IMG/VR virus record: IMGVR_UViG_3300047650_000023
Length of the DNA stretch: 64,000 nucleotides
From: a virus
Reading direction: 5' to 3' (one strand)
Position numbers and translations under genes: made by a program. This document shows, piece after piece, positions 1 through 64,000 of the stretch. The stretch's first letter is position 1; every line of letters begins with the position of its first letter. Below the pieces are notes generated by a model, which saw only the letters and a program-made list of their open reading frames with translations, was not told the DNA's origin and did not search any database.

Positions 1-51
1 TAAAACCATAATTCTTAATTAATAAAATTGAAGTAGAATCTAAATTAATAT

Positions 52-261
52 CTATTTAATTCTATCTTTAATTTTATTAAATATTTCACAATCAATGCAA
101 GACCTTTCTCCTAAATAGTTATTAATACAAAATGGATTGTTTGTACTACTATAAGCATGACATGTGCAACCACCTGTTATTTCTTTTGCTGTTTCATAAT
201 TCATCTCGTTCACATTAAGATTTAAATTATCAAACAAATTTTTTACCTCAGTATTATTCAT
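52..261 (-). CDS. Small Cys-containing hypothetical protein
   Basis: 69-aa ORF, co-oriented with its neighbours. Confidence 0.55.
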   Translation of the reverse strand: MNNTEVKNLFDNLNLNVNEMNYETAKEITGGCTCHAYSSTNNPFCINNYLGERSCIDCEIFNKIKDRIK

Positions 262-296
262 TATTATTTCTTCTTTAATTATTAATTTATTATTGT

Positions 297-1310
297 TTAA
301 CTTGCTAATTGGTCTTCGTTATGTAATTGCAAATATTCATCATAATACATCCAAACCAATGGTGTCCCATCTGGGAGTTTTCCTACTGATTTCTGTTTTC
401 CTTTACAACAATTTTGAATATTATTAATATTATATTTTTCTGACGCTTCTTTGGTAGTATTAAATATTTCATTAGTAGTAATACAAATTACTTTTTTTAT
501 ATGATTATTTTTATATGTTTTTTTATCATTACCTACTTTCAAATACTCACTATAATACATCCATTGTAATAGCTCACTTGTAATCGGGTGCTTACCACAA
601 GATTTTCTTCGACCATTACAACATGCACAAATACTACTATAATCTATATTATATTTCAGACTAGCTTCTTTTTCTGTATTAAATATTTCTTTTGTATTAA
701 TACAAACAATTGACTTTTTATTAAAACTATCTTTCCCTGTAAATAATCCATAAATATCTTTATTCCAAGGAATACAACCTTTTTTATTTTCACTCATTTT
801 TTCTTTAGATTCATCACTCATGTGTTTTCCGAACCAATAAGAATTTTTACTTTTTAATATTGCATGATTATTTTTAATCTTTTCGATTGATTCCTTTGTA
901 TGGTGTCTTCCATACCACGATGAATTAATTCCACTATATTTACCTTTCCTTGTTTCACTTATTCTATTATAAATATTTTTAATTTCATCATCTGTTTTAC
1001 CTAATATTAAATTTCCACCATCTCCACCAGAAGCAATATTATAATAGTCATTTGACTCAGTAGCATTGTGATTTTTTATGTATTCTATTTCTAATTGATT
1101 TAATTCTTCTTTAGAATAAGCTATTGAGAGTATTTCACGAATAAAGTTTTCTTTACCATATTTGATTATCGCACGTTTTAAGTGTTTTCCACTTCCCAAA
1201 TATGTAATCCACGTATTAGATATATCAAATTTCTTTTGACCAATATACTTTTTACCATTGATTAAATTAGTTGTGATATAAATAAATCCATAAGGATCTT
1301 TTACTTCCAA
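297..1310 (-). CDS. GIY-YIG homing endonuclease with NUMOD3-like and NUMOD1-like DNA-binding repeats
   Basis: GFIYITTNLINGKKYIGQ motif, HHTKES/KHMSDESK repeats and C-terminal SICACCNGRRKSCG; likely TTG start at 1310 after SD GGGAGG (ORF track starts at 1346). Confidence 0.9.
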   Translation of the reverse strand: MEVKDPYGFIYITTNLINGKKYIGQKKFDISNTWITYLGSGKHLKRAIIKYGKENFIREILSIAYSKEELNQLEIEYIKNHNATESNDYYNIASGGDGGNLILGKTDDEIKNIYNRISETRKGKYSGINSSWYGRHHTKESIEKIKNNHAILKSKNSYWFGKHMSDESKEKMSENKKGCIPWNKDIYGLFTGKDSFNKKSIVCINTKEIFNTEKEASLKYNIDYSSICACCNGRRKSCGKHPITSELLQWMYYSEYLKVGNDKKTYKNNHIKKVICITTNEIFNTTKEASEKYNINNIQNCCKGKQKSVGKLPDGTPLVWMYYDEYLQLHNEDQLAS

Positions 1311-1406
1311 TATTTTATCCTCCCTGATCAGAGGAGGTGTGTACACACATTTTAACTTGCAAGTTCTCCTTAATACTATCCTTTCTTAAAATTTAATATT
1401 AATTTA

Positions 1407-1565
1407 TTATAGTACCCAATCGTCTTCAATATGTTCGCAAATTCTATAATGATTTCTATCGTCTTTAATAAATTCTGCCATAACATTATCAATCTTAACA
1501 AGTTGATAATTACTCTTTATAAACTTCCTTACATGCTTTCTACGTGAATTATAACTAAGGCTCAT
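1407..1565 (-). CDS. 52-aa hypothetical protein (below ORF-track cutoff)
   Basis: MSLSYNSRRKHVRKF...EDDWVL with SD AAGGAG upstream. Confidence 0.55.
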   Translation of the reverse strand: MSLSYNSRRKHVRKFIKSNYQLVKIDNVMAEFIKDDRNHYRICEHIEDDWVL

Positions 1566-1620
1566 TACTTATTTCTCCTTTAGTTTTAAAATGTGAATCA
1601 ACTACCAATTTGGTAGTATA

Positions 1621-1884
1621 TCATATTTCAATTTGTTTCAATAGTGTAAAATCAATAGTATTATCAAAATCATTTATATCTCCAATATGTATTGCGACAT
1701 AATAACAATCTGAACCGTTTAAAATAATAGTTGCTCTGTATTGATTATCTTCTAGGGTTTCTTGAAAGAAATACGGTGGACAATTATGGGCATATATCAA
1801 TGAATTATTAGGAATTTGATTTTTTAAATAAGAAATAACTTGATTCTGAATTAATTTAACGTCTTGTAAATATAATTTATTCAT
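1621..1884 (-). CDS. Hypothetical protein
   Basis: 87-aa ORF with SD AAAGGA. Confidence 0.6.
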   Translation of the reverse strand: MNKLYLQDVKLIQNQVISYLKNQIPNNSLIYAHNCPPYFFQETLEDNQYRATIILNGSDCYYVAIHIGDINDFDNTIDFTLLKQIEI

Positions 1885-1907
1885 TTAATTACCGTCCTTT
1901 TCATTCA

Positions 1908-2549
1908 TCAAAGTTTATCGTATTCATCTTTCATTTTTAATACATTTTGAACTGCTTTAGTAATATAAATTCCTTTTCTTTTAGCATGTTTCATACCCTT
2001 AATACCTAGCCCATATGCAACCAAACCTGATTTTTGTCCATATGATAAGAGCAATGGTTTTAAAACTATAATTCCAGCCTTAATGTTCTGATAAGGGTCG
2101 AGAAGATTAGTTATACCTTGTTTTTTTAAGTCTGGAATATGACAACTATTCACTTGGCACAAACCTCGATCTATACTGTGATTACTATTAATGTGAATCT
2201 TATTAGCTTCAAATCGGCTTTCCTCCCACATAATACTCAGTAATAGTTTATAGTCCACATTATTTGTTCTACATAAATCATAAGTGTATTCCTGTAACTC
2301 TTTAGAAAGTGGAATTTGCGGAATATAATACGAATAATCAACTGGTGTTACTTTAGTTTGTTTTACAAATTTATTGTTACTATATTCAATTTTAAATTGC
2401 TCATTCTTTAATTCTGCTATTGAGGAATATTTTTCTATTACCTCAACAGTTTTGGGTTTTATGTTTATATTAGGTATTTGAGTATTCATTATAACGAAAT
2501 TCAAAGCCAATACAAAACATATGACCTTTTTATAAGACATTTTCGCCAC
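1908..2549 (-). CDS. Lytic transglycosylase (SLT domain) with N-terminal hydrophobic anchor
   Basis: LLLSIMWEESRF (catalytic Glu), DRGLCQVN and DPYQNIKAG motifs. Confidence 0.85.
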   Translation of the reverse strand: MAKMSYKKVICFVLALNFVIMNTQIPNINIKPKTVEVIEKYSSIAELKNEQFKIEYSNNKFVKQTKVTPVDYSYYIPQIPLSKELQEYTYDLCRTNNVDYKLLLSIMWEESRFEANKIHINSNHSIDRGLCQVNSCHIPDLKKQGITNLLDPYQNIKAGIIVLKPLLLSYGQKSGLVAYGLGIKGMKHAKRKGIYITKAVQNVLKMKDEYDKL

Positions 2550-2559
2550 CCTTTACTTT

Positions 2560-2796
2560 TTAATTTATAGGATAATTTTTAACTAAAAAACTCTGTCTCT
2601 TTTCTAGTTTATCGTTATATTTGACACAATAACTATCTTCATATAATGCTTTACAAACTTCGCTTCCATATTCAGATAATATTTTATTCATAGATTCAAT
2701 AAATTGTTTATGCAATTTACTACTTTCATTATAATCTTCTAAATTATCTTTTACTTCAAAGTCTATTGTAAATCTATGTTTACCCATTAATATCAC
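2560..2796 (-). CDS. Hypothetical protein
   Basis: 78-aa ORF in co-oriented array. Confidence 0.6.
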   Translation of the reverse strand: MILMGKHRFTIDFEVKDNLEDYNESSKLHKQFIESMNKILSEYGSEVCKALYEDSYCVKYNDKLEKRQSFLVKNYPIN

Positions 2797-2842
2797 TTCT
2801 TTCAGTTTATTTATTCTATAGAAAGATAATTTGGTTAGGATT

Positions 2843-3154
2843 TTACAACATATATTTATTTGATATATCAGACCATATTTCTTGAAGAAAAGTATCGTGT
2901 TTTTCTTCTTCGTCTACATATGCCAAACTTAAAAAATATCGTTCCCAACATTGAAGTTTTTCTTCTGTTGTACAATGATCTTGACCATCAAAATCAAATT
3001 GTTCGTCTTTTTCTATACACTTCTTTTCACCCATATACCGAATATTTTGAGAAAAAGCAATATAAGGACATTCTTTATTTTCATCTATAAATATTCTTTT
3101 ACAAGTTAATCGTAACGCTTTTTTATAATCTTCAATTTTAAAATCTATATCCAT
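2843..3154 (-). CDS. Hypothetical protein
   Basis: 103-aa ORF with SD AGGAG; junction motif on both sides (2818, 3174). Confidence 0.65.
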   Translation of the reverse strand: MDIDFKIEDYKKALRLTCKRIFIDENKECPYIAFSQNIRYMGEKKCIEKDEQFDFDGQDHCTTEEKLQCWERYFLSLAYVDEEEKHDTFLQEIWSDISNKYML

Positions 3155-3535
3155 TTTAATCTCCTTTTCTACTATAAAATATAATTTTGGTCGTATTTTA
3201 GTTTTCTTTTTTAAATTTTCGTAATATCATCTGCCCCACATTCAGCTTCGTTTAGTATTTCTTCAAGATTATTATAACATTCATTTACGTCAAGAATATA
3301 CATTGTTGCTTTATATAGTTTAGCCATTATATTTTCCTTTCTCAACTACCATCAAATTTAAGATTGATTCACTTTATATATACATCCAAATAATGATATG
3401 ATAAGAATAATCATTGAAGTCATACAAATTTTCATGCTAAATGAATTTAAAGTCCAAAATACAATTAATCCAGAAAAGAAAAATATAATTGCACAAATAA
3501 TAGCTGCTTTTTTAAAAAAGTTTAAACTCATAATT

Positions 3536-3838
3536 TCACTCTTTCTTAACCCAATAATCAGGATATTCTCGTCTCAAAATCCTCATAGCTAATATTTGTT
3601 GGCATTTATGTATTCCATCTTGAAATATATCAATGTCATCTGGATGTTGTTTTTCTAATTGATTATATTCATTCCAAGCTGAAATTAGATTATCTATAAC
3701 TTTCTGTTCTTGCTCTGTTAAACCTGAATTTATTTCTACTTCCATATAACCACAAGTAGTACATCTATATTGTTGAAAATACGAATCCCAATCCATTAAA
3801 TCACTACATTGAGGACACATTTTAGTTTTATGAATCAT
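3536..3838 (-). CDS. Hypothetical protein with N-terminal Zn-ribbon
   Basis: CPQC...CTTC; SD AAGGAG. Confidence 0.65.
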   Translation of the reverse strand: MIHKTKMCPQCSDLMDWDSYFQQYRCTTCGYMEVEINSGLTEQEQKVIDNLISAWNEYNQLEKQHPDDIDIFQDGIHKCQQILAMRILRREYPDYWVKKE

Positions 3839-3882
3839 GATTATTTTACTCCTTTTTCTAAATCTCTAATCAATTTTAAAAT

Positions 3883-4080
3883 TTATTGACAGTCGCATGT
3901 ATCTTCGTGACATTGAATTATGTCTATTGTTTGATATCTTAATTGACTTTGAATTGAAAATAATAAATCGTTAAAATCTGGTCTATCTTCTTCTAAATCT
4001 ATATGTAGATTTGAATAAATCTCTATCCTAAGATTTTCAATTTCATCTGCAATTTCTTTTAATCTATTACTATAATACGT
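3883..4080 (-). CDS. 65-aa hypothetical protein with ACG start (or start-codon mutant)
   Basis: SD GAGGTG, 6 nt, then ACG TAT TAT AGT...; in-frame TAA directly before ACG; stop lies inside junction motif 3869-3886. Confidence 0.5.
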   Translation of the reverse strand, partial: TYYSNRLKEIADEIENLRIEIYSNLHIDLEEDRPDFNDLLFSIQSQLRYQTIDIIQCHEDTCDCQ

Positions 4081-4127
4081 TTACCTCACCTCTTAACTAT
4101 CGTAGAATGGCAGATTGATGATATATT

Positions 4128-4400
4128 TTAATTACTTATATATAATGAACCATTTGCTTTTAATCTTGGTGTTATAGCAATTGCAGGACTATCTCCACCA
4201 TAACCTCCTGATCCTGATACAACTATATAATTTACACCAGTATCTTTATCTACAACATACATGGTGCTATAATTTCCATTATTATTTTGCGCCCATATTT
4301 GAAGTGGTGCTGTTTGGTCATCTGCTGTTACTGTTTTAGATGAACATGCTCCCAAACCAAACATTGTTATTAAAATCATAATCATTAATATTTTCTTCAT
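4128..4400 (-). CDS. Small lipoprotein
   Basis: Signal peptide with lipobox LGAC; YVVDKDTGVNYIV...AITPRL pattern. Confidence 0.75.
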   Translation of the reverse strand: MKKILMIMILITMFGLGACSSKTVTADDQTAPLQIWAQNNNGNYSTMYVVDKDTGVNYIVVSGSGGYGGDSPAIAITPRLKANGSLYISN

Positions 4401-4440
4401 TATTTCAATTCTTCTTTCTAAATCTCATAGATTTGTAATT

Positions 4441-4671
4441 CTATAAGATTTTTCGTAAACTTAACTTTTCCATATCATAATTGTTTCTGATATAATCTAC
4501 TAAATTATTAATTGTTATTTTAATAAATTCGTCTTTTAATTCTGAACGACAATAGCAATTACAAGAATTTTCTTTTCCATTTTGTTTATATTTATTAAGA
4601 CTAAATGTTACTTTAAATAATAATATATCATCAGGATTCTTTATTATTTTCTTTTTTAACCATTTGAACAT
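4441..4671 (-). CDS. Hypothetical protein
   Basis: 76-aa ORF; TAG stop inside junction motif 4427-4444. Confidence 0.6.
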   Translation of the reverse strand: MFKWLKKKIIKNPDDILLFKVTFSLNKYKQNGKENSCNCYCRSELKDEFIKITINNLVDYIRNNYDMEKLSLRKIL

Positions 4672-4717
4672 AATTCATTTTCCTTTCCTTTCTCAAACTT
4701 ACAATGAATCCATGAAT

Positions 4718-4915
4718 CTATTGTACTCGACCTAATATAAATTTTGTTTGATTAATTCCAAATGGAAAACTTGCAATACAAACCCAATTACTTTTTAATC
4801 TCCAAGATAATTCTTTTGTATCTGTTGTTTCAAAAACTTCTTTAACCATTGGAAATACATTGTTTTGTGGTTTAAATTCAGCTTCTCTAATAATTTTATC
4901 AAATTCATTTTCCAT
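4718..4915 (-). CDS. Hypothetical protein
   Basis: 65-aa ORF; TAG stop inside junction motif 4704-4721. Confidence 0.6.
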   Translation of the reverse strand: MENEFDKIIREAEFKPQNNVFPMVKEVFETTDTKELSWRLKSNWVCIASFPFGINQTKFILGRVQ

Positions 4916-4953
4916 AATATTTTTACCTTTCTAATTATAATTCATTAAGAGAT

Positions 4954-5373
4954 TTAATTGCTTGAGTTGCCTAGATATCCGCTTAAATTACTAAGAACAT
5001 GTTGATATGCCCAATATTGTGGATTACCAAAAGCATTTATAATATTATTTAAATCTATAATTAAAACGATAGCAAAAGAAAATATTAAACAGGACGATAT
5101 AACTATTTTTATAATTGTCCAATTTTCATTATATTTTTTATTATAATCATCATTTATTATTAAAGATATAGATTTTTTCAATACAATAATGCTTAATATT
5201 ATAACTATTAACCCTATAGCACACCATAAAATAGATTTAATTCCACTTATATAAGCTTGATGTACATACAAAGCAAATAATTGTTTTACATATCCACTAA
5301 TTTGATTTGCAGCCATGCCTAATTTACTTGCTATATTATTTATCACATTATTAATTTGATTTGAAACATTCAT
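4954..5373 (-). CDS. Membrane protein (2 TM)
   Basis: Two long hydrophobic segments. Confidence 0.7.
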   Translation of the reverse strand: MNVSNQINNVINNIASKLGMAANQISGYVKQLFALYVHQAYISGIKSILWCAIGLIVIILSIIVLKKSISLIINDDYNKKYNENWTIIKIVISSCLIFSFAIVLIIDLNNIINAFGNPQYWAYQHVLSNLSGYLGNSSN

Positions 5374-5669
5374 TAATTTTTACCTCTTTCTATTCCTAAT
5401 TTATCTTTATTTATTAATTGTTTAAGTCTACTTATAATTTCAGGTGTCATCGATATAGACGAGTCATCTTCTAAATCACGCATGAAATTAGTATATTTCT
5501 TAAATTCAGACTATGTCTTATATTTATTTGCATTTTTTCTTATCTCTTTTCGTATTTGTCTATATAGTGATTTTTCACTATATAATTCATGAGTATAGAA
5601 ATACGCAACTCGCCTATAACATAATTCATTGATTGTAGCTTTGTTAATTTCTTTTTGATATTTATTCAT
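5373..5669 (-). pseudogene. Hypothetical gene with in-frame TAG at 5511-5513
   Basis: Frame stays open 45 more codons (SEFKKYTNFMRDL...ERGKN) and ends in a TAATG overlap with the next gene. Confidence 0.6.
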
Positions 5670-5886
5670 GAAGATATTTATTTCTCTTATTATAAAGCTT
5701 ATTATACATTTCTGGTTCACCTAAATAAGCAAAAGGTATTGCAGAATATTTATTTAAGAATTTAGTTAGTTTATTGTTATAATAATTAAACCAAATTTTA
5801 TACCATAATATTTTCATTTTTATTCCTTTTATTCTATCTGTTTTTATTATCTTTATCAATATCTGGATGAAATGAAAAATTCTCAT
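5662..5886 (-). CDS. Hypothetical protein
   Basis: ORF track; real start probably MKILWYK. Confidence 0.5.
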   Translation of the reverse strand: MRIFHFIQILIKIIKTDRIKGIKMKILWYKIWFNYYNNKLTKFLNKYSAIPFAYLGEPEMYNKLYNKRNKYLHE

Positions 5887-6259
5887 TTAGGATTACTGCT
5901 TTTAATTTTTCTGGTTTTTGTACAGCACTTTTACAGCAAGTAGGTGGAGGGGTAAATTCGTGTAAATGTCCTTCTATTTTATCAATTGCTGTTTCAGCAG
6001 TGAGAGCGCATTCATGACATATATATAATTTTTTATTTTTTGATAATTGATATTTAAATGACCAGCCTTTTTCTCTTTTAAATTGTTGTTTACAAAAATA
6101 ACAATCTTTCCATAGAAAAGGATTTAATTTTACTAAACTATATTTTTCATAACCAATTTCTTTATAATAATCTTCTTTTGATTTTTCTCTTTTCATATTT
6201 ATCCTTTCTAACACAACTATGATCAAATCAAGAATTGATTGACTCTTCATTATAGTCAA
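5834..6259 (-). CDS. Hypothetical protein with Cys pairs
   Basis: CYFC...CHEC; likely start MKREKSK after SD GAAAGGA. Confidence 0.6.
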   Translation of the reverse strand: MTIMKSQSILDLIIVVLERINMKREKSKEDYYKEIGYEKYSLVKLNPFLWKDCYFCKQQFKREKGWSFKYQLSKNKKLYICHECALTAETAIDKIEGHLHEFTPPPTCCKSAVQKPEKLKAVILNENFSFHPDIDKDNKNR

Positions 6260-6599
6260 ATGTAAATGTAGTTTTATTTTCTAACAATAGTTTAAGTATT
6301 TTGTCCTGTTTACTTATTCGATTATTATAAATATTATTTTCTTGAATATCTTTAACAATCTGATTTGTACACACTTTCTTCATCATTTCCTTATCCGATA
6401 ATATTTTTATTGCTGATTCAATTTGATTATCAGCATCGTTTTCTTTAGTCCAAATCGTACTATAAAGAATATCTATTCTTGTTTTATGATACCATCGTTC
6501 ATTATCTCTCTTATATTTTATAGATAGCCAAATTTGATAATTCAACAAAGTATAATCTATTGTGGTATAATTAGGTTTTACAACAACTGAAATATTCAT
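6228..6599 (-). CDS. Hypothetical protein
   Basis: 123-aa ORF with SD AAGGAG. Confidence 0.65.
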   Translation of the reverse strand: MNISVVVKPNYTTIDYTLLNYQIWLSIKYKRDNERWYHKTRIDILYSTIWTKENDADNQIESAIKILSDKEMMKKVCTNQIVKDIQENNIYNNRISKQDKILKLLLENKTTFTFDYNEESINS

Positions 6600-6656
6600 A
6601 TTATTTCTCCTTTAGTTTTTATTAATACTACGATCAAATCGATATTTTATGTGTTT

Positions 6657-7190
6657 TTAACCGTTATATTTATTATAAATCATTTTATCAGTCCAACCTT
6701 CATTTTCGCGCAATGACTTGATTTCAGTTAAAATATCTCTACATACTTTTCTATATTTGTTAATCAAACTAAATTCATTTTTATACATTTCTTTTTCATA
6801 TTCATCATAATCTGTAGAATTATCATATACAAAATCTGGATCACATTTTATATCTATTTTACGAGTTATTGTAATCCATTCAATTCCGTTATTGTAATAG
6901 TATTTAGTATTATCAATATTTGGATTGTCTAATGTATTACCTATATTTATTTCAAAATCAAAATCAATTTCATTACCGTTTAAGTATCTTTTAAGTGTTA
7001 TATCTACATATTGATATTCTTGAATAGAATCAAAATCGCTTGTCTCCCATTCTGAAACACTATTGAGATAATCATTGCTTTTAGAAGCAATTTGAACATA
7101 CTCTTCTGCTTTATATTTATTAGTAAAAATTTTTTCAATACAATAATCTGAATAGCATCCTGAAGTAATTACATAAATTTTCATAACCAA
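6657..7190 (-). CDS. Conserved phage hypothetical protein
   Basis: N-terminal KIYVITSGCYSDYCIEKIFT..KAEEY pattern common in Firmicute phage ORFs. Confidence 0.7.
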   Translation of the reverse strand: MVMKIYVITSGCYSDYCIEKIFTNKYKAEEYVQIASKSNDYLNSVSEWETSDFDSIQEYQYVDITLKRYLNGNEIDFDFEINIGNTLDNPNIDNTKYYYNNGIEWITITRKIDIKCDPDFVYDNSTDYDEYEKEMYKNEFSLINKYRKVCRDILTEIKSLRENEGWTDKMIYNKYNG

Positions 7191-7246
7191 TTCTTCTTTC
7201 TTAATTTATAATTTTATACAATAAAACTGATGATTGATTGTATATT

Positions 7247-7450
7247 TCAACGATAAACATTAGAACTTTTAAATTTAAAGTAACCTTTATGATAACCACA
7301 TTTTTTACAAGTTACAGACACTCTTATGTTTGGTTGTTTAAGTATTTCATTTCCATATTCGTCAACAATAGTGTTACAATATGATTTTTCATCATATTCA
7401 AATTCATGTTTACAAAAACATTGTCGTATGTAATTGATAAACCATCTCAT
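7247..7450 (-). CDS. Small phage protein (CKH...CKKCG pattern)
   Basis: 67-aa ORF. Confidence 0.6.
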   Translation of the reverse strand: MRWFINYIRQCFCKHEFEYDEKSYCNTIVDEYGNEILKQPNIRVSVTCKKCGYHKGYFKFKSSNVYR

Positions 7451-7684
7451 TCAAATCATTTCCTCTTTATTTAATATTTTTATATTTATAATGTGCTTAA
7501 ATGGTATGCAAAGGTTATCTTTAGAATAATAAATATCATCAAAAATATCTAAATATTTTGAATCAAAACCTTTGATTTCACCTTTAAAAATCATTCTTTT
7601 AATATCTTCAATTTCAATAAAATCACCAATTTTAAATTCATTTTCATTAATAATTAATTTCTTTTCTATTCTAAAATCTATCAT
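7451..7684 (-). CDS. Hypothetical protein
   Basis: 77-aa ORF with SD GGAG. Confidence 0.6.
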   Translation of the reverse strand: MIDFRIEKKLIINENEFKIGDFIEIEDIKRMIFKGEIKGFDSKYLDIFDDIYYSKDNLCIPFKHIINIKILNKEEMI

Positions 7685-9668
7685 AATTAATCATCTCCTC
7701 AAAAGTTGTTTCATCAATAATCTTAACTCCAAGTTGTTTCGCTTTATCATACTTGCTACCAGCATTTTCGCCAACTAAAACATAATCAGTTTTCTTGCTC
7801 ACAGAGCTACTAGTCTTCGCTCCAAGCGATTCAAGTTTATCCTGAATACTTTGACGAGTATAGTTGATTAATGATCCAGTGACAACGATAGTCTTATCTC
7901 GGAAGGGATTAAATTTAGATGTAGAATTTGTAGTTATATTTGATGGTTCTAATTGAAAAGGCATATATCTTACTAAATCTAAAAACATTTCAAAATTTAT
8001 TTCATTGTTAAACCAATCATTTATACCATCCGATGTGATTTGACCAATATCATCAATAGCATTAAATTGAGTAGTCATTCCACATTCTATATTTTGTATA
8101 ATATCATCTAATAATTCTTGAATATTATTTTTATAAAATTTTGAGATAAGTTTAGAAGTGTTCAAACCACAATTCGGAATACCCATAGCAAAAATAAAAT
8201 TAGCCATTTTAACTTGTATTGAGTTTTGAATTGACTCCCATATTTTATTGTAGGATTTAATACCAAAACCTTCAAGTTTGATAATATCAGATTTATGACT
8301 ATCTAACTTGTAAATATCAGAAAAAGTCTTTAAAAATCCTTTGCTAATAAATGTTTCAATAATTGATTCAGATACACCAACAATATTCATAGCGTCACGA
8401 CTACAAAAATGTTCAAACTGTGCTACTTTCCTTGATGGACAGTCTTCATTAGTACACATTAAAACTCTTGCTGTTTTTAATGTTTTGACTTCCGTTTTAC
8501 TATTACATATAGGACATACATTTGGAATCTTTTCTGTGTTACTTCTTGTAAGATTGTCAGTAATCTTAGGCATCACTTCGTTAGCTTTAATTAGACAAAT
8601 TGTATCACCTTGACCTAATTGTAAATCTTCAAAATAATCTACATTATGAAGTGTAGCACGTTCAATAGTAGAACCTTCTATATCTGTTGGTTGAAATACT
8701 CCTACAGGACTAAGGATACCAGTTCTTGATGTGTTCCATTCTGTATGATCATACATAGTTTCATTTTCTTTGTTAAAAAATTTAAAAGCTTCTGCATTTA
8801 AAGGAAATTTAGCTGTTGACCCCAAACTATTTCCATAAGCAATATCGTTATATTTTAGAACCATTCCATCTATTGGTACACCATATTCTTTAGCAAGATT
8901 ACGCATTTTATTAATCTCATCTTGTAATTTGTCTACTGTAATATTACTTGATATTTTCGTATTAAAAATAGTATAGAAACCCAATTCACCTAAAAACTCA
9001 AATTGTTCTTCAACTGTTTCAAATTCTCTATCACATTCAATAATGTTAAATGCCATAAAGTTTACATTACGACTCGCACATATTTTTGAATCAAGATTCC
9101 TAACAGTTCCCGCAACGAGATTACGGCTATTAGCAAATCGACCATTTTCTTTTTCGTTTATTGCTTGAAAATCATTATCAAAAATAACTGCTTCGCCAGT
9201 TACTTTTAAATTCCCATCATAGTTAATGTGTAGCGGAACATTCTTAAATGTTTTTACGTTAAAAGAAACATCTTCTCCTATTATTGAATTTCCTCTTGTA
9301 CTACCTTGTATAAACTCACTATTATTATAGTCAAGTTCATGAGTTAAGCCATCACCCTTTAACATTAACATGCACTCTTTATTATTTTGAAATTTATATA
9401 ATTCATTAATATCTTTTGTTTTACCAAGTGAAAGTAAAGGTATTTTATGCTCGACTTTATTGAGTTTTGATTTTACTTCATAACCTACATTTTGAGTTGG
9501 ACTTGAAGATAATACTGTGCCTGTTTTTCTTTCAAGTTGAGCAAGTCTATCAAGCATATTGTCCCATTCACTGTCTGTCATTATCGGTGTTTCAGAATTA
9601 TAATATTTTGAACTTGCTAAATTTAATTGGTCAATTAGATTCATCATTTCTGTAATACTATCAATCAT
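7671..9668 (-). CDS. ligA: NAD-dependent DNA ligase
   Basis: LKGDG adenylation motif, STRGN, CPIC Zn finger, C-terminal BRCT (TIVVTGSL...VSKKTDYVLVGENAGSK). Confidence 0.97.
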   Translation of the reverse strand: MIDSITEMMNLIDQLNLASSKYYNSETPIMTDSEWDNMLDRLAQLERKTGTVLSSSPTQNVGYEVKSKLNKVEHKIPLLSLGKTKDINELYKFQNNKECMLMLKGDGLTHELDYNNSEFIQGSTRGNSIIGEDVSFNVKTFKNVPLHINYDGNLKVTGEAVIFDNDFQAINEKENGRFANSRNLVAGTVRNLDSKICASRNVNFMAFNIIECDREFETVEEQFEFLGELGFYTIFNTKISSNITVDKLQDEINKMRNLAKEYGVPIDGMVLKYNDIAYGNSLGSTAKFPLNAEAFKFFNKENETMYDHTEWNTSRTGILSPVGVFQPTDIEGSTIERATLHNVDYFEDLQLGQGDTICLIKANEVMPKITDNLTRSNTEKIPNVCPICNSKTEVKTLKTARVLMCTNEDCPSRKVAQFEHFCSRDAMNIVGVSESIIETFISKGFLKTFSDIYKLDSHKSDIIKLEGFGIKSYNKIWESIQNSIQVKMANFIFAMGIPNCGLNTSKLISKFYKNNIQELLDDIIQNIECGMTTQFNAIDDIGQITSDGINDWFNNEINFEMFLDLVRYMPFQLEPSNITTNSTSKFNPFRDKTIVVTGSLINYTRQSIQDKLESLGAKTSSSVSKKTDYVLVGENAGSKYDKAKQLGVKIIDETTFEEMINYDRF

Positions 9669-9721
9669 CGTTATTCTCCTTCATATTTTTAATTTCTTTC
9701 AACTACAATAAAACATTAATT

Positions 9722-10246
9722 TCATTGTATTAAATATCCCATTTCATTCAAGACATTTTTGCTTTTCTTTCTTATCGTACTCATAATTGTATTTTGACTT
9801 CGATTGAGTATTCCTCTTACATCGACAAAAATTAAATATGTATTAAATATTTTTTTCTGATTTATATTCATATTTGAAATTAATTTATTATAAGCCTCTT
9901 TTACTTCTAATATATTATAATCTGAATAATCTGGTAACATATCTATTTTTTGTGTAGAACAATTATCATCATCTATACGAATGTTTTCGTTTAATGAACA
10001 TTCTTTATTATGCTTATCTAAGTTTTTAAAATAATGATATAAAGAAAATTGCATACATTTATACGCATATCTGCTAAATTTACAACCAATATCAGGATTA
10101 TAGTTTACTACTGCATTACACAGACCTTCTGCTAAATATCCGTATGTATCACTTAATGAAAGATTTTTAAGTTTTACAAAACTATATATTAGATGCTCAT
10201 TTTTAGCTACGATTGTTCGTTGCTCTTGTGTAAGTTTGTACTTCAT
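9722..10246 (-). CDS. Phage sigma-70-family RNA polymerase sigma factor
   Basis: Region 2-like GLCNAVVNYNPDIGCKFSRYAYKCM followed by CSLNENI. Confidence 0.75.
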   Translation of the reverse strand: MKYKLTQEQRTIVAKNEHLIYSFVKLKNLSLSDTYGYLAEGLCNAVVNYNPDIGCKFSRYAYKCMQFSLYHYFKNLDKHNKECSLNENIRIDDDNCSTQKIDMLPDYSDYNILEVKEAYNKLISNMNINQKKIFNTYLIFVDVRGILNRSQNTIMSTIRKKSKNVLNEMGYLIQ

Positions 10247-10344
10247 TACATTTCACCTTTCTTAATTTATTTATTATTGAAACCAAAATTTATTGTTTCC
10301 ACGTTATTATCCTTTCTTTTAATTTGTTTTCTTTGACACTTATT

Positions 10345-10373
10345 ATTATAGCCTGAAATAAATTAAATGTCAA
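10345..10373 (-). promoter_or_regulatory. Sigma-A promoter upstream of the sigma factor gene
   Basis: TTGACA-17-TATAAT, embedded in a 21-bp perfect inverted repeat. Confidence 0.85.
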
Positions 10374-10424
10374 GTCTTTTTTCTAAACTTTATTAATTTA
10401 TTTCAGGCTATAATTTATTATATA

Positions 10425-10865
10425 TTATTTTGTTTTACCTTTGTATAATTTATCTGTTTCACGGCTTAATGATTTTATCAACGAGTATATCATTACTTCT
10501 CTTTTAACCTTTAATTCTTGTCTAATAGGTTTTTTAATACAATAAACTTCTTTGAAATCATCTTTAAGTTTGTTTACATATGTAACTGGTACAAATACTC
10601 CTATTTCTTTAGGTATTTCATCTTTAACTTCTTCGTATAATTCTTTTGGCATTACATAATAGTTAAAATTCCCTACAAATGTCTTTTTACACTTACTATG
10701 AAAGTCACTATTGCTTATTTTAATTTCATAACATCGCCATATTTCTTTACCTTTCCCAAAATTATGAACTTCATATATAAGAAAATCAACAATTCCCATA
10801 TTTTCTACAGTACATTCACAAACCGAATAAATTCCATTTTTCTTAGTGCTATTATATAATGCCAT
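10425..10865 (-). CDS. MmcB-like PD-(D/E)XK nuclease-fold protein
   Basis: VDFL...CYEIKISNSDFHS...NFNYYVMP. Confidence 0.65.
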   Translation of the reverse strand: MALYNSTKKNGIYSVCECTVENMGIVDFLIYEVHNFGKGKEIWRCYEIKISNSDFHSKCKKTFVGNFNYYVMPKELYEEVKDEIPKEIGVFVPVTYVNKLKDDFKEVYCIKKPIRQELKVKREVMIYSLIKSLSRETDKLYKGKTK

Positions 10866-10897
10866 TTCTAATTTCTTTGTTAATTCTGTTTTAACTG

Positions 10898-11173
10898 TTA
10901 ATCAACTTCCTTTCCACAGTTTTCACATACCAATTCGCTCATTCTTTCATCTACATTACCCTCTTGATATGGTCTAAGCTCTTTATATTGCCTTGTAGAC
11001 AGCTTAGATAGACAGATAGGACATATGTCATTATCTCGACAAATGCCCTGAAGTGTTGTTCTTATTAGTTTAGTATTGTATCTATTATGTAGAATGTCTT
11101 GTAATATATCTGCTTGTAATAGTGGATCATCATTATAATAATTTTTTATTGCTTCTATTAATTCTAATGTCAT
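10898..11173 (-). CDS. Hypothetical protein with Zn-finger
   Basis: CPIC...CENC. Confidence 0.6.
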   Translation of the reverse strand: MTLELIEAIKNYYNDDPLLQADILQDILHNRYNTKLIRTTLQGICRDNDICPICLSKLSTRQYKELRPYQEGNVDERMSELVCENCGKEVD

Positions 11174-11198
11174 TTATTTAAGTCCCTTTCTTCTAATT

Positions 11199-11459
11199 TT
11201 ATTCCTCTGTTTTTTGATAAACTCCAAAACATGCTTCTTTATCACTATATCCCACATCATTAAATTCAAAATCCATTTCAGTTCTATAATATGGATAAGG
11301 ATAAGACATTTTCTTTAATTGTTCATCAGGTATTCTTTCAAACAAATCTACAATAATTTTGAAATCATCATCAAGATTCTTTGTTGCTTTTCTCATATCT
11401 CCTAATGTCACGATTTTCAATTTATCACCTCTTTTGTTTAAATTTTTGATAAATGACAA
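11199..11459 (-). CDS. Hypothetical protein
   Basis: ORF track; likely TTG start after SD GAGGTG. Confidence 0.6.
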   Translation of the reverse strand: MSFIKNLNKRGDKLKIVTLGDMRKATKNLDDDFKIIVDLFERIPDEQLKKMSYPYPYYRTEMDFEFNDVGYSDKEACFGVYQKTEE

Positions 11460-11463
11460 ATTA

Positions 11464-11985
11464 TCATCCTTGATATTTATTAAATAATTCGCCCATTATC
11501 ATATTGTTTTGTCCAGCAAGATCAATAGCTAAAGCACAAATATTTCTTTCTGTTGATGCTCCTATTTCTTCAGAAAAATATTCAAGAATATTTTTATATT
11601 TTCTCTCTTTTATATATCTATCATCAGGAGATAAATTCTTATTTTCTTTTTCCAAATCTTCCCTACCAGTTCCATCCCATGCTTTTATATAATGATTATT
11701 TATATTATATCTGCGATTAACTGCTCCCATATTTGAACCGTCAGCATAACGCCACCAACCCCAATCGTCCTTCCAATCGGAAGCATTATCTAATTCTTGA
11801 AAATTTTCATCGGTTAACTCCCACACTTGATAGTCCTCGCAATATTCCCCATTTTTATTTTTTATCTGATAAGTTTTCTTTGCATTAATATTCAAATTTT
11901 TTAAAGTTTGATCTAATTCTGCACCAAGAATTTCTTTCAATATAATCATTCCTTTCTTTTTTAAAAACCCAATCAAAGATGTCAT
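11464..11985 (-). CDS. Conserved phage hypothetical protein
   Basis: 173-aa ORF, WGWWRYADGSNMG. Confidence 0.65.
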   Translation of the reverse strand: MTSLIGFLKKKGMIILKEILGAELDQTLKNLNINAKKTYQIKNKNGEYCEDYQVWELTDENFQELDNASDWKDDWGWWRYADGSNMGAVNRRYNINNHYIKAWDGTGREDLEKENKNLSPDDRYIKERKYKNILEYFSEEIGASTERNICALAIDLAGQNNMIMGELFNKYQG

Positions 11986-12747
11986 TTATTGTAGTTTAGA
12001 TACTATACCTTGTATACGTTTATTTGCCATATCACAATATGTAGTATCGTTTTCAAATCCTATAAAGTTTCTTTTTGTGTTTATACATGCAACAGCCGTA
12101 CTTCCTGAACCAATACAATTATCAAGCACCAATTCATTCTCATTTGTATATGTATTAACTAACCACTCTAAACACTCGACTGGTTTCTGTGTGGGATGAA
12201 TCGTTGTTGACGGATGAGGCTTTTGAAATGTTAAAATTGATTTTGGATATTTCAAATTTCCTTTAGTCTCTACAGCATCTAATTCGCCATAATTAGTATT
12301 CCTTGAAAAATCTTCTTGTGATTTACCAACTGCATTTCCTCGACTATGACATTCTTTACCTTCAACCATCTGAGGATTATATGTAGGTGGTTTTTTATAA
12401 AATACACAAATATCTTCGTGACTACGCATTGGCATCTTCTTTGCGTTTAAGAACCCACTTGGAAGAGCCTTATCCCATACAAGATTATATTTCCACATCT
12501 TTCTGTTGCTCTGCATCAAGTCTGCTGTAAACATACCATTTGCAAATAATACAATTGCTCCATCGTCTTTTATGATTCTTGTATATTGCTCCCATAGCGG
12601 TTGAAATGGTATAACTGTATCCCATTTATTTCTTGCAGTTTGACCATATGGAAGATCACATAATATCATATCAATTGATTTATTATTAATATTTTGCATA
12701 CCAATTAGACAATCTTCATTATAAATTTTATTAATTTCTAAAATTAT
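11986..12747 (-). CDS. N6-adenine/N4-cytosine DNA methyltransferase (beta class)
   Basis: CDLPYG, HPTQKP and VLDNCIGSGST motifs; frame extends to (I)ILEINKIYNEDCLIG, implying an ATA start at 12747. Confidence 0.9.
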   Translation of the reverse strand: MILEINKIYNEDCLIGMQNINNKSIDMILCDLPYGQTARNKWDTVIPFQPLWEQYTRIIKDDGAIVLFANGMFTADLMQSNRKMWKYNLVWDKALPSGFLNAKKMPMRSHEDICVFYKKPPTYNPQMVEGKECHSRGNAVGKSQEDFSRNTNYGELDAVETKGNLKYPKSILTFQKPHPSTTIHPTQKPVECLEWLVNTYTNENELVLDNCIGSGSTAVACINTKRNFIGFENDTTYCDMANKRIQGIVSKLQ

Positions 12748-12814
12748 TAATCATTCTCCTTTAATTTATTGTTAAGCTCCAACTTCTAATCAAACTCTCA
12801 ATTGGTTAGAACAT

Positions 12815-15067
12815 TTAAAAAACCAATTTAGGATGTGCTATTTGATATAAACAATCCTGTAAATGAGTTTGTTTTTTATTAACCCCTTCTTGATTTACAG
12901 CCATTCTTAATGCACCTGTTTGAGCAATTAGGTCACATTTAATTTTGGCGCGAGTAATAGCTGTATATAATAATTCTCTTGTTAATAATGAATATGATGA
13001 AAAATCAATTCCAAAAATTATATGGTCAAATTGTGAACCTTGACTTTTATGTACCGTAATGGCGTATCCTAATTCGATATTATTGACTTGTGTTCCTTCT
13101 ACATATACTTTACCAATACCCATAAAATCAATTAACAATGCTTTATCTTCAGGATAAACTTCTTTTATAATACCTATATTACCATTGTAAATTGGAGGAT
13201 TAGTTTTATAAGTGTTTTGAGTGTTAATTACTTTATCTCCTTGCCTCAGAACGGTTGCTTTACCTTGTGAATATACTTTGATTTCTAATTTGTTGTTGCT
13301 TGAAGGATTATACAATTCTTGTATTGTATTATTAATATTCCAAGTACATGCACTTCCATTGTTTTTGATAGGTACAATAATTTGAGTTTCCATAATATTA
13401 AAATTGTTTTGACTCATAGCTGTAGAAAACACTTGCATAATCTTATAAAAAGTATTGTTTTTATCAGAATAACAATCCAAAGATAAATCTTGTAGTTCAC
13501 CTAAAATTGCATTACCTGTCCAATCCTTTTCAATAATTTGTATACCTTTTCTAATCTTTCTTGCTTCTGTAACAATTGCAGAAGCTTGTGCCTGTCTATG
13601 TACTTGACTAAGATATACCGTTGGAATTTCATCTGAATTAATCATATCGCAAGCTATATTTCCACAACCGATAGATTCTAACTGTCCCATATCTCCCAAA
13701 CAAATTAACTTTGCACCTGAAGGAATTGCTCTTAATAAATAATAAAATAAGTAAGCATCCACCATAGATATTTCATCAAGAATTATAATATCTGCTAAAA
13801 GAGGATTCTCGTCATGATATGTAAAACCGTTTTTCCCATATTCGCTTTTACAAGGATACCCTAACAATCTATGTATTGTATATCCTTCTTCTCCTGTAAC
13901 TTCTGTCATACGGGATGATGCTCTACCAGACAAAGCACACTGTACATAAGAATAATTTTTCAAAATTTCAAGTAGTGCAGAAACTAATGACGTTTTCCCT
14001 GTACCTGCTTCACCATGAATTAAAGTAATATTATTTTCTAAAGCAGTTTTAACACCACCAACTTGTTCTTCATTAAAACTCCACCCCTGTCTATGCTCAA
14101 CGTGTTTAATAGTATCTTCAAAGTTGGAATAAGTAATTTTTGTTTCTGCATTTTTTAATCGAATTAGTTCTTCTGCTATTTTTTCTTCTATATTAAAATA
14201 CTTTTTTAAGCCAATTTTTGTCTTTTCTTCATTCCACCAAAGATTTTCGCCAATATAATTTATTGACTCTGTTATTTGACTATCTAGTATTTCTTCTCCA
14301 AGATTATCAATAATTGCTCCCATTAATTCGTCTGGCGAAACCCAAGAACATCCATCTTGACCACTATCATCTAAATATTTAGTAATATAAGCTGAAATTC
14401 GTTCTATACTGTATTCATCCATACCCCCATCTAAAGCAATTTTATCTGCTGTTTTCCAACCTATTCCCTTAATTTCATTGCATAAAACATATGGGTTCTT
14501 AGTAACTTTTTCAATTATTAAGTCAGGAGATTTATATTTTTCCATAAGTCTTTGAACCATATTATTAGTTAAATTATATTTTTCTAGTTCAGTAAATATT
14601 TTAGCGATATGAATATTTTTATTAAATCTATCAATCCATCTTGCAGCAGTATCCATTCCGCAACCTTTTACTTTAACTAATGCAATAGCATCATTTTGTT
14701 TCAAATCTTCATATGGATTATCTAAAACTTTATACATATTATTAATTTGATTCTCAGTAAATAATGTTGATAAAAATTTTTTTTGTCCAACCTTATCGTG
14801 TTCATCAAAAACAATAGCACTATAAATTGAAATAATATTATACTGTTTCCCATACCTAGGATCATCTATAAAATTACCAGTTACAACATAAGTGCTACCA
14901 ATTTGTAACTTTGGCATATTTCCTTTAATAATTATATGATTATATTTATTGGTTTTAGGATCACCTTCTTTAACTTTATCGATTGATACATCTGCTATTC
15001 CCCATTCATTATTGTAGTGTATAATACTTTCTACACTACAAATCACCTTGATTTTGTCTTCTGCCAT
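12815..15067 (-). CDS. recD2: RecD2-like SF1B helicase
   Basis: GEAGTGKT, DEISMVD, GDMGQL and YAITVHKSQGSQF motifs with N-terminal OB/HhH region. Confidence 0.92.
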   Translation of the reverse strand: MAEDKIKVICSVESIIHYNNEWGIADVSIDKVKEGDPKTNKYNHIIIKGNMPKLQIGSTYVVTGNFIDDPRYGKQYNIISIYSAIVFDEHDKVGQKKFLSTLFTENQINNMYKVLDNPYEDLKQNDAIALVKVKGCGMDTAARWIDRFNKNIHIAKIFTELEKYNLTNNMVQRLMEKYKSPDLIIEKVTKNPYVLCNEIKGIGWKTADKIALDGGMDEYSIERISAYITKYLDDSGQDGCSWVSPDELMGAIIDNLGEEILDSQITESINYIGENLWWNEEKTKIGLKKYFNIEEKIAEELIRLKNAETKITYSNFEDTIKHVEHRQGWSFNEEQVGGVKTALENNITLIHGEAGTGKTSLVSALLEILKNYSYVQCALSGRASSRMTEVTGEEGYTIHRLLGYPCKSEYGKNGFTYHDENPLLADIIILDEISMVDAYLFYYLLRAIPSGAKLICLGDMGQLESIGCGNIACDMINSDEIPTVYLSQVHRQAQASAIVTEARKIRKGIQIIEKDWTGNAILGELQDLSLDCYSDKNNTFYKIMQVFSTAMSQNNFNIMETQIIVPIKNNGSACTWNINNTIQELYNPSSNNKLEIKVYSQGKATVLRQGDKVINTQNTYKTNPPIYNGNIGIIKEVYPEDKALLIDFMGIGKVYVEGTQVNNIELGYAITVHKSQGSQFDHIIFGIDFSSYSLLTRELLYTAITRAKIKCDLIAQTGALRMAVNQEGVNKKQTHLQDCLYQIAHPKLVF

Positions 15068-15088
15068 ATAATACCTCTATGTCTTTCT

Positions 15089-18000
15089 TCATATTTTTGC
15101 TCTTTCTGATTGAAGTAGCATTGTTCCGTCATCATATACTTCTTGTATCTTATTACAAGTATGTGTATAAATAGTGTCCTTATAAATCATAGGTCTAAAT
15201 ATCTCATCTCTTCTGATTCCTGCTACAACAATTTTTGAACCTCTACTTAACCAACTTTTCTCCAAAACAGTTTTCTTTTCACTATTTTTATCTAATTGCG
15301 CTGATATTTGTTTGTTGTAAAAAGCATAATGTCCTTTATTAAATTTTACATGAACTGCACCATATTTTGTCAACAATGTAACCATATAATGCAAATTATC
15401 TGCATTTAAAATTGTACCAGCTATACGACATATTTTATATTTGGGTAACACTCTTTTTTCATTGTCAATGTATCGAGTATAATAATCATATATTTCTGGT
15501 TCTGTTGGCAACTCAAAGAAATTAACTATGCCATACATTTGTTCATCAATATGTTCCAATTCATGTTCACCATCATAATAGCAGAGAGATTTCATAGACC
15601 ATTCTGGTAATTTTCCTGAAGCATACTGTTTCCAAATTTGTTGATATATTGCATCATTATATGATTCTAATGCTTTTTCTGTTAAGAACCATTCTTTCAA
15701 TGTCTCTATTTTTTCATCTACTTCTTTTGTAAAAAGCTTTTCAGATACTATATAATAATCTCCTTTGGTTTTAACTACAGAATCTTCAGTAAAATACTCT
15801 TTAAAGAAAGGTTGAGAATTAGAATCTAGTAAATAATAACCATCATGATAACCTCTCTTTGGTATTTTTTTATTTTCATCTATATACCTTTCACATAATG
15901 CTATTTCATTTAAAACATACTTTTTGAAATTAACCATTTTTATTGACAACTTCAATTGTTCAGGAATAATATTCATTTCTTGCATCTTTTGAAATTGTTG
16001 CATTGATAACTTATCGCATGAAGTAAAAATATACTTACTTAAAAACCATTCCATTGTTTCTATTCTATTTTTAGAATGTAATTCTGTAAAACACCCACCT
16101 TTAATTAATTGTACCATTTGTGATGTTTTAACCAATTTAGTTTCAATCAATTTTTCACAGAAATCTTCTAATGAATTATATGGTTGATTTTTTATAATAA
16201 TTTGAGATACTTCATCTCCTATACCATTCATACCTTTGAATCCATAAATAATACGATTGTTTTCTATATCTACTTTGAATTTAAAAGAAGCTGAATTGAT
16301 TAAAGGCAATTCAATTTTTACCTTTTCTTTTTGCACATTAGCAATTGCAATAGCTATTTTACCATAATTTGTTGTACCTTTATTATCTTCATCAATAGAA
16401 CCAGAATCAACAATTAAATTCGCTGTTTGCCAATAGATAGGATTATATTTATAACATAAATTTAGTTCTTGTAAGCCAATAAGAGAATAGGCAAGCGTGT
16501 GGCTGCGGTTAAAACCATATCCTCGCTGTGTACTAATCAATACATTCCAAACATAGTCAGTTAAATTTTTTGACAAAGCCTTTTTCTTTGCGTTCTCAAA
16601 AAATTCTTGCTCTAATTGTAAAAATTCTTTTGGCTTTTTTTTTGCCACAGCTTTTCTTAATTTATCTCCCCATGTCAACGAAAAACCGCCAATTTTAGGA
16701 TGTTGAGTTAAAAGGACTAAATATTCTTGTGCTTCACATATACCAAAAGAAATTCCAATAATATCTTTCAATATTTCTTGCTCATCTTGTGTAAGTCCAT
16801 GATCACTCATTTCTTGATACCATGCATTAATATCCTGTCTAAAACGTGCGTATTTTTGCAATGGAGATTCGCCATTTTTTTCAGAAGCCATCAGTCTCAT
16901 AACTGAATTGATAGTTGCCAATTCATCAACAGATTGAGGTTGCGCTAATGATACAGCTTGAACACCACTTTCTTTTTCCATTTGGAAGAAAGACATTACT
17001 TTATGTTCCCATAACATACTCCACATATCTTTAGATTGACGTTCCAAAGTATATATTCCTATATATTTTTCATACGTCTTTTTTAAACTTCCTTGCCATT
17101 CAATAATGTTATATTCAAGTAATAATTCTAAGCAACTTTGAATTTTATCTAAAGCATCTATGCACAATAAATCAACCTTAATCAAAGAGCAATCTTCGCA
17201 CATATGTAAATCAAATTGTGTAATAACATCACCTGAATTGGTTTTCATCAATGCAGTAGATTCTGTAAACGGCTTATCAACAAGAATTATGCCACCTGCA
17301 TGTGAGCCTACTCCATTAACCAATCCTTCAATTTTTTGTGCTACTTTCCAAAGTTCAGGATACCTATTCATTTCAGTTACAAACTCTACTACAGGTTTAT
17401 TATCTTCATCGCCATAATACATTTGAGATAATGTTCTAAGCATACCTCTATCAGAAACAATTAAGGAGCTGATATACTGTGCAACATCATTATCAATTTT
17501 CAAACCTCTAGCAGCAGTTAAAATAGCACTTCTACTTTTTTCAGTAGATAAAGTCATAACTTTACTAATTCGATCTTCACCATATGTATTTTTCAATGCC
17601 TGTATTACAACTTCTCGTTTAGAACCACAGATGTCTATATCTATATCAAGAACTGATGCTCTTTCTGGATTTAAAAATCTCCACGGATAAACTTTAGTTT
17701 GTTCTCTTAATGGATTTATTTGTGTAATACCTAATATATGTAGTAAACAAAAACCTACCCCTGATCCACGACCTGCTCCGACAAGTGTTCCAGCGTTCCA
17801 TGCTATATTTACGAAATCAGCGATTTGTAGTAAATATGCTGACCATCTTACTTTCATTTTTTCTGATGATAACTGTATAGAACTTAAACACTCATTAATT
17901 TTGTCATACCCTTCTTGTGTCTGATAATATTTATCTGTATCGATATAACTTATAATCTCTCTAATTAAATGCCTATCGCAATCATATTTTGAAGTATAAA

Positions 18001-19018
18001 AAGATTCTAATAATTCTATTTTATCCTTATACTTTGTATATAATTCAATATTAGGTTCTGATATATTCAATGGTACATATGGTATTTCTAATTCTTTAGT
18101 TAAATCATAATCTTGCGCCATTGAATATATCAACATTGTATTGTCTATGCCTTGCTGAACTACATCTCTACCATAGTATTCATCCATATATTCATGAATT
18201 TCATTTTCACTCATAATATAAGTAGTAGAATAAAAATTATCAACTTCTCTATCACCATCTTGAGATTCAAGATAAATTTTATGAATTTCTCTATCTTCTT
18301 TTTTTAAGTAATGTGAATCAGTTGTTATAATATATGAAGTGTCTGTTTCTTTAGCAAGTTGAAGTAATTTTTCATTAACATATATTTGTTCTTCCATATG
18401 AGAAGGTTGAAGTTCCAAAAAGAAATATCCTTTCCCAAATATCTCTATCATATAAGAAATCCAATCTTTACACGATTGCCATATTTCTTGATATTCAGCT
18501 TTATTACTTTCAATATTTTTATATTCCAATAGACGATGTGGGAGAGCACCACCAAGACAGGCTGAACTTGCCACAACATCGCCTTTATAGGAATACATAA
18601 TGTTTTCTAAATCTTCGTAATAAGTAGGTACACGCATCATTACGTTCATAAATGATTGTGACCACGCTTTAGTACTCAATTCCCTAATGCATTTATGTCC
18701 ATTTGCATTTAATGCTACAAGAATAAAATGTGGGTATTTATTATTTTTTTTATTCTCGGCAACAACATCATCTGTACATAGATAAATTTCATTTCCTAAA
18801 AGGACTTTAAAATCTTTCCATTCTTCTTGCTCTTTTTTCTTATGATAATATTTTAAGGCATCCAATGATGATGTAATAGATTCATGCTCTGTAAAACAAA
18901 TGCCATTATGTCCTAAAGCAAAGGCGTAATCAATCATTTCAGGAATCTTATTGATAGAATCCCGTATTCTTAAATTACTTCCTTCTGCGCTATGATTATG
19001 TATTCCTATAAAAGCCAT
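15089..19018 (-). CDS. dnaE: DNA polymerase III alpha subunit (phage)
   Basis: PHP domain (HNHS, FTEH, TTDSHY), GRGSG, DIDID, HAGG and GYGFNRSH motifs. Confidence 0.95.
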   Translation of the reverse strand: MAFIGIHNHSAEGSNLRIRDSINKIPEMIDYAFALGHNGICFTEHESITSSLDALKYYHKKKEQEEWKDFKVLLGNEIYLCTDDVVAENKKNNKYPHFILVALNANGHKCIRELSTKAWSQSFMNVMMRVPTYYEDLENIMYSYKGDVVASSACLGGALPHRLLEYKNIESNKAEYQEIWQSCKDWISYMIEIFGKGYFFLELQPSHMEEQIYVNEKLLQLAKETDTSYIITTDSHYLKKEDREIHKIYLESQDGDREVDNFYSTTYIMSENEIHEYMDEYYGRDVVQQGIDNTMLIYSMAQDYDLTKELEIPYVPLNISEPNIELYTKYKDKIELLESFYTSKYDCDRHLIREIISYIDTDKYYQTQEGYDKINECLSSIQLSSEKMKVRWSAYLLQIADFVNIAWNAGTLVGAGRGSGVGFCLLHILGITQINPLREQTKVYPWRFLNPERASVLDIDIDICGSKREVVIQALKNTYGEDRISKVMTLSTEKSRSAILTAARGLKIDNDVAQYISSLIVSDRGMLRTLSQMYYGDEDNKPVVEFVTEMNRYPELWKVAQKIEGLVNGVGSHAGGIILVDKPFTESTALMKTNSGDVITQFDLHMCEDCSLIKVDLLCIDALDKIQSCLELLLEYNIIEWQGSLKKTYEKYIGIYTLERQSKDMWSMLWEHKVMSFFQMEKESGVQAVSLAQPQSVDELATINSVMRLMASEKNGESPLQKYARFRQDINAWYQEMSDHGLTQDEQEILKDIIGISFGICEAQEYLVLLTQHPKIGGFSLTWGDKLRKAVAKKKPKEFLQLEQEFFENAKKKALSKNLTDYVWNVLISTQRGYGFNRSHTLAYSLIGLQELNLCYKYNPIYWQTANLIVDSGSIDEDNKGTTNYGKIAIAIANVQKEKVKIELPLINSASFKFKVDIENNRIIYGFKGMNGIGDEVSQIIIKNQPYNSLEDFCEKLIETKLVKTSQMVQLIKGGCFTELHSKNRIETMEWFLSKYIFTSCDKLSMQQFQKMQEMNIIPEQLKLSIKMVNFKKYVLNEIALCERYIDENKKIPKRGYHDGYYLLDSNSQPFFKEYFTEDSVVKTKGDYYIVSEKLFTKEVDEKIETLKEWFLTEKALESYNDAIYQQIWKQYASGKLPEWSMKSLCYYDGEHELEHIDEQMYGIVNFFELPTEPEIYDYYTRYIDNEKRVLPKYKICRIAGTILNADNLHYMVTLLTKYGAVHVKFNKGHYAFYNKQISAQLDKNSEKKTVLEKSWLSRGSKIVVAGIRRDEIFRPMIYKDTIYTHTCNKIQEVYDDGTMLLQSERAKI

Positions 19019-19028
19019 ATTTCACCTC

Positions 19029-19997
19029 TTAAAAAATTAACTTTCTAGTTGTTTGCTGTTTATTATTATCTAATGCATTCCATTTCATATTTGTATTAAA
19101 AGTTTTTTCTGTAGGAGTCCACAATGAAAAATAGTCGCAAGCAGTCTGATATTCCATTGCTGAAGGATTGTTCCTGCAAAATGAACACCAATAACATAAC
19201 GGAGTTGGAGAAGGAGTAAATACCTTTTCATCCTCATTCTTCTTTATATTTATAAACAATTTATCCAATGCCTTAATTAACCGCTTTTCATACCCTTTTG
19301 TTAATGCCATTTGATTTTGATTTAACAATATAAAATGATATTCAGATTGTATAGGTAGTTTTTTAAATTCATTTAATATAGCTAAAGCATAAATACCAAA
19401 TTGTAATGATGTTGCTAACTTTGGATTATCATATATCTTCTTAGATGTTTTATAATCTATTGTTCTATATTCTAATTCTCCATTTGAATCTATTCTTGTA
19501 TCAATCCTATCAATAAATCCTTTTAGAATAATTTGATTATCCCATACAAATTTAAATGGGTATTCAAAAAAGGTTGGCATCCATTCCGTATCTTCCATTT
19601 CGATTTGAATGACTTGTTTAAATATATTCATCTTTTCATCATAAGTCATTCCAGATGCATTATCTTTTTCATACCAAGTTTCAAAATATTTTTTCTTTAA
19701 TGCATTGATTCCAATTAATTTATTATCTTCTGTTCCATTGCATAATATATTATATAATGAATCATAGTTTGTACATAATTTATTTGTTTTATTTTTTCCT
19801 TTTGTCTCAAGGACATAATGACATAAACTACCCAATTCTAATGCCAAACTTGTTTCTTTTGTAAACTGTTTATCAATATATTTTAATTTGTATTGCATCG
19901 GACAATTCTTATACACTTCTAATTTACTATAAGAAAACACTGGTAATTGTTTATCTTCCTCTGTTACTGGTCTAATTTTATTTTCTAGTTCTTGCAA
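19029..19997 (-). CDS. PD-(D/E)XK nuclease (RecB/AddB-like, Fe-S Cys)
   Basis: FSYSKLEVYKNCP, GFIDRID, IDYKTSK, CYWC..C. Confidence 0.88.
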   Translation of the reverse strand: MQELENKIRPVTEEDKQLPVFSYSKLEVYKNCPMQYKLKYIDKQFTKETSLALELGSLCHYVLETKGKNKTNKLCTNYDSLYNILCNGTEDNKLIGINALKKKYFETWYEKDNASGMTYDEKMNIFKQVIQIEMEDTEWMPTFFEYPFKFVWDNQIILKGFIDRIDTRIDSNGELEYRTIDYKTSKKIYDNPKLATSLQFGIYALAILNEFKKLPIQSEYHFILLNQNQMALTKGYEKRLIKALDKLFINIKKNEDEKVFTPSPTPLCYWCSFCRNNPSAMEYQTACDYFSLWTPTEKTFNTNMKWNALDNNKQQTTRKLIF

Positions 19998-21143
19998 TTA
20001 ATCACATCCTTTTAATACTCTATTTACTTCATCCATTGTAATTACAATTTTCTCATCAAATAATTGCATTAATATATCTTTTCCTCGATCAGTAGGACTA
20101 TCTTTGTATTTTAATCTATCTCCATGATCAAGCAAAAAGCATACCTTGCAATAAGGCACTATGTTACTAACCTTTTTTACTAATTTATTATAATATATTT
20201 CTGCTTCAAAAGAATTTGCTTCATGATATTCTCTATCAAATGCAATTATTATTTCCTCACATTGTAGATATTGCAATAATAATTTTTGTTGCGTCAAAGT
20301 TATATTGCTTCCACAGGTTGCTAATACAAATGAATCATCTCCAAAGTAAGTGTAATTTTGTAAACAACCTTTTTCAGATTCTACAATCATTACTTTTTTA
20401 ATTTTTTTAATTTTTTCCTGCGTCACATTGATTCCATAAAAATTAGAACCAAGTTGATGACTTAAAAATTTACCTCCTATTTGTAAAGGTACATATTTAC
20501 CAATTGCTTCAATATCATCTTCATCTAAATACCTTCCTCTTATTCCAATTAGACGATTGTTTTTATCTCTATGAGGTATCGTTATTTGATTGGTTAATCC
20601 ATAATAACCAATTTCATATTGGCTAAGAGCTTCTCGCGAGATATTATTATTTAGCCATTCTGTATGTGGTGCATAATAGAAACTTTCAAGAATATTTTCA
20701 TTAATTTCTGTTAGATTCGGAATTTCTTTTTTATTTTTATTAATGCTCTTTAACTTATCAATCCATTCAAAATCATTTATAATATTCTTAGGAACTTCAA
20801 TTGTTTCTCCTAAAATGATTTTGTTCGTTTTTTGCGCTATGTATTGTAAAGCTTTAAACCATGTAATTGTTCTTCCTTTTGCTCTATTGGCTCTGATAAC
20901 CAATTCAATAATATTGAAAGAATCACTACACTTTGAGTAACAATGAAATACTTTTCCTTTGTATTCATTAGTTGGTTCATGATAGTAATATAATTTCCAC
21001 GAATCAGAACCATGACAAACAGATTGAAAAATCAAATCTCCTTCAGTATTAGTTTTCGGTAATGCTGAACCCAAACTTGTAACTACACTAATAACATCTT
21101 CTTTAGTCAGTGAAGCAAGTATTTTATCTTTATTTAAATACAT
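19998..21143 (-). CDS. Phage DNA primase
   Basis: N-terminal Zn-binding (VCH...HCYSKC), TOPRIM VESEK and FDRE. Confidence 0.85.
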   Translation of the reverse strand: MYLNKDKILASLTKEDVISVVTSLGSALPKTNTEGDLIFQSVCHGSDSWKLYYYHEPTNEYKGKVFHCYSKCSDSFNIIELVIRANRAKGRTITWFKALQYIAQKTNKIILGETIEVPKNIINDFEWIDKLKSINKNKKEIPNLTEINENILESFYYAPHTEWLNNNISREALSQYEIGYYGLTNQITIPHRDKNNRLIGIRGRYLDEDDIEAIGKYVPLQIGGKFLSHQLGSNFYGINVTQEKIKKIKKVMIVESEKGCLQNYTYFGDDSFVLATCGSNITLTQQKLLLQYLQCEEIIIAFDREYHEANSFEAEIYYNKLVKKVSNIVPYCKVCFLLDHGDRLKYKDSPTDRGKDILMQLFDEKIVITMDEVNRVLKGCD

Positions 21144-21152
21144 ATTTCACCC

Positions 21153-22769
21153 CTAAAAATCCAATTTGTAATGAGTAGTGTTTTCTTCTTCTGTAACTGG
21201 TTCATCAGCAACTTCTCTAATTTTAATTGAATGCTCTTCTATGACTTTTTCAACATGCTCTATTTTTGTAAAATCCATATCGATTAAATCAAAATTAACA
21301 GTTGTTACAAATAAATCTTTAACCCTAATTGTACCTAAATCGTAATAACTCCAAATGACTACTCTTGTAATACGTCCTCTACGTATTTTGTAAATCCAAG
21401 TACACATATTCGGTACTGGACAAGCAACAATTTTATGTGTAATAACTTCTACCTTTTTTAATTCTGCTTTTGTTGGAGGCATACAAATAAAACCGACATC
21501 TAATTTATTAGCCAATGCTTTTGCACCTGATAATAAATTTTGATCTTTTACAGTAGCGTTATTTGCTTCTCCATTAAGCTGTGAGGCTGTAAAAATAAAT
21601 ATATTTAATTGCTGACATAGCGTTTTCAATTCTGTTGCAAATACAAGCAATAATTGATGTTCTTTAAGTCCCATTCCAGATTTACCATTAACTTCTGACA
21701 TCAAACGTAATGAACTATGTATATAATCAAAAAAGAAATATTCTACGCCATTCTCTCTATTATATTTTTTTATGATATTTTGAATATCTTCAATAGAGAA
21801 ATCTGGTATATGACAAATGAATAAAGGACTTGACTTAATATACTGATTTGCTAAACGTACTCTTTCTATTTCACCTTTTTCATATTCTCCATATAAAATA
21901 TGTTCTTCATTTACTCCACTGACTATTGCTATTAGAATTGTTTGAATTTCATCTGGTGTCATTTCAGTTGTTATATATAAACATGGCTCTGAAATTCCTG
22001 TATGAACCCATTTATTTTGATCTAAGTCATAATAATATGGAACAGCAAATTTACAAGCATCTCCTGCTGCCATACGTGATTTACCACCGCCTTGTGGACA
22101 GGAACGCATATATAAGCAACCTTTTCGTGCTCCTCTTGTAACAGTGTTTAAAGCCATCGAATTTAAAGGGATACCAACATCTGGCTCTTTCATTAAATTA
22201 TCAACAAGTTCATCCAATCCACTACCTGCTTGACAATCTGTAGTTAATGTACTATTGCAATATTTCATAGATGGAATTGTTACCATGCTATTCTCAGTTA
22301 ATCCAATGATATCTACTTCTGTATAATTATCAAATCTTTGTTGTTCTTGTTCTGCTGTTTTTACATCTACTATAGTACTATCATAGATTTTTCTTGTATC
22401 TTGTCCTTCATCCTCATAGTATCTTAAAAGAGAATACTTCCGCAAACGATGATAGAAATAATCATAATTATCCATACTAGACATTTCTTTAGCAGATGAT
22501 AGATATTCTATACCCTTATTATTTTGAAAAATTTCATATTGTTCATGATATGTAGACAAATAAGAATCTATAGAAAATTCATCAATTGTGGCACAACCTT
22601 GTGCATGTAAATTATAAATAGTTACAAACAATAACTCATAAAAAGCTTCTGTATTAAAATCAGTTCTGTCTAAAGGTCTTTCTATATCATCTAAGAGATT
22701 TGGATCTTGTAATAAACAACCAAAAGTGTTTAAGTAGGATCTTTTACAAAACAACCCTTTATCACTCAA
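21153..22769 (-). CDS. DnaB-like replicative helicase
   Basis: Walker A CPQGGGKS, FFFDYIH, TASQLN. Confidence 0.85.
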   Translation of the reverse strand: MSDKGLFCKRSYLNTFGCLLQDPNLLDDIERPLDRTDFNTEAFYELLFVTIYNLHAQGCATIDEFSIDSYLSTYHEQYEIFQNNKGIEYLSSAKEMSSMDNYDYFYHRLRKYSLLRYYEDEGQDTRKIYDSTIVDVKTAEQEQQRFDNYTEVDIIGLTENSMVTIPSMKYCNSTLTTDCQAGSGLDELVDNLMKEPDVGIPLNSMALNTVTRGARKGCLYMRSCPQGGGKSRMAAGDACKFAVPYYYDLDQNKWVHTGISEPCLYITTEMTPDEIQTILIAIVSGVNEEHILYGEYEKGEIERVRLANQYIKSSPLFICHIPDFSIEDIQNIIKKYNRENGVEYFFFDYIHSSLRLMSEVNGKSGMGLKEHQLLLVFATELKTLCQQLNIFIFTASQLNGEANNATVKDQNLLSGAKALANKLDVGFICMPPTKAELKKVEVITHKIVACPVPNMCTWIYKIRRGRITRVVIWSYYDLGTIRVKDLFVTTVNFDLIDMDFTKIEHVEKVIEEHSIKIREVADEPVTEEENTTHYKLDF

Positions 22770-22780
22770 TAGTCACTCAC

Positions 22781-23359
22781 CTACTTTCCAACAATTGATG
22801 TAATATCTAATTGAATAATTTTTTTTTGTTTAGGTGCAATTTTTATGGTCTTTTCTTTATACATACCTGACAAAGAAATCTCATTATTATTATTATTGAT
22901 TTTCTGTACGGATATATAATATTGCTTGGCTTCTTCGTAATAATATGGAATAATACCTACAATGTCACCAACTAACTCTTTATCCATTATTTCTTTTAAA
23001 TATACCAACGTTAAATACATCCCTTTGAAAGTGAAATTATATTTTTTAATATAGTCATCTGACAATACATAAATTTTAGGAGATAATTGAACATCAGTTA
23101 TTAATTGCTTTACATAAGCATAATATTCTTTTTTATCTTGGTATTCTTCCTCTGATAAAGATAATTTTAATTCGGCTCTAATTGTTTTGCTTTTTTTATT
23201 CTCTGTTTTATTGGTATCATCTAAATGTTCAACCTTACTTTTTTGTAGGGCTTTCATTGCTATATTAAAACAATTAGTATGGGCAGAGCGTCCCTTATAA
23301 GGAACGCTCTCTCCATCACTAATTACTTCACCACAAATTACACATTTTTTATATGCCAT
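22781..23359 (-). CDS. Replication-associated protein with N-terminal Zn finger
   Basis: CVIC...HTNC; position between AAA ATPase and helicase as in SPbeta-like phages. Confidence 0.7.
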   Translation of the reverse strand: MAYKKCVICGEVISDGESVPYKGRSAHTNCFNIAMKALQKSKVEHLDDTNKTENKKSKTIRAELKLSLSEEEYQDKKEYYAYVKQLITDVQLSPKIYVLSDDYIKKYNFTFKGMYLTLVYLKEIMDKELVGDIVGIIPYYYEEAKQYYISVQKINNNNNEISLSGMYKEKTIKIAPKQKKIIQLDITSIVGK

Positions 23360-23362
23360 AAT

Positions 23363-24361
23363 TTAAATTCCCAATTCTTCTGCTTTATCCTTTAAATTAT
23401 CCAAAATAATCATCATTGCATCAATTTGTTTTTTAGTGCATTCAGAAACTTTCTTTCCTGCTCCAAGAGTATCCTCAACAATCTCTGTTAATGTCTCCAT
23501 TTTATTAACATCCGCAAACCTTTGACCAATATTCTGCAATTGTTCCATAATTTCATCATAATCGTAAGCTACCGAAGTATTTTTTGCTTTTTGCTCATCA
23601 TAAGATACAACCTGACTACCGTTAAATTTTTCCTCACCCTCAATTGCCGCAACAATGGTTTTTTCCAAATTTTCTGCTGTAAATTCTTCAATCAAAGTAG
23701 GACAGTATTCAAACCTTGAACGTGCAAAATACTCATTTGTTTCTGCTAAATGACCAGAAGATTTAATTACTTTATTGTTTTCATCTACACCATTGCTTGT
23801 AAGATAAATTACAAAATCACAATTGTCAACAATAGGATTAAGGCAACGCTTATCACCTTTAGGAGATACAAAGCCATCCCTTTCCTGTGCATGACCAATA
23901 AATACAACAGTATAATCACAACTAAGTAAAAGATTAATCATCCTAAAATATTCTTTTTCATACATTTGATATAGGTTAGCTTCCCCTTTTTGTGTATCGC
24001 CAAGTGTTAAAGCTCCTTTACCATATGTAGTGATACAAAAATCTTGGCACAAAATAGAACTTGCATATACTTCATCAATAACAATTGTATCATACATTTC
24101 TCTTGCTTTATCAACAGTAGCTTTATTTGTAAACTGTTTAATTAGTCTCTTAAAATCTGCCCATGAATTTACTCTATTGTATTTAACTCCAGAAATTGCA
24201 TTAAGACCTGATTCACATGCGATAAAAAATGGATTGCTTAAATGTGATGCGACATAAGTTTTTCCTAGATTATTGCCACCATAAATCATAATTGTCTTGC
24301 CTTCAAGTCCTTTGGCGACTGCGGAAACCTGTGGATTGAAAATATCTGCTGTAATAGCCAT
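23363..24361 (-). CDS. AAA ATPase (Sak4/AAA_24-like)
   Basis: YGGNNLGKT, IVIDEV, FIGH. Confidence 0.85.
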   Translation of the reverse strand: MAITADIFNPQVSAVAKGLEGKTIMIYGGNNLGKTYVASHLSNPFFIACESGLNAISGVKYNRVNSWADFKRLIKQFTNKATVDKAREMYDTIVIDEVYASSILCQDFCITTYGKGALTLGDTQKGEANLYQMYEKEYFRMINLLLSCDYTVVFIGHAQERDGFVSPKGDKRCLNPIVDNCDFVIYLTSNGVDENNKVIKSSGHLAETNEYFARSRFEYCPTLIEEFTAENLEKTIVAAIEGEEKFNGSQVVSYDEQKAKNTSVAYDYDEIMEQLQNIGQRFADVNKMETLTEIVEDTLGAGKKVSECTKKQIDAMMIILDNLKDKAEELGI

Positions 24362-24446
24362 TAATATACTCCTTTAGTTTTAATTTATTTTTGGATATAT
24401 AAACAATGCTTATTTTCATACTATTTCATTAGCATTGTATATAATA

Positions 24447-25334
24447 TTAGAAACCTAGACTTCTACCGTGTGCTGCTCCAGAAGGTTTCTGTGTTGTTTT
24501 AGACTGTGTTTTATTCTGTCCTTTAGCTTTATCTTCTGCAATCTTTTCTTCTCTTATCTGAATAGCCGCTTTAATTACTTCTGCATCGTAAGGCAATTCA
24601 GCAGTAGTACCTTCTTCATAAGCTTCAGAAGCACCTGTAACCAACATGTCATTCTTATAAGTAACGTCCTTCTTAATTCTTGGCTTTCCAATTGCAACTG
24701 GGATTTCAGTAATTGTTTCTACTCTATTGTTAATAATCTCACCATAAAATTCAACTGTTTGACCAGCAACAAAAGTAGATTCAATTGCACTACCAACATC
24801 TTGCTCTGCTACTAGTTTAATTGGTTCAATGCCGTTATATGTAGGAATCCAACCAGTTACTACAATTCTACCTGTCTCTACACCCTCCTTATCAACTTCA
24901 GGTACAATACTATAAACAAAAGTTTCTACTGAGAACTCTGCTTTTGGCTCGTACTCTTCTCCCTCTTTAAGTCTATTGAAAAAGTTGCTCTTAAAACCAA
25001 GTTCATCTTTTCCTGCTTGTGACCTATAAAGATTAATATCACCATTCACCTTGACTTTAGTAGCTTCTTCCTCACCAACTTCTGCAATAGATTGATATTC
25101 ATTCATTACTGTCTGAATTCCAGCAAAACATCCGTTGGGCTTATTCGCTTTAGTCATTTCATTTACATTAACATTAAATCTTACAAAATTTAAATCAGAA
25201 GTTTTAATCGTCAATGAACCAGAAATCTTCTTTTTGTTATCTTCTGTCGTAACTTTAAGATCCTTTTCACTTAGAACCCCCATTACGAATGCCTTTGCAT
25301 TGGACTGCCTCAAATTTGTACTTATTTCTGCCAT
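24447..25334 (-). CDS. Putative single-stranded DNA-binding protein
   Basis: Beta-rich OB-like ORF directly upstream of the AAA ATPase, as in SPbeta-like synteny. Confidence 0.6.
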   Translation of the reverse strand: MAEISTNLRQSNAKAFVMGVLSEKDLKVTTEDNKKKISGSLTIKTSDLNFVRFNVNVNEMTKANKPNGCFAGIQTVMNEYQSIAEVGEEEATKVKVNGDINLYRSQAGKDELGFKSNFFNRLKEGEEYEPKAEFSVETFVYSIVPEVDKEGVETGRIVVTGWIPTYNGIEPIKLVAEQDVGSAIESTFVAGQTVEFYGEIINNRVETITEIPVAIGKPRIKKDVTYKNDMLVTGASEAYEEGTTAELPYDAEVIKAAIQIREEKIAEDKAKGQNKTQSKTTQKPSGAAHGRSLGF

Positions 25335-25405
25335 AAATTTTTTCTCCTTTTAATCTTTCATTATTTTTTATTTATATCAGATGTATTTAAACATTGATAA
25401 CTTAA

Positions 25406-25978
25406 TTAGACATTAAAATTGAATTCTAAACACTTTCTACTTGCTAAATAATCACAAAGATGAACAAGACTCTGATACTTAGACTTGGGTTTTGGAAGAA
25501 CTTCTTTCTTTGTCTTAAAATCTTGATTAAACTGACCCATATGAGTACTAATAACCAAAGCAATAAACTTTCTTTGTTCATCTGAGATAATACCATCAAG
25601 ATTTTTATTATTACTCAATTGTTCAGCCGCTATAATTGGATGTTCTGTAACTGTAAATTTAGCATGATTTAATCCAGACTTATATGTATCATGAAGTATC
25701 AATGCTGCAATCATCATATCCTTTTCTATGTCTGTATATCGCATCATCTCCAGTTGTAGAATTTCATGCATAATTCTTACTGCTGCTTTAGTATGACGTA
25801 CAAGACCTCCTTCACCTAATGCATATGAGGGATGATATCGTCCTGAGCTGCTCGCAGGTATCTCATAGAAATAGTCTGGAACGATTGTAAGTGCTGTTTC
25901 TACAAACTTTTTAATGTTTGGGTTCTGAATAAATCCAAGTTCTTTAAAAAATAACTCAATCTTTTCTTCGTTGGTCAC
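25406..25978 (-). CDS. HD-domain phosphohydrolase
   Basis: GRYHP..GGLVRHT, ILHDT, THMG, HLCDYLASR. Confidence 0.85.
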   Translation of the reverse strand: MTNEEKIELFFKELGFIQNPNIKKFVETALTIVPDYFYEIPASSSGRYHPSYALGEGGLVRHTKAAVRIMHEILQLEMMRYTDIEKDMMIAALILHDTYKSGLNHAKFTVTEHPIIAAEQLSNNKNLDGIISDEQRKFIALVISTHMGQFNQDFKTKKEVLPKPKSKYQSLVHLCDYLASRKCLEFNFNV

Positions 25979-26114
25979 TTAATCTTTCCTTTCTTAAATT
26001 TAAAATATCTATATAAACACCTTTTACAAGAAATAATTTATATATACGACAAACTAAAATTAAACATACCATCAAACTCTGAATTGCTTGGCTTTTTATT
26101 TGCCGAAACATAAG

Positions 26115-26666
26115 TTACTCTATATTTGCTAATTGTGTGCCATTCCCAAACTCTCCAAAATATTTTTCTTCAGCTTTTAGTCTAACTGAAAAAGCTTCCT
26201 CTTTTGTATTATAAAAACCAAGATTAAACTTTATACGATCCCTACCTATGTATGCTTTCCATTTACCTGCATGTTTATCCCAACAGACACCTTTATAACC
26301 TGATTTATTATTTATAGCCATTCCTACATTCATCATATTTTCAGAATAAGTACAAAGTCTTAATTCTGATTTTCTATTATCCAAAGAATCTCTAAATATA
26401 TGATCTACTGGAATATCTTTTGGAGCATTCATAATAAATCGATGCATTAAAACACCGTGTGTATTGCAAGCATATATAGTTTTAGTTTGAATAGATTCTA
26501 CATTAAAATATTCTCTAACATACCATTTACATTGTTTTAATCTTGGAATATCTTCTATGTCAACCTTAATAATCTTAGTTCCTAATATTGAAGAAGCAAT
26601 ATGTAGTTCAACATAATTATCTAAAATTACATATTTATTTGGTGGTATTCTTTCAATTCCTATTAT
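26115..26666 (-). CDS. HNH endonuclease with AP2 domain
   Basis: MHRFIM..VDHI.RDSLDNRKSELR and SGYKGVCWDK..KW AP2; frame open back to ATA codons after SD GGAGGTG, with no upstream NTG. Confidence 0.85.
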   Translation of the reverse strand: MIGIERIPPNKYVILDNYVELHIASSILGTKIIKVDIEDIPRLKQCKWYVREYFNVESIQTKTIYACNTHGVLMHRFIMNAPKDIPVDHIFRDSLDNRKSELRLCTYSENMMNVGMAINNKSGYKGVCWDKHAGKWKAYIGRDRIKFNLGFYNTKEEAFSVRLKAEEKYFGEFGNGTQLANIE

Positions 26667-26685
26667 TATATCACCTCCTTATTAC

Positions 26686-26886
26686 TTACATTTTCACAAA
26701 CTTTTCAAGTTCTCCTGCGTTTTGAGATTGCTTCAATTTCTCCAAATTTCCGTTATTATCAACGCTATACAACCAATAAGCATCCCTCATTATCTTGCTA
26801 GTTATTATATATGTCACTTCATCGCTATCGCTTAGATAAGATACCCAGATTGATTCTCCTTTCGGTAACTTAATTTGTTGCTTCAC
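26686..26886 (-). CDS. Hypothetical protein
   Basis: 66-aa ORF. Confidence 0.6.
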   Translation of the reverse strand: MKQQIKLPKGESIWVSYLSDSDEVTYIITSKIMRDAYWLYSVDNNGNLEKLKQSQNAGELEKFVKM

Positions 26887-26903
26887 TTCTTTTACTTTTG
26901 GAA

Positions 26904-27071
26904 TTAGTTATCTTCCTCCTCATCATCATCTTCATGGAACATTTCCATAGCATCGTCCCAACCACCCCAATTATCAACTCCGCAAGCTTCAAGACAACCT
27001 AGTTTTTCACTGTCTTCTCGAAGTTGATCATAAAGTGCTTTTGAAATTATTATTGTTTCTTCATTTGACAT
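26904..27071 (-). CDS. 55-aa acidic phage protein (below ORF-track cutoff)
   Basis: MSNEETIIISK...LEACGVDNWGGWDDAMEMF; SD AAGGAG. Confidence 0.65.
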   Translation of the reverse strand: MSNEETIIISKALYDQLREDSEKLGCLEACGVDNWGGWDDAMEMFHEDDDEEEDN

Positions 27072-27087
27072 ATTATCACTCCTTCCT

Positions 27088-27348
27088 TTACTTATTCAAT
27101 CCGTCATACATACTTGCTTTTTCAATAATATCAGTTAACTCGTCATAAGAATATTCTTTTGCATCAATCACAAGCATTGTATCACCACCATCAATAATAT
27201 TTAAATCTGTGGGTGTAGTAATAAGAATATAATCTTCTGGCAAACACTCTTGAATACTGTTATGTAATTTTAACGCTGTTGAAGATGAAATCAACATACA
27301 ACCGTTTTTCTTATCCATTGGAATCTTTTGATGTAATATTTTAGACAT
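27088..27348 (-). CDS. Hypothetical protein
   Basis: 86-aa ORF. Confidence 0.6.
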   Translation of the reverse strand: MSKILHQKIPMDKKNGCMLISSSTALKLHNSIQECLPEDYILITTPTDLNIIDGGDTMLVIDAKEYSYDELTDIIEKASMYDGLNK

Positions 27349-27577
27349 TCAATTTCACTCTTTTCTATTATTAATTTCTTTATTATGCTTTACAAACATT
27401 CATCATCAGTTCACAAAACTCGGCACTCTTATCACCTGCAATCTTTTGACTTACAGAATCCTTTTGTGTAGGCGATAGACTATTCCACAGTGGGGTTGCT
27501 CTTGCTACGAAATCATTCATCTTTTCTTTCTTAGTCATTAGTTTTCACCTCCTAACCATATAAAATCATACTTTCAT

Positions 27578-27865
27578 TCACATTACAGTGTCCCATTTTT
27601 CTGCAAGTGTATCTAAAAGGTTTATATTATCAAGTTTCATCATAGTTTTAAATCCTTTTTTAATTCCAAATGGTTTTAATGCTTTTCTGAGTGCTGAAAT
27701 TTTAAAACAACCAAGAATATTTTGTCTATTTCTTACCCAACTAATAATAGTTTGATAATCCCATTCGTCATACTCTCGCATATTTTTCAATTCTTTTTCA
27801 AAGTCATTTCTTTGAATCCCAACACTTTGCATAAGTTTCTTTAGACGTTTTCGTTTAGCTGTCAT
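27578..27865 (-). CDS. Hypothetical protein
   Basis: 95-aa ORF; stop abuts junction motif 27560-27577. Confidence 0.6.
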   Translation of the reverse strand: MTAKRKRLKKLMQSVGIQRNDFEKELKNMREYDEWDYQTIISWVRNRQNILGCFKISALRKALKPFGIKKGFKTMMKLDNINLLDTLAEKWDTVM

Positions 27866-27882
27866 ATGTAACTCCTTTTTCT

Positions 27883-28275
27883 TTAACTTATACTCTCAGC
27901 TTGATTTTTAAATGCTTTAATTCTTTCATTAAAATCATCTTGAGTTATTTGCTTATAATCATCAAACAATTTAATTGGATTCTCTATATAATCTAAAATT
28001 GAAAAACAACTATTATTCTGATAAATAAGAATTTTTACGCCTTTTATTTTACCACATATAATCTCATTAATTTTAATATAGGATATTTCAAATTCATTAC
28101 TATTAAACGCCCAATATGTATTTTTAAAATAAGATAAATCCGAATTTAAAATTTCATTTCTTTGATTACATTTTAATGTATTTAATTTTTCATCAAGCTG
28201 TTTTAATACAATATTTAACCCATCTATTTGTTGAGTTGTAGTTAATATCTCAATTGCATTTGATTTAATACTCAT
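27883..28275 (-). CDS. Hypothetical protein
   Basis: 130-aa ORF with SD AAGGAG. Confidence 0.65.
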   Translation of the reverse strand: MSIKSNAIEILTTTQQIDGLNIVLKQLDEKLNTLKCNQRNEILNSDLSYFKNTYWAFNSNEFEISYIKINEIICGKIKGVKILIYQNNSCFSILDYIENPIKLFDDYKQITQDDFNERIKAFKNQAESIS

Positions 28276-28334
28276 TTTTACTCCTTTAAATCTGCTTGTA
28301 TTATTAAAATATCAAGACTTATAATTTTATCCCC

Positions 28335-28407
28335 ATCAATCGCGTATTTTATGGTATATTTATCACTACATATGGTGGTTTTAATTTAATTTATATACTA
28401 TATATAG
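28335..28407. promoter_or_regulatory. Composite site: 18-bp motif plus tandem NrdR-box-like pair
   Basis: Motif 28335-28352, 13-bp gap, CTACATATGG at 28366, CTATATATAG at 28398. Confidence 0.6.
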
Positions 28408-28419
28408 ACACCATTTCTA

Positions 28420-28830
28420 TCAAATAGACTTCTCCAACTCATCAATTTCAAGTTCAACCTTCTTATCATTTGAAAGAAGACTGTGTAGTTTACTTTCAAG
28501 TGCCTTTAGACGATATTCCTCGTTTTTACGATCAATATTCATAAGTTTTGCTTTCAAATCAGTAATCCAATCATCAATTGAATAACTTGAAATATTATAC
28601 TCATTTAACACGCCCAAATCTTTAGCAGATAAACGATATGCATTAAGCTTAACCATAAGAGTAATAATCTGATCTTTATTAAGCACTTGAATATTAGTCC
28701 TTATTCCATCAATTTCTATAGAGCAATTTGTTATAGGACAAAACTTTTCAGTTGCTTTAAGTGACTTCTTTTTATCCTCAACCTGTTTCTTTAGACTTAA
28801 TATTTTCTTATCATTATTTTCTGTTGCCAT
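28420..28830 (-). CDS. Conserved phage coiled-coil protein
   Basis: 136-aa ORF, TNCSIEIDG..NIQVL. Confidence 0.7.
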   Translation of the reverse strand: MATENNDKKILSLKKQVEDKKKSLKATEKFCPITNCSIEIDGIRTNIQVLNKDQIITLMVKLNAYRLSAKDLGVLNEYNISSYSIDDWITDLKAKLMNIDRKNEEYRLKALESKLHSLLSNDKKVELEIDELEKSI

Positions 28831-28833
28831 TGT

Positions 28834-29880
28834 TTACTTCCACTCCTTAATTATTTCTTTTTTATCGTTATAAGTTACTAAATATTTAGGATTAATTTTA
28901 TTATATACTTGTTCTGGTAATGAGTTTTCGATTATCCTTTCATCCCTATGTCCTTTAATTGTTACATAAACATTATAAGTAGATTCTCTTTTATTATAAT
29001 AAGAATAATCTCTATATCTTTCTATATAGTATCTTACATAATTGTTATTAATTTTAACATAGCACTTATTATGCCAATAGCAATTTTTATTTAATGCTGT
29101 TTTAAAATCATTTAATGTATAATCTAAATATTCATCATATTTAGGTTCTCTCGAAGAATAACTACTACTTTTCAATAATTCATCCATTAAATTAGAATAA
29201 TCTTCAATACATGTCTTATCGATCAAATCAATAATATTACCACTCAAAGATTTAATAGGAATAATTTTATTATAATTTGCGTTTTTATCATAGAAAAAGT
29301 ATGTTTTAGTTTCTTTTTTGTCTTCATTATTTTCATAAAATCTTCCTAAATATATTAACGCATTATTATTATTTGATTTATATGTTCCACCTAAAATTAA
29401 ATTTTTACCTTCAAATTTTTTATTTTCATGTCTTAATATATTTAATTCGGCTATTTCCTTATAATCTGGTGATAAAGTAGGAACAAGTATTAAATCTTTA
29501 CCATCCCATCCATAAATAAAATCACCCTCAAGCCCCTTGCCTTTAATTGAGTTAGCATTTTCAAGTATGTAAAGTAAATTTTCAATTGTAATCTCAAACT
29601 CAAAATTACGAGGATCATAAACCCTTACATAAGCTTGTCGATGATTCCAATCACAAACATAATCACCAACCTTCTTATTAAGAACAAATCCTGATGTTGG
29701 TTCATTCTTATATTCTTGTTGATCAATCTTTTCATCTCGCCAACTATTCCAAGATGCTTCTTTCCTAAGTTTATTTTTCTGATCGTAATAGATTACATAT
29801 GCCAACTGTCCTGTATATGTATCTGATCTGTTTTGAAATCCCACCTTAATTCTTTCAGGCAAAAATATTGTTGTTTTCAA
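28834..29880 (-). CDS. Conserved phage hypothetical protein
   Basis: 348 aa; KVGFQNRSDTYTGQLAYVIYYD..KLRKEASWNSWRD. Confidence 0.8.
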   Translation of the reverse strand: MKTTIFLPERIKVGFQNRSDTYTGQLAYVIYYDQKNKLRKEASWNSWRDEKIDQQEYKNEPTSGFVLNKKVGDYVCDWNHRQAYVRVYDPRNFEFEITIENLLYILENANSIKGKGLEGDFIYGWDGKDLILVPTLSPDYKEIAELNILRHENKKFEGKNLILGGTYKSNNNNALIYLGRFYENNEDKKETKTYFFYDKNANYNKIIPIKSLSGNIIDLIDKTCIEDYSNLMDELLKSSSYSSREPKYDEYLDYTLNDFKTALNKNCYWHNKCYVKINNNYVRYYIERYRDYSYYNKRESTYNVYVTIKGHRDERIIENSLPEQVYNKINPKYLVTYNDKKEIIKEWK

Positions 29881-29892
29881 TTCTATCCTCCT

Positions 29893-30593
<701 letters not shown>

Positions 30594-30639
30594 TGTGTCC
30601 TTTCTTAAAATCCTAATCAATTGTAGATTTGATTATAGT

Positions 30640-30990
30640 TTAAAATTCAGTTGAAGCAATTATAAATGGTTCATCAATAAATACATTACTAAGTTTTATA
30701 GCATCTCTCAAAGAAATATATCTACACAAACTACCATTTACAATTTTCACATCACCAAATTCTTGTATTTTCTTTTCTGAATCGTTGTTCTGTTGATTAA
30801 ATTTTCTTAAATCATCAACAGACTCAGTTTCCCACCACATACCTGTTTTATCAATATTGCATTCATAAATATCATCACTATCTATTGTATCTTCGCCAAA
30901 TTCATTCCGATACCATGTAATAGTATCTGTTAAGCTTTTACCTGTAGCAACCCAATCATAATCTCCAAATTTATAAACTTTAATCTCCAT
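30640..30990 (-). CDS. Hypothetical protein
   Basis: 116-aa ORF. Confidence 0.65.
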   Translation of the reverse strand: MEIKVYKFGDYDWVATGKSLTDTITWYRNEFGEDTIDSDDIYECNIDKTGMWWETESVDDLRKFNQQNNDSEKKIQEFGDVKIVNGSLCRYISLRDAIKLSNVFIDEPFIIASTEF

Positions 30991-31049
30991 TATGTATTCC
31001 TTTCTGTTTTAATTTATTTACTTCACATAAAACGGATATTCTGTCATAG

Positions 31050-31304
31050 TTAATGATTGCTTCTTGGACAATCTCGATTAACTCCACCATTCTTCTCTAC
31101 CCTAACTTCTTCTGGTAATATACCTCTACCTGTTATTTCAATTCTGCCTTCATCAAAAAATTGTGTGTCTCCACATTTTCCATCATCGCTTATTGGAGGT
31201 GTTAAACCATACTGATCACATCCGTAAAGATAATTAACATGTGCTGTCAAAACACCCTCAAATCCTGTAACTTTATCTTTTGCCTTTTTACCTAAATCAA
31301 ACAT
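31050..31304 (-). CDS. Conserved phage hypothetical protein
   Basis: LGKKAKDKVTGFEGVLTAH..YLYGCDQY pattern. Confidence 0.7.
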   Translation of the reverse strand: MFDLGKKAKDKVTGFEGVLTAHVNYLYGCDQYGLTPPISDDGKCGDTQFFDEGRIEITGRGILPEEVRVEKNGGVNRDCPRSNH

Positions 31305-31361
31305 TTTTATACCTCTTTCTTTCTAATATTATTTATATAAATTTATTACTTACAAAAAAGT

Positions 31362-31515
31362 TGGTGGTACGGAGCTTTGCACTCCTGTAACTGTCCTGCA
31401 TGGTTTAACACAAAGGCAAGCGGCGTTACACCTTCAGTATATACTTTGTGCAATTACCCACCGTATGGGGACTGTGTATTTTCTTCCACTGGCTTTATTC
31501 TTTGCCTAACCACCA
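31362..31515 (-). ncRNA. Candidate structured non-coding RNA (154 nt, family unknown)
   Basis: About 46% GC intergenic island; 7-bp closing helix TGGTGGT/ACCACCA, T-loop-like hairpin GGAG-TGCAAAG-CTCC, internal helices, TATAAT upstream and T-run downstream. Confidence 0.55.
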
Positions 31516-31598
31516 TTATTATAGAAACGCTCTTAGATGTACTGAATCTCAATTATGTATGTACCTGTGTGAATTCAACATTAGGGTTATATTCTAAC

Positions 31599-31784
31599 TT
31601 AATTATCTTCCCAAATCTCTACAATTTCATAACCATTTACACATTCATTAATATCATATTCATCAATGATATCGTTCCAATTTTCATTCAAAATCTTTTC
31701 TTCTGCTTCTTTTTTATCATTTGCAGTTACATAACCTTTTAAATTTGTAAAACCATGTGATACAATAAATCCGAAATTTTTCAT
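31599..31784 (-). CDS. Hypothetical protein
   Basis: 61-aa acidic ORF with SD GAGGTG. Confidence 0.6.
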   Translation of the reverse strand: MKNFGFIVSHGFTNLKGYVTANDKKEAEEKILNENWNDIIDEYDINECVNGYEIVEIWEDN

Positions 31785-31823
31785 TTATTCTCACCTCACA
31801 ATGCTCATCAAAATGCTCTTTTA

Positions 31824-32249
31824 TTAACACTCTAAAATGAAGTGAATATATTCTCCAACATGCTGACTAAATTCATAATCGAGATCATGACCACCAATAC
31901 TAAAATCTTCTACGTCATATCCTGTTATTGTATATTCTGAATATCCACACAAAGCAATATCTGTTTTTACCTCACCTTCAAGCTCAAACAACAATGATTC
32001 CATAGCTTCGTCAATATCACATTCTTTATCAGTAAAATATACACGAATGTTTGCATCTTCAATATAACTTTTATCTCCACCTAAACCACGCTTATAATGT
32101 CCTGTCATCCCATTATCTTCTGCAAATGATTCTACCTGTCTCACAATAGGAGAATCACGATCCCAACTGTCAGAGTCCTTATCTTTACTGGTCGCTAACA
32201 TCCCATTATCATCTGTATTAAGCCAACCTTGAACATGTAATTCTGGCAT
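31824..32249 (-). CDS. Hypothetical protein
   Basis: Likely start MPELHVQGWL at 32249 after SD AAGGAG. Confidence 0.65.
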   Translation of the reverse strand: MPELHVQGWLNTDDNGMLATSKDKDSDSWDRDSPIVRQVESFAEDNGMTGHYKRGLGGDKSYIEDANIRVYFTDKECDIDEAMESLLFELEGEVKTDIALCGYSEYTITGYDVEDFSIGGHDLDYEFSQHVGEYIHFILEC

Positions 32250-32307
32250 TATGTATCTCTCCTTACTTATTATTAATTTATAATTTCTAAAAATGTTCAT
32301 CAATGGA

Positions 32308-32553
32308 TTATTCGATGTGCTTTTTAACTTGATTTTTAATATAAAATCCATAATCAAAATCACCAATTTCATATCTATAACCATGTAAACCGTTTTGTCC
32401 TCCTACTGGAGGAGAGTATTTTTCTAAGAAAATATCTAAATATTTTTTACCAATGACTATTACTAAGTCACTACTACCATAGATACAAGAAACATATTGA
32501 GTTAAGTTTATAACATCCATTTGAACTTTTAATGATTTAATTTTAATCACCAC
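32308..32553 (-). CDS. Hypothetical protein
   Basis: First gene behind promoter 32585-32613; its 3' end is encoded by junction motif 32299-32316. Confidence 0.55.
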   Translation of the reverse strand: MVIKIKSLKVQMDVINLTQYVSCIYGSSDLVIVIGKKYLDIFLEKYSPPVGGQNGLHGYRYEIGDFDYGFYIKNQVKKHIE

Positions 32554-32584
32554 ACTTTTTTAATTTGTTTTACTCTGCTCTTAT

Positions 32585-32613
32585 ATTATACTAACATTTG
32601 GACAACTTGTCAA
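32585..32613 (-). promoter_or_regulatory. Sigma-A promoter
   Basis: TTGACA-17-TATAAT; TTAATTTATTT at 32633. Confidence 0.85.
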
Positions 32614-32687
32614 TACTATTTTTAAACTTTTCTTAATTTATTTTAGTAACTGTTCAAATCCGATAAAATAAAAGTTTTATTATAGCT

Positions 32688-33338
32688 TTAATATTTATTA
32701 ACCATAGTGACAACATCAATATCATCTTTAATATCATATGATTTCCCATTTTGATTTTTTGAAATATACAACCAATCACTCAATCCAATATAGTGAGTCA
32801 TTATTTTTCTTTTATCTACAATGATAGCGTCAATTTCTTTACTTCGATTTTCAATATAAAAATTTAATGCGTTTAATGTTTCAGAAACTTCTTTACAAAT
32901 ATCAATATCATTAATATTATTTATTTCAAAATTCCTTATAATTACTGGGCGAGGACATAATACAGTATGATTGTCGTACAGTTCATCAATATATTTAATA
33001 TTGTCATTATAAGTTGATAAGCACATTGTATTTCCTTGTGATAAACTTCTATAATTATCCGATCTTGGTAACGCATAATATATTTTATCAATTATCGAAA
33101 ATATATAAGTATACATTCCTTTTATATATATTTCATTATAATTATCTGTCATTGGAACTGGACTTTTGCTTTGTAATTTTAGATAATTTTCATAAGTATC
33201 ACAATGATATTTAATATTAAATTCTCTAAAAATCTCATTATAATTGTTAAAAGGGTTTTTATTTTTTATATAATCCATCATAACATTACTTATTACTTCT
33301 TTTACTTCTTCTGTAAAACTATATTCTTGATTAATCAT
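32688..33338 (-). CDS. Hypothetical protein
   Basis: 216-aa ORF. Confidence 0.7.
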   Translation of the reverse strand: MINQEYSFTEEVKEVISNVMMDYIKNKNPFNNYNEIFREFNIKYHCDTYENYLKLQSKSPVPMTDNYNEIYIKGMYTYIFSIIDKIYYALPRSDNYRSLSQGNTMCLSTYNDNIKYIDELYDNHTVLCPRPVIIRNFEINNINDIDICKEVSETLNALNFYIENRSKEIDAIIVDKRKIMTHYIGLSDWLYISKNQNGKSYDIKDDIDVVTMVNKY

Positions 33339-33390
33339 TTGATTATACTTCTTTCTTTTTAATTTATTAATATCTCATCAAAGAGAAGTT

Positions 33391-34650
33391 CTATGCACAC
33401 TTTATAATTTCTTTTTTCCCATTACCGTATTCAAGAATACTATCTGGAACTATATTAAAATATGTATTTGCTATATCAGGATACTGCTTTTCAAACTGCT
33501 CCATATAAACCCAACAACTACCCTTTTTATTAATCTCTTTTATGTAACGATCAATATTCCTTTTATATTTCTTATAGTCTTTATTACTCATTCCCCTACA
33601 TTGAGAATATAACTTGAAACTAAACTTTTTAAAAATACTTGGTTGATTACACCAACTTGCTAAATTTGTGTACATTCCTTTATATTTGCTTGTATAACAC
33701 TTCTCATATCTCATTATGTAAGGTAATGCAGAATATTTTGACAGAATTAGAATTCTTTCAAATGTATCTTTAATATCTTTTATCCAAAATTCTTCATCCC
33801 ATTTTTCATTATAATCATATCCGCAAAGTACATAGAATTTCATTCGCTTTTTAAATGATGGATATAATTGAAATATTCTTTTTAGTTTATTTTCTATTAA
33901 ATCCTTATCCTTAATATTATCAAAAGCAAATATATAATCGTCATCATATTTCCAAGAAACCAATTCGTGTATTTTTTCATCGTTTAATAGTCTTTCATCT
34001 AATCCCTGTTTAAATTGAAAATATTTATTTGTAACTTTGACTTCTTGAATTATTTGTTTCCATGATGAACAAGCAAAGAAATTATCATCTAAGAAACACA
34101 ATTTAGGTCTATCTGCGTCAAGAAATTCATTTACACTACTATGTGATATTGCTTGATTGTATTTTTTATTTACACAAAAAGGACATTTTCTAAAGCAACC
34201 ACGAGTTAAAAATCCAATTGAATAATCTGTATAATAAGAAAAATCATTTCTGATTTTTTGTATCTGTGTTTTTGTTAACTCATTTTTTAGTTTATTTTCT
34301 TTATCTTGTATTGCTACTTTTATTTTCTTTGCTACCAAATCATCATACAAATGATAATCAGGCATATGATGTTCAATCTCATCGGGTAATGGTGGAGCAT
34401 TCTCATAAAAGAAACCTGTTCCACCGTATTGAACATTCGGAAGGTTTATAATATCATCAGGAATTAAAGTATCTGTAAAAACTTTAGATATCAAAACCAA
34501 ATCGTATTGATCTAAATTTTCATAATTTATTTTTAAAATAACCTCATTACCTTGTTGTTTATAATATCCACTCAACTTCATACAAGCTAAATTGGGAAAT
34601 CTGTGTTTACTCCGTCCAATTAAATCCGCATCAATAATTGCTATATTTAT
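33391..34650 (-). CDS. Radical SAM (Fe-S) protein
   Basis: TRGCFRKCPFCV CxxxCxxC motif, FLDDNF; N-terminus (I)NIAIIDADLIGRSKHRFPNLACMKLS implies an ATA start at 34650. Confidence 0.85.
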   Translation of the reverse strand: MNIAIIDADLIGRSKHRFPNLACMKLSGYYKQQGNEVILKINYENLDQYDLVLISKVFTDTLIPDDIINLPNVQYGGTGFFYENAPPLPDEIEHHMPDYHLYDDLVAKKIKVAIQDKENKLKNELTKTQIQKIRNDFSYYTDYSIGFLTRGCFRKCPFCVNKKYNQAISHSSVNEFLDADRPKLCFLDDNFFACSSWKQIIQEVKVTNKYFQFKQGLDERLLNDEKIHELVSWKYDDDYIFAFDNIKDKDLIENKLKRIFQLYPSFKKRMKFYVLCGYDYNEKWDEEFWIKDIKDTFERILILSKYSALPYIMRYEKCYTSKYKGMYTNLASWCNQPSIFKKFSFKLYSQCRGMSNKDYKKYKRNIDRYIKEINKKGSCWVYMEQFEKQYPDIANTYFNIVPDSILEYGNGKKEIIKCA

Positions 34651-34662
34651 ATATTATCACCT

Positions 34663-35004
34663 CTAAGCATTAAATATATCTTCCTCCTTATAATATGTAA
34701 ATTGTCTTCTTGTATTTTCTGGAACAGGTAATTCAATTCTAAATTCAACAACATCACAATTGCGTTCACCACTATAATAACTTAACACGGTCATAGTGTA
34801 TTGACCGTTATCTTCTATAATGGTAACTTCTTTGCAATTAAAATTTTGAGCAAATTTACGTACTTCCGACTTAAAACATTTATAGGTCATATATGAACAG
34901 AATCCAAAAATGTGATCACTATTATCCACCTTGAATAAACATTGTTGCCAATTGCCACGATAGTCTTTAGTTTTATCTTCATTCCATTTAATTCTATTAG
35001 TCAT
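34663..35004 (-). CDS. Hypothetical protein
   Basis: 113-aa ORF behind promoter 35037-35065. Confidence 0.65.
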   Translation of the reverse strand: MTNRIKWNEDKTKDYRGNWQQCLFKVDNSDHIFGFCSYMTYKCFKSEVRKFAQNFNCKEVTIIEDNGQYTMTVLSYYSGERNCDVVEFRIELPVPENTRRQFTYYKEEDIFNA

Positions 35005-35036
35005 AATAAGTACCTCACTTTTAATTTATTGTACTT

Positions 35037-35065
35037 ATTATACTATAAATAAATTAAGATTGCAA
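35037..35065 (-). promoter_or_regulatory. Sigma-A promoter
   Basis: TTGCAA-17-TATAAT with AAATAAATTAA (plus strand) at 35047-35057 in the spacer. Confidence 0.7.
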
Positions 35066-35096
35066 TAGTTATTTCAAACTATTTATTAAACATACC

Positions 35097-35168
35097 ATAA
35101 AAGACAGGTTTTATTATATGCTTGTATCTATATATTGGGTTACTAATTTTAATAACTACTATATATAG
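35097..35168. promoter_or_regulatory. Composite site: 18-bp motif plus tandem NrdR-box-like pair
   Basis: Motif 35097-35114, 13-bp gap, CTATATATTG at 35128, CTATATATAG at 35159. Confidence 0.6.
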
Positions 35169-35174
35169 TATGTA

Positions 35175-35900
35175 TTAATTATTATATACAAACAATTTTT
35201 CAATACTTTGACTACGACTTGCTTTATCTAATGTTGTGGTTAATTCTTTGCTCCAAATACATTTAAAATCTTTCGGTGCATTATATTCACTTATAAATAC
35301 TTTGTTTTCTTTTGATATATCTCTAATCCATTGCCAAAATATATCATAGTCAAAGTTTTTACTTGTTCCATAAAGTGTTGTACCTTGATATGGAGGATCA
35401 CAATATATAATAGCATTTTTAAAACCAGTAAAATATGTATAGTCTTCAGCTACAAATTCAACATCATCAAGTTTAAATGCTTGATTGATTATGTTTCTTA
35501 CAGCTTCATCATAATAGTTTCTATCTGTGTCTATCTTTGTATGTACTATTCCAGCATAACCTCCAAACCACTTTGCATTATAAGTTGCACAAAATCCTGC
35601 AATGGCTACAAGAGCCTTACCGTAATCCTCTTTATGGTCTTTAATACTATTATACATTTCTCTTGTCATCGTTTCTGGAGGCTTCCAGCCTTGTTGTAGA
35701 GACTTCCACATATCAATTAAATACTCATTATTATCAGCACCTATTTTTTTATTACATCGAATTTTCTCCATCATATTTGCTCCACCAACAAAAGGCTCAA
35801 TATAAATTTTTTTATCATTTTCATCTATATAGCGTTGAATAATTGGAGAAATTTCTTTTGCTATACGTGCTTTACTTCCCATATATTTAATAATTATCAC
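35175..35900 (-). CDS. Dam-family (D12 class) DNA adenine methyltransferase
   Basis: KYMGSKARI, EPFVGGAN, YCDPPY. Confidence 0.9.
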   Translation of the reverse strand: MIIIKYMGSKARIAKEISPIIQRYIDENDKKIYIEPFVGGANMMEKIRCNKKIGADNNEYLIDMWKSLQQGWKPPETMTREMYNSIKDHKEDYGKALVAIAGFCATYNAKWFGGYAGIVHTKIDTDRNYYDEAVRNIINQAFKLDDVEFVAEDYTYFTGFKNAIIYCDPPYQGTTLYGTSKNFDYDIFWQWIRDISKENKVFISEYNAPKDFKCIWSKELTTTLDKASRSQSIEKLFVYNN

Positions 35901-35956
35901 ATTCTTTCTTAATTTCTTTTAATATACAATCAATCACACGTTTGATGGTATACATT

Positions 35957-36259
35957 CTAATCTATTCGTACCCAAATAAAATCTTCTCCACTTTCATTCA
36001 TCAATTCTTCAAATAAATCTTTATTACAATTCATATCCTTAGTAATTTCAGGTAATTTCTCTCTTGTAATTTTATATTTGGTTTTCATTGGTTTATAACA
36101 TCCCCAACAAGCATATTTTGATTCATTATCCTTGTTCTCACAACTGTCACAAGGACTATCTTGTTCTAAATTATAGTTATAAAAATTAGGCATTTCAGCA
36201 TATCCGTTTTCATCTATTAGTTTATTTTTAGAATTAGTAAAATAATACCATTGACTCAT
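35957..36259 (-). CDS. Hypothetical protein
   Basis: 100-aa ORF with Cys pairs. Confidence 0.6.
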   Translation of the reverse strand: MSQWYYFTNSKNKLIDENGYAEMPNFYNYNLEQDSPCDSCENKDNESKYACWGCYKPMKTKYKITREKLPEITKDMNCNKDLFEELMNESGEDFIWVRID

Positions 36260-36573
36260 TTGATTCCACCATTACCATCTATAGCAATCCAATGTCTATT
36301 TTCTACCATTTCATAATCCTTTGGGTTTAGTATAGAACATGAACCCGATGTAACAGGAATTGGAGAAAATAAATCTACCATATGTTTACCGCATTTATCA
36401 CACTCAATTACTTCTGTACCAAAAAATCCTCTAAACTCTAATTCTCCACCACAGGGACAAGTAATATAATTAAGGTTTTCACCGTCATCTGTATAAGTCC
36501 AACCAAGAGAATCTAAACACTCTTTAATATTCATAACTTTAAAATCAGTTACATCTTGTAAACTTTTCTTCAT
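36256..36573 (-). CDS. Hypothetical Zn-ribbon protein
   Basis: CPCG...CDKCG. Confidence 0.65.
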   Translation of the reverse strand: MKKSLQDVTDFKVMNIKECLDSLGWTYTDDGENLNYITCPCGGELEFRGFFGTEVIECDKCGKHMVDLFSPIPVTSGSCSILNPKDYEMVENRHWIAIDGNGGIK

Positions 36574-36590
36574 TTATTAATTACCCTTTC

Positions 36591-36809
36591 TTATTTTATT
36601 AATTCCATCATAAAATCATAAAGTTGTTGTTTTTTATCTTGTGCTGTAATCTTAAACATTTCATTTGGTTCACCATATCCAGAAGCATCCACATAACTAT
36701 CTTCAAAATCATGTGTATCTAAATGTTCATATATAAGCTCGATTACGTCTTCTTCAGTTTCAAAGCATCCTCTAAAAGTATGATACCAATCATCATTTAA
36801 TTTTGCCAT
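36591..36809 (-). CDS. Hypothetical protein
   Basis: 72-aa ORF. Confidence 0.6.
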   Translation of the reverse strand: MAKLNDDWYHTFRGCFETEEDVIELIYEHLDTHDFEDSYVDASGYGEPNEMFKITAQDKKQQLYDFMMELIK

Positions 36810-36815
36810 ATGTAA

Positions 36816-37535
36816 TTAACCTTTCTTTTTCGGAACTCTGTCCATATGAATATCGTGATAAATATAGTCTTTAGATAAATCTTTATTCAACCAATCACAA
36901 TATATTTCACAATCTTCTTTTGATCTAAAGAATGTATTATATTTATCTAAACTCTCATATGTCATACCTTTTTGATATACTGTTTCTATTAAAGTGCTAC
37001 TATCATAACTGTAATAATCATAATCAGGTTCACGATTAACTTTATACCACATTAACATTTCTTTATTATTACGGTCAATTTTAAATTCTGTACAGTTATA
37101 GTCTCTTGGGATATATTTATCCTTATACTTTAAACATTTACATTCTTCTGTTATATCTTTTCCAGATGGTGATTTAAAATGAATTTGTCTGTTTTCGTCA
37201 CATTTATCACATTTGGCTTTATATACTGACTCTGATTCAGCTTTATACATAATAACCTGAAAATCTTTCATCAATTCAGAAAGTCTTTGATTTCTAACTT
37301 TTCGTTCCAGATTTAGTTTTTCTAATTCAAGTTCTCGTTCTTTAGCTCTATATTGATTTTTAATATTTTCAAAGTTTTTCTTTGTTGCTTGTAATTCTGT
37401 ATTTTCTTTTCTAAGTCGTTCCATTTCCTCTGTGAATTCAGATTTAACAGATTTAATAAGAGACTCTTTAAACTCGTCTACTTGCTGTTCAAATTCGCTT
37501 GGTTCGCAATAGAAATCTGGATCATAGTAACTCAT
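36816..37535 (-). CDS. Conserved phage coiled-coil/Zn-finger protein
   Basis: YYDPDFYCEPSEFEQQVDEFKESL...KCDKCDENRQI. Confidence 0.75.
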   Translation of the reverse strand: MSYYDPDFYCEPSEFEQQVDEFKESLIKSVKSEFTEEMERLRKENTELQATKKNFENIKNQYRAKERELELEKLNLERKVRNQRLSELMKDFQVIMYKAESESVYKAKCDKCDENRQIHFKSPSGKDITEECKCLKYKDKYIPRDYNCTEFKIDRNNKEMLMWYKVNREPDYDYYSYDSSTLIETVYQKGMTYESLDKYNTFFRSKEDCEIYCDWLNKDLSKDYIYHDIHMDRVPKKKG

Positions 37536-37578
37536 TTTATTGTCTATCCTTTCTTATTTTAAAGTTTTTTAATATCCT

Positions 37579-37651
37579 ATAAAAGCCAACATTGATTAAC
37601 ATTTCAACACTATATATTGTGCTTTAGTATTATTCTGTATACTATATAGGT
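37579..37651. promoter_or_regulatory. Composite site: 18-bp motif plus tandem NrdR-box-like pair
   Basis: Motif 37579-37596, 13-bp gap, acaCTATATATTGtg (C at 37610), CTATATAGG at 37642. Confidence 0.6.
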
Positions 37652-37662
37652 TTTATTTTCAT

Positions 37663-38004
37663 TTACCATTGACAATTTTTTGCTTCATATTCACTATTTG
37701 CTTTATAAAACTCTTTTATAGTTTCAGAATTATCTCCATCTCTAGACCAAACTACTTTTCCATTACTCATAACAACATCAACCTTATTTTCTTCTAGTTC
37801 TTTTAACTTCCATTCCGTAAGATCATGATTAGCAAAATTCCTATTAGAACAACCATGTTGTGCTATAACATTATCATTTAGCACCAATAGATAACAACCT
37901 ACTACTCCACAGTAATTTTTATCTATTCCGCATAATATTTCTGCTACATTCATTTTAACTATTCCTTTCTTTATGTCATCAATTACATGTTTGGACAGCA
38001 TCAA
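37663..38004 (-). CDS. Hypothetical protein
   Basis: 113-aa ORF. Confidence 0.6.
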   Translation of the reverse strand: MMLSKHVIDDIKKGIVKMNVAEILCGIDKNYCGVVGCYLLVLNDNVIAQHGCSNRNFANHDLTEWKLKELEENKVDVVMSNGKVVWSRDGDNSETIKEFYKANSEYEAKNCQW

Positions 38005-38264
38005 TTTATACCGTAATCTTCGAGCTGTTTTACAATTATAAGTTTTTCAAGTTTTCTAATATCATTTTTAAGAGACTCAATATAACTATCATCTGACTTA
38101 GTGTTTTCTTCTATATATTCATAATCTGCTAACTTTTTGTAAGCATCTTCAGAAACAGGACAAGTACACGGACAATAACAATCTCCATCTTTTATTATGT
38201 ATTTGTCACAATTTTTTCCAAGACACTTTTGTAATACTCCATTATGATCAGTAAGTCGTTCCAT
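38001..38264 (-). CDS. Phage hypothetical protein (MERLT...KLADYE type)
   Basis: 87-aa ORF with SD AGGAG. Confidence 0.7.
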   Translation of the reverse strand: MERLTDHNGVLQKCLGKNCDKYIIKDGDCYCPCTCPVSEDAYKKLADYEYIEENTKSDDSYIESLKNDIRKLEKLIIVKQLEDYGIN

Positions 38265-38393
38265 TTATACTCTCCTTTCTTTATACCATAGAATAGAAAT
38301 TTGATTGTACTTTTGGTATATATATTATACAATAACAATCGCCTATAATCATAATTTATTGTGTATATTGCACAATTATTTTTAACTTTTTTA

Positions 38394-38666
38394 TTAAATC
38401 AAATAAGCTGTCTTTAATGCTAATTGATTATTCCACAATATCAAATTACACCTCAAATGAAACTTATCATAAGTCAAACTATCAATATGAGCATTTTTAG
38501 GCAGTGTATAACCCATCAGATTTCCTTTGTATTCTCCTGTTGGCTCTCCGTTATAATTATTATAGAGAGATATGTATTCGTCCCATGAATCGACTTCTAT
38601 AAGCCTTGACTGATGATCTGCGACTATATCATTGTTGTAAAAGATATTTGTTTCGATTACTTTCAA
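38394..38666 (-). CDS. Hypothetical protein
   Basis: DHQSRLIEVDSWDEYI; TTG start after SD AGGAG. Confidence 0.65.
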   Translation of the reverse strand: MKVIETNIFYNNDIVADHQSRLIEVDSWDEYISLYNNYNGEPTGEYKGNLMGYTLPKNAHIDSLTYDKFHLRCNLILWNNQLALKTAYLI

Positions 38667-38687
38667 ACTCTCACTCCTTAAATTTCT

Positions 38688-39053
38688 TTATTGATATTCT
38701 ACACTATCTGTTTGATTCACAATAACATATGTATCGCCAGTTTGTGAAACTATATGATACTCTTTATTAAATTGCTTTAGACTAACTGAATCAGAAATTT
38801 TAACTGTATATACTTTCCAAATATATGGATGAATAGAGCTTAATAATAAAGTTATACCTAAAAATAATGAAAATATTTCTATCAAAATAAACACATAAAT
38901 AGGAGTATTATTTTTTTGAGTAATAGCTTTATAAATTATAAAAACAAGAATTATTATTGCAAGAAGTAGAAACAAAATAGAAAGTGGCAACCAATGATTT
39001 TTTGTAGCATCATTCATTGTAGAAGTGCTAAGAATTGTAATACCATTTAACAT
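38688..39053 (-). CDS. Membrane protein (2 TM)
   Basis: Two hydrophobic segments. Confidence 0.7.
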   Translation of the reverse strand: MLNGITILSTSTMNDATKNHWLPLSILFLLLAIIILVFIIYKAITQKNNTPIYVFILIEIFSLFLGITLLLSSIHPYIWKVYTVKISDSVSLKQFNKEYHIVSQTGDTYVIVNQTDSVEYQ

Positions 39054-39063
39054 TTTAAATGCA

Positions 39064-39315
39064 TTATCCTTTCTTAGTTAATTCTTTAGGTGCTTCAGGA
39101 TAATGCATCCAATATAACGGTTTACACAACACTCCGTTATCCTGAAATTGCTTACTGACCTTCCAATATGTAGCTTCATAAACATATCCATCGTCATCAC
39201 ATACGATACATCTTTTCCCCACATCAGACGTATAGCTTTCTTCTGGCTCTCTATCAATCTTCGGCAACTGTTCTGATACTAATATCCAATCTTGAATCAT
39301 AAATTTTCCTTTCAA
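39064..39315 (-). CDS. DUF551-like phage protein
   Basis: WILVSEQLP...YWMHYPEAP. Confidence 0.7.
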   Translation of the reverse strand: MKGKFMIQDWILVSEQLPKIDREPEESYTSDVGKRCIVCDDDGYVYEATYWKVSKQFQDNGVLCKPLYWMHYPEAPKELTKKG

Positions 39316-39320
39316 TCCTT

Positions 39321-39394
39321 ATAGATATCTTAATTGATTCACATTATGTATCTATATATGGTATAACTATTATTCTACTTATACCATATATAGA
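39321..39394. promoter_or_regulatory. Composite site: 18-bp motif plus tandem NrdR-box-like pair
   Basis: Motif 39321-39338, 13-bp gap, CTATATATGG at 39352, CCATATATAG at 39384; the boxes form a 15-bp perfect inverted repeat. Confidence 0.6.
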
Positions 39395-39403
39395 GATTAA
39401 CAA

Positions 39404-39970
39404 TTAATAATTAGTTGGCAAACTCCATGCTTCACATAGATTAGCTGCAAGTTTTGCTTGATAAACTACTGTGTTAGGTTCTGCATACATTATATTGTCT
39501 TTACCTGTCTTAGCATCTATCATAATAAGCCAAGTAGCGTTAGAATCACCTTGATAAAGCATATTCGGATCTTCCTGTGGAATAGCTACATTTCCTCCAC
39601 CATATTCTCCACCATCTTGAACTATTTGGTCTGGATTAGTATATTCTGTATCATAAGGAAGCCCATAACCTTGACACTCACCTAAATAAATAAATTTACC
39701 ATCCATTTGGTTTTGTACATAAGCGTAGCAAATAAGATTTGACTGGTCACGTAGTTCGTAAATTTCTTTAAGTTGCTTTCGTTCTGTAAAGTTTGTGATA
39801 TTAGGCATACCGACTTGTTGGTTTGCTTGATCCATTGCTTGATTTGTAGCTTGTGTTTGTTTTTGGTCTGCTGTTGGAGTATTATCTGTGCTAAAACACC
39901 CTGTCAAACTAAACATAAGTCCTATACAAACGATACCCACACCAATAATCTTTTTATTAAAAATTTTCAT
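39404..39970 (-). CDS. Phage lipoprotein
   Basis: Lipobox LTGC; MPNITNFTERKQLKEIYELRD. Confidence 0.8.
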   Translation of the reverse strand: MKIFNKKIIGVGIVCIGLMFSLTGCFSTDNTPTADQKQTQATNQAMDQANQQVGMPNITNFTERKQLKEIYELRDQSNLICYAYVQNQMDGKFIYLGECQGYGLPYDTEYTNPDQIVQDGGEYGGGNVAIPQEDPNMLYQGDSNATWLIMIDAKTGKDNIMYAEPNTVVYQAKLAANLCEAWSLPTNY

Positions 39971-40034
39971 CTTTCTTTACTCCTTTAAATATTATTAATT
40001 TATTATTACAACACAATTATTTTAAGTAGTTATT

Positions 40035-40382
40035 TTAATTAACTGTTCCGTTCATAATATCACGATACCAATCTGATATTGTTGGATTAGTAATCAAATC
40101 TGGATCAAGATTAGGATAACTTGCTCTTATGTAATTTATAAGTGCATGTTTTCCTGTTGAGTCAGTAGACTGGTCATATTCAAGCTTAACTTTTGCTATA
40201 TCAGCCGTAGCACCATCTACATAAGCTTGAGTTGAATGAAATACATTAGTGTCTGCATTTTGTTGTGCCTTACCTACTGTATTTGTATAACCAACATTCA
40301 AGTAGCCTGAACCAAATCCTATACCGATAAAAAGTGCTATAACTCCTAATGAAATTCCAATTCCTGCAAATACTTTCTTCAT
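40035..40382 (-). CDS. Membrane-anchored protein paired with the lipoprotein
   Basis: MKKVFAGIGISLGVIALFIGIGF anchor; start 40382 after SD GGAG. Confidence 0.7.
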   Translation of the reverse strand: MKKVFAGIGISLGVIALFIGIGFGSGYLNVGYTNTVGKAQQNADTNVFHSTQAYVDGATADIAKVKLEYDQSTDSTGKHALINYIRASYPNLDPDLITNPTISDWYRDIMNGTVN

Positions 40383-40494
40383 TGAATTTTCTCCTTTTAT
40401 ATTTGATATTAATTTATTGTTATTATGAATTGCTTTTTTTAATACAACCAATTTGCATCATCATTTCTTTTCTTAATTTGTTTTCCTTGCATAT

Positions 40495-40523
40495 ATGATA
40501 ACATTCTTTCAACTGAATGTCAA
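40495..40523 (-). promoter_or_regulatory. Sigma-A promoter
   Basis: TTGACA-17-TATCAT with TG extension; TTAATTTATTT at 40543. Confidence 0.8.
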
Positions 40524-40587
40524 TAGTTTCTTTGGTAATTATTTAATTTATTTCACCACCTTAACAAACATAGATTTGATAAACTTT

Positions 40588-40998
40588 TTAATATAATTTT
40601 TCAGATAAGTCTTTAAGTTTGTTATATACTTCATCAATTTCAGACAATCCGTCAATAGGTTCTACAAGGTCTTTAATATTGTTTACTTCTGATTCTATTT
40701 CATCAAGCATTACTTGAACTTCTTCAGCAGAAACAAATTGATCGTTAGGTTTTGAATCTTCTAAATCTTCGTAATCATATGCATTGTAATATTTTCTATA
40801 AGAATTAATCATTATTATTTCTTTCCTTTCTCCACACAGTATATCTCTTGTAAGTTTCTTCTGACAGCCAAGATAACTTAATCCCTTATTACCTTTTACC
40901 TTACTTATGTAATATTGATATGCTCCCTGTGTAAGTCCATACAACTCAATTGGCTTGTCCTTATGAAATAATTTAGATAATAAAAACATTTTGACCAC
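40588..40998 (-). CDS. Hypothetical protein
   Basis: 136-aa ORF. Confidence 0.6.
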   Translation of the reverse strand: MVKMFLLSKLFHKDKPIELYGLTQGAYQYYISKVKGNKGLSYLGCQKKLTRDILCGERKEIIMINSYRKYYNAYDYEDLEDSKPNDQFVSAEEVQVMLDEIESEVNNIKDLVEPIDGLSEIDEVYNKLKDLSEKLY

Positions 40999-41071
40999 TC
41001 CTTAATATTTAATTTATTTATATAAAACTGTCTTAAGCCCATAATATTTATGTAGAATAGAAGATTTTTAA

Positions 41072-41593
41072 TTAATTTATGTATGTTTGATTATTTACTA
41101 TTTTAGTTATAGCAGAATGATTGATATTAAATAATTTGCCTAAACTTCTATGAGTGTATTCGCCTGTTGTATATAATTCTCTTATTTCATTTGCCTGTTG
41201 ATTTGTTAATTTTGCAAAATTACAACGTTCGCCCTTTCTAATATCACATAATCCATCTTCTATAGCTTTAATAGCATTTCCTTGTGCTGTAATCCATTCT
41301 AAATTTTCAATCCAATTATGAACTTTAATATCATCTTTATGATGAACTTGTGGTAAATTATTTGGATTGTCAATAAATGTTTCCGCTACACACTTGTGTA
41401 TTCTAATTATTTTTTTACTATTTCTACTTCCCAATGAACCAGAATATGTTAAATATCCTGTTTTAATTTTATGAAGTTTTACAATATATTTTGTTTTGGT
41501 GTTTCTTAAATGTCCTTTATTTGACACTTCATAATATTGTGATAAATCTTTTCCTTGATAGATTACACCTCTCCAAATTTCTTCTAATTGCAA
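41072..41593 (-). CDS. NUMOD4/HNH homing endonuclease
   Basis: EIW...YEVSNKG, IHKCVAETFI.N..NLPQVHHKDD.K.HN.IENLEW. Confidence 0.9.
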   Translation of the reverse strand: MQLEEIWRGVIYQGKDLSQYYEVSNKGHLRNTKTKYIVKLHKIKTGYLTYSGSLGSRNSKKIIRIHKCVAETFIDNPNNLPQVHHKDDIKVHNWIENLEWITAQGNAIKAIEDGLCDIRKGERCNFAKLTNQQANEIRELYTTGEYTHRSLGKLFNINHSAITKIVNNQTYIN

Positions 41594-41842
41594 TTATTAA
41601 TCTTGGCAACCTTTCCATCCTCTCCTATTCTACATAAAAATATAATTGATTATCTTTCCCCTGATAATCTGTTAGCATTAAGCCACCCAAATACCTTCAG
41701 GACGCAAGTATTTGCTAACCCCATACTATTTAATATTTAATCTAGTACATAATACTAAACCCAATTGACTTACTGCGAAAGAAGGTCTATATGAAAATAA
41801 CAATAATTAGACGCACTGTTATGTACTAGATTGTTTAGTGTA

Positions 41843-42025
41843 TTATTGACAGTTTGAACAATATTGAGCGCCTTTATCGGAATCCCATGAACCTTCAAAA
41901 ATAACTGTTTCGTTTTTATTATGTAAAATTATTTCTTTATTACATCTTGAACAAATCAATCCAGTATTAAATGGATAATTATTAAATTCAGAAATTGTAT
42001 TTTTTGGTTTTTCCATCTTTTTCAC
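41843..42025 (-). CDS. Small Zn-binding hypothetical protein
   Basis: CSRC...CSNC. Confidence 0.55.
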   Translation of the reverse strand: MKKMEKPKNTISEFNNYPFNTGLICSRCNKEIILHNKNETVIFEGSWDSDKGAQYCSNCQ

Positions 42026-42059
42026 CTCTTTTCAAACAGTCTATGAAAGAACTCTTTGA

Positions 42060-42326
42060 TTATACATTTAGCAATACATTCTCATTACTAAACTCATTAA
42101 CAGACATATTCCAATTAAATTCAGATTTATTTACTTCCACAAAATCTTTCTTTGATGCTGTCTCAATCCAATTGTCTTTGCTTATTCCACGATTTTTAAT
42201 AATAACATATTCATCTTTAAGATTTAATACAAATACTTCAGAATAATCAACCATTCTTTTATTAGGTATATATCTACAATAATCATAAAGATTACCTATT
42301 TTAATTACTTTTCCAGTTAATTTCAT
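42060..42326 (-). CDS. Hypothetical protein
   Basis: First gene behind promoter 42367-42394; stop abuts motif 42043-42060. Confidence 0.6.
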   Translation of the reverse strand: MKLTGKVIKIGNLYDYCRYIPNKRMVDYSEVFVLNLKDEYVIIKNRGISKDNWIETASKKDFVEVNKSEFNWNMSVNEFSNENVLLNV

Positions 42327-42366
42327 TATGTATTACTTCTTCCATATTTAATTTATTTCATCTACT

Positions 42367-42394
42367 ATTATACTCTAAATTGTGGACTTGTCAA
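42367..42394 (-). promoter_or_regulatory. Sigma-A promoter
   Basis: TTGACA-16-TATAAT, flanked by TTAATTTATTT at 42348 and 42414. Confidence 0.8.
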
Positions 42395-42413
42395 TACTAT
42401 TTCATAAGTTTTA

Positions 42414-42653
42414 TTAATTTATTTCAGCTTCCTGATAACAATCATAATATTTCGGATTTTTACTACAATGACTACATGGTGATTCGTATGTAAAATTATC
42501 CTCATAAATACATGAACCATAATCTTTATCTTGTATTAATTCTATAGTCGGAGCATCCATAATATATCCTTGACCAATAACATACATTTCAGGATCATAT
42601 TGTTTTGCATGTGCTCTTTTTTGAATAAGCGAATCTGCATCAATTAATCTCAT
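42414..42653 (-). CDS. Phage hypothetical protein (MRLIDAD type)
   Basis: MRLIDADSL...IMDAPTIE. Confidence 0.7.
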   Translation of the reverse strand: MRLIDADSLIQKRAHAKQYDPEMYVIGQGYIMDAPTIELIQDKDYGSCIYEDNFTYESPCSHCSKNPKYYDCYQEAEIN

Positions 42654-42816
42654 AATGAAGTATTCTTTAGATCACCATGAAACATTAAAACACATTTTTT
42701 AATATGCATACAATCGTTACATGTTTTACCTTTAGGCAAATTCATACACTGGTGTTGACAATTATGTATTTTATAATAATTACATCTTACACATTCCATT
42801 TAAAATTACACCTGCC

Positions 42817-43032
42817 TTATAATATTTCATCATAATGAATACATCCAAAATGATCTCTAACATAAAAAGCTGTTGTTACACCAAATTCATTTGAATAAAT
42901 CAATGAATCTTTATTAAATCCTGTTGGTTCTAATCCAACAATATCATTAACAAATTTTTTACTTTTACAATTCCCATATCCATTTTCTATTTGTTTGTAT
43001 TGTTTGCAATATTTACAGATTCCTATTAACAT
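42817..43032 (-). CDS. Small Cys-rich phage protein
   Basis: CKYCK...GNC...FGCIHY. Confidence 0.6.
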   Translation of the reverse strand: MLIGICKYCKQYKQIENGYGNCKSKKFVNDIVGLEPTGFNKDSLIYSNEFGVTTAFYVRDHFGCIHYDEIL

Positions 43033-43064
43033 AATATTTACCTCCTATAAAACAATTCTTTGGT

Positions 43065-43331
43065 TTACTCTTTGTTATATTTCCAATTCATAATGGTTTC
43101 TTCATCCCACCATGCAGATGAATAAAAAGAATCATCTGTAGAAAAGCAAACTTCTCTATGACCATCTATTCTATCTCTAAATCTGACATCAATTAAATCA
43201 ATTAAAGTAACATTTTCAAAATCTCCACAACATCCTTGTATTCTACATTTCTGTCCTATAATTGTTTTGGCTTTATCAATAAGTGCTATCGTTGTAATTT
43301 CTCTTGGTCTATATTTTCTTCTGAATACCAT
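43065..43331 (-). CDS. Hypothetical protein
   Basis: 88 aa; stop abuts motif 43047-43064. Confidence 0.6.
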   Translation of the reverse strand: MVFRRKYRPREITTIALIDKAKTIIGQKCRIQGCCGDFENVTLIDLIDVRFRDRIDGHREVCFSTDDSFYSSAWWDEETIMNWKYNKE

Positions 43332-43698
43332 AGTTTATTTTTCCTTCTTTCTTTATGCCATCAAAAAGTTATTTGATTGTATTTATTATTTAAACATATG
43401 CTTACACCATAAAGCTAATACAATTACATATATAATAAGTACACATTCAACTTCTAAAAAATACATTTATTCTCCTTTCTAACTTCACATAATACAGTGC
43501 TTTTATGAACACTTAAAAATTTTTGATAATATCAAAACATCATTTAATATAAGATTTGCAATTTCTTTTAAACTTATATCTGTTTCATCTTCTATAATAT
43601 CTTGAATATTATATTGTATATCTTTTATATTTACTTGAATTTCATCTAATTCATTATTATTAATTGTATAAATATTTTCCATGATTTATTTCCTTTCG

Positions 43699-43936
43699 TT
43701 AACATGAGACATAAATTTCACCTGTACCCACATAACACATTGTGTAGGAATTTCAGGACATATATCATCAGGGTAATAATAAATATGACCTATTACACCA
43801 TTTGGAACATAAAAAATACCAGATCCATTACAATCATCACAAATAATTTTCGTATATCCATTAACAATATTTTTCTCTTTATATGTATTTTAATTTTTAT
43901 ATCTCTATACCACCCACAATATCTAATTATTTCCAT
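43699..43936 (-). pseudogene. Probable frameshifted Zn-finger gene
   Basis: Pieces MEIIRYCGWYRDIKIK / YKEKNIVNGYTKIICDDCNGSG / GTGEIYVSC lie in three successive frames. Confidence 0.4.
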
Positions 43937-43973
43937 TTAAAATCCTTTCCAAACGGTATGTTTATGAGCATTT

Positions 43974-44174
43974 TTAATTCTTTTCATTAAAAATTAAATA
44001 CCCTCCACCCATACCTAAAATAACGCACATAATGCACTCCCACCAATAATTTACGAATAGTCTTGTATCCGTCATATCAATATGCGTAAATTTGATATAA
44101 ATCATAAATATCATAATTATAGCAAAACAAATAAGACATACTATTCCTAATATTTTCTTTAACACGTTTCTCAC
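43974..44174 (-). CDS. Small membrane protein (2 TM)
   Basis: IHMTDTRL-type 2-TM ORF. Confidence 0.6.
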   Translation of the reverse strand: MRNVLKKILGIVCLICFAIIMIFMIYIKFTHIDMTDTRLFVNYWWECIMCVILGMGGGYLIFNEKN

Positions 44175-44216
44175 CTCTTTTTATACAATCAAATGGCACT
44201 TCTATCGTAGTTTAGT

Positions 44217-45440
44217 TTAATGCCTCAAATTATGTAATTGTCTTGAACATGCTCCTAATTCTCTTTGCAGATTTTGTTGTTCCATTGGATTCCTAGAATG
44301 TCTTACCTGTCGATTTAACTGTGTCATCCTTTCTCTAATATTATCTTCTTCGGTTATTTCTCTTGGAACAGGTTGTTCTGTAATAGCGCTATAAGTGGCT
44401 TGTTGTGTTGTATCAAAAGTCCATACAGAAGATTGACATGCTCTTGATAATTCCTGAAATGCACGAGCTGTTGCATTCATATTACATGATAATGTCGGTA
44501 TTGTAAATATATCTGATTTATTAGTTTCTTTCTTTTCGGTTTTTGCTTTAAATTCTCTATCTATAATATATTCTTTCAATTTATCTGAAAATCTATTATA
44601 AATATTTTCCCATGTAACATTTTGAATATTATAGATATTAACCTCTTTAGCAAGTTCTACAAATACTTTAGTAAATTCAATAGTATTATAAAATGTATCT
44701 GTATTTAAAGTACCTTTATAAATTCTTATTTCAACAGTATCTTCATGCTGAAGATTTATAGCACCATACTTGTTAGCATTTTTAGATTTAACATACATAT
44801 CTATAGGAGTTTCGTCTTTTGTAAGATAAAATCTTTGAGCATAATGATTACTGTCACGCCTAGCCACAAGTACAACTTTCTCCCAAAACTTCTCAAATAG
44901 ATATAGTAGATTACTAATTGATAAATCTTGATATATTTTTTCATTTCCAAAATAATTTCGATTGAAATGAATATGTAAACCACAAGTACAGGTATCATGC
45001 GCTCTATATTTTTTATCAGTTAATTTTTTAAATAATTCATCATAAGGTAAACTTTTATGATAATCAAATGTCATTGGATGTGTTACTATTTCAAATCCTT
45101 GTTGTAAACTTCCATCATGCTTACAAAATACATTTCGTTCTCCCATGAAATCTACTACTTCTTTAGCAGTATTGTTATCTTTTCCGCCACAATCAATTTC
45201 TATTTCTGCTCCAAAATATAATTCTTCTTCATTTAATAATTTATGAAATATGTATTTCGGCTGATAATTCCATTGATTAATATAAGGTTTAATATCTTCA
45301 TTTCTTTCATCTATTTCATTATTAATACTATTTAGCTGATTCATACTTTCATTTTGTAATGCTAATTGACTAAGTTCAGATTCAGCTAAAGAAGGATTAT
45401 ATGTAATAAAATTAGACCTTCTACCACGAATAGTTGGCAT
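44217..45440 (-). CDS. Putative amidoligase (COOH-NH2 ligase type 2)
   Basis: FGAEIEI, KHDGSL..GFEIVTHP, TCGLHIH, KYGAIN, TVEIRIYKGTL. Confidence 0.85.
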   Translation of the reverse strand: MPTIRGRRSNFITYNPSLAESELSQLALQNESMNQLNSINNEIDERNEDIKPYINQWNYQPKYIFHKLLNEEELYFGAEIEIDCGGKDNNTAKEVVDFMGERNVFCKHDGSLQQGFEIVTHPMTFDYHKSLPYDELFKKLTDKKYRAHDTCTCGLHIHFNRNYFGNEKIYQDLSISNLLYLFEKFWEKVVLVARRDSNHYAQRFYLTKDETPIDMYVKSKNANKYGAINLQHEDTVEIRIYKGTLNTDTFYNTIEFTKVFVELAKEVNIYNIQNVTWENIYNRFSDKLKEYIIDREFKAKTEKKETNKSDIFTIPTLSCNMNATARAFQELSRACQSSVWTFDTTQQATYSAITEQPVPREITEEDNIRERMTQLNRQVRHSRNPMEQQNLQRELGACSRQLHNLRH

Positions 45441-45484
45441 CTATTTCATTCCTTTCTTTCATATTAATCAAATATAACTTTGGC

Positions 45485-45937
45485 TCACATTTGATTAACT
45501 ATCTGTTGTAATTCACTAATCTTATTTTTCAATTCTGTTTTATAATCAACAACTTGATAACTTAGACATTTTGAGCCTACCCATGCAAAAGAATTTTCTT
45601 TATATCCATATTTTTTAATCATATAATCTTGGATAAACTTAATTTTACTTGTCTTTTTAGGTATATTTGTATTGATATGATTTTTATCTAAAATATAAGT
45701 ATGGCGATAATTATTCAACATGCTATCTTCTTTAATATATATTGTATGATATGACATATCAATATTTTGAGGTATTGAAGAACTACAAACACATATAGTT
45801 ACTTCATTGTTTTTAATAGCTTGAAACATTTCATTATAAAGATTTAGTTCGTTATTAATACTTAAATATTCCTTACATATTTTTGATTGTAAAACCTCTA
45901 TATTTATATCTTTATCCATATTCGTATCCCTCACCAA
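45485..45937 (-). CDS. Hypothetical protein
   Basis: 150 aa; stop abuts motif 45467-45484. Confidence 0.6.
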   Translation of the reverse strand: MVRDTNMDKDINIEVLQSKICKEYLSINNELNLYNEMFQAIKNNEVTICVCSSSIPQNIDMSYHTIYIKEDSMLNNYRHTYILDKNHINTNIPKKTSKIKFIQDYMIKKYGYKENSFAWVGSKCLSYQVVDYKTELKNKISELQQIVNQM

Positions 45938-45950
45938 ACTAGATATTTAT

Positions 45951-46220
45951 TTATCGTACTTCTTCAAACAGTTTAATATCTGTAATAATAGTCTCACACG
46001 TAGAACCATGTTTATAATACGAATCTAACCTTATTGTATAATCATATCCATAACTACCATCATGAAAATCTTTTAAGTTTTTCGCTACTAGTGTTCCTTG
46101 AATTCTTTTTAAATGACCAACCTTAAATTCAATTCTTGAAGGAACATTATCCGAAATATTGCTATGTAATATTACAAAATTATTAATTTCTTTTATTTCG
46201 CTATCTTTCAACAGTCTCAT
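45951..46220 (-). CDS. Hypothetical protein
   Basis: 89 aa; stop abuts motif 45933-45950. Confidence 0.6.
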   Translation of the reverse strand: MRLLKDSEIKEINNFVILHSNISDNVPSRIEFKVGHLKRIQGTLVAKNLKDFHDGSYGYDYTIRLDSYYKHGSTCETIITDIKLFEEVR

Positions 46221-46383
46221 CCCTTATATAGTTTTTCTTTTCTGTTACTATATTATAATTATCACAATCACATCCCTTACATTTGCAATAATCACAAGCA
46301 ATTTTACAACATTCTTCCAATTCACAAATACCATATCCGTATGAATATGATTTATGTACACAATCAAAACAAGTAGTTCTCAT
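46201..46383 (-). CDS. Small Cys-rich protein
   Basis: 60 aa with many Cys residues. Confidence 0.5.
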   Translation of the reverse strand: MRTTCFDCVHKSYSYGYGICELEECCKIACDYCKCKGCDCDNYNIVTEKKNYIRDETVER

Positions 46384-46625
46384 TTTGTCTCCTCTAAAAA
46401 CTTTTTAAACTCTTGTTTTGTCATGTTATTTGGAGCGAAACAATTTACTACTTCGCTAAAAGGTTGCAGATATCCATCTAATATGTCATTTGCTTCTTGT
46501 TTTGCTTTTTCTACACATAAATTAATATAATCATCTTTTGTCATATTCCAATCTGTAGGACAATCTGTAATAGTAGAAAATCTACAATATAATCCATTTG
46601 GTTGTTTACTTATAAATCCACTCAT
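46380..46625 (-). CDS. Conserved phage protein
   Basis: MSGFISKQPNGLYCRFSTITDCPTDWNMTKDDYI. Confidence 0.75.
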   Translation of the reverse strand: MSGFISKQPNGLYCRFSTITDCPTDWNMTKDDYINLCVEKAKQEANDILDGYLQPFSEVVNCFAPNNMTKQEFKKFLEETK

Positions 46626-46641
46626 GTATTTTATTTCCTTT

Positions 46642-46770
46642 TCAATTTGATTTTGACTTTAAAATTTTACTTGTAATCCACTTACTCGTTGGATATGGAA
46701 TACCTTTTCTTCGTAAATTTCCATGTATTTTACCCCATGCCTTATAATATTGAATAGTTACTCTTTACAT
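46642..46770 (-). pseudogene. 42-codon basic ORF with TAA at codon 2
   Basis: SD GGTG then ATG TAA AGA GTA ACT...; frame open to TGA at 46642. Confidence 0.55.
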
Positions 46771-46791
46771 ATAATTCACCTACCATAGAAG

Positions 46792-47106
46792 TCAGAATTG
46801 ATTCACATTTTTATCTAATAGTTCAACATACTTTTTAAAATATTTCTTAAAATCATTTTCGTTATTACTTTTCAAAGATTTATTAATAAGAATATCTAAT
46901 GCTGGAATTTCAAAAGATTTAATCGCTTCTTCATTCCAAAAATGAATGGCATATGTTCCATCCATAAATCCTTCATCATAATAATCACCAACATAAATTT
47001 CACCTTTATGACCACAAATTTTACATTGTACATATTCAGTATCATATGTTGTAATTGTTTCTGGTTCTCCACCACATTTTGGACATATTAATATTTCATG
47101 ATTCAT
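46792..47106 (-). CDS. Lar-like Zn-ribbon protein
   Basis: CPKCGG...VQCKICG...AIHFWN; C-terminus encoded by motif 46785-46802. Confidence 0.6.
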   Translation of the reverse strand: MNHEILICPKCGGEPETITTYDTEYVQCKICGHKGEIYVGDYYDEGFMDGTYAIHFWNEEAIKSFEIPALDILINKSLKSNNENDFKKYFKKYVELLDKNVNQF

Positions 47107-47142
47107 TATTTTTTCCTTTCAATATCCGATAGAAGATAGCAT

Positions 47143-47352
47143 TTATGATAGTTTAAATACTATTATCATAAAAATACTTAATAACAATCCCGATATGCCT
47201 ATTAATATTTTTTGCCATTTCTTAAAATCTTCAAAACTTGCTCTTTTGGTACAAGCAAATTCTAATGTGATACGTAAAATTATTAATACTATAATTGAAG
47301 CAATTAAATATCTTGATCCAAATAAACTATCGAGCATTTTCAATTCTTTCAC
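47143..47352 (-). CDS. Small membrane protein
   Basis: 2 TM; TAA stop inside motif 47129-47146. Confidence 0.6.
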   Translation of the reverse strand: MKELKMLDSLFGSRYLIASIIVLIILRITLEFACTKRASFEDFKKWQKILIGISGLLLSIFMIIVFKLS

Positions 47353-47388
47353 TTCCTTATAGAATCACGTACTTATTCACATTATGTA

Positions 47389-47961
47389 TTAACTATTACC
47401 TGCAAAATCACCATATAATTCTTTTCTTTTCAGTTCAGCAAATTTTCCAGCTTCATTAACGTCATCAAACATTTTAATTATATGATTTTTACCATTCACT
47501 ATTATTTGAACTGACCATTTATTACAATCTTTATTCCAACATACATTTCTGTATCCACTTTTATTATTTGAATTTTTGCCTTTACGATGTTTTGTGTTTT
47601 CATCATTAACTGAAACTCTTAAATTATATTTTCGATTATTTAAGGTGTCATGATCTTCGTGATCTACTTTAATTTTTGAATCTGTTATATTCATTAATAA
47701 TCTATGCATTAATATTGTAGAATATTTTAATCTTCCTTTTTCATCATGTACCCGTTTATTCGCTTGTGCATATTTTAGTTTCTTGTCACGATTATATTTA
47801 ATAAACCAAGTCATATTGTATTTCTTTAAGCATTCTAGTCCATCTAAATCGACATAACATAAATTATCTATATCTTTCTTAGTCTCATAAATATGTATTA
47901 TTACATAGTTATCTTTGATTTCATATTTATTTAAAAATATATTATCACCTCCTCTCATCAT
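47389..47961 (-). CDS. HNH endonuclease with AP2 domain
   Basis: LMHRLLM...VDHEDHDTLNNRKYNLR and SGYRNVCWNK..KW. Confidence 0.85.
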   Translation of the reverse strand: MMRGGDNIFLNKYEIKDNYVIIHIYETKKDIDNLCYVDLDGLECLKKYNMTWFIKYNRDKKLKYAQANKRVHDEKGRLKYSTILMHRLLMNITDSKIKVDHEDHDTLNNRKYNLRVSVNDENTKHRKGKNSNNKSGYRNVCWNKDCNKWSVQIIVNGKNHIIKMFDDVNEAGKFAELKRKELYGDFAGNS

Positions 47962-47977
47962 ATATTTTATTCCTTTC

Positions 47978-48730
47978 TTATTTAATAATAACTTTAATAT
48001 TTTCAATTTCAAACATTTTACAAACCAAATATGTTGTATAACCATCAATCAAAACATAATCTGAATTAACAATAATATCATTATTAAACTTCTTATCAGT
48101 CTTATATTCTTTTACCCTATCAGCTATATTCTGTGGATTAGGTATTGTCTCAGCAAAATCATCAGAAATATGTATCTTATTTAAATTTACAAATTCCTTG
48201 ATTTGATTAAGCTTATCACATGCCATCTGTGCTTCCTCTTTAGTGGAAAACGTATTCTGTCCTGCACGATTAAAGTTTTTAATACTATTAGTAAGTTTAT
48301 ATTTAATAGTTGTAACTTCTGAGCCAATATTAATTTTCATACCAATAATCGTAAATATAGAATCTAATACTATCCATTTTTGCCTATTAGTTTCCGTATT
48401 ACCAACTCCATGACATTCAGGACAATCAATGATTTTATTGTTATATTCAATCTTCTTTTTACCATTACAAAACGAGCAAATTTTAGTGTCTTTAGTTGGA
48501 TTAATAATATAAACCTTATCACCTTTTATAAATTTAGATTGAATTGAAAGTGTATTCATTTTATCTTCTCCTTCGTTTATTTTATACCATGATCCATCTT
48601 TTATAAATTTATCAACCGAATCAGAATCATATTCTCTATAATGGTCTTTTTCCCATGTAACACTAAATTTATTATCTCCTACATATTCCGCTACAAACAA
48701 AATATTTGTACTATCATTCTTAACTTTAAA
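47978..48730 (-). CDS. Apparent two-gene fusion with DnaJ-like Zn finger and ParB-like C-terminus
   Basis: CSFCNG..CPECHGVG; IIVNSDYVLIDGYTTY; internal SD AAGGAG plus ATG at MNTLSIQ; start position approximate. Confidence 0.55.
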   Translation of the reverse strand, partial: FKVKNDSTNILFVAEYVGDNKFSVTWEKDHYREYDSDSVDKFIKDGSWYKINEGEDKMNTLSIQSKFIKGDKVYIINPTKDTKICSFCNGKKKIEYNNKIIDCPECHGVGNTETNRQKWIVLDSIFTIIGMKINIGSEVTTIKYKLTNSIKNFNRAGQNTFSTKEEAQMACDKLNQIKEFVNLNKIHISDDFAETIPNPQNIADRVKEYKTDKKFNNDIIVNSDYVLIDGYTTYLVCKMFEIENIKVIIK

Positions 48731-48817
48731 CGTAAATTTTTTATTCATAATACTTTCTCCTTTATATTTAATATATAAAACTACCATAAAACTGGAAATT
48801 TATAAGGTGTTTATGTA

Positions 48818-49447
48818 TTAACCCTCACAATACTGCCAGTGAAGTTTCTCGCCTGTCACAGGATGTTTACCTGCTGATTGACGCTTACCCCTACAACATT
48901 CAGAAATATGATCACATCTAATTTTCAATTCTTTCCCTGCAATTTTTAAACTATCGAATACTTTATCTAGCTCAACGCAATAAGGTTTTTTAATTTCTTT
49001 ATTTACTAGTGTTTCATCTACATTATCATTATGTATTACATCATCATATTCAGATTCATTAATTAAATCATCAATTGTAATTACATTATTCCATATATCA
49101 CCGTAAGCAATCCGTCCAAGCATAGGAATAACATCTTTAATTTCATTTCTATCTTTTCGTCTAATAATTGCTTTAATTTCTTTATCAGCGTATACTCTTG
49201 CTTCTGATTTAATATTTTCCCAACTACTATGAGAAAAGAGGACTGAAATATTATTAGGAAACTCGTTATGTATTATTTTGCTATCTTCAAAAAATTCAAT
49301 CAATCGTGTTGGTATTACTTCACTATGCGTATTGTTATCTATATAAGAGAAATACAAATCTCCAAAGTCCATAGTGTTTGTTATTCGATACTGATCACCA
49401 CTTTTTTCATTAGTCTCAAGAGCTACTGTATAATTATTAAATGACAT
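48818..49447 (-). CDS. Hypothetical protein with C-terminal NUMOD1-like domain
   Basis: CVELDKVFDSL..AG...ISECCRGKRQSAGKHP. Confidence 0.65.
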   Translation of the reverse strand: MSFNNYTVALETNEKSGDQYRITNTMDFGDLYFSYIDNNTHSEVIPTRLIEFFEDSKIIHNEFPNNISVLFSHSSWENIKSEARVYADKEIKAIIRRKDRNEIKDVIPMLGRIAYGDIWNNVITIDDLINESEYDDVIHNDNVDETLVNKEIKKPYCVELDKVFDSLKIAGKELKIRCDHISECCRGKRQSAGKHPVTGEKLHWQYCEG

Positions 49448-49750
49448 TATTTATACCTCTTTCATATTTAATTTATTGTTACTATTTTTACTTTCAATTT
49501 CCTTAATTGTCTCTTGAAGTATTAGCTCAAACTTCTTGTCCCATTGTTGGCTCGGTTTTCTAAATTTATTATGCTGCATTTTGCTTTACTCCTTTCGATA
49601 TTATATTAAACACTTTACATTTCGTCTTATGGTTACTAAGAATATCATTAATAATAACCCTTGATAAATTAGTATTCTTGTTCCGATGTTTTAGTAGATT
49701 GTACTTGTAATGCTTCATACATATCCTTTCAAATTTATATTTTTTGATAG

Positions 49751-50197
49751 TTAAGCATGTAGTTTATTCCAATAAGTTTCTTGCTTTCCATATACTATAC
49801 CTAGTACTTTTAAAGTTGATAGTTGACTTTCTGGAATATAACAGCCACCAAAGTGAATATATGAATCACTTACAGTGACTTGCTTTCCCCAATTACAATC
49901 ATAACAAATAGCATTATCATCAATATAAGCTTTCCAGCAAGGTACACGTTGCTTTAGATGGTTAAGGCTCTGATTGTCTTTATAACCTTCGATGAAAACC
50001 CATATACCTTGTTTAAAGTCGTTATAGTGTTCTTTATAAAACATAATCCGTTTTTTATGCTGTTCAAGTATTATAGTTCGTAAATGCAAAGGATAGTCAA
50101 AAATATTAAATTCGTTTAATTCATAATTAACTCCATCTAAATGATAAAATTGATATTGTGGTTTAAAACCATCAATTGAATAACGAATTATGTACAT
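49751..50197 (-). CDS. Hypothetical protein
   Basis: 148 aa; first gene after promoter 50271-50298 and motif 50221. Confidence 0.65.
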   Translation of the reverse strand: MYIIRYSIDGFKPQYQFYHLDGVNYELNEFNIFDYPLHLRTIILEQHKKRIMFYKEHYNDFKQGIWVFIEGYKDNQSLNHLKQRVPCWKAYIDDNAICYDCNWGKQVTVSDSYIHFGGCYIPESQLSTLKVLGIVYGKQETYWNKLHA

Positions 50198-50270
50198 AAT
50201 ATTATCCTTTCATACTGTTAATAAAATTTCACTTTTATCGGCTTATTAATTTATTTCTTCTTCTGTTAAA

Positions 50271-50298
50271 ATTATAGCACAAATAATTCCTTTGTCAA
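50271..50298 (-). promoter_or_regulatory. Sigma-A promoter heading the accessory array
   Basis: TTGACA-16-TATAAT, with TTAATTTATTT at 50246 and 50318. Confidence 0.8.
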
Positions 50299-50347
50299 TA
50301 CATATTTGTATAAATAATTAATTTATTTCACTCTAAATATTATGTAG

Positions 50348-50373
50348 GGTTGAGAGCATTTCTACTCTCAACC
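50348..50373 (-). terminator. Hairpin after the DUF262 gene
   Basis: GGTTGAGAG-8nt-CTCTCAACC; weak U-tract. Confidence 0.6.
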
Positions 50374-50384
50374 TATAAATTTTA

Positions 50385-51770
50385 TTAAATTGTTAATTGC
50401 TCATTTTCTTGATTAGGTGTCTCATTTGGAATATCATCATTACCTTGTTTACTATCGTCTACATTAGCCTCAGAACCGCTTGTATCAGCTTTAATATTAG
50501 TAGTAATATCAATTAACGTCTCACCTTTTAATCCAGCTAATGCTTCATTAATGGCTTGTAAACGTTTTTCAATATTCTCTTGATCTCCACTCTTATTACC
50601 ACGATGTCCTAAACCATCAATAAATTGTGAAGACGGTTCTTTAAAGAATTTGAATACCCAATCGGAAAATACTTCCACTGGAATATTATTTTTATAAGCT
50701 TGAATTGCGCCCCAAAACAATGCAGTTTGATATGGTTTTTTACCTTTAAACAATGGTATTACAAATAATTGATAATTCTTGATTTTTTTCTTAGTCTCTG
50801 TAGTGTCGGTTTTTTTCTTATGCTTAATAAATATATCAATTGCATTACTTAAATATTTACTTGCATTACGAATATCTAATTCGATATCTTGCGGTATTCC
50901 TTTTGCTCCATCTAATCTTGTATCATCTGTTTCGATAATATCATCAGTATCTTGAATCTCATTATTCGTAGCTTCATCTTTCTGTCTGAAATCACTTATT
51001 GCACTATTAATAATCTTTTTTGAAAGATTGGTTTTCCCATTATGATATAATAACGTCATAATTTGAAGTAATAAATTTAATCCATAATTTCCACCAACAG
51101 AATCAACTGTCATCATATGATATATCCATTTTTCATTGAGTATATCATCTAATACACCCAAAGTCTTATCGTCAATCATATTTCTTTGCTTATCAACATC
51201 TGTTAATGCTAATGTCCCTTCTGAATAAGTCACGAAAAGATTTTTTGCTTCTCTTTCTGAACAATTATTAAATATTAATATTCTAATATCAACATTTAAT
51301 ATTCTTTCTTGAATTTCTTTTGGTAATTCAGAAAAATATTTTCCATTTAAATCATCTGCTGTATATTCTTCATTATCAATTTTAAATGTTTGATATAAAG
51401 AATCAGATAGATTTAATTTAAACTTATTATGAACAAAAAAGAAAAAAGAAGTTGTTCTTTGCTGTCCTTCAAATATTTTAATTTCAACACTTTCAGAATC
51501 TGACCTATATGCAAAAACTTCTGGTACTGTAGATTTTTTGAAAGCAGTATACATTATTAAATTTGTCGCGCGTGGAGGTTTATAGACATATCTGCGTTGA
51601 GTTCTCATATATTTTTTTGGTTGCAAGACAATACCTTTCTTTGCAGCCTCACTAATATTAAAATTTTGAGCATCTTTTCCTGGTATTATGTGCTGATTCT
51701 CTATTTCAGTACATAAATATCCAACCTTCATAGTTGTTGGTTCTAAAGTATATGACATAATAATTTTCAC
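50385..51770 (-). CDS. DUF262/ParB-like domain protein (SPbeta YopQ-like)
   Basis: QRRYVY...NLI...VPEVF...IFEGQQRTTS; size and position next to the recombinase-fold gene. Confidence 0.7.
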   Translation of the reverse strand: MKIIMSYTLEPTTMKVGYLCTEIENQHIIPGKDAQNFNISEAAKKGIVLQPKKYMRTQRRYVYKPPRATNLIMYTAFKKSTVPEVFAYRSDSESVEIKIFEGQQRTTSFFFFVHNKFKLNLSDSLYQTFKIDNEEYTADDLNGKYFSELPKEIQERILNVDIRILIFNNCSEREAKNLFVTYSEGTLALTDVDKQRNMIDDKTLGVLDDILNEKWIYHMMTVDSVGGNYGLNLLLQIMTLLYHNGKTNLSKKIINSAISDFRQKDEATNNEIQDTDDIIETDDTRLDGAKGIPQDIELDIRNASKYLSNAIDIFIKHKKKTDTTETKKKIKNYQLFVIPLFKGKKPYQTALFWGAIQAYKNNIPVEVFSDWVFKFFKEPSSQFIDGLGHRGNKSGDQENIEKRLQAINEALAGLKGETLIDITTNIKADTSGSEANVDDSKQGNDDIPNETPNQENEQLTI

Positions 51771-51839
51771 CTTTCATTTCATAAAATTATACGAATTAAT
51801 TATAATATTTTAATAATATAATCATCAAGAAAACACTAA

Positions 51840-52892
51840 TTATTCCTTATAAAAACACATTTTCCAGTTATGATAATCATCATATAAATTAAATAAACTT
51901 GAAGTAGAATAATTATATTTTTCTGCTAATTTTTCTAATTCATTAAGCATTCCGCTATCAAGTTTAATATTATTTTCCTTTTCAAATAAATAAATATTAT
52001 AATAGAATCCTGAATCTTTAATGTTTTCATAAGAAAACGAATGTTTATAATACTTATTATCTTTAGCTTTTTCATTTTCATTAGCTTTACTTATAAAAAG
52101 ACTAATTTTTGATCGCATATTAGCAACAGAAAATGCTCTTGTAACTACATTTGTTTCTTGAACTGGTCTTAAAACATAATCAGTATTTTGATAAGTGAAC
52201 CCCCCTTGCCCTTGAAAACTGCTAGTGCTAAACCCTTCTGAATTAACAAATGACATCAAAAAATTAGCAACAGTATCATTAATCTTAAATTCTTTGTTAT
52301 TTGTTCTAATAATTTTATTCATATAATCAATTTCATTTTTTTGTAGATTACAGGTTTCCTCAAAAGTTAAACCTGCATTTGCTAAATAAAATGTTGCTCT
52401 AATAGTTTCAAATTGTTGTATTTCCGTATAATTATAAAAATCAATAACAGAATTAATTCCATTATCCAAATCATCAAAATCTTTGAAATACGTTTTTAAA
52501 ATAACATTATCAAGCGTGTCTGACATTATAACATCGTCTTTTGAAATCTCTTTAAACATTTTAATTGAATCATAATTTATTAAATCTTGAGACATACTCC
52601 ATTCAAAATATTTTTTAAGAACATTCTTCTTATTATAAAACGAACTAACCTTGGTTAATTTTAAACTTTTAAACCACTCTGATATTTCAATAATATTAAA
52701 CATGTTAATATCTTTATTATATTTTCTTTCAATATCACCACAAGATCTGAAAAACCTAATTATATTTGTCCTTGAAACTGGTTCTTGATCACCATAGTAT
52801 TCTTCTATAAATTCCATCTTTTGTTTGGTATTGTAAATTAGATCAAAATTTTCTTTAGGAATTCCATATTCTTTAATATAATTCTCAAACAT
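51840..52892 (-). CDS. Tyrosine-recombinase-fold protein with degenerate active site (MrpR/YopR-like repressor candidate)
   Basis: N-terminal core-binding region (KKNVLKKYFEW), box I GLTFEE (Arg lost), box II ENIKDSG (HxxR lost). Confidence 0.7.
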   Translation of the reverse strand: MFENYIKEYGIPKENFDLIYNTKQKMEFIEEYYGDQEPVSRTNIIRFFRSCGDIERKYNKDINMFNIIEISEWFKSLKLTKVSSFYNKKNVLKKYFEWSMSQDLINYDSIKMFKEISKDDVIMSDTLDNVILKTYFKDFDDLDNGINSVIDFYNYTEIQQFETIRATFYLANAGLTFEETCNLQKNEIDYMNKIIRTNNKEFKINDTVANFLMSFVNSEGFSTSSFQGQGGFTYQNTDYVLRPVQETNVVTRAFSVANMRSKISLFISKANENEKAKDNKYYKHSFSYENIKDSGFYYNIYLFEKENNIKLDSGMLNELEKLAEKYNYSTSSLFNLYDDYHNWKMCFYKE

Positions 52893-52936
52893 ATCAAATT
52901 CTCCTCAATAAATTATATTTTATTATCACACCTTTT

Positions 52937-52965
52937 ATTATATCAAATAAGAAACTAAATGTCAA
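52937..52965 (-). promoter_or_regulatory. Sigma-A promoter of the recombinase-fold gene
   Basis: TTGACA-17-TATAAT. Confidence 0.85.
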
Positions 52966-52996
52966 CAACTAAATTCACATTTTTTTAAAATAAATT

Positions 52997-53503
52997 TCAA
53001 TGAGATAGTGAATAAACAGCCATTTTTACTTTTTTGTCTAATAATCTTTGCATCATGGGAAGTTGCATTAATGTTTTTTCAGCAACTAATTCCTGCTGCT
53101 CATTTGTCATTTTACCTATTTTACCTTTTAATTGAAATTTATTTATATCTCTCATTTTTTCTACTTCTACGGCACTATCTTTAATTAATCCTACAATTTC
53201 ATTAACACTATAATTTACATGAACTGGACTATATTTATCAACTCTTGATGTTAAAGGGATTCCTACAAAACTATCACTTTCTACTAATGCTCTTGCATTT
53301 ACTGTTGTGCTAAAAAAATTATATTTATCATTTGATATAATAAGAACTGGGCGAATTCCACCTTGTTGACTACCTTTAGCATCCGTAAGGTCAGCATACC
53401 AAATTTCTCCCTCTTGAGGGTTAATTAATTTGGCATTGCTATAAGTAGAATTATACGTAGGGGTATGATTACAAGTGTTTGGATATTCCATAGTTTGCAA
53501 CAT
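52997..53503 (-). CDS. mazF: MazF/PemK-family endoribonuclease toxin
   Basis: GEIWYADL...GSQQGGIRPVLIISND..N...IPLTS...H. Confidence 0.9.
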   Translation of the reverse strand: MLQTMEYPNTCNHTPTYNSTYSNAKLINPQEGEIWYADLTDAKGSQQGGIRPVLIISNDKYNFFSTTVNARALVESDSFVGIPLTSRVDKYSPVHVNYSVNEIVGLIKDSAVEVEKMRDINKFQLKGKIGKMTNEQQELVAEKTLMQLPMMQRLLDKKVKMAVYSLSH

Positions 53504-53564
53504 GATATTCACCACCATCCTTTTATAATTTATTTTTATTGTGTCTAAATCATATTGCTTTATT

Positions 53565-53593
53565 ATATTAACATAGTTTTAATTTATTGTCAA
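53565..53593 (-). promoter_or_regulatory. Sigma-A promoter of mazF
   Basis: TTGACA-17-TAATAT with TG extension; TTAATTTATTT at 53613. Confidence 0.75.
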
Positions 53594-53634
53594 TACTATT
53601 TTATAATTATTTTTAATTTATTTTTATATAAATA

Positions 53635-53659
53635 AGGAGGATGATTATTTCATCCTCCT
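53635..53659 (-). terminator. Intrinsic terminator
   Basis: AGGAGGATGA-5nt-TCATCCTCCT followed by T-rich sequence on the minus strand. Confidence 0.8.
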
Positions 53660-53674
53660 ATTACTAATTTTTAA

Positions 53675-54100
53675 TTAACCTACTTTAATCTTTATACTAT
53701 TATCTATAAACGCAAAATTTAACACTTCTATTTCTTTTTGATCTAATTGGATTTCACTCAATTCATATGTAACCGCATTCTTATCTTGGTTATCTAGTTT
53801 AATTAATGCAGCTAAATAATAATGGCGTTTATTATCTAATATATCATCTTGAATTATTAAATTTAATTGAGGTAATTGTTTATCAGCGCATTCTTCAAAA
53901 GATTGCTCTAAAAGAAAATAATAAATTGAATCATATTCATAAGTCCTTTTCTTTAATCTTTCTAATGGAATCACTAAATTTTCATAAAACATATTGGATA
54001 ATGAAATATTCATATCCATATGGTTTGTCATATTAAGCATATCCATTGTAATTTCAAACCTATAAACACCATTTTCTTGATTTCCTATTAATTTTAACAT
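53675..54100 (-). CDS. Hypothetical acidic protein in the lysogeny block
   Basis: 141 aa, SD GGAGGT, own promoter and terminator. Confidence 0.7.
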   Translation of the reverse strand: MLKLIGNQENGVYRFEITMDMLNMTNHMDMNISLSNMFYENLVIPLERLKKRTYEYDSIYYFLLEQSFEECADKQLPQLNLIIQDDILDNKRHYYLAALIKLDNQDKNAVTYELSEIQLDQKEIEVLNFAFIDNSIKIKVG

Positions 54101-54143
54101 TTTGCTACCTCCATATTTTGTATATTGATTATTTTTTAGAGGT

Positions 54144-54172
54144 ATGATACCATACTAATGGTATGTTTTCAA
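54144..54172 (-). promoter_or_regulatory. Sigma-A promoter inside nested palindromes
   Basis: TTGAAA-17-TATCAT with TG extension; overlaps inverted repeats ATACCAT/ATGGTAT and AGAGGTAT/ATACCTCT. Confidence 0.65.
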
Positions 54173-54183
54173 ATACCTCTTAG

Positions 54184-54233
54184 TTAGTGATAACCGTTGG
54201 TTTGGGAGACTGTGCGGTTATCACTAATTTTTT
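54184..54233 (+). terminator. 13-bp hairpin with U-tract on the plus strand
   Basis: TTAGTGATAACCG-18nt-CGGTTATCACTAA followed by TTTTTT. Confidence 0.75.
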
Positions 54234-54238
54234 ATTGT

Positions 54239-54451
54239 TTATTCTCCCCTTCTATCTATAGGGTCACATTCAAATAGAATTTTGATGTCAACATTGAGTG
54301 CGTGAGACAAACGACATAAAACATCAATTGTAGGTGAAGTTTCACCATTTTCAATGTTATTAATATGTGTCCTTGAAACACCTGATAGAATTGACAAACT
54401 TCTTAATGTCATTCGTTTTTGTTTACGAATTTCTTTAAGGTAGATTTGCAT
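54239..54451 (-). CDS. XRE-family HTH transcriptional regulator
   Basis: LKEIRKQKRMTLRSLSILSGVSRTHINNIENGETSPTIDVLCRLSHAL. Confidence 0.93.
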   Translation of the reverse strand: MQIYLKEIRKQKRMTLRSLSILSGVSRTHINNIENGETSPTIDVLCRLSHALNVDIKILFECDPIDRRGE

Positions 54452-54771
54452 ACTATCACCACCATTATTCTATTTCATCAATAGTATAATCTGGTGGTTG
54501 TGTAAATTCAATGTAAATATTTTAACATAAATCTTGTCCTTTATGTAGGACATAATCAATCGGTTATTACATGAAATCATATCAATTATGACATTTTTGA
54601 ATCAACTAATATTTTTCATGTAACAAGGGAATAATGTTCCTTTATATCTATAATATCACTTCCTATGTATGTAGTCAATAGATTTATAAAGTTTTGTTGC
54701 ACAAATTGCAACTTTATTTATAGAAAGCATAATAAACTAAATCTTAATTTAATTTATTTTCCCTTATGAAA

Positions 54772-54800
54772 ATAATACCACTATACTCACTAAAAGTCAA
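54772..54800 (-). promoter_or_regulatory. Sigma-A promoter upstream of the XRE gene
   Basis: TTGACT-17-TATTAT with TG extension; TTAATTTATTT at 54749 and 54820. Confidence 0.7.
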
Positions 54801-54837
54801 GATATTTATATCAATTATTTTAATTTATTTTAATCAT

Positions 54838-54893
54838 TAAGTCTATATAGTAGTCACCTGTTTATTAATTTAGATAACTACTATATAGACTTA
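54838..54893. repeat. 17-bp perfect inverted repeat after the ATPase gene (terminator or operator)
   Basis: TAAGTCTATATAGTAGT-22nt-ACTACTATATAGACTTA. Confidence 0.75.
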
Positions 54894-54907
54894 TTAATAA
54901 ATAATAT

Positions 54908-57169
54908 TTATAACGGAGTTGGTAAATGACTTATAAAAGTTTTCACACCTTCACTTGTTTGAATTAAATTCACAGAACACCATTTTTTCATATTTAAAAG
55001 TTCATCGATTTGAAAATCACCTAATTCTTCTTTTAACATTTGATAATTTTCTTTATGTGTTCCTTTTAACAACATATAACTTGCTCCTGCACCCTCTACC
55101 CCATCTAAAAGTGTCTTAAACTGTTTTAAATATTGACATGTAAAATAATAAGATATACCAAATTTACGTCCCTCGCAAATATTTTCAGCTATCAATTTAC
55201 TTGCTGTTTCAGCTTGATGTATTTCATCTGTTATTACATGAACAGTTCTAGGTTGTTTTTGTGTACTACCTCTAATTTGTGCTGACAACCATATTCTACT
55301 TAAAAAATAAGTTGTTAAAACATCTTTAATCCATTTCTTTTTAAATACACCTTCGGGCATTCTTATAAGAACAATTTTACCATCATTCATATATTTTACA
55401 AAATCAATATCATAATTTGGCTCAGATTTTAACATCATTTCAAGATATGGATTTCTTACTAATATATTAATTCTATCCATAATATTTTCTATTTTTGTTT
55501 CTTTTGTTCCACAAACCTTACCTTTAGAATCAATTTCATCTAATGAAAGCAAATCAAGAATTTTTATATCATCTTTAAGAAATAGCTTTTTTGAAATTAC
55601 ATCATCTATTATTTCGTGTCTAATTTTATAATTTTGAAGCATATTAATAACATCATAAATTTTTATTCTGCCTGTCATAAATGTAACCTTACAGGCAGTA
55701 TCCAATAATCGTGTCATTTTAGGTGTTAACGGTTGTGCTGTGCCATCATTTAAAGCATTTATTAAATATAAAACTTGCTCGGATAAATCACTAACGTTCC
55801 TTATAAGATCAAAACTTGTATAATTATTATCTAATTTAACTTCTGGAAAAGCTAAACCAGACAAATTCTTAACATCTGATAAATCAATTATAATAAGCTT
55901 GTCTTTGGGTATATATTGTTCCATTTTTCGTGATAATTCACAATCTTTAATATAATCCAAAACAATAGCACCATGATTAATTCTTGAAGCACAAACTGTA
56001 AAAGTTATTGTAACTTCTGATTTTCCACTTCCCATTCCTCCTACAACAATTTTAGGTAAACCCATAATATTATAATCATCTTGCCAATATACAGATTTTT
56101 CATTTCCATTTTTTATTGCTATTCCTATAGGTATACTTCCATTTAATAATATCGAAGGAATTTCAACTTCTCTCATATCAATAGATTGCATTTTAAATAA
56201 ATTTTGCAATGTAACTTGAGGTAGAAAACAAAGTTTTGCTGTTTCTTCAGTTGTAAGAATATTTCTTACTGGTGTAATACTTAACTTTCGTTCCTGCACA
56301 CGTTTTATATATCTTTCTGTTGAAATAATCTTTTTAGAAATCAAATAATTATCAAGTCGAATGGTATTATAACTTACTTCAAGAGCATGTAAAAGTTGTT
56401 CTCGGCAATCAATATTATCACTATGAGATATCAATCTAATTGTTGTATTATAAGCGTTAAATTTAGCTTTTTCTAATGTTGAACGACTCAATTTTTTATC
56501 ACGTAAAATTTTTGAAATATCATTATCTTCAATTTTAATCTTTTTAACTTGACTTTCGTCACCTAAAATAATCTCTTGAACAAGTTCACCTACAACAAGA
56601 CCACAATGAGCTAATGATTTAGCACAATTATTTATTAATTCGTTCTTATCCAATCTTAATTGATAAGACATAATACCATCTTTAAATTTTTGATATGCTT
56701 CTGAACAATTTAATCCCCATTCATAATTTTCAGGTGAAAATATATATTGAATTATTACATTTTCATTGTCTTTTAACATTTTTTGGATTTCCAACAGCGA
56801 ACCTATTGGTTCTAATTGACTACCATCAGTAGATAAACTTAGAAAATAATGATATTTCAATTCAAGTTCTCTTATTGCAGTATTATTATCAATAGACAGA
56901 TTGTATTTTTGTTCTGTTATTGTGCTTTTTTTAAGATTCTTTTTTATTATATCTATATCATTGTTATTTGAGGATGTAAGGTAAAAACCCACATCCTCTT
57001 TTTCAATCACAATTTCAAAACAAAATCGGTTATCTTTTATCCATGAACCACTTATTTTTTTATTCTGTTTACGTTGCCACAAGCTTTGATAATTGTGTAA
57101 TTCCCTAAATAATTCTTTTATATCATTTGATTGAACTTCTTTATCAGGAATTATTCTAAATGTTGTCAT
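54908..57169 (-). CDS. VirB4/VirD4/HerA-FtsK superfamily ATPase
   Basis: Walker A VGGMGSGKS, Walker B VITDEIHQ, and GRKFG..Y.FTCQY motif. Confidence 0.8.
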   Translation of the reverse strand: MTTFRIIPDKEVQSNDIKELFRELHNYQSLWQRKQNKKISGSWIKDNRFCFEIVIEKEDVGFYLTSSNNNDIDIIKKNLKKSTITEQKYNLSIDNNTAIRELELKYHYFLSLSTDGSQLEPIGSLLEIQKMLKDNENVIIQYIFSPENYEWGLNCSEAYQKFKDGIMSYQLRLDKNELINNCAKSLAHCGLVVGELVQEIILGDESQVKKIKIEDNDISKILRDKKLSRSTLEKAKFNAYNTTIRLISHSDNIDCREQLLHALEVSYNTIRLDNYLISKKIISTERYIKRVQERKLSITPVRNILTTEETAKLCFLPQVTLQNLFKMQSIDMREVEIPSILLNGSIPIGIAIKNGNEKSVYWQDDYNIMGLPKIVVGGMGSGKSEVTITFTVCASRINHGAIVLDYIKDCELSRKMEQYIPKDKLIIIDLSDVKNLSGLAFPEVKLDNNYTSFDLIRNVSDLSEQVLYLINALNDGTAQPLTPKMTRLLDTACKVTFMTGRIKIYDVINMLQNYKIRHEIIDDVISKKLFLKDDIKILDLLSLDEIDSKGKVCGTKETKIENIMDRINILVRNPYLEMMLKSEPNYDIDFVKYMNDGKIVLIRMPEGVFKKKWIKDVLTTYFLSRIWLSAQIRGSTQKQPRTVHVITDEIHQAETASKLIAENICEGRKFGISYYFTCQYLKQFKTLLDGVEGAGASYMLLKGTHKENYQMLKEELGDFQIDELLNMKKWCSVNLIQTSEGVKTFISHLPTPL

Positions 57170-57549
57170 TTAGCTATTGCACCACCTACTTCTTGTAATA
57201 ATTTCATAGCTGCAGGTAGAAATTGCATCAATAGATATCCAATTCCAGCATATTTAATTACACTCAAACCCTTACTGCGATTGCCACAAATTAGTAACAA
57301 TGTACCAACACCGCACATTGTAAAACTTACAGGATATGATAAACCCTGCAATAAATCTGTTATAGGTGCAAAGCTTGATATAATTTTATTTGAAATAGAT
57401 GATGAACAAGTTATAGCATCAGGAGTGGAAGTGTTATAAATTATTATTGCTGTTCCAATTGCAGAAAAAGTTGTAATTGTTACTGCACTACAGTTTTCTA
57501 AAACATGTTTAATATTACAACGTCTTGTGTCGATTATTATTGAATTCAT
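57166..57549 (-). CDS. TrbC/VirB2 pilin-like membrane protein
   Basis: SFAPITDLLQGLSYPVSF..CGVGTLLLICGNRSKGLSVIKYAGIGYLLMQFLP two-helix pattern; stop overlaps the ATPase start. Confidence 0.6.
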   Translation of the reverse strand: MNSIIIDTRRCNIKHVLENCSAVTITTFSAIGTAIIIYNTSTPDAITCSSSISNKIISSFAPITDLLQGLSYPVSFTMCGVGTLLLICGNRSKGLSVIKYAGIGYLLMQFLPAAMKLLQEVGGAIAK

Positions 57550-57558
57550 AATTACACC

Positions 57559-57819
57559 TCACACTAAACTTAATAAAGCACTAATTCCAAAACCAATAAA
57601 TCCCCACTTTAATGGCTTACGAAAATTAAATATTAAGCAGAAAAATCCAACTGCAATAACAATAATACTAACATATACTCCAATTTCACCTATCATAGAA
57701 ATTTTATCAAGTAGCCATGAACTATCGCCATACATATTAGGATCAAGATTTGGTTTTCCAAATGTACTCCAATCAAACCATTTACCGTTATTAACATAAT
57801 TTTGAACAGCATTATCCAT
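57559..57819 (-). CDS. Small 2-TM membrane protein (pilin-like)
   Basis: Start MDNAVQ at 57819 after SD GAGGTG; two hydrophobic helices. Confidence 0.6.
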   Translation of the reverse strand: MDNAVQNYVNNGKWFDWSTFGKPNLDPNMYGDSSWLLDKISMIGEIGVYVSIIVIAVGFFCLIFNFRKPLKWGFIGFGISALLSLV

Positions 57820-58050
57820 TATAAACACCTCTATATCGGTTATACTATTATTAATAAAAGGAGATGAATTAAATGCAAATAATAGGAGCAATTCTACTTG
57901 GTCTTGGTCTTTTAAGCTTAGGATTAAAATTATTTTAATAATAAATCTTGAAATTTGTAACATTTTCCTTTTCTTTGCATATAATATCGTATGCGATATT
58001 AAATATAGCCCACTTACAACCTCTTAAATTACAACCCTTAGAACAGAATT

Positions 58051-58347
58051 TTATCGATCATAATCTTCCAAATCCATAATACTTTTTAATAATTCTTCTG
58101 AATTAATGTTATTTATTTTGACATTATCAGGAGAATTTTTTATTGCTTTATCTATCTCTAATTTTATGTATTCCTTTATTTTAGAAAAATCTTGAATATT
58201 ATTTTTAATATTATCTTTATCATTCCGAATAAGTTTGATTACATACTTACTAAAATTTGGTACATTGTTTTCATCCTCTACAAAGTCATAAATATCAAAA
58301 TCTTTTTGAGTGAATGATACTGATTTAGTTTTTATATTCCTAGCCAT
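58051..58347 (-). CDS. ParR-like ribbon-helix-helix adaptor
   Basis: TKSVSF...IYDFV...NFSKYVIKLIRND; overlaps the parM stop. Confidence 0.7.
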   Translation of the reverse strand: MARNIKTKSVSFTQKDFDIYDFVEDENNVPNFSKYVIKLIRNDKDNIKNNIQDFSKIKEYIKLEIDKAIKNSPDNVKINNINSEELLKSIMDLEDYDR

Positions 58348-59272
58348 TTAAAATTCCTCCAATTTTATAATAAGCATTTGCATTATCCCACACAGCATAC
58401 TTAGAAACAATAGCGTTTGGTATTTTTTCTTTTATCACTTTTTCAAGAATTAATGAACCACCTCCAGTAAAAGCAATTTCTAAACCATTTAAACTCCAAT
58501 TACATTTTTTTGCTTCTTCAAGAATTCGATCAATTTGACTTTTTAAAACATAATTAATAATTTCAGATATCTTTTTTTTAGTTTTATCATCTCCGTAATA
58601 TTCATCATTTAAAAGATGTGATATTTCATAATCCTGATAATTAGTTTGAAGTTGTTTATTTAATTCTCGTTTTAGCTTAGCTAAAAGAATATTACCTCCT
58701 TCATTAATAGTAAAAACTGTTTCTTTAATCGGTTTTAACTTTCTATACACAGCTCCGTTAATATTTAATCCACCACAATCTATTACAGCAATTAGTCTAT
58801 TCATATTGCGATCTGGATTTTGATAAACATATCCTATTGACTCTGGAAATACTTTTACATCTATTAAATTAAATTTTTTACGTTCATTATTAATTTTCAT
58901 ATCTATATATCTTTCTTCTAAAAGATAATTCTTATATTGTTCTCTTGCTTCATGATTCACAAATGTTAGCAACGGACATCCTGTTATTACTCTTACATCA
59001 TTTTCTTTGTCAATCATTTTTCCAATAGCTAAATACATAGTCATTCTATGATTAATTTTTGCCTTACTCAAATCATAATCATTATTACTTACTTCTTCGC
59101 CAATAAGATATTTAACACCTTTATGTTCTACTAAATAAGTGTTTCCATTAATAATTTCATCTGAATCAGTTATCTCTACTTTAGTTTTTACATAGAATTG
59201 TTTTTCCCCTTTTTCAGTATTTACTACTTCCTTTGTTGCATCTTTTCCCATATCAATTCCTGTATAAAACAT
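58340..59272 (-). CDS. parM: ParM/StbA actin-like partition ATPase
   Basis: GIDMGKDATK, VFPESIG, VIDCGGLNIN and FTGGGS actin motifs. Confidence 0.9.
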   Translation of the reverse strand: MFYTGIDMGKDATKEVVNTEKGEKQFYVKTKVEITDSDEIINGNTYLVEHKGVKYLIGEEVSNNDYDLSKAKINHRMTMYLAIGKMIDKENDVRVITGCPLLTFVNHEAREQYKNYLLEERYIDMKINNERKKFNLIDVKVFPESIGYVYQNPDRNMNRLIAVIDCGGLNINGAVYRKLKPIKETVFTINEGGNILLAKLKRELNKQLQTNYQDYEISHLLNDEYYGDDKTKKKISEIINYVLKSQIDRILEEAKKCNWSLNGLEIAFTGGGSLILEKVIKEKIPNAIVSKYAVWDNANAYYKIGGILNG

Positions 59273-59435
59273 AAAACAAACCTCCATTCTACTTGTTATG
59301 AAAATTATTAACTTTAATAATAGTATAGCAAGTAAAGTTAATAATGTTACTAATTTTCATAATTTTTTAGAAATTTTTAAAGGCTTGTCCTATATTGTTA
59401 TCATACCATATATTGGTTATAATTTAAATATGAAA

Positions 59436-59474
59436 ATAGTAGTAACTACTTCACTTAAAAGTAGTTACTACTAT
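59436..59474. repeat. 16-bp perfect inverted repeat (terminator or operator)
   Basis: ATAGTAGTAACTACTT-7nt-AAGTAGTTACTACTAT. Confidence 0.75.
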
Positions 59475-59545
59475 AAATCAACAATTTGGTGAGAGTTTTA
59501 TATCTATATATAGTATCTTATTATTTAGATTTATACTATATATAA
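59473..59545. promoter_or_regulatory. Composite site: 18-bp motif plus tandem NrdR-box-like pair
   Basis: ATAAAT-CAACAA-TTTGGT at 59473-59490, 13-bp gap, CTATATATAG at 59504, CTATATATAA at 59536. Confidence 0.55.
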
Positions 59546-59552
59546 ATATAAA

Positions 59553-60251
59553 TTAAATTCTTATTGGTATAATTTGATTGTAAAGTATTGTATGTCTATT
59601 ATCAATATCTCCGTTATCATGATAATGTCCAAAATACCAATGTTTGAAATCAAGTTTTTCTTCTAGTATATCAAAATATTCTTCAACTGGAGTTGGAGGA
59701 AGTTTATATAGACCAATTGTATAATTGTTATATTCTTCAAATATTTTAATAGAACAAGTATGACTAATTACATAATTAACTTTCCAATTATGTTTATCAA
59801 GATTTGTCATACCCTCATTAAATTCTGTTTGATTAGGCATTTCTTCAGCCCACCATGATATACCTTCAGTTCTACGCATTCTATCTACAGACTCAGCACC
59901 ACCCATAGTAAAGAATGTATGACTGTCAATATCAAATACTTGACCACGCAGGAGATGATATATACTATCCGAAATTTTATGTATCTTACCACCACTCCAA
60001 TACTCTACAGGATACTGATTCAAAAGATTAAAGTTTTCATGATTTCCATCCACAAACAAAGTAGTAAAGTTTTTATCGTTTAACCATTTACGCCAATATA
60101 TTTCTTCATGACTATTATTCCATACGCCACCAAAATCTCCACAAATAATAACATAATCATTCTTTGTCATTTGTTTTTGTTCTACAAAATTAGGCATTGA
60201 AAATTTTGTTATATCAATTGGAATATGCGTATCACCTGTTATATAAATCAT
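59553..60251 (-). CDS. Calcineurin-like metallophosphoesterase
   Basis: GDTH, CGDFG, DGNHEN, ISHT, FGHYH. Confidence 0.92.
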   Translation of the reverse strand: MIYITGDTHIPIDITKFSMPNFVEQKQMTKNDYVIICGDFGGVWNNSHEEIYWRKWLNDKNFTTLFVDGNHENFNLLNQYPVEYWSGGKIHKISDSIYHLLRGQVFDIDSHTFFTMGGAESVDRMRRTEGISWWAEEMPNQTEFNEGMTNLDKHNWKVNYVISHTCSIKIFEEYNNYTIGLYKLPPTPVEEYFDILEEKLDFKHWYFGHYHDNGDIDNRHTILYNQIIPIRI

Positions 60252-60259
60252 TTTTTACC

Positions 60260-60499
60260 TCACCATAAATTCTCTGAATATAAAACTCCATGTTCATATC
60301 CATTTTCCCATATTATCTGACTACATTCTTTAGCTATAATCCATGTCTATTCTCTATCCACAAACTCTCCTGTGTCTGTTATAAAGCATTGTTCACCCTC
60401 TCTAATACAACCGTGGGGCAATGTATTCTTAAAGATATCACCGTGTCTATGACCTGTGTAAATGATGTTATCTTTACGTATGGTTGAATTTACTATCAT
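60260..60499 (-). pseudogene. 79-codon phage gene with in-frame TAG at 60347-60349
   Basis: MIVNSTIRKD..TGHRHGDI...FITDTGEFVDRE*TWIIAKECSQI...LYSENLW. Confidence 0.7.
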
Positions 60500-60500
60500 C

Positions 60501-60707
60501 TTATTTCCTTTCTCGTTTAATTATTTGAATACCCTTTAACGCTGTAAAGAACCACCCTAACCCCATCATAAATGTTACAAGATATACGGTAGGAAAAATA
60601 CCTATCCACTTTGTAAATACAAATATCAAAAATCCTATAATAGAAAACAGTATTGTTATACAAGCTACAATTAGAAAGTTAATTTGTTGCTTCAAATATT
60701 TATTCAT
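60501..60707 (-). CDS. Small membrane protein (2 TM)
   Basis: Hydrophobic 68-aa ORF. Confidence 0.6.
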   Translation of the reverse strand: MNKYLKQQINFLIVACITILFSIIGFLIFVFTKWIGIFPTVYLVTFMMGLGWFFTALKGIQIIKRERK

Positions 60708-60744
60708 CTTGCCTCCAAATATAGCTTAAAACTTACTTATTATA

Positions 60745-61305
60745 TTATTCTTGATAATATGGTCTTAACTTATTAGCTAAATCAATAGCATCATTTAATA
60801 AATCTTCATTAAATCTGCCAAAACACTTATTTTTACCATTAATATAAAACATTACAGACCACTTTTTATTTTTATTAATCCAGTATACATTTTTACAACC
60901 ACTTTTACTACGACTTAAATTTTCATTTTTTAAACATCCACAACTTTTTACATTACTATTAAGATCAATGCCTTTTATAATACAAAATTTACCACAATCG
61001 CATTTACATAAAAATAAACTACATCCATGATCTCCTTTATAATCTAATCTTTCAAGAACATTTAATTTTCCAAATTTCTTTCCAACTATATTTTTAGTAC
61101 GTTTTTGTCTTTCTTCCATTACTTCACGATACAAACAACCGCACGATTTTACCTTCCCATTTAACAACAATTCTCTACGAATAATTTTTTTATTTCCACA
61201 ATCACAAACGCAATTCCAAAAGCTATGCCCATTTTTACGTCCAGCATAACTAATAACTGTTAATCTATCAAACTTCTGATCAGTTAAATCTTTAAATTCA
61301 CTCAT
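60745..61305 (-). CDS. AP2-domain DNA-binding protein (homing-endonuclease-related)
   Basis: Two DLT.QKF.RLTV...W.CVCDCG...KSCGCL repeats plus SGCKNVYW...KW AP2. Confidence 0.8.
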   Translation of the reverse strand: MSEFKDLTDQKFDRLTVISYAGRKNGHSFWNCVCDCGNKKIIRRELLLNGKVKSCGCLYREVMEERQKRTKNIVGKKFGKLNVLERLDYKGDHGCSLFLCKCDCGKFCIIKGIDLNSNVKSCGCLKNENLSRSKSGCKNVYWINKNKKWSVMFYINGKNKCFGRFNEDLLNDAIDLANKLRPYYQE

Positions 61306-61418
61306 TAAATATCACCCTGCTTATAATATTATTATACAATTTAATTATTTATGCCATTATAATTAAAATTTTATATAAAACATTATTTTTTATATTATAA
61401 AACGTAGATTTGCTTGTA

Positions 61419-61652
61419 TTAATCCCAACGTATATTTGCAAAATTACCTTTTCTTTCTTCCCTTATATTTTGTAATACTAAATCCCATTCTGTTACTATC
61501 TTTAAATTATCTGCTCTATGACATACACCATATTTAAACTTAATTTCATTCATTGAATTTTTCAGATTAAAACCAATAACTTTTCCTATAATCCACCCTG
61601 TACTTATATTTTTACAATAATCACCAACTTTAAAACCTTTATATTCTTCCAC
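61419..61652 (-). CDS. Hypothetical protein
   Basis: 77 aa, between motifs at 61397 and 61668. Confidence 0.6.
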   Translation of the reverse strand: MEEYKGFKVGDYCKNISTGWIIGKVIGFNLKNSMNEIKFKYGVCHRADNLKIVTEWDLVLQNIREERKGNFANIRWD

Positions 61653-61700
61653 GATTTTTCACCTCTTATAAAACACAGGCTTTATAAACACTTTAATTTT

Positions 61701-61916
61701 TCATTGATTAAGCTCAACGATAATTTTATAATCTTCTCCTGTTTGAACAGAATCACCAAATTTATTTCTTTCAAAACTATCAAACTTTTCAACAACTTTT
61801 ATATAATTTAACATCCATTTTTTGATTTGTTTTAATCTATCTTTATTCATTTTCTTATTCCTCATCAAAGATACAATTGATCGGCTTATAAATTCCAATC
61901 TTGAATTTGACCACAC
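61701..61916 (-). CDS. Hypothetical protein
   Basis: Likely start MNKDRLK. Confidence 0.5.
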   Translation of the reverse strand: MWSNSRLEFISRSIVSLMRNKKMNKDRLKQIKKWMLNYIKVVEKFDSFERNKFGDSVQTGEDYKIIVELNQ

Positions 61917-62128
61917 TTATGTTTCTTTGAATTTAATCTAACTTGTTCACCACAATAACTACAAGAATAAGTATATCGATGAACCAATTCTTTTTTATCA
62001 CAGCACCATGTACATTCATCACTTACTAACGGTTTTTGAGGTGTTATTTTATACAACTTATCTTGTGCGATATTCAATTGATTGTTAAGATTTTTAACTT
62101 TATTTTCTAAATATTCTCTTGTTAACAT
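61886..62128 (-). CDS. Zn-ribbon hypothetical protein
   Basis: CSYCG...HKCGQ. Confidence 0.6.
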   Translation of the reverse strand: MLTREYLENKVKNLNNQLNIAQDKLYKITPQKPLVSDECTWCCDKKELVHRYTYSCSYCGEQVRLNSKKHKCGQIQDWNL

Positions 62129-62150
62129 GTTTAATTCTCCTATAGCCTTA

Positions 62151-62567
62151 TTACAGGCTACACACCATTATATTAATATCTGTATCACTAAATATATCCT
62201 CGATTATTTCTCTTAATCTAGACCATTGTAGACGGTCTAAACCGCATCCAATCTTCGGCATAGCAAGATATTTTATATCATCGTCTACGCAAAATCCTTT
62301 CATTTGTTCAAGTGTAAATTTAAGTGTTTCATAAGTAGGTTTATTCCAATATCTATCTTTCGTGACTAAATTAAATACTCTACCAATACAAATAGTGTTT
62401 GGATATTGACCTGTACCAAGAGCAACCAATGTATCTCTAAGTTTAAATCTCTTTTGAAATTCAATTGCAATACCTGCACCTAAAGCATAATCGGATGATA
62501 TACAATGAGCAAGATAATATTTATCTGGTATATCAAATAAGTTTCTTTTTTCTTCTGTTAAAGTCAT
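62151..62567 (-). CDS. Macro domain protein (Poa1p/DarG-like ADP-ribose hydrolase)
   Basis: LAHCISSDYALGAGIA.EF, VFNLVTK, LAMPKIGCGLDRLQW; start MTLTEE at 62567. Confidence 0.9.
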   Translation of the reverse strand: MTLTEEKRNLFDIPDKYYLAHCISSDYALGAGIAIEFQKRFKLRDTLVALGTGQYPNTICIGRVFNLVTKDRYWNKPTYETLKFTLEQMKGFCVDDDIKYLAMPKIGCGLDRLQWSRLREIIEDIFSDTDINIMVCSL

Positions 62568-62668
62568 TTGTTCTACCTCTTGTTGATTATGTTTTTCTTT
62601 ATATAGTATTTCTTCAATAACAAAAACAAAATCATATTCTAATTCTTTTTCTGAAATATTTAATATAT

Positions 62669-63011
62669 CTAACCCAAATTGGCATATAATTCTATGCAAA
62701 AATTAAAATCTTCTTCTAACCACATATCAATATGTCTATCACTTATAATATATACAATATTATCAAGATCACCATATGAAGCATGATAATTCATAAATAT
62801 ATTTGGTTTATCAATAAATTTCTTTACATTATCGCATATCGTAATTTCGTTACAAATTGATATAATATAATCTCTATTATTTTCAGTATCCTTTAAATTG
62901 CGGATAAATTCTATATCTTCACATATCCTCTTTTCTATTTCTTTATTGATTTTATCAATAATCTTATCAACCTTTTCTTGTCTAATACTTTTTTTCTGAT
63001 ATTTTACTCAT
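62669..63011 (-). pseudogene. Hypothetical gene with one extra base in an A7 run
   Basis: Removing one base at 62989-62995 gives a continuous ~113-codon frame MSKISEKSIRQEKVDKII... Confidence 0.6.
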
Positions 63012-63031
63012 GTTATTTAACCTCCACTATT

Positions 63032-63448
63032 TTATTTCACAAACAACGCTAATATTAATAATACTATTTCATGTAATCTATGGTCAATACCAATATGCAT
63101 AAATCCAAAATTCTGATAATCATTTATCTGCTCAACCGACATACCTTTAAACCTCATTATTGCCTTTACAGGGATACGAGTATCTATAAGAGTATGAGTA
63201 ATAAACAATACTAAAAAGACTAGCCAGAACGAATGTATAGGGCTACCAAACACTATCCACAATGTAAATATAGAAGTCAATATAGCGTAAATAAACGAAT
63301 GACTACTAACTGCCAATAAACTTAACCATTTATTATTTCCCTTACTCCATTTGCTTTTATTTACAGCTTGCCAATTCCATTGAAATACCCAATCTACAAA
63401 CAAACCGATTATATATGTTACTATTAGAAACTTGATATTTATATTCAT
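63032..63448 (-). CDS. DUF3307-like membrane protein
   Basis: DWVFQ...NKSK...HSFIY...ITHTLIDT...GIDHRLH. Confidence 0.8.
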   Translation of the reverse strand: MNINIKFLIVTYIIGLFVDWVFQWNWQAVNKSKWSKGNNKWLSLLAVSSHSFIYAILTSIFTLWIVFGSPIHSFWLVFLVLFITHTLIDTRIPVKAIMRFKGMSVEQINDYQNFGFMHIGIDHRLHEIVLLILALFVK

Positions 63449-63469
63449 TTATTATCTACCCCTTATTAT

Positions 63470-63874
63470 TTATTCATAAAACTTTATTAATTTATCAATT
63501 TGTCGATTTAAATAATCAATATCAAAAGAATTATCTATAACAACATTTACAACTTGATATTTTTTATAAAAAGACAATTGAGAATTAATTCTTGTATTTG
63601 CCTCGTCTTCCGATAAATTATTTCTATTCATCAATCTTAATTTTTGCGTGCTCTCATTAACATAAATCAACCATATTTCGTCTATAGATATTCGTTCAAA
63701 TAATTTAGTTTCAATAAACAAAGGAATATCTAAAACAATTATATCATTTGAATTTTTACTCTTATATTGATTAATGATTTTTACAATTTCAAATTCAACT
63801 TTAGGATGAATAATTTTATTAAGTTTTTCTAATGCGATGTTATCATTAAAAACTATATCACTTAATATTTTTCT
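63470..63874 (-). pseudogene. coaE: 3' part of dephospho-CoA kinase, interrupted by an IS
   Basis: RKILSDIVFND..ALEKLNKIIHPKV...VLDIPLFIE...RLMNRNNLSEDEANTRINSQ; the frame breaks at 63875. Confidence 0.8.
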
Positions 63875-64000
63875 GGTAGCTCATCGAATTTTGTGTAAAT
63901 AGAATTTCCATCCAGACAGAAATCAGTACAGATTGGTTTTGATTTCATATGAAATCAAGGTTGTGGATTTCCCCTTATTGGCCGTACTTCTGGAAGTGAT
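63875..64000. mobile_element. End of an IS256-like insertion sequence
   Basis: GGTAGCTCATCGAATTTTGTGTAAAT resembles IS256-family terminal repeats (TGTGTAAA core); GC content jumps; an ORF ends at 63923 on the minus strand; 20-bp palindrome at 63939-63958. Confidence 0.55.

Follow-up and report, generated by a model that had tools for sequence, protein, structure and literature searches.

The window, a 64,000-nt stretch of DNA from an SPbeta-like phage, carries all of its genes on the minus strand, and its ORFs leave a non-coding share of 13.2%. It includes a gene for an SroF/MrpR-type repressor, an adjoining gene for a ParB-fold protein, and promoters of the form TTGACA-N17-TATAAT. A first-pass annotation described about 43 intergenic copies of a palindromic element, ATMRAA-N6-WTYKAT, and proposed an integron-like gene-cassette system served by a tyrosine recombinase, with a genome-wide operator or DNA-binding-protein site as the alternative. 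The features are as follows (coordinates, strand, description; mismatches are to the IUPAC pattern).

2818..2835, minus, dyad site, 1 mismatch, PWM 13.1; stop +7 nt, start -21 nt
3174..3191, minus, dyad site, 1 mismatch, PWM 13.5
3351..3368, minus, dyad site, strict, PWM 14.6; upstream stop overlapped
3869..3886, minus, dyad site, 1 mismatch, PWM 11.3
4102..4119, minus, weaker dyad site, 1 mismatch, PWM 9.6
4427..4444, minus, dyad site, strict, PWM 9.5
4704..4721, minus, doubtful dyad site, 2 mismatches, PWM 7.8
6222..6239, minus, dyad site, absent from first-pass list, strict, PWM 14.6
6633..6650, minus, dyad site, strict, PWM 13.7
7221..7238, minus, dyad site, strict, PWM 13.7; 10-nt arms when palindrome extended
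9708..9725, minus, dyad site, 1 mismatch, PWM 11.1
10276..10293, minus, doubtful dyad site, 1 mismatch, PWM 7.9
11972..11989, minus, dyad site, absent from first-pass list, strict, PWM 13.0
12789..12806, minus, dyad site, 1 mismatch, PWM 13.7
25381..25398, minus, probably no site, 3 mismatches, PWM 6.3; marked weak in first pass
26071..26088, minus, dyad site, 1 mismatch, PWM 12.1
27560..27577, minus, dyad site, 1 mismatch, PWM 11.1; adjoins stop
28335..28352, minus, dyad site, strict, PWM 12.0; CTATATATAG-type palindrome before site
30616..30633, minus, dyad site, strict, PWM 13.6
31027..31044, minus, dyad site, 1 mismatch, PWM 10.8
31807..31824, minus, dyad site, strict, PWM 13.7
32299..32316, minus, dyad site, strict, PWM 12.4
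32663..32680, minus, dyad site upstream of canonical sigma-A promoter, strict, PWM 12.8; then TTGACA-N17-TATAAT, same gap
33377..33394, minus, dyad site, strict, PWM 12.5
35097..35114, minus, dyad site, strict, PWM 12.8
35929..35946, minus, dyad site, strict, PWM 13.6
37579..37596, minus, dyad site, strict, PWM 13.7
38288..38305, minus, dyad site, strict, PWM 13.9
39321..39338, minus, dyad site, 1 mismatch, PWM 11.6
40563..40580, minus, dyad site upstream of sigma-A-type promoter, 1 mismatch, PWM 10.7
42043..42060, minus, dyad site, 1 mismatch, PWM 12.9
43047..43064, minus, dyad site, 1 mismatch, PWM 13.5; adjoins stop, start -14 nt
43360..43377, minus, dyad site, top score, strict, PWM 15.3
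43489..43506, minus, doubtful dyad site, 1 mismatch, PWM 8.2
44188..44205, minus, dyad site, strict, PWM 12.5
45467..45484, minus, weaker dyad site, 2 mismatches, PWM 10.7
45933..45950, minus, weaker dyad site, 1 mismatch, PWM 9.4
46785..46802, minus, dyad site, strict, PWM 13.3
47129..47146, minus, dyad site, strict, PWM 11.7
47359..47376, minus, doubtful dyad site, 1 mismatch, PWM 8.0
48786..48803, minus, dyad site, strict, PWM 12.1
50221..50238, minus, dyad site downstream of canonical sigma-A promoter, strict, PWM 12.8; TTGACA-N17-TATAAT before it, same gap
50385..51770, minus, ParB-fold (GmrSD_N/DUF262) protein gene, adjoins SroF-like gene; Pfam GmrSD_N, E 2.5e-8
51840..52892, minus, SroF/MrpR-type integrase-fold repressor gene; Pfam MrpR_N_CB, E 6.5e-14
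59473..59490, minus, dyad site, 1 mismatch, PWM 11.9
61397..61414, minus, dyad site, 1 mismatch, PWM 11.9
61668..61685, minus, weaker dyad site, 1 mismatch, PWM 9.8
61864..61881, minus, dyad site, absent from first-pass list, strict, PWM 14.6

A strictly spaced dyad, family-wide in SPbeta-like phages

An IUPAC scan of the window for ATMRAA-N6-WTYKAT gave 33 strand-hits, corresponding to 24 distinct sites, compared to 4.95 ± 2.58 matches in dinucleotide shuffles. Spacers of 2 to 11 bases between the arms returned 4, 6, 2, 2, 24, 3, 3, 2, 4 and 3 sites, and the arm-swapped control returned 2. All but one of the strict sites (23/24) lay outside ORFs, against 0.70 ± 0.81 (maximum 4) expected from shuffled intergenic segments. 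When up to one mismatch was allowed, 48 matches were intergenic and 39 coding, a density difference of ~8-fold, and nearly all of the ~45 dyad sites at this threshold lay in the interval from a stop codon to the following ribosome-binding site. Relative to the upstream stop codon, most began at -12 to +19 nt, and most ended 13-40 nt ahead of the next start codon. The arms lengthen to ~10 bases in the window, the extended half-site being TAYA-ATMAAW. The dyad in the window is real, strictly spaced and intergenic. The reported element and its enrichment over a shuffled null were thereby confirmed: of the 43 reported starts, strict and single-mismatch matches make up 20 each, those at 4704 and 45467 carry two mismatches and that at 25381 carries three, while strict intergenic sites at 6222, 11972 and 61864 had been missed. 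Between the sites at 12789 and 26071, and between those at 50221 and 59473, no candidate reached a PWM score of 11, in agreement with the reported lack of sites in the replication and lysogeny blocks.

SPbeta itself has 34 exact copies of TAAAA-N6-TTTTA, 27 of them intergenic, whereas other spacers gave 0-3 copies and the arm-swapped pattern gave 2. The element was also enriched in many related contigs, including G001 (67 vs 7 in the control), G002 (25 vs 1), G004, G019, G020 and G028. The half-sites of the window are ATCAAW and ATAAAA; SPbeta and G004 use ATAAAA and G002 uses ATAGAA. In G003 the element is ARGAAA-N6-TTTCYT, found 13 times at N6, never at spacers 3-9 and once at spacer 10. The 6-6-6 dyad is family-wide in SPbeta-like phages and its half-sites are lineage-specific, which points to a phage protein co-evolving with the half-sites as the binder. 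This variation by lineage resembles the repressor-stoperator co-variation of mycobacteriophages (PMC6550527). The binder may instead be a host protein.

Protein site, exchange joint or RNA element

At the window sites, arm positions 3 and 16 combined freely (C-T 11, C-G 9, A-G 7, A-T 10), and total arm pairing equalled that of shuffled arms (197 vs 195.8); the arms are independent of each other. Degeneracy was identical in the left and right arms, the pattern that a pair of identical protein subunits would give. RNA folding of the dyads was marginal (mean -2.0 vs -1.05 kcal/mol), with the arms paired at only 13/41 sites and 7/41 sites unfolded, and ~40% of sites would have a central mismatch in a 6-pair A-U stem. 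Given the independent variation of the arms and the marginal RNA hairpin, the dyad looks like a protein site with two-fold symmetry on double-stranded DNA. With moderate confidence, we predict that it is a docking site, at gene junctions across the family, for a dimeric, two-fold symmetric phage-encoded protein. The candidate dimer would read two 6-base half-sites (ATMRAA) exactly 6 bases apart. Most of the short gaps that separate the co-directional small early genes hold one dyad, while the tightly packed replication block and the lysogeny block have none. Most likely, the bound dimer would mark the individual early gene junctions or keep them silent, and in the prophage it may stop read-through transcription as a road-block or insulator, much as the stoperators do in mycobacteriophages or the KorB operators on plasmid RK2. 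We infer both the protein and the effect of its binding. The operator-type alternative of the first-pass annotation fits these data better than its cassette mechanism.

Since every junction has this short sequence in common, the dyad also offers a preferred joint for gene exchange between related phages. Of 36 homology ends between SPbeta and phi3T, which carry this class of dyad too, 5 were no more than 10 nt from the centre of a dyad, against 0.49 expected under a uniform null (P = 0.0004), with a modest excess under an intergenic null (P about 0.02). This junction excess is partly forced by the dyad adjoining the stop codon. Those junctions that were read base by base lay at the left arm, where arm and spacer meet, or in the right arm, and some mosaic junctions of G028 against L070 and L096 also lay on dyad arms. 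The dyads mark gene-exchange joints, mechanism aside, and to this extent the proposed gene swapping stands, without the recombinase mechanism. It is unlikely that the dyad is a passive linker with no relevant protein partner, kept for homologous or micro-homology swaps at safe places. Mosaic junctions on the arms would suit such a linker, as would accessory arrays that are nearly wholly unrelated among phages sharing the element, and the PeSLs of T4-type phages mediate shuffling of this kind (PMC2839356). Like PeSLs (PMC2839356), the dyad recurs at the edges of small non-essential early genes, where gene replacements in relatives end; a PeSL is itself a functional sigma-70 promoter with a terminator stem-loop, and the dyad is neither. 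Moreover, each arm has five or six conserved bases, a very short stretch for homologous recombination, and a fixed 6-base spacer, dyad symmetry and half-sites that differ by lineage are features that a protein imposes and that recombination does not need.

An RNA-level element in the polycistronic mRNA, such as an intercistronic hairpin, processing site or translation enhancer before each ribosome-binding site, is quite unlikely. It would account for the short distance to start codons, for the Shine-Dalgarno of G001 beginning 1-4 nt past the right arm, and for the spacer moving with the downstream gene in several SPbeta/phi3T junctions. The lack of arm co-variation, the mismatched stems and the weak folding argue against it; single-stranded RNA offers no reason for equal degeneracy in two arms, and the sites at 32663, 35097, 40563 and 61397 lie upstream of a promoter serving the next gene.

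Similarly, we regard it as decidedly unlikely that the dyads are dedicated recombination sites at which a tyrosine-recombinase-type enzyme cuts where the 6-base spacer meets the arms and moves single genes. Inverted arms around a 6-base spacer have the geometry of recombinase core sites, the arms in the window reach ~10 bases, and the SPbeta/phi3T junctions fall on the arms or at the edge of the spacer. SPbeta-like phages also have extra integrase-family genes, including YopP with a Phage_integrase domain, and G001 has a Phage_integrase gene beside its SroE/SroF-like genes. However, no Phage_integrase-domain protein was found in the window, which is 39% of the genome; the sole integrase-fold protein there is the SroF/MrpR-type repressor, and the alignment of its family showed no conserved catalytic tetrad. 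A recombinase may be encoded outside the window. Every spacer is different, which most tyrosine recombinases do not tolerate, and the junction excess over the intergenic null is small. In common with integron attC, dif and loxP, the dyad has inverted arms that flank a centre of 6-8 bases, and it lies at gene-cassette borders. Integron attC sites are 57-141 bases long, compared to 18-26 for the dyad, which has no folded-strand signature, as the lack of arm co-variation and the marginal hairpins indicate. The window showed no integron integrase, attI or Pc and no active recombinase, and the integron-like mechanism was not supported.

Candidate binders and known systems

The product of 51840..52892 gave an AlphaFold model with a pLDDT of 92.7, and its top Foldseek matches were SroF-DNA 9rd5, YopR 8bj6 and MrpR 8a0a. 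Since the SroF/MrpR family binds a different, asymmetric box, this protein is probably not the dyad binder. MrpR (YopR, SroF) binds the SPBRE/phi3T box, a conserved asymmetric element of ~24-26 bp that is read by a monomer and occurs in ~10 copies inside sigma-A promoters (PMC10516654; bioRxiv 10.1101/2025.11.27.690993). The SPBRE resembles the dyad in being a repeated intergenic element of the same phage family, with an SroF-type protein in the window, but it is asymmetric and promoter-embedded, and the two co-exist in SPbeta with different sequences. It is highly improbable that the dyad is the window phage's version of the SPBRE, as an operator of this master repressor, even though the window encodes such a protein and the presence of MrpR_N_CB partly tracks that of the ATMRAA-type motif among complete relatives. 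In SPbeta, ten of ten MrpR ChAP-seq peaks were at SPBRE promoters and none at dyads (PMC10516654), so the binder is a protein other than the known master repressor; SroF binds its 26-bp box as a monomer (bioRxiv 10.1101/2025.11.27.690993), and G003, 97% complete, has its own dyads with no PF22822 match. For SroE, the second repressor, no published binding motif was found in the accessible literature.

The dyad was also considered as a promoter and rejected, since separate TTGACA-N17-TATAAT promoters stand apart from the dyads in the window. A promoter for a phage-specific RNA polymerase or sigma factor is the most remote of the readings: the element is repeated directly upstream of most genes and SPbeta-like phages encode their own polymerase, YonO, but YonO reads the late operon from a single start site rather than the early arrays (PMC5467207), the invariant A of the -10 box is missing from the right arm, dyad symmetry is foreign to promoters, and a transcript begun at the G001 site would lose its Shine-Dalgarno.

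Two other known systems resemble the dyad in part. Cluster A mycobacteriophage stoperators (L5 gp71 type) are 13-14 bp sites without dyad symmetry, oriented with transcription and bound by the immunity repressor as a monomer (PMC6550527). Like the dyad, they occur genome-wide in at least 20-30 copies of a short site, mostly in short co-directional gaps and off promoters, with motifs that differ among related phages (PMC6550527). They differ in being asymmetric and oriented with a known repressor, whereas the dyad is a symmetric 6-6-6 site with a predicted binder. The product of 50385..51770 may be a positional analogue of SroE/YopQ and a candidate dyad binder. SPbeta YopQ has a DndB domain, and DndB and GmrSD_N are both, we assume, among the ParB-like folds. 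In KorB-OB of RK2 and in ParB-parS, palindromes are dispersed over a mobile element and a ParB-fold dimer silences many operons. The dyads are likewise dispersed palindromes, and the window encodes a ParB-fold protein beside the SroF-like gene. The centres of OB and parS are fixed and their copies far less numerous, whereas the centre of the dyad is free.

A spaced dyad at the gene junctions of the window

The window is a 63,925-bp IMG/VR viral contig with an estimated completeness of 39% and a GC content of 27%, and its minus strand carries every gene. Positions 12815-25334 show synteny with yorF-yorL, the replication genes of SPbeta; the PolIII-alpha homologue there shares 39.6% identity with that of SPbeta, and the YorG, YorI and YorJ homologues share 36-50%. 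Further recognised genes encode an NAD ligase, a RecD-like helicase, two methylases, a ParM-like actin and a GIY-YIG endonuclease. The phage is therefore a distant SPbeta-like phage. Megablast among phage records gave no match to the window, and a search of IMG/VR found no relatives of its SroF-like and amidoligase genes. With the related phage contigs G002 and G003, the replication block alone aligned, at 71-75% identity. The one match in a genome-collection scan lay in a MAG labelled Treponema, from which no host can be assigned to the phage. A protein identical to P0001, the SroF-like protein of the window, is recorded on a 187,759-bp contig in the protein collection; a longer or complete copy of the phage genome therefore exists.

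The first-pass annotation had listed 43 starts of an 18-base palindrome, ATMRAA-N6-WTYKAT, between genes. This pattern was found at 24 distinct sites compared to about 5 expected strand-hits. When the spacer was varied from 2 to 11 bases, only N6 gave 24 sites; any other spacer gave 2-6, and swapped arms gave 2. Non-coding DNA makes up 13% of the window and holds 23 of the 24 strict sites, compared to 0.70 +/- 0.81 in shuffled intergenic segments, confirming that the dyad is real and intergenic. With at most one mismatch allowed, the intergenic density was about eight times the coding density, which corresponds to about 42 real sites in the window. Of the listed starts, 20 were strict matches, 20 had one mismatch and three were weaker, while strict sites at 6222, 11972 and 61864 had been overlooked. 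The dyad was also said to be absent from the replication and lysogeny/partition blocks, and we found no good site in either. Genes in the replication block are nearly contiguous; the lysogeny/partition block has large gaps, yet no good dyad. In the direction of the genes, the first base of most dyads falls in a range from 12 nt ahead of the upstream stop codon to 19 nt past it, and a gap of 13-40 nt separates the end of most dyads from the following start codon.

The information profile of the dyad is strong at A1, T2, M3, A4 and A5 and at T14, T15, K16, A17 and T18. The spacer (columns 7-12) is nearly uninformative, its sequence varying between sites. The flanks are weaker, weakly direction-specific and partly palindromic (TAYA on the left, its complement on the right), and the arms therefore extend to about 10 bases in the window phage. 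The arms show no co-variation: positions 3 and 16 combine freely (C-T 11, C-G 9, A-G 7, A-T 10), and in total the arms pair just as much as shuffled arms do. When folded as RNA, the 26-nt element reaches -2.0 kcal/mol compared to -1.05 for shuffles; the arms are paired in 13 of 41 sites and 7 of 41 remain unfolded. Two half-sites that vary independently, share one degeneracy and keep a constant distance are the mark of a symmetric dimeric protein on duplex DNA rather than of a hairpin.

The dyad across SPbeta-like phages

In SPbeta, TAAAA-N6-TTTTA occurs 34 times, compared to 0-3 times at other spacers and twice with swapped arms. Of these sites, 27 are intergenic, mostly in the early region, and the TAA stop codon often lies within the left arm. 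The pattern of the window gave 67 matches in G001 (control, 7) and 25 in G002 (control, 1), and was also enriched in the related IMG/VR contigs G004, G019, G020, G028 and G031. In G001 the stop codon is followed by the dyad and, a few bases on, by the Shine-Dalgarno sequence. The half-sites differ between lineages, and do so between G002 and G003, whose replication genes share about 82% DNA identity.

Half-sites of the dyad by lineage
SPbeta, G004, G019, G028: ATAAAA
Window phage, G001: ATCAAW and ATAAAA
G002: ATAGAA
G003 clade: ARGAAA-N6-TTTCYT (13 at N6, 0 at spacers 3-9, 1 at spacer 10)

Thus the dyad is a real, strictly built element that is common to SPbeta-like phages. Half-sites that drift while the layout stays fixed would be expected of a phage protein that evolves along with its sites, as for a repressor and its stoperators (PMC6550527). 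The best reading of these data is that the dyad is a candidate docking site of a dimeric phage protein at early-gene junctions, where the bound protein would possibly act as a road-block or insulator. Like stoperators, dyads are present in many copies, in short intergenic gaps and away from promoters; stoperators, however, are asymmetric and oriented with transcription, whereas the dyad core is symmetric. The phage repressor binds stoperators and so blocks elongation. In ParB/KorB-type systems a palindrome is bound by the element's own ParB-fold protein, and the window encodes a GmrSD_N/DUF262 protein at 50385-51770. ParB-like proteins are present in most relatives. In a search for the binder by gene sharing, wide sharing of window ORFs was limited to the replication genes plus a radical-SAM protein, the latter being a biased marker because it had served as bait. 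No DNA-binding domain was found in the small shared ORFs, except for an HNH-AP2 endonuclease remnant.

SPbeta has long served as a model phage, its repressor structures have been solved and binding has been mapped across its genome; it and its relatives carry the dyad at 30-70 early-gene junctions. The SPbeta literature that we searched, which does not extend to the publication on SroE, the second repressor, contains no description of the dyad. If a protein docks at the dyads, it would add a layer of control over large accessory arrays that hold many non-essential phage genes, with whole-region silencing, per-gene insulation and guidance of gene exchange as candidate roles. The lineage-specific half-sites offer a direct route to the partner protein, and may explain immunity or incompatibility groups among SPbeta-like phages.

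Gene exchange at dyads

Since the accessory arrays of the window have no alignable relative, the proposal that breakpoints fall at dyads was tested on SPbeta versus phi3T. Among 36 homology-block ends, 5 were no more than 10 nt from the centre of a dyad and 9 no more than 20 nt. For the 10-nt distance, 0.49 ends are predicted by a uniform null (P = 0.0004), and against random intergenic positions the excess was modest (P ~0.02). Part of this excess is forced, because the dyad sits against the stop codon. At the base level, the start of several blocks coincides with base 1 of the left arm; one block stops at the border of left arm and spacer, and another stops within the right arm. Dyads flank a 3.2-kb block of 100% identity on both sides, and similar block ends on dyads were seen in the mosaic of G028 and L070, two related contigs. 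These junction positions show that gene exchanges do end on the dyad, a finding of relevance to the assembly of mosaic genomes in phages. The dyad, as a candidate docking site, would serve secondarily as an exchange joint. Such ends are compatible either with a dedicated mechanism or with micro-homology plus selection for intact genes.

In its dedicated form, dyads would be the working sites of an SPbeta-like gene-exchange system, in which a phage-encoded protein, perhaps of the integrase family or ParB-fold, pairs two dyads and promotes crossover at the arm-spacer borders, making single early genes mobile cassettes. We consider this improbable; if true, it would be a phage analogue of the integron with different chemistry. 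The 6-6-6 layout, with arms to ~10 bp, does agree with the tyrosine-recombinase core geometry noted in the first-pass annotation (inverted arms, 6-8 bp spacer). Most members of that family require partner sites with the same spacer sequence, whereas dyad spacers differ from site to site. Neither a Phage_integrase domain (PF00589) nor an active R-H-R-Y recombinase was found in the window (39% of the genome), where the only integrase-fold protein is the SroF-like protein.

The integron-like cassette mechanism originally proposed is not supported and appears improbable. In an integron, attI and Pc adjoin the array together with a tyrosine recombinase of the IntI type. Their attC sites are imperfect palindromes of 57-141 bp that work as folded single strands and whose arms must pair; in contrast, the dyad spans 18-26 bp, its arms vary independently and its fold is marginal. 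The dyad resembles PeSL in that gene replacements between relatives (SPbeta versus phi3T) end on it, but a PeSL cassette consists of a sigma-70 promoter and a terminator stem-loop, whereas the dyad has neither -35/-10 boxes nor a stable stem. Homing-endonuclease genes or remnants (HNH-AP2, HNH and GIY-YIG SegE-like) are dispersed in the arrays at 26115-26447, 47389-48048, 41072-41593 and 297-1346, and may be a second cause of localised gene conversion where genes meet.

The integrase-fold repressor, promoters and neighbouring palindromes

The sro-like lysogeny block at 50385-54451 comprises genes for an HTH protein, a 141-aa protein, a PemK/MazF-like toxin-domain protein, the SroF-like repressor and a ParB-fold protein.

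Features of and near the sro-like block
50385-51770, minus strand: ParB-fold GmrSD_N/DUF262 protein, positional analogue of SPbeta YopQ/SroE
51840-52892, minus strand: SroF-like repressor (P0001), Pfam MrpR_N_CB match
52997-53518, minus strand: PemK/MazF-like toxin-domain protein
54239-54451, minus strand: HTH protein
54908-57169, minus strand: 753-aa protein without a Pfam match; full-length match to PHROG 5156 (function unknown), E 6.6e-118

The gene order has changed relative to SPbeta and G001, where the ParB-fold gene precedes the SroF gene. SPbeta YopQ/SroE has a DndB domain, and we take DndB and GmrSD_N both to be grouped among ParB-like folds. The phage-borne MazF-like domain is of note in view of the action of SPbeta-family phages on host MazEF (PMC10769878). 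The AlphaFold model of P0001 is confident (pLDDT 92.7), and its best structural matches, above true recombinases, are phi3T SroF-DNA (9rd5), YopR (8bj6) and MrpR (8a0a). An alignment of 40 members of the SroF-like family contains no conserved R-H-R-Y set.

After the Pfam match, our first hypothesis was that the dyad is the SroF/MrpR operator; it was dropped on four grounds. In SPbeta, which carries both elements, the operator SPBRE is a conserved sequence unlike the dyad that lies within sigma-A promoters. ChAP-seq of MrpR gave 10 peaks, every one at an SPBRE promoter (PMC10516654), and the 26-bp box to which monomeric SroF binds is asymmetric (bioRxiv 10.1101/2025.11.27.690993). Lastly, G003 (97% complete) has dyads and no MrpR_N_CB match. 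The SPBRE/SroF operator is a conserved asymmetric box of ~24-26 bp over a sigma-A promoter, with ~10 per genome, in contrast to the symmetric dyad with its free centre, ~45 copies and location apart from promoters.

The dyad was also rejected as a sigma-A promoter itself: its right arm has no conserved -10 A, -35/-10 boxes sought in register were not found, and a transcript begun at the dyad would have no Shine-Dalgarno sequence, since this starts 1-4 nt past the right arm in G001. TTGACA-N17-TATAAT promoters are present in at least seven window gaps, ending at 42327, 32554, 53513, 50198, 52893, 10247 and 40383. The dyad lies upstream of the gap's promoter at 32663, 35097, 40563 and 61397 and downstream of it at 50221 and 38288, and is therefore tied to the gap and not to the promoter or leader. 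Further upstream, three of these promoters have the longer string AATAGTATTGACAA in common, a possible location of the true operator for the SroF-like repressor.

In larger gaps, just upstream of the dyad, we observed paired palindromes, 31-32 bp apart, whose core is of the CTATATATAG type. The pattern gave 39 matches compared to 20.4 expected.

CTATATATAG-type palindromes in the window
28396-28409
35126-35170
37608-37619
39350-39393
59502-59547

These pairs are candidate tandem NrdR boxes, the sites through which the host represses its genes for ribonucleotide reductase. If they are NrdR boxes, the phage would have tied several early operons to host dNTP control. In G003, a CTATATATAG-type motif also precedes that phage's own dyads.
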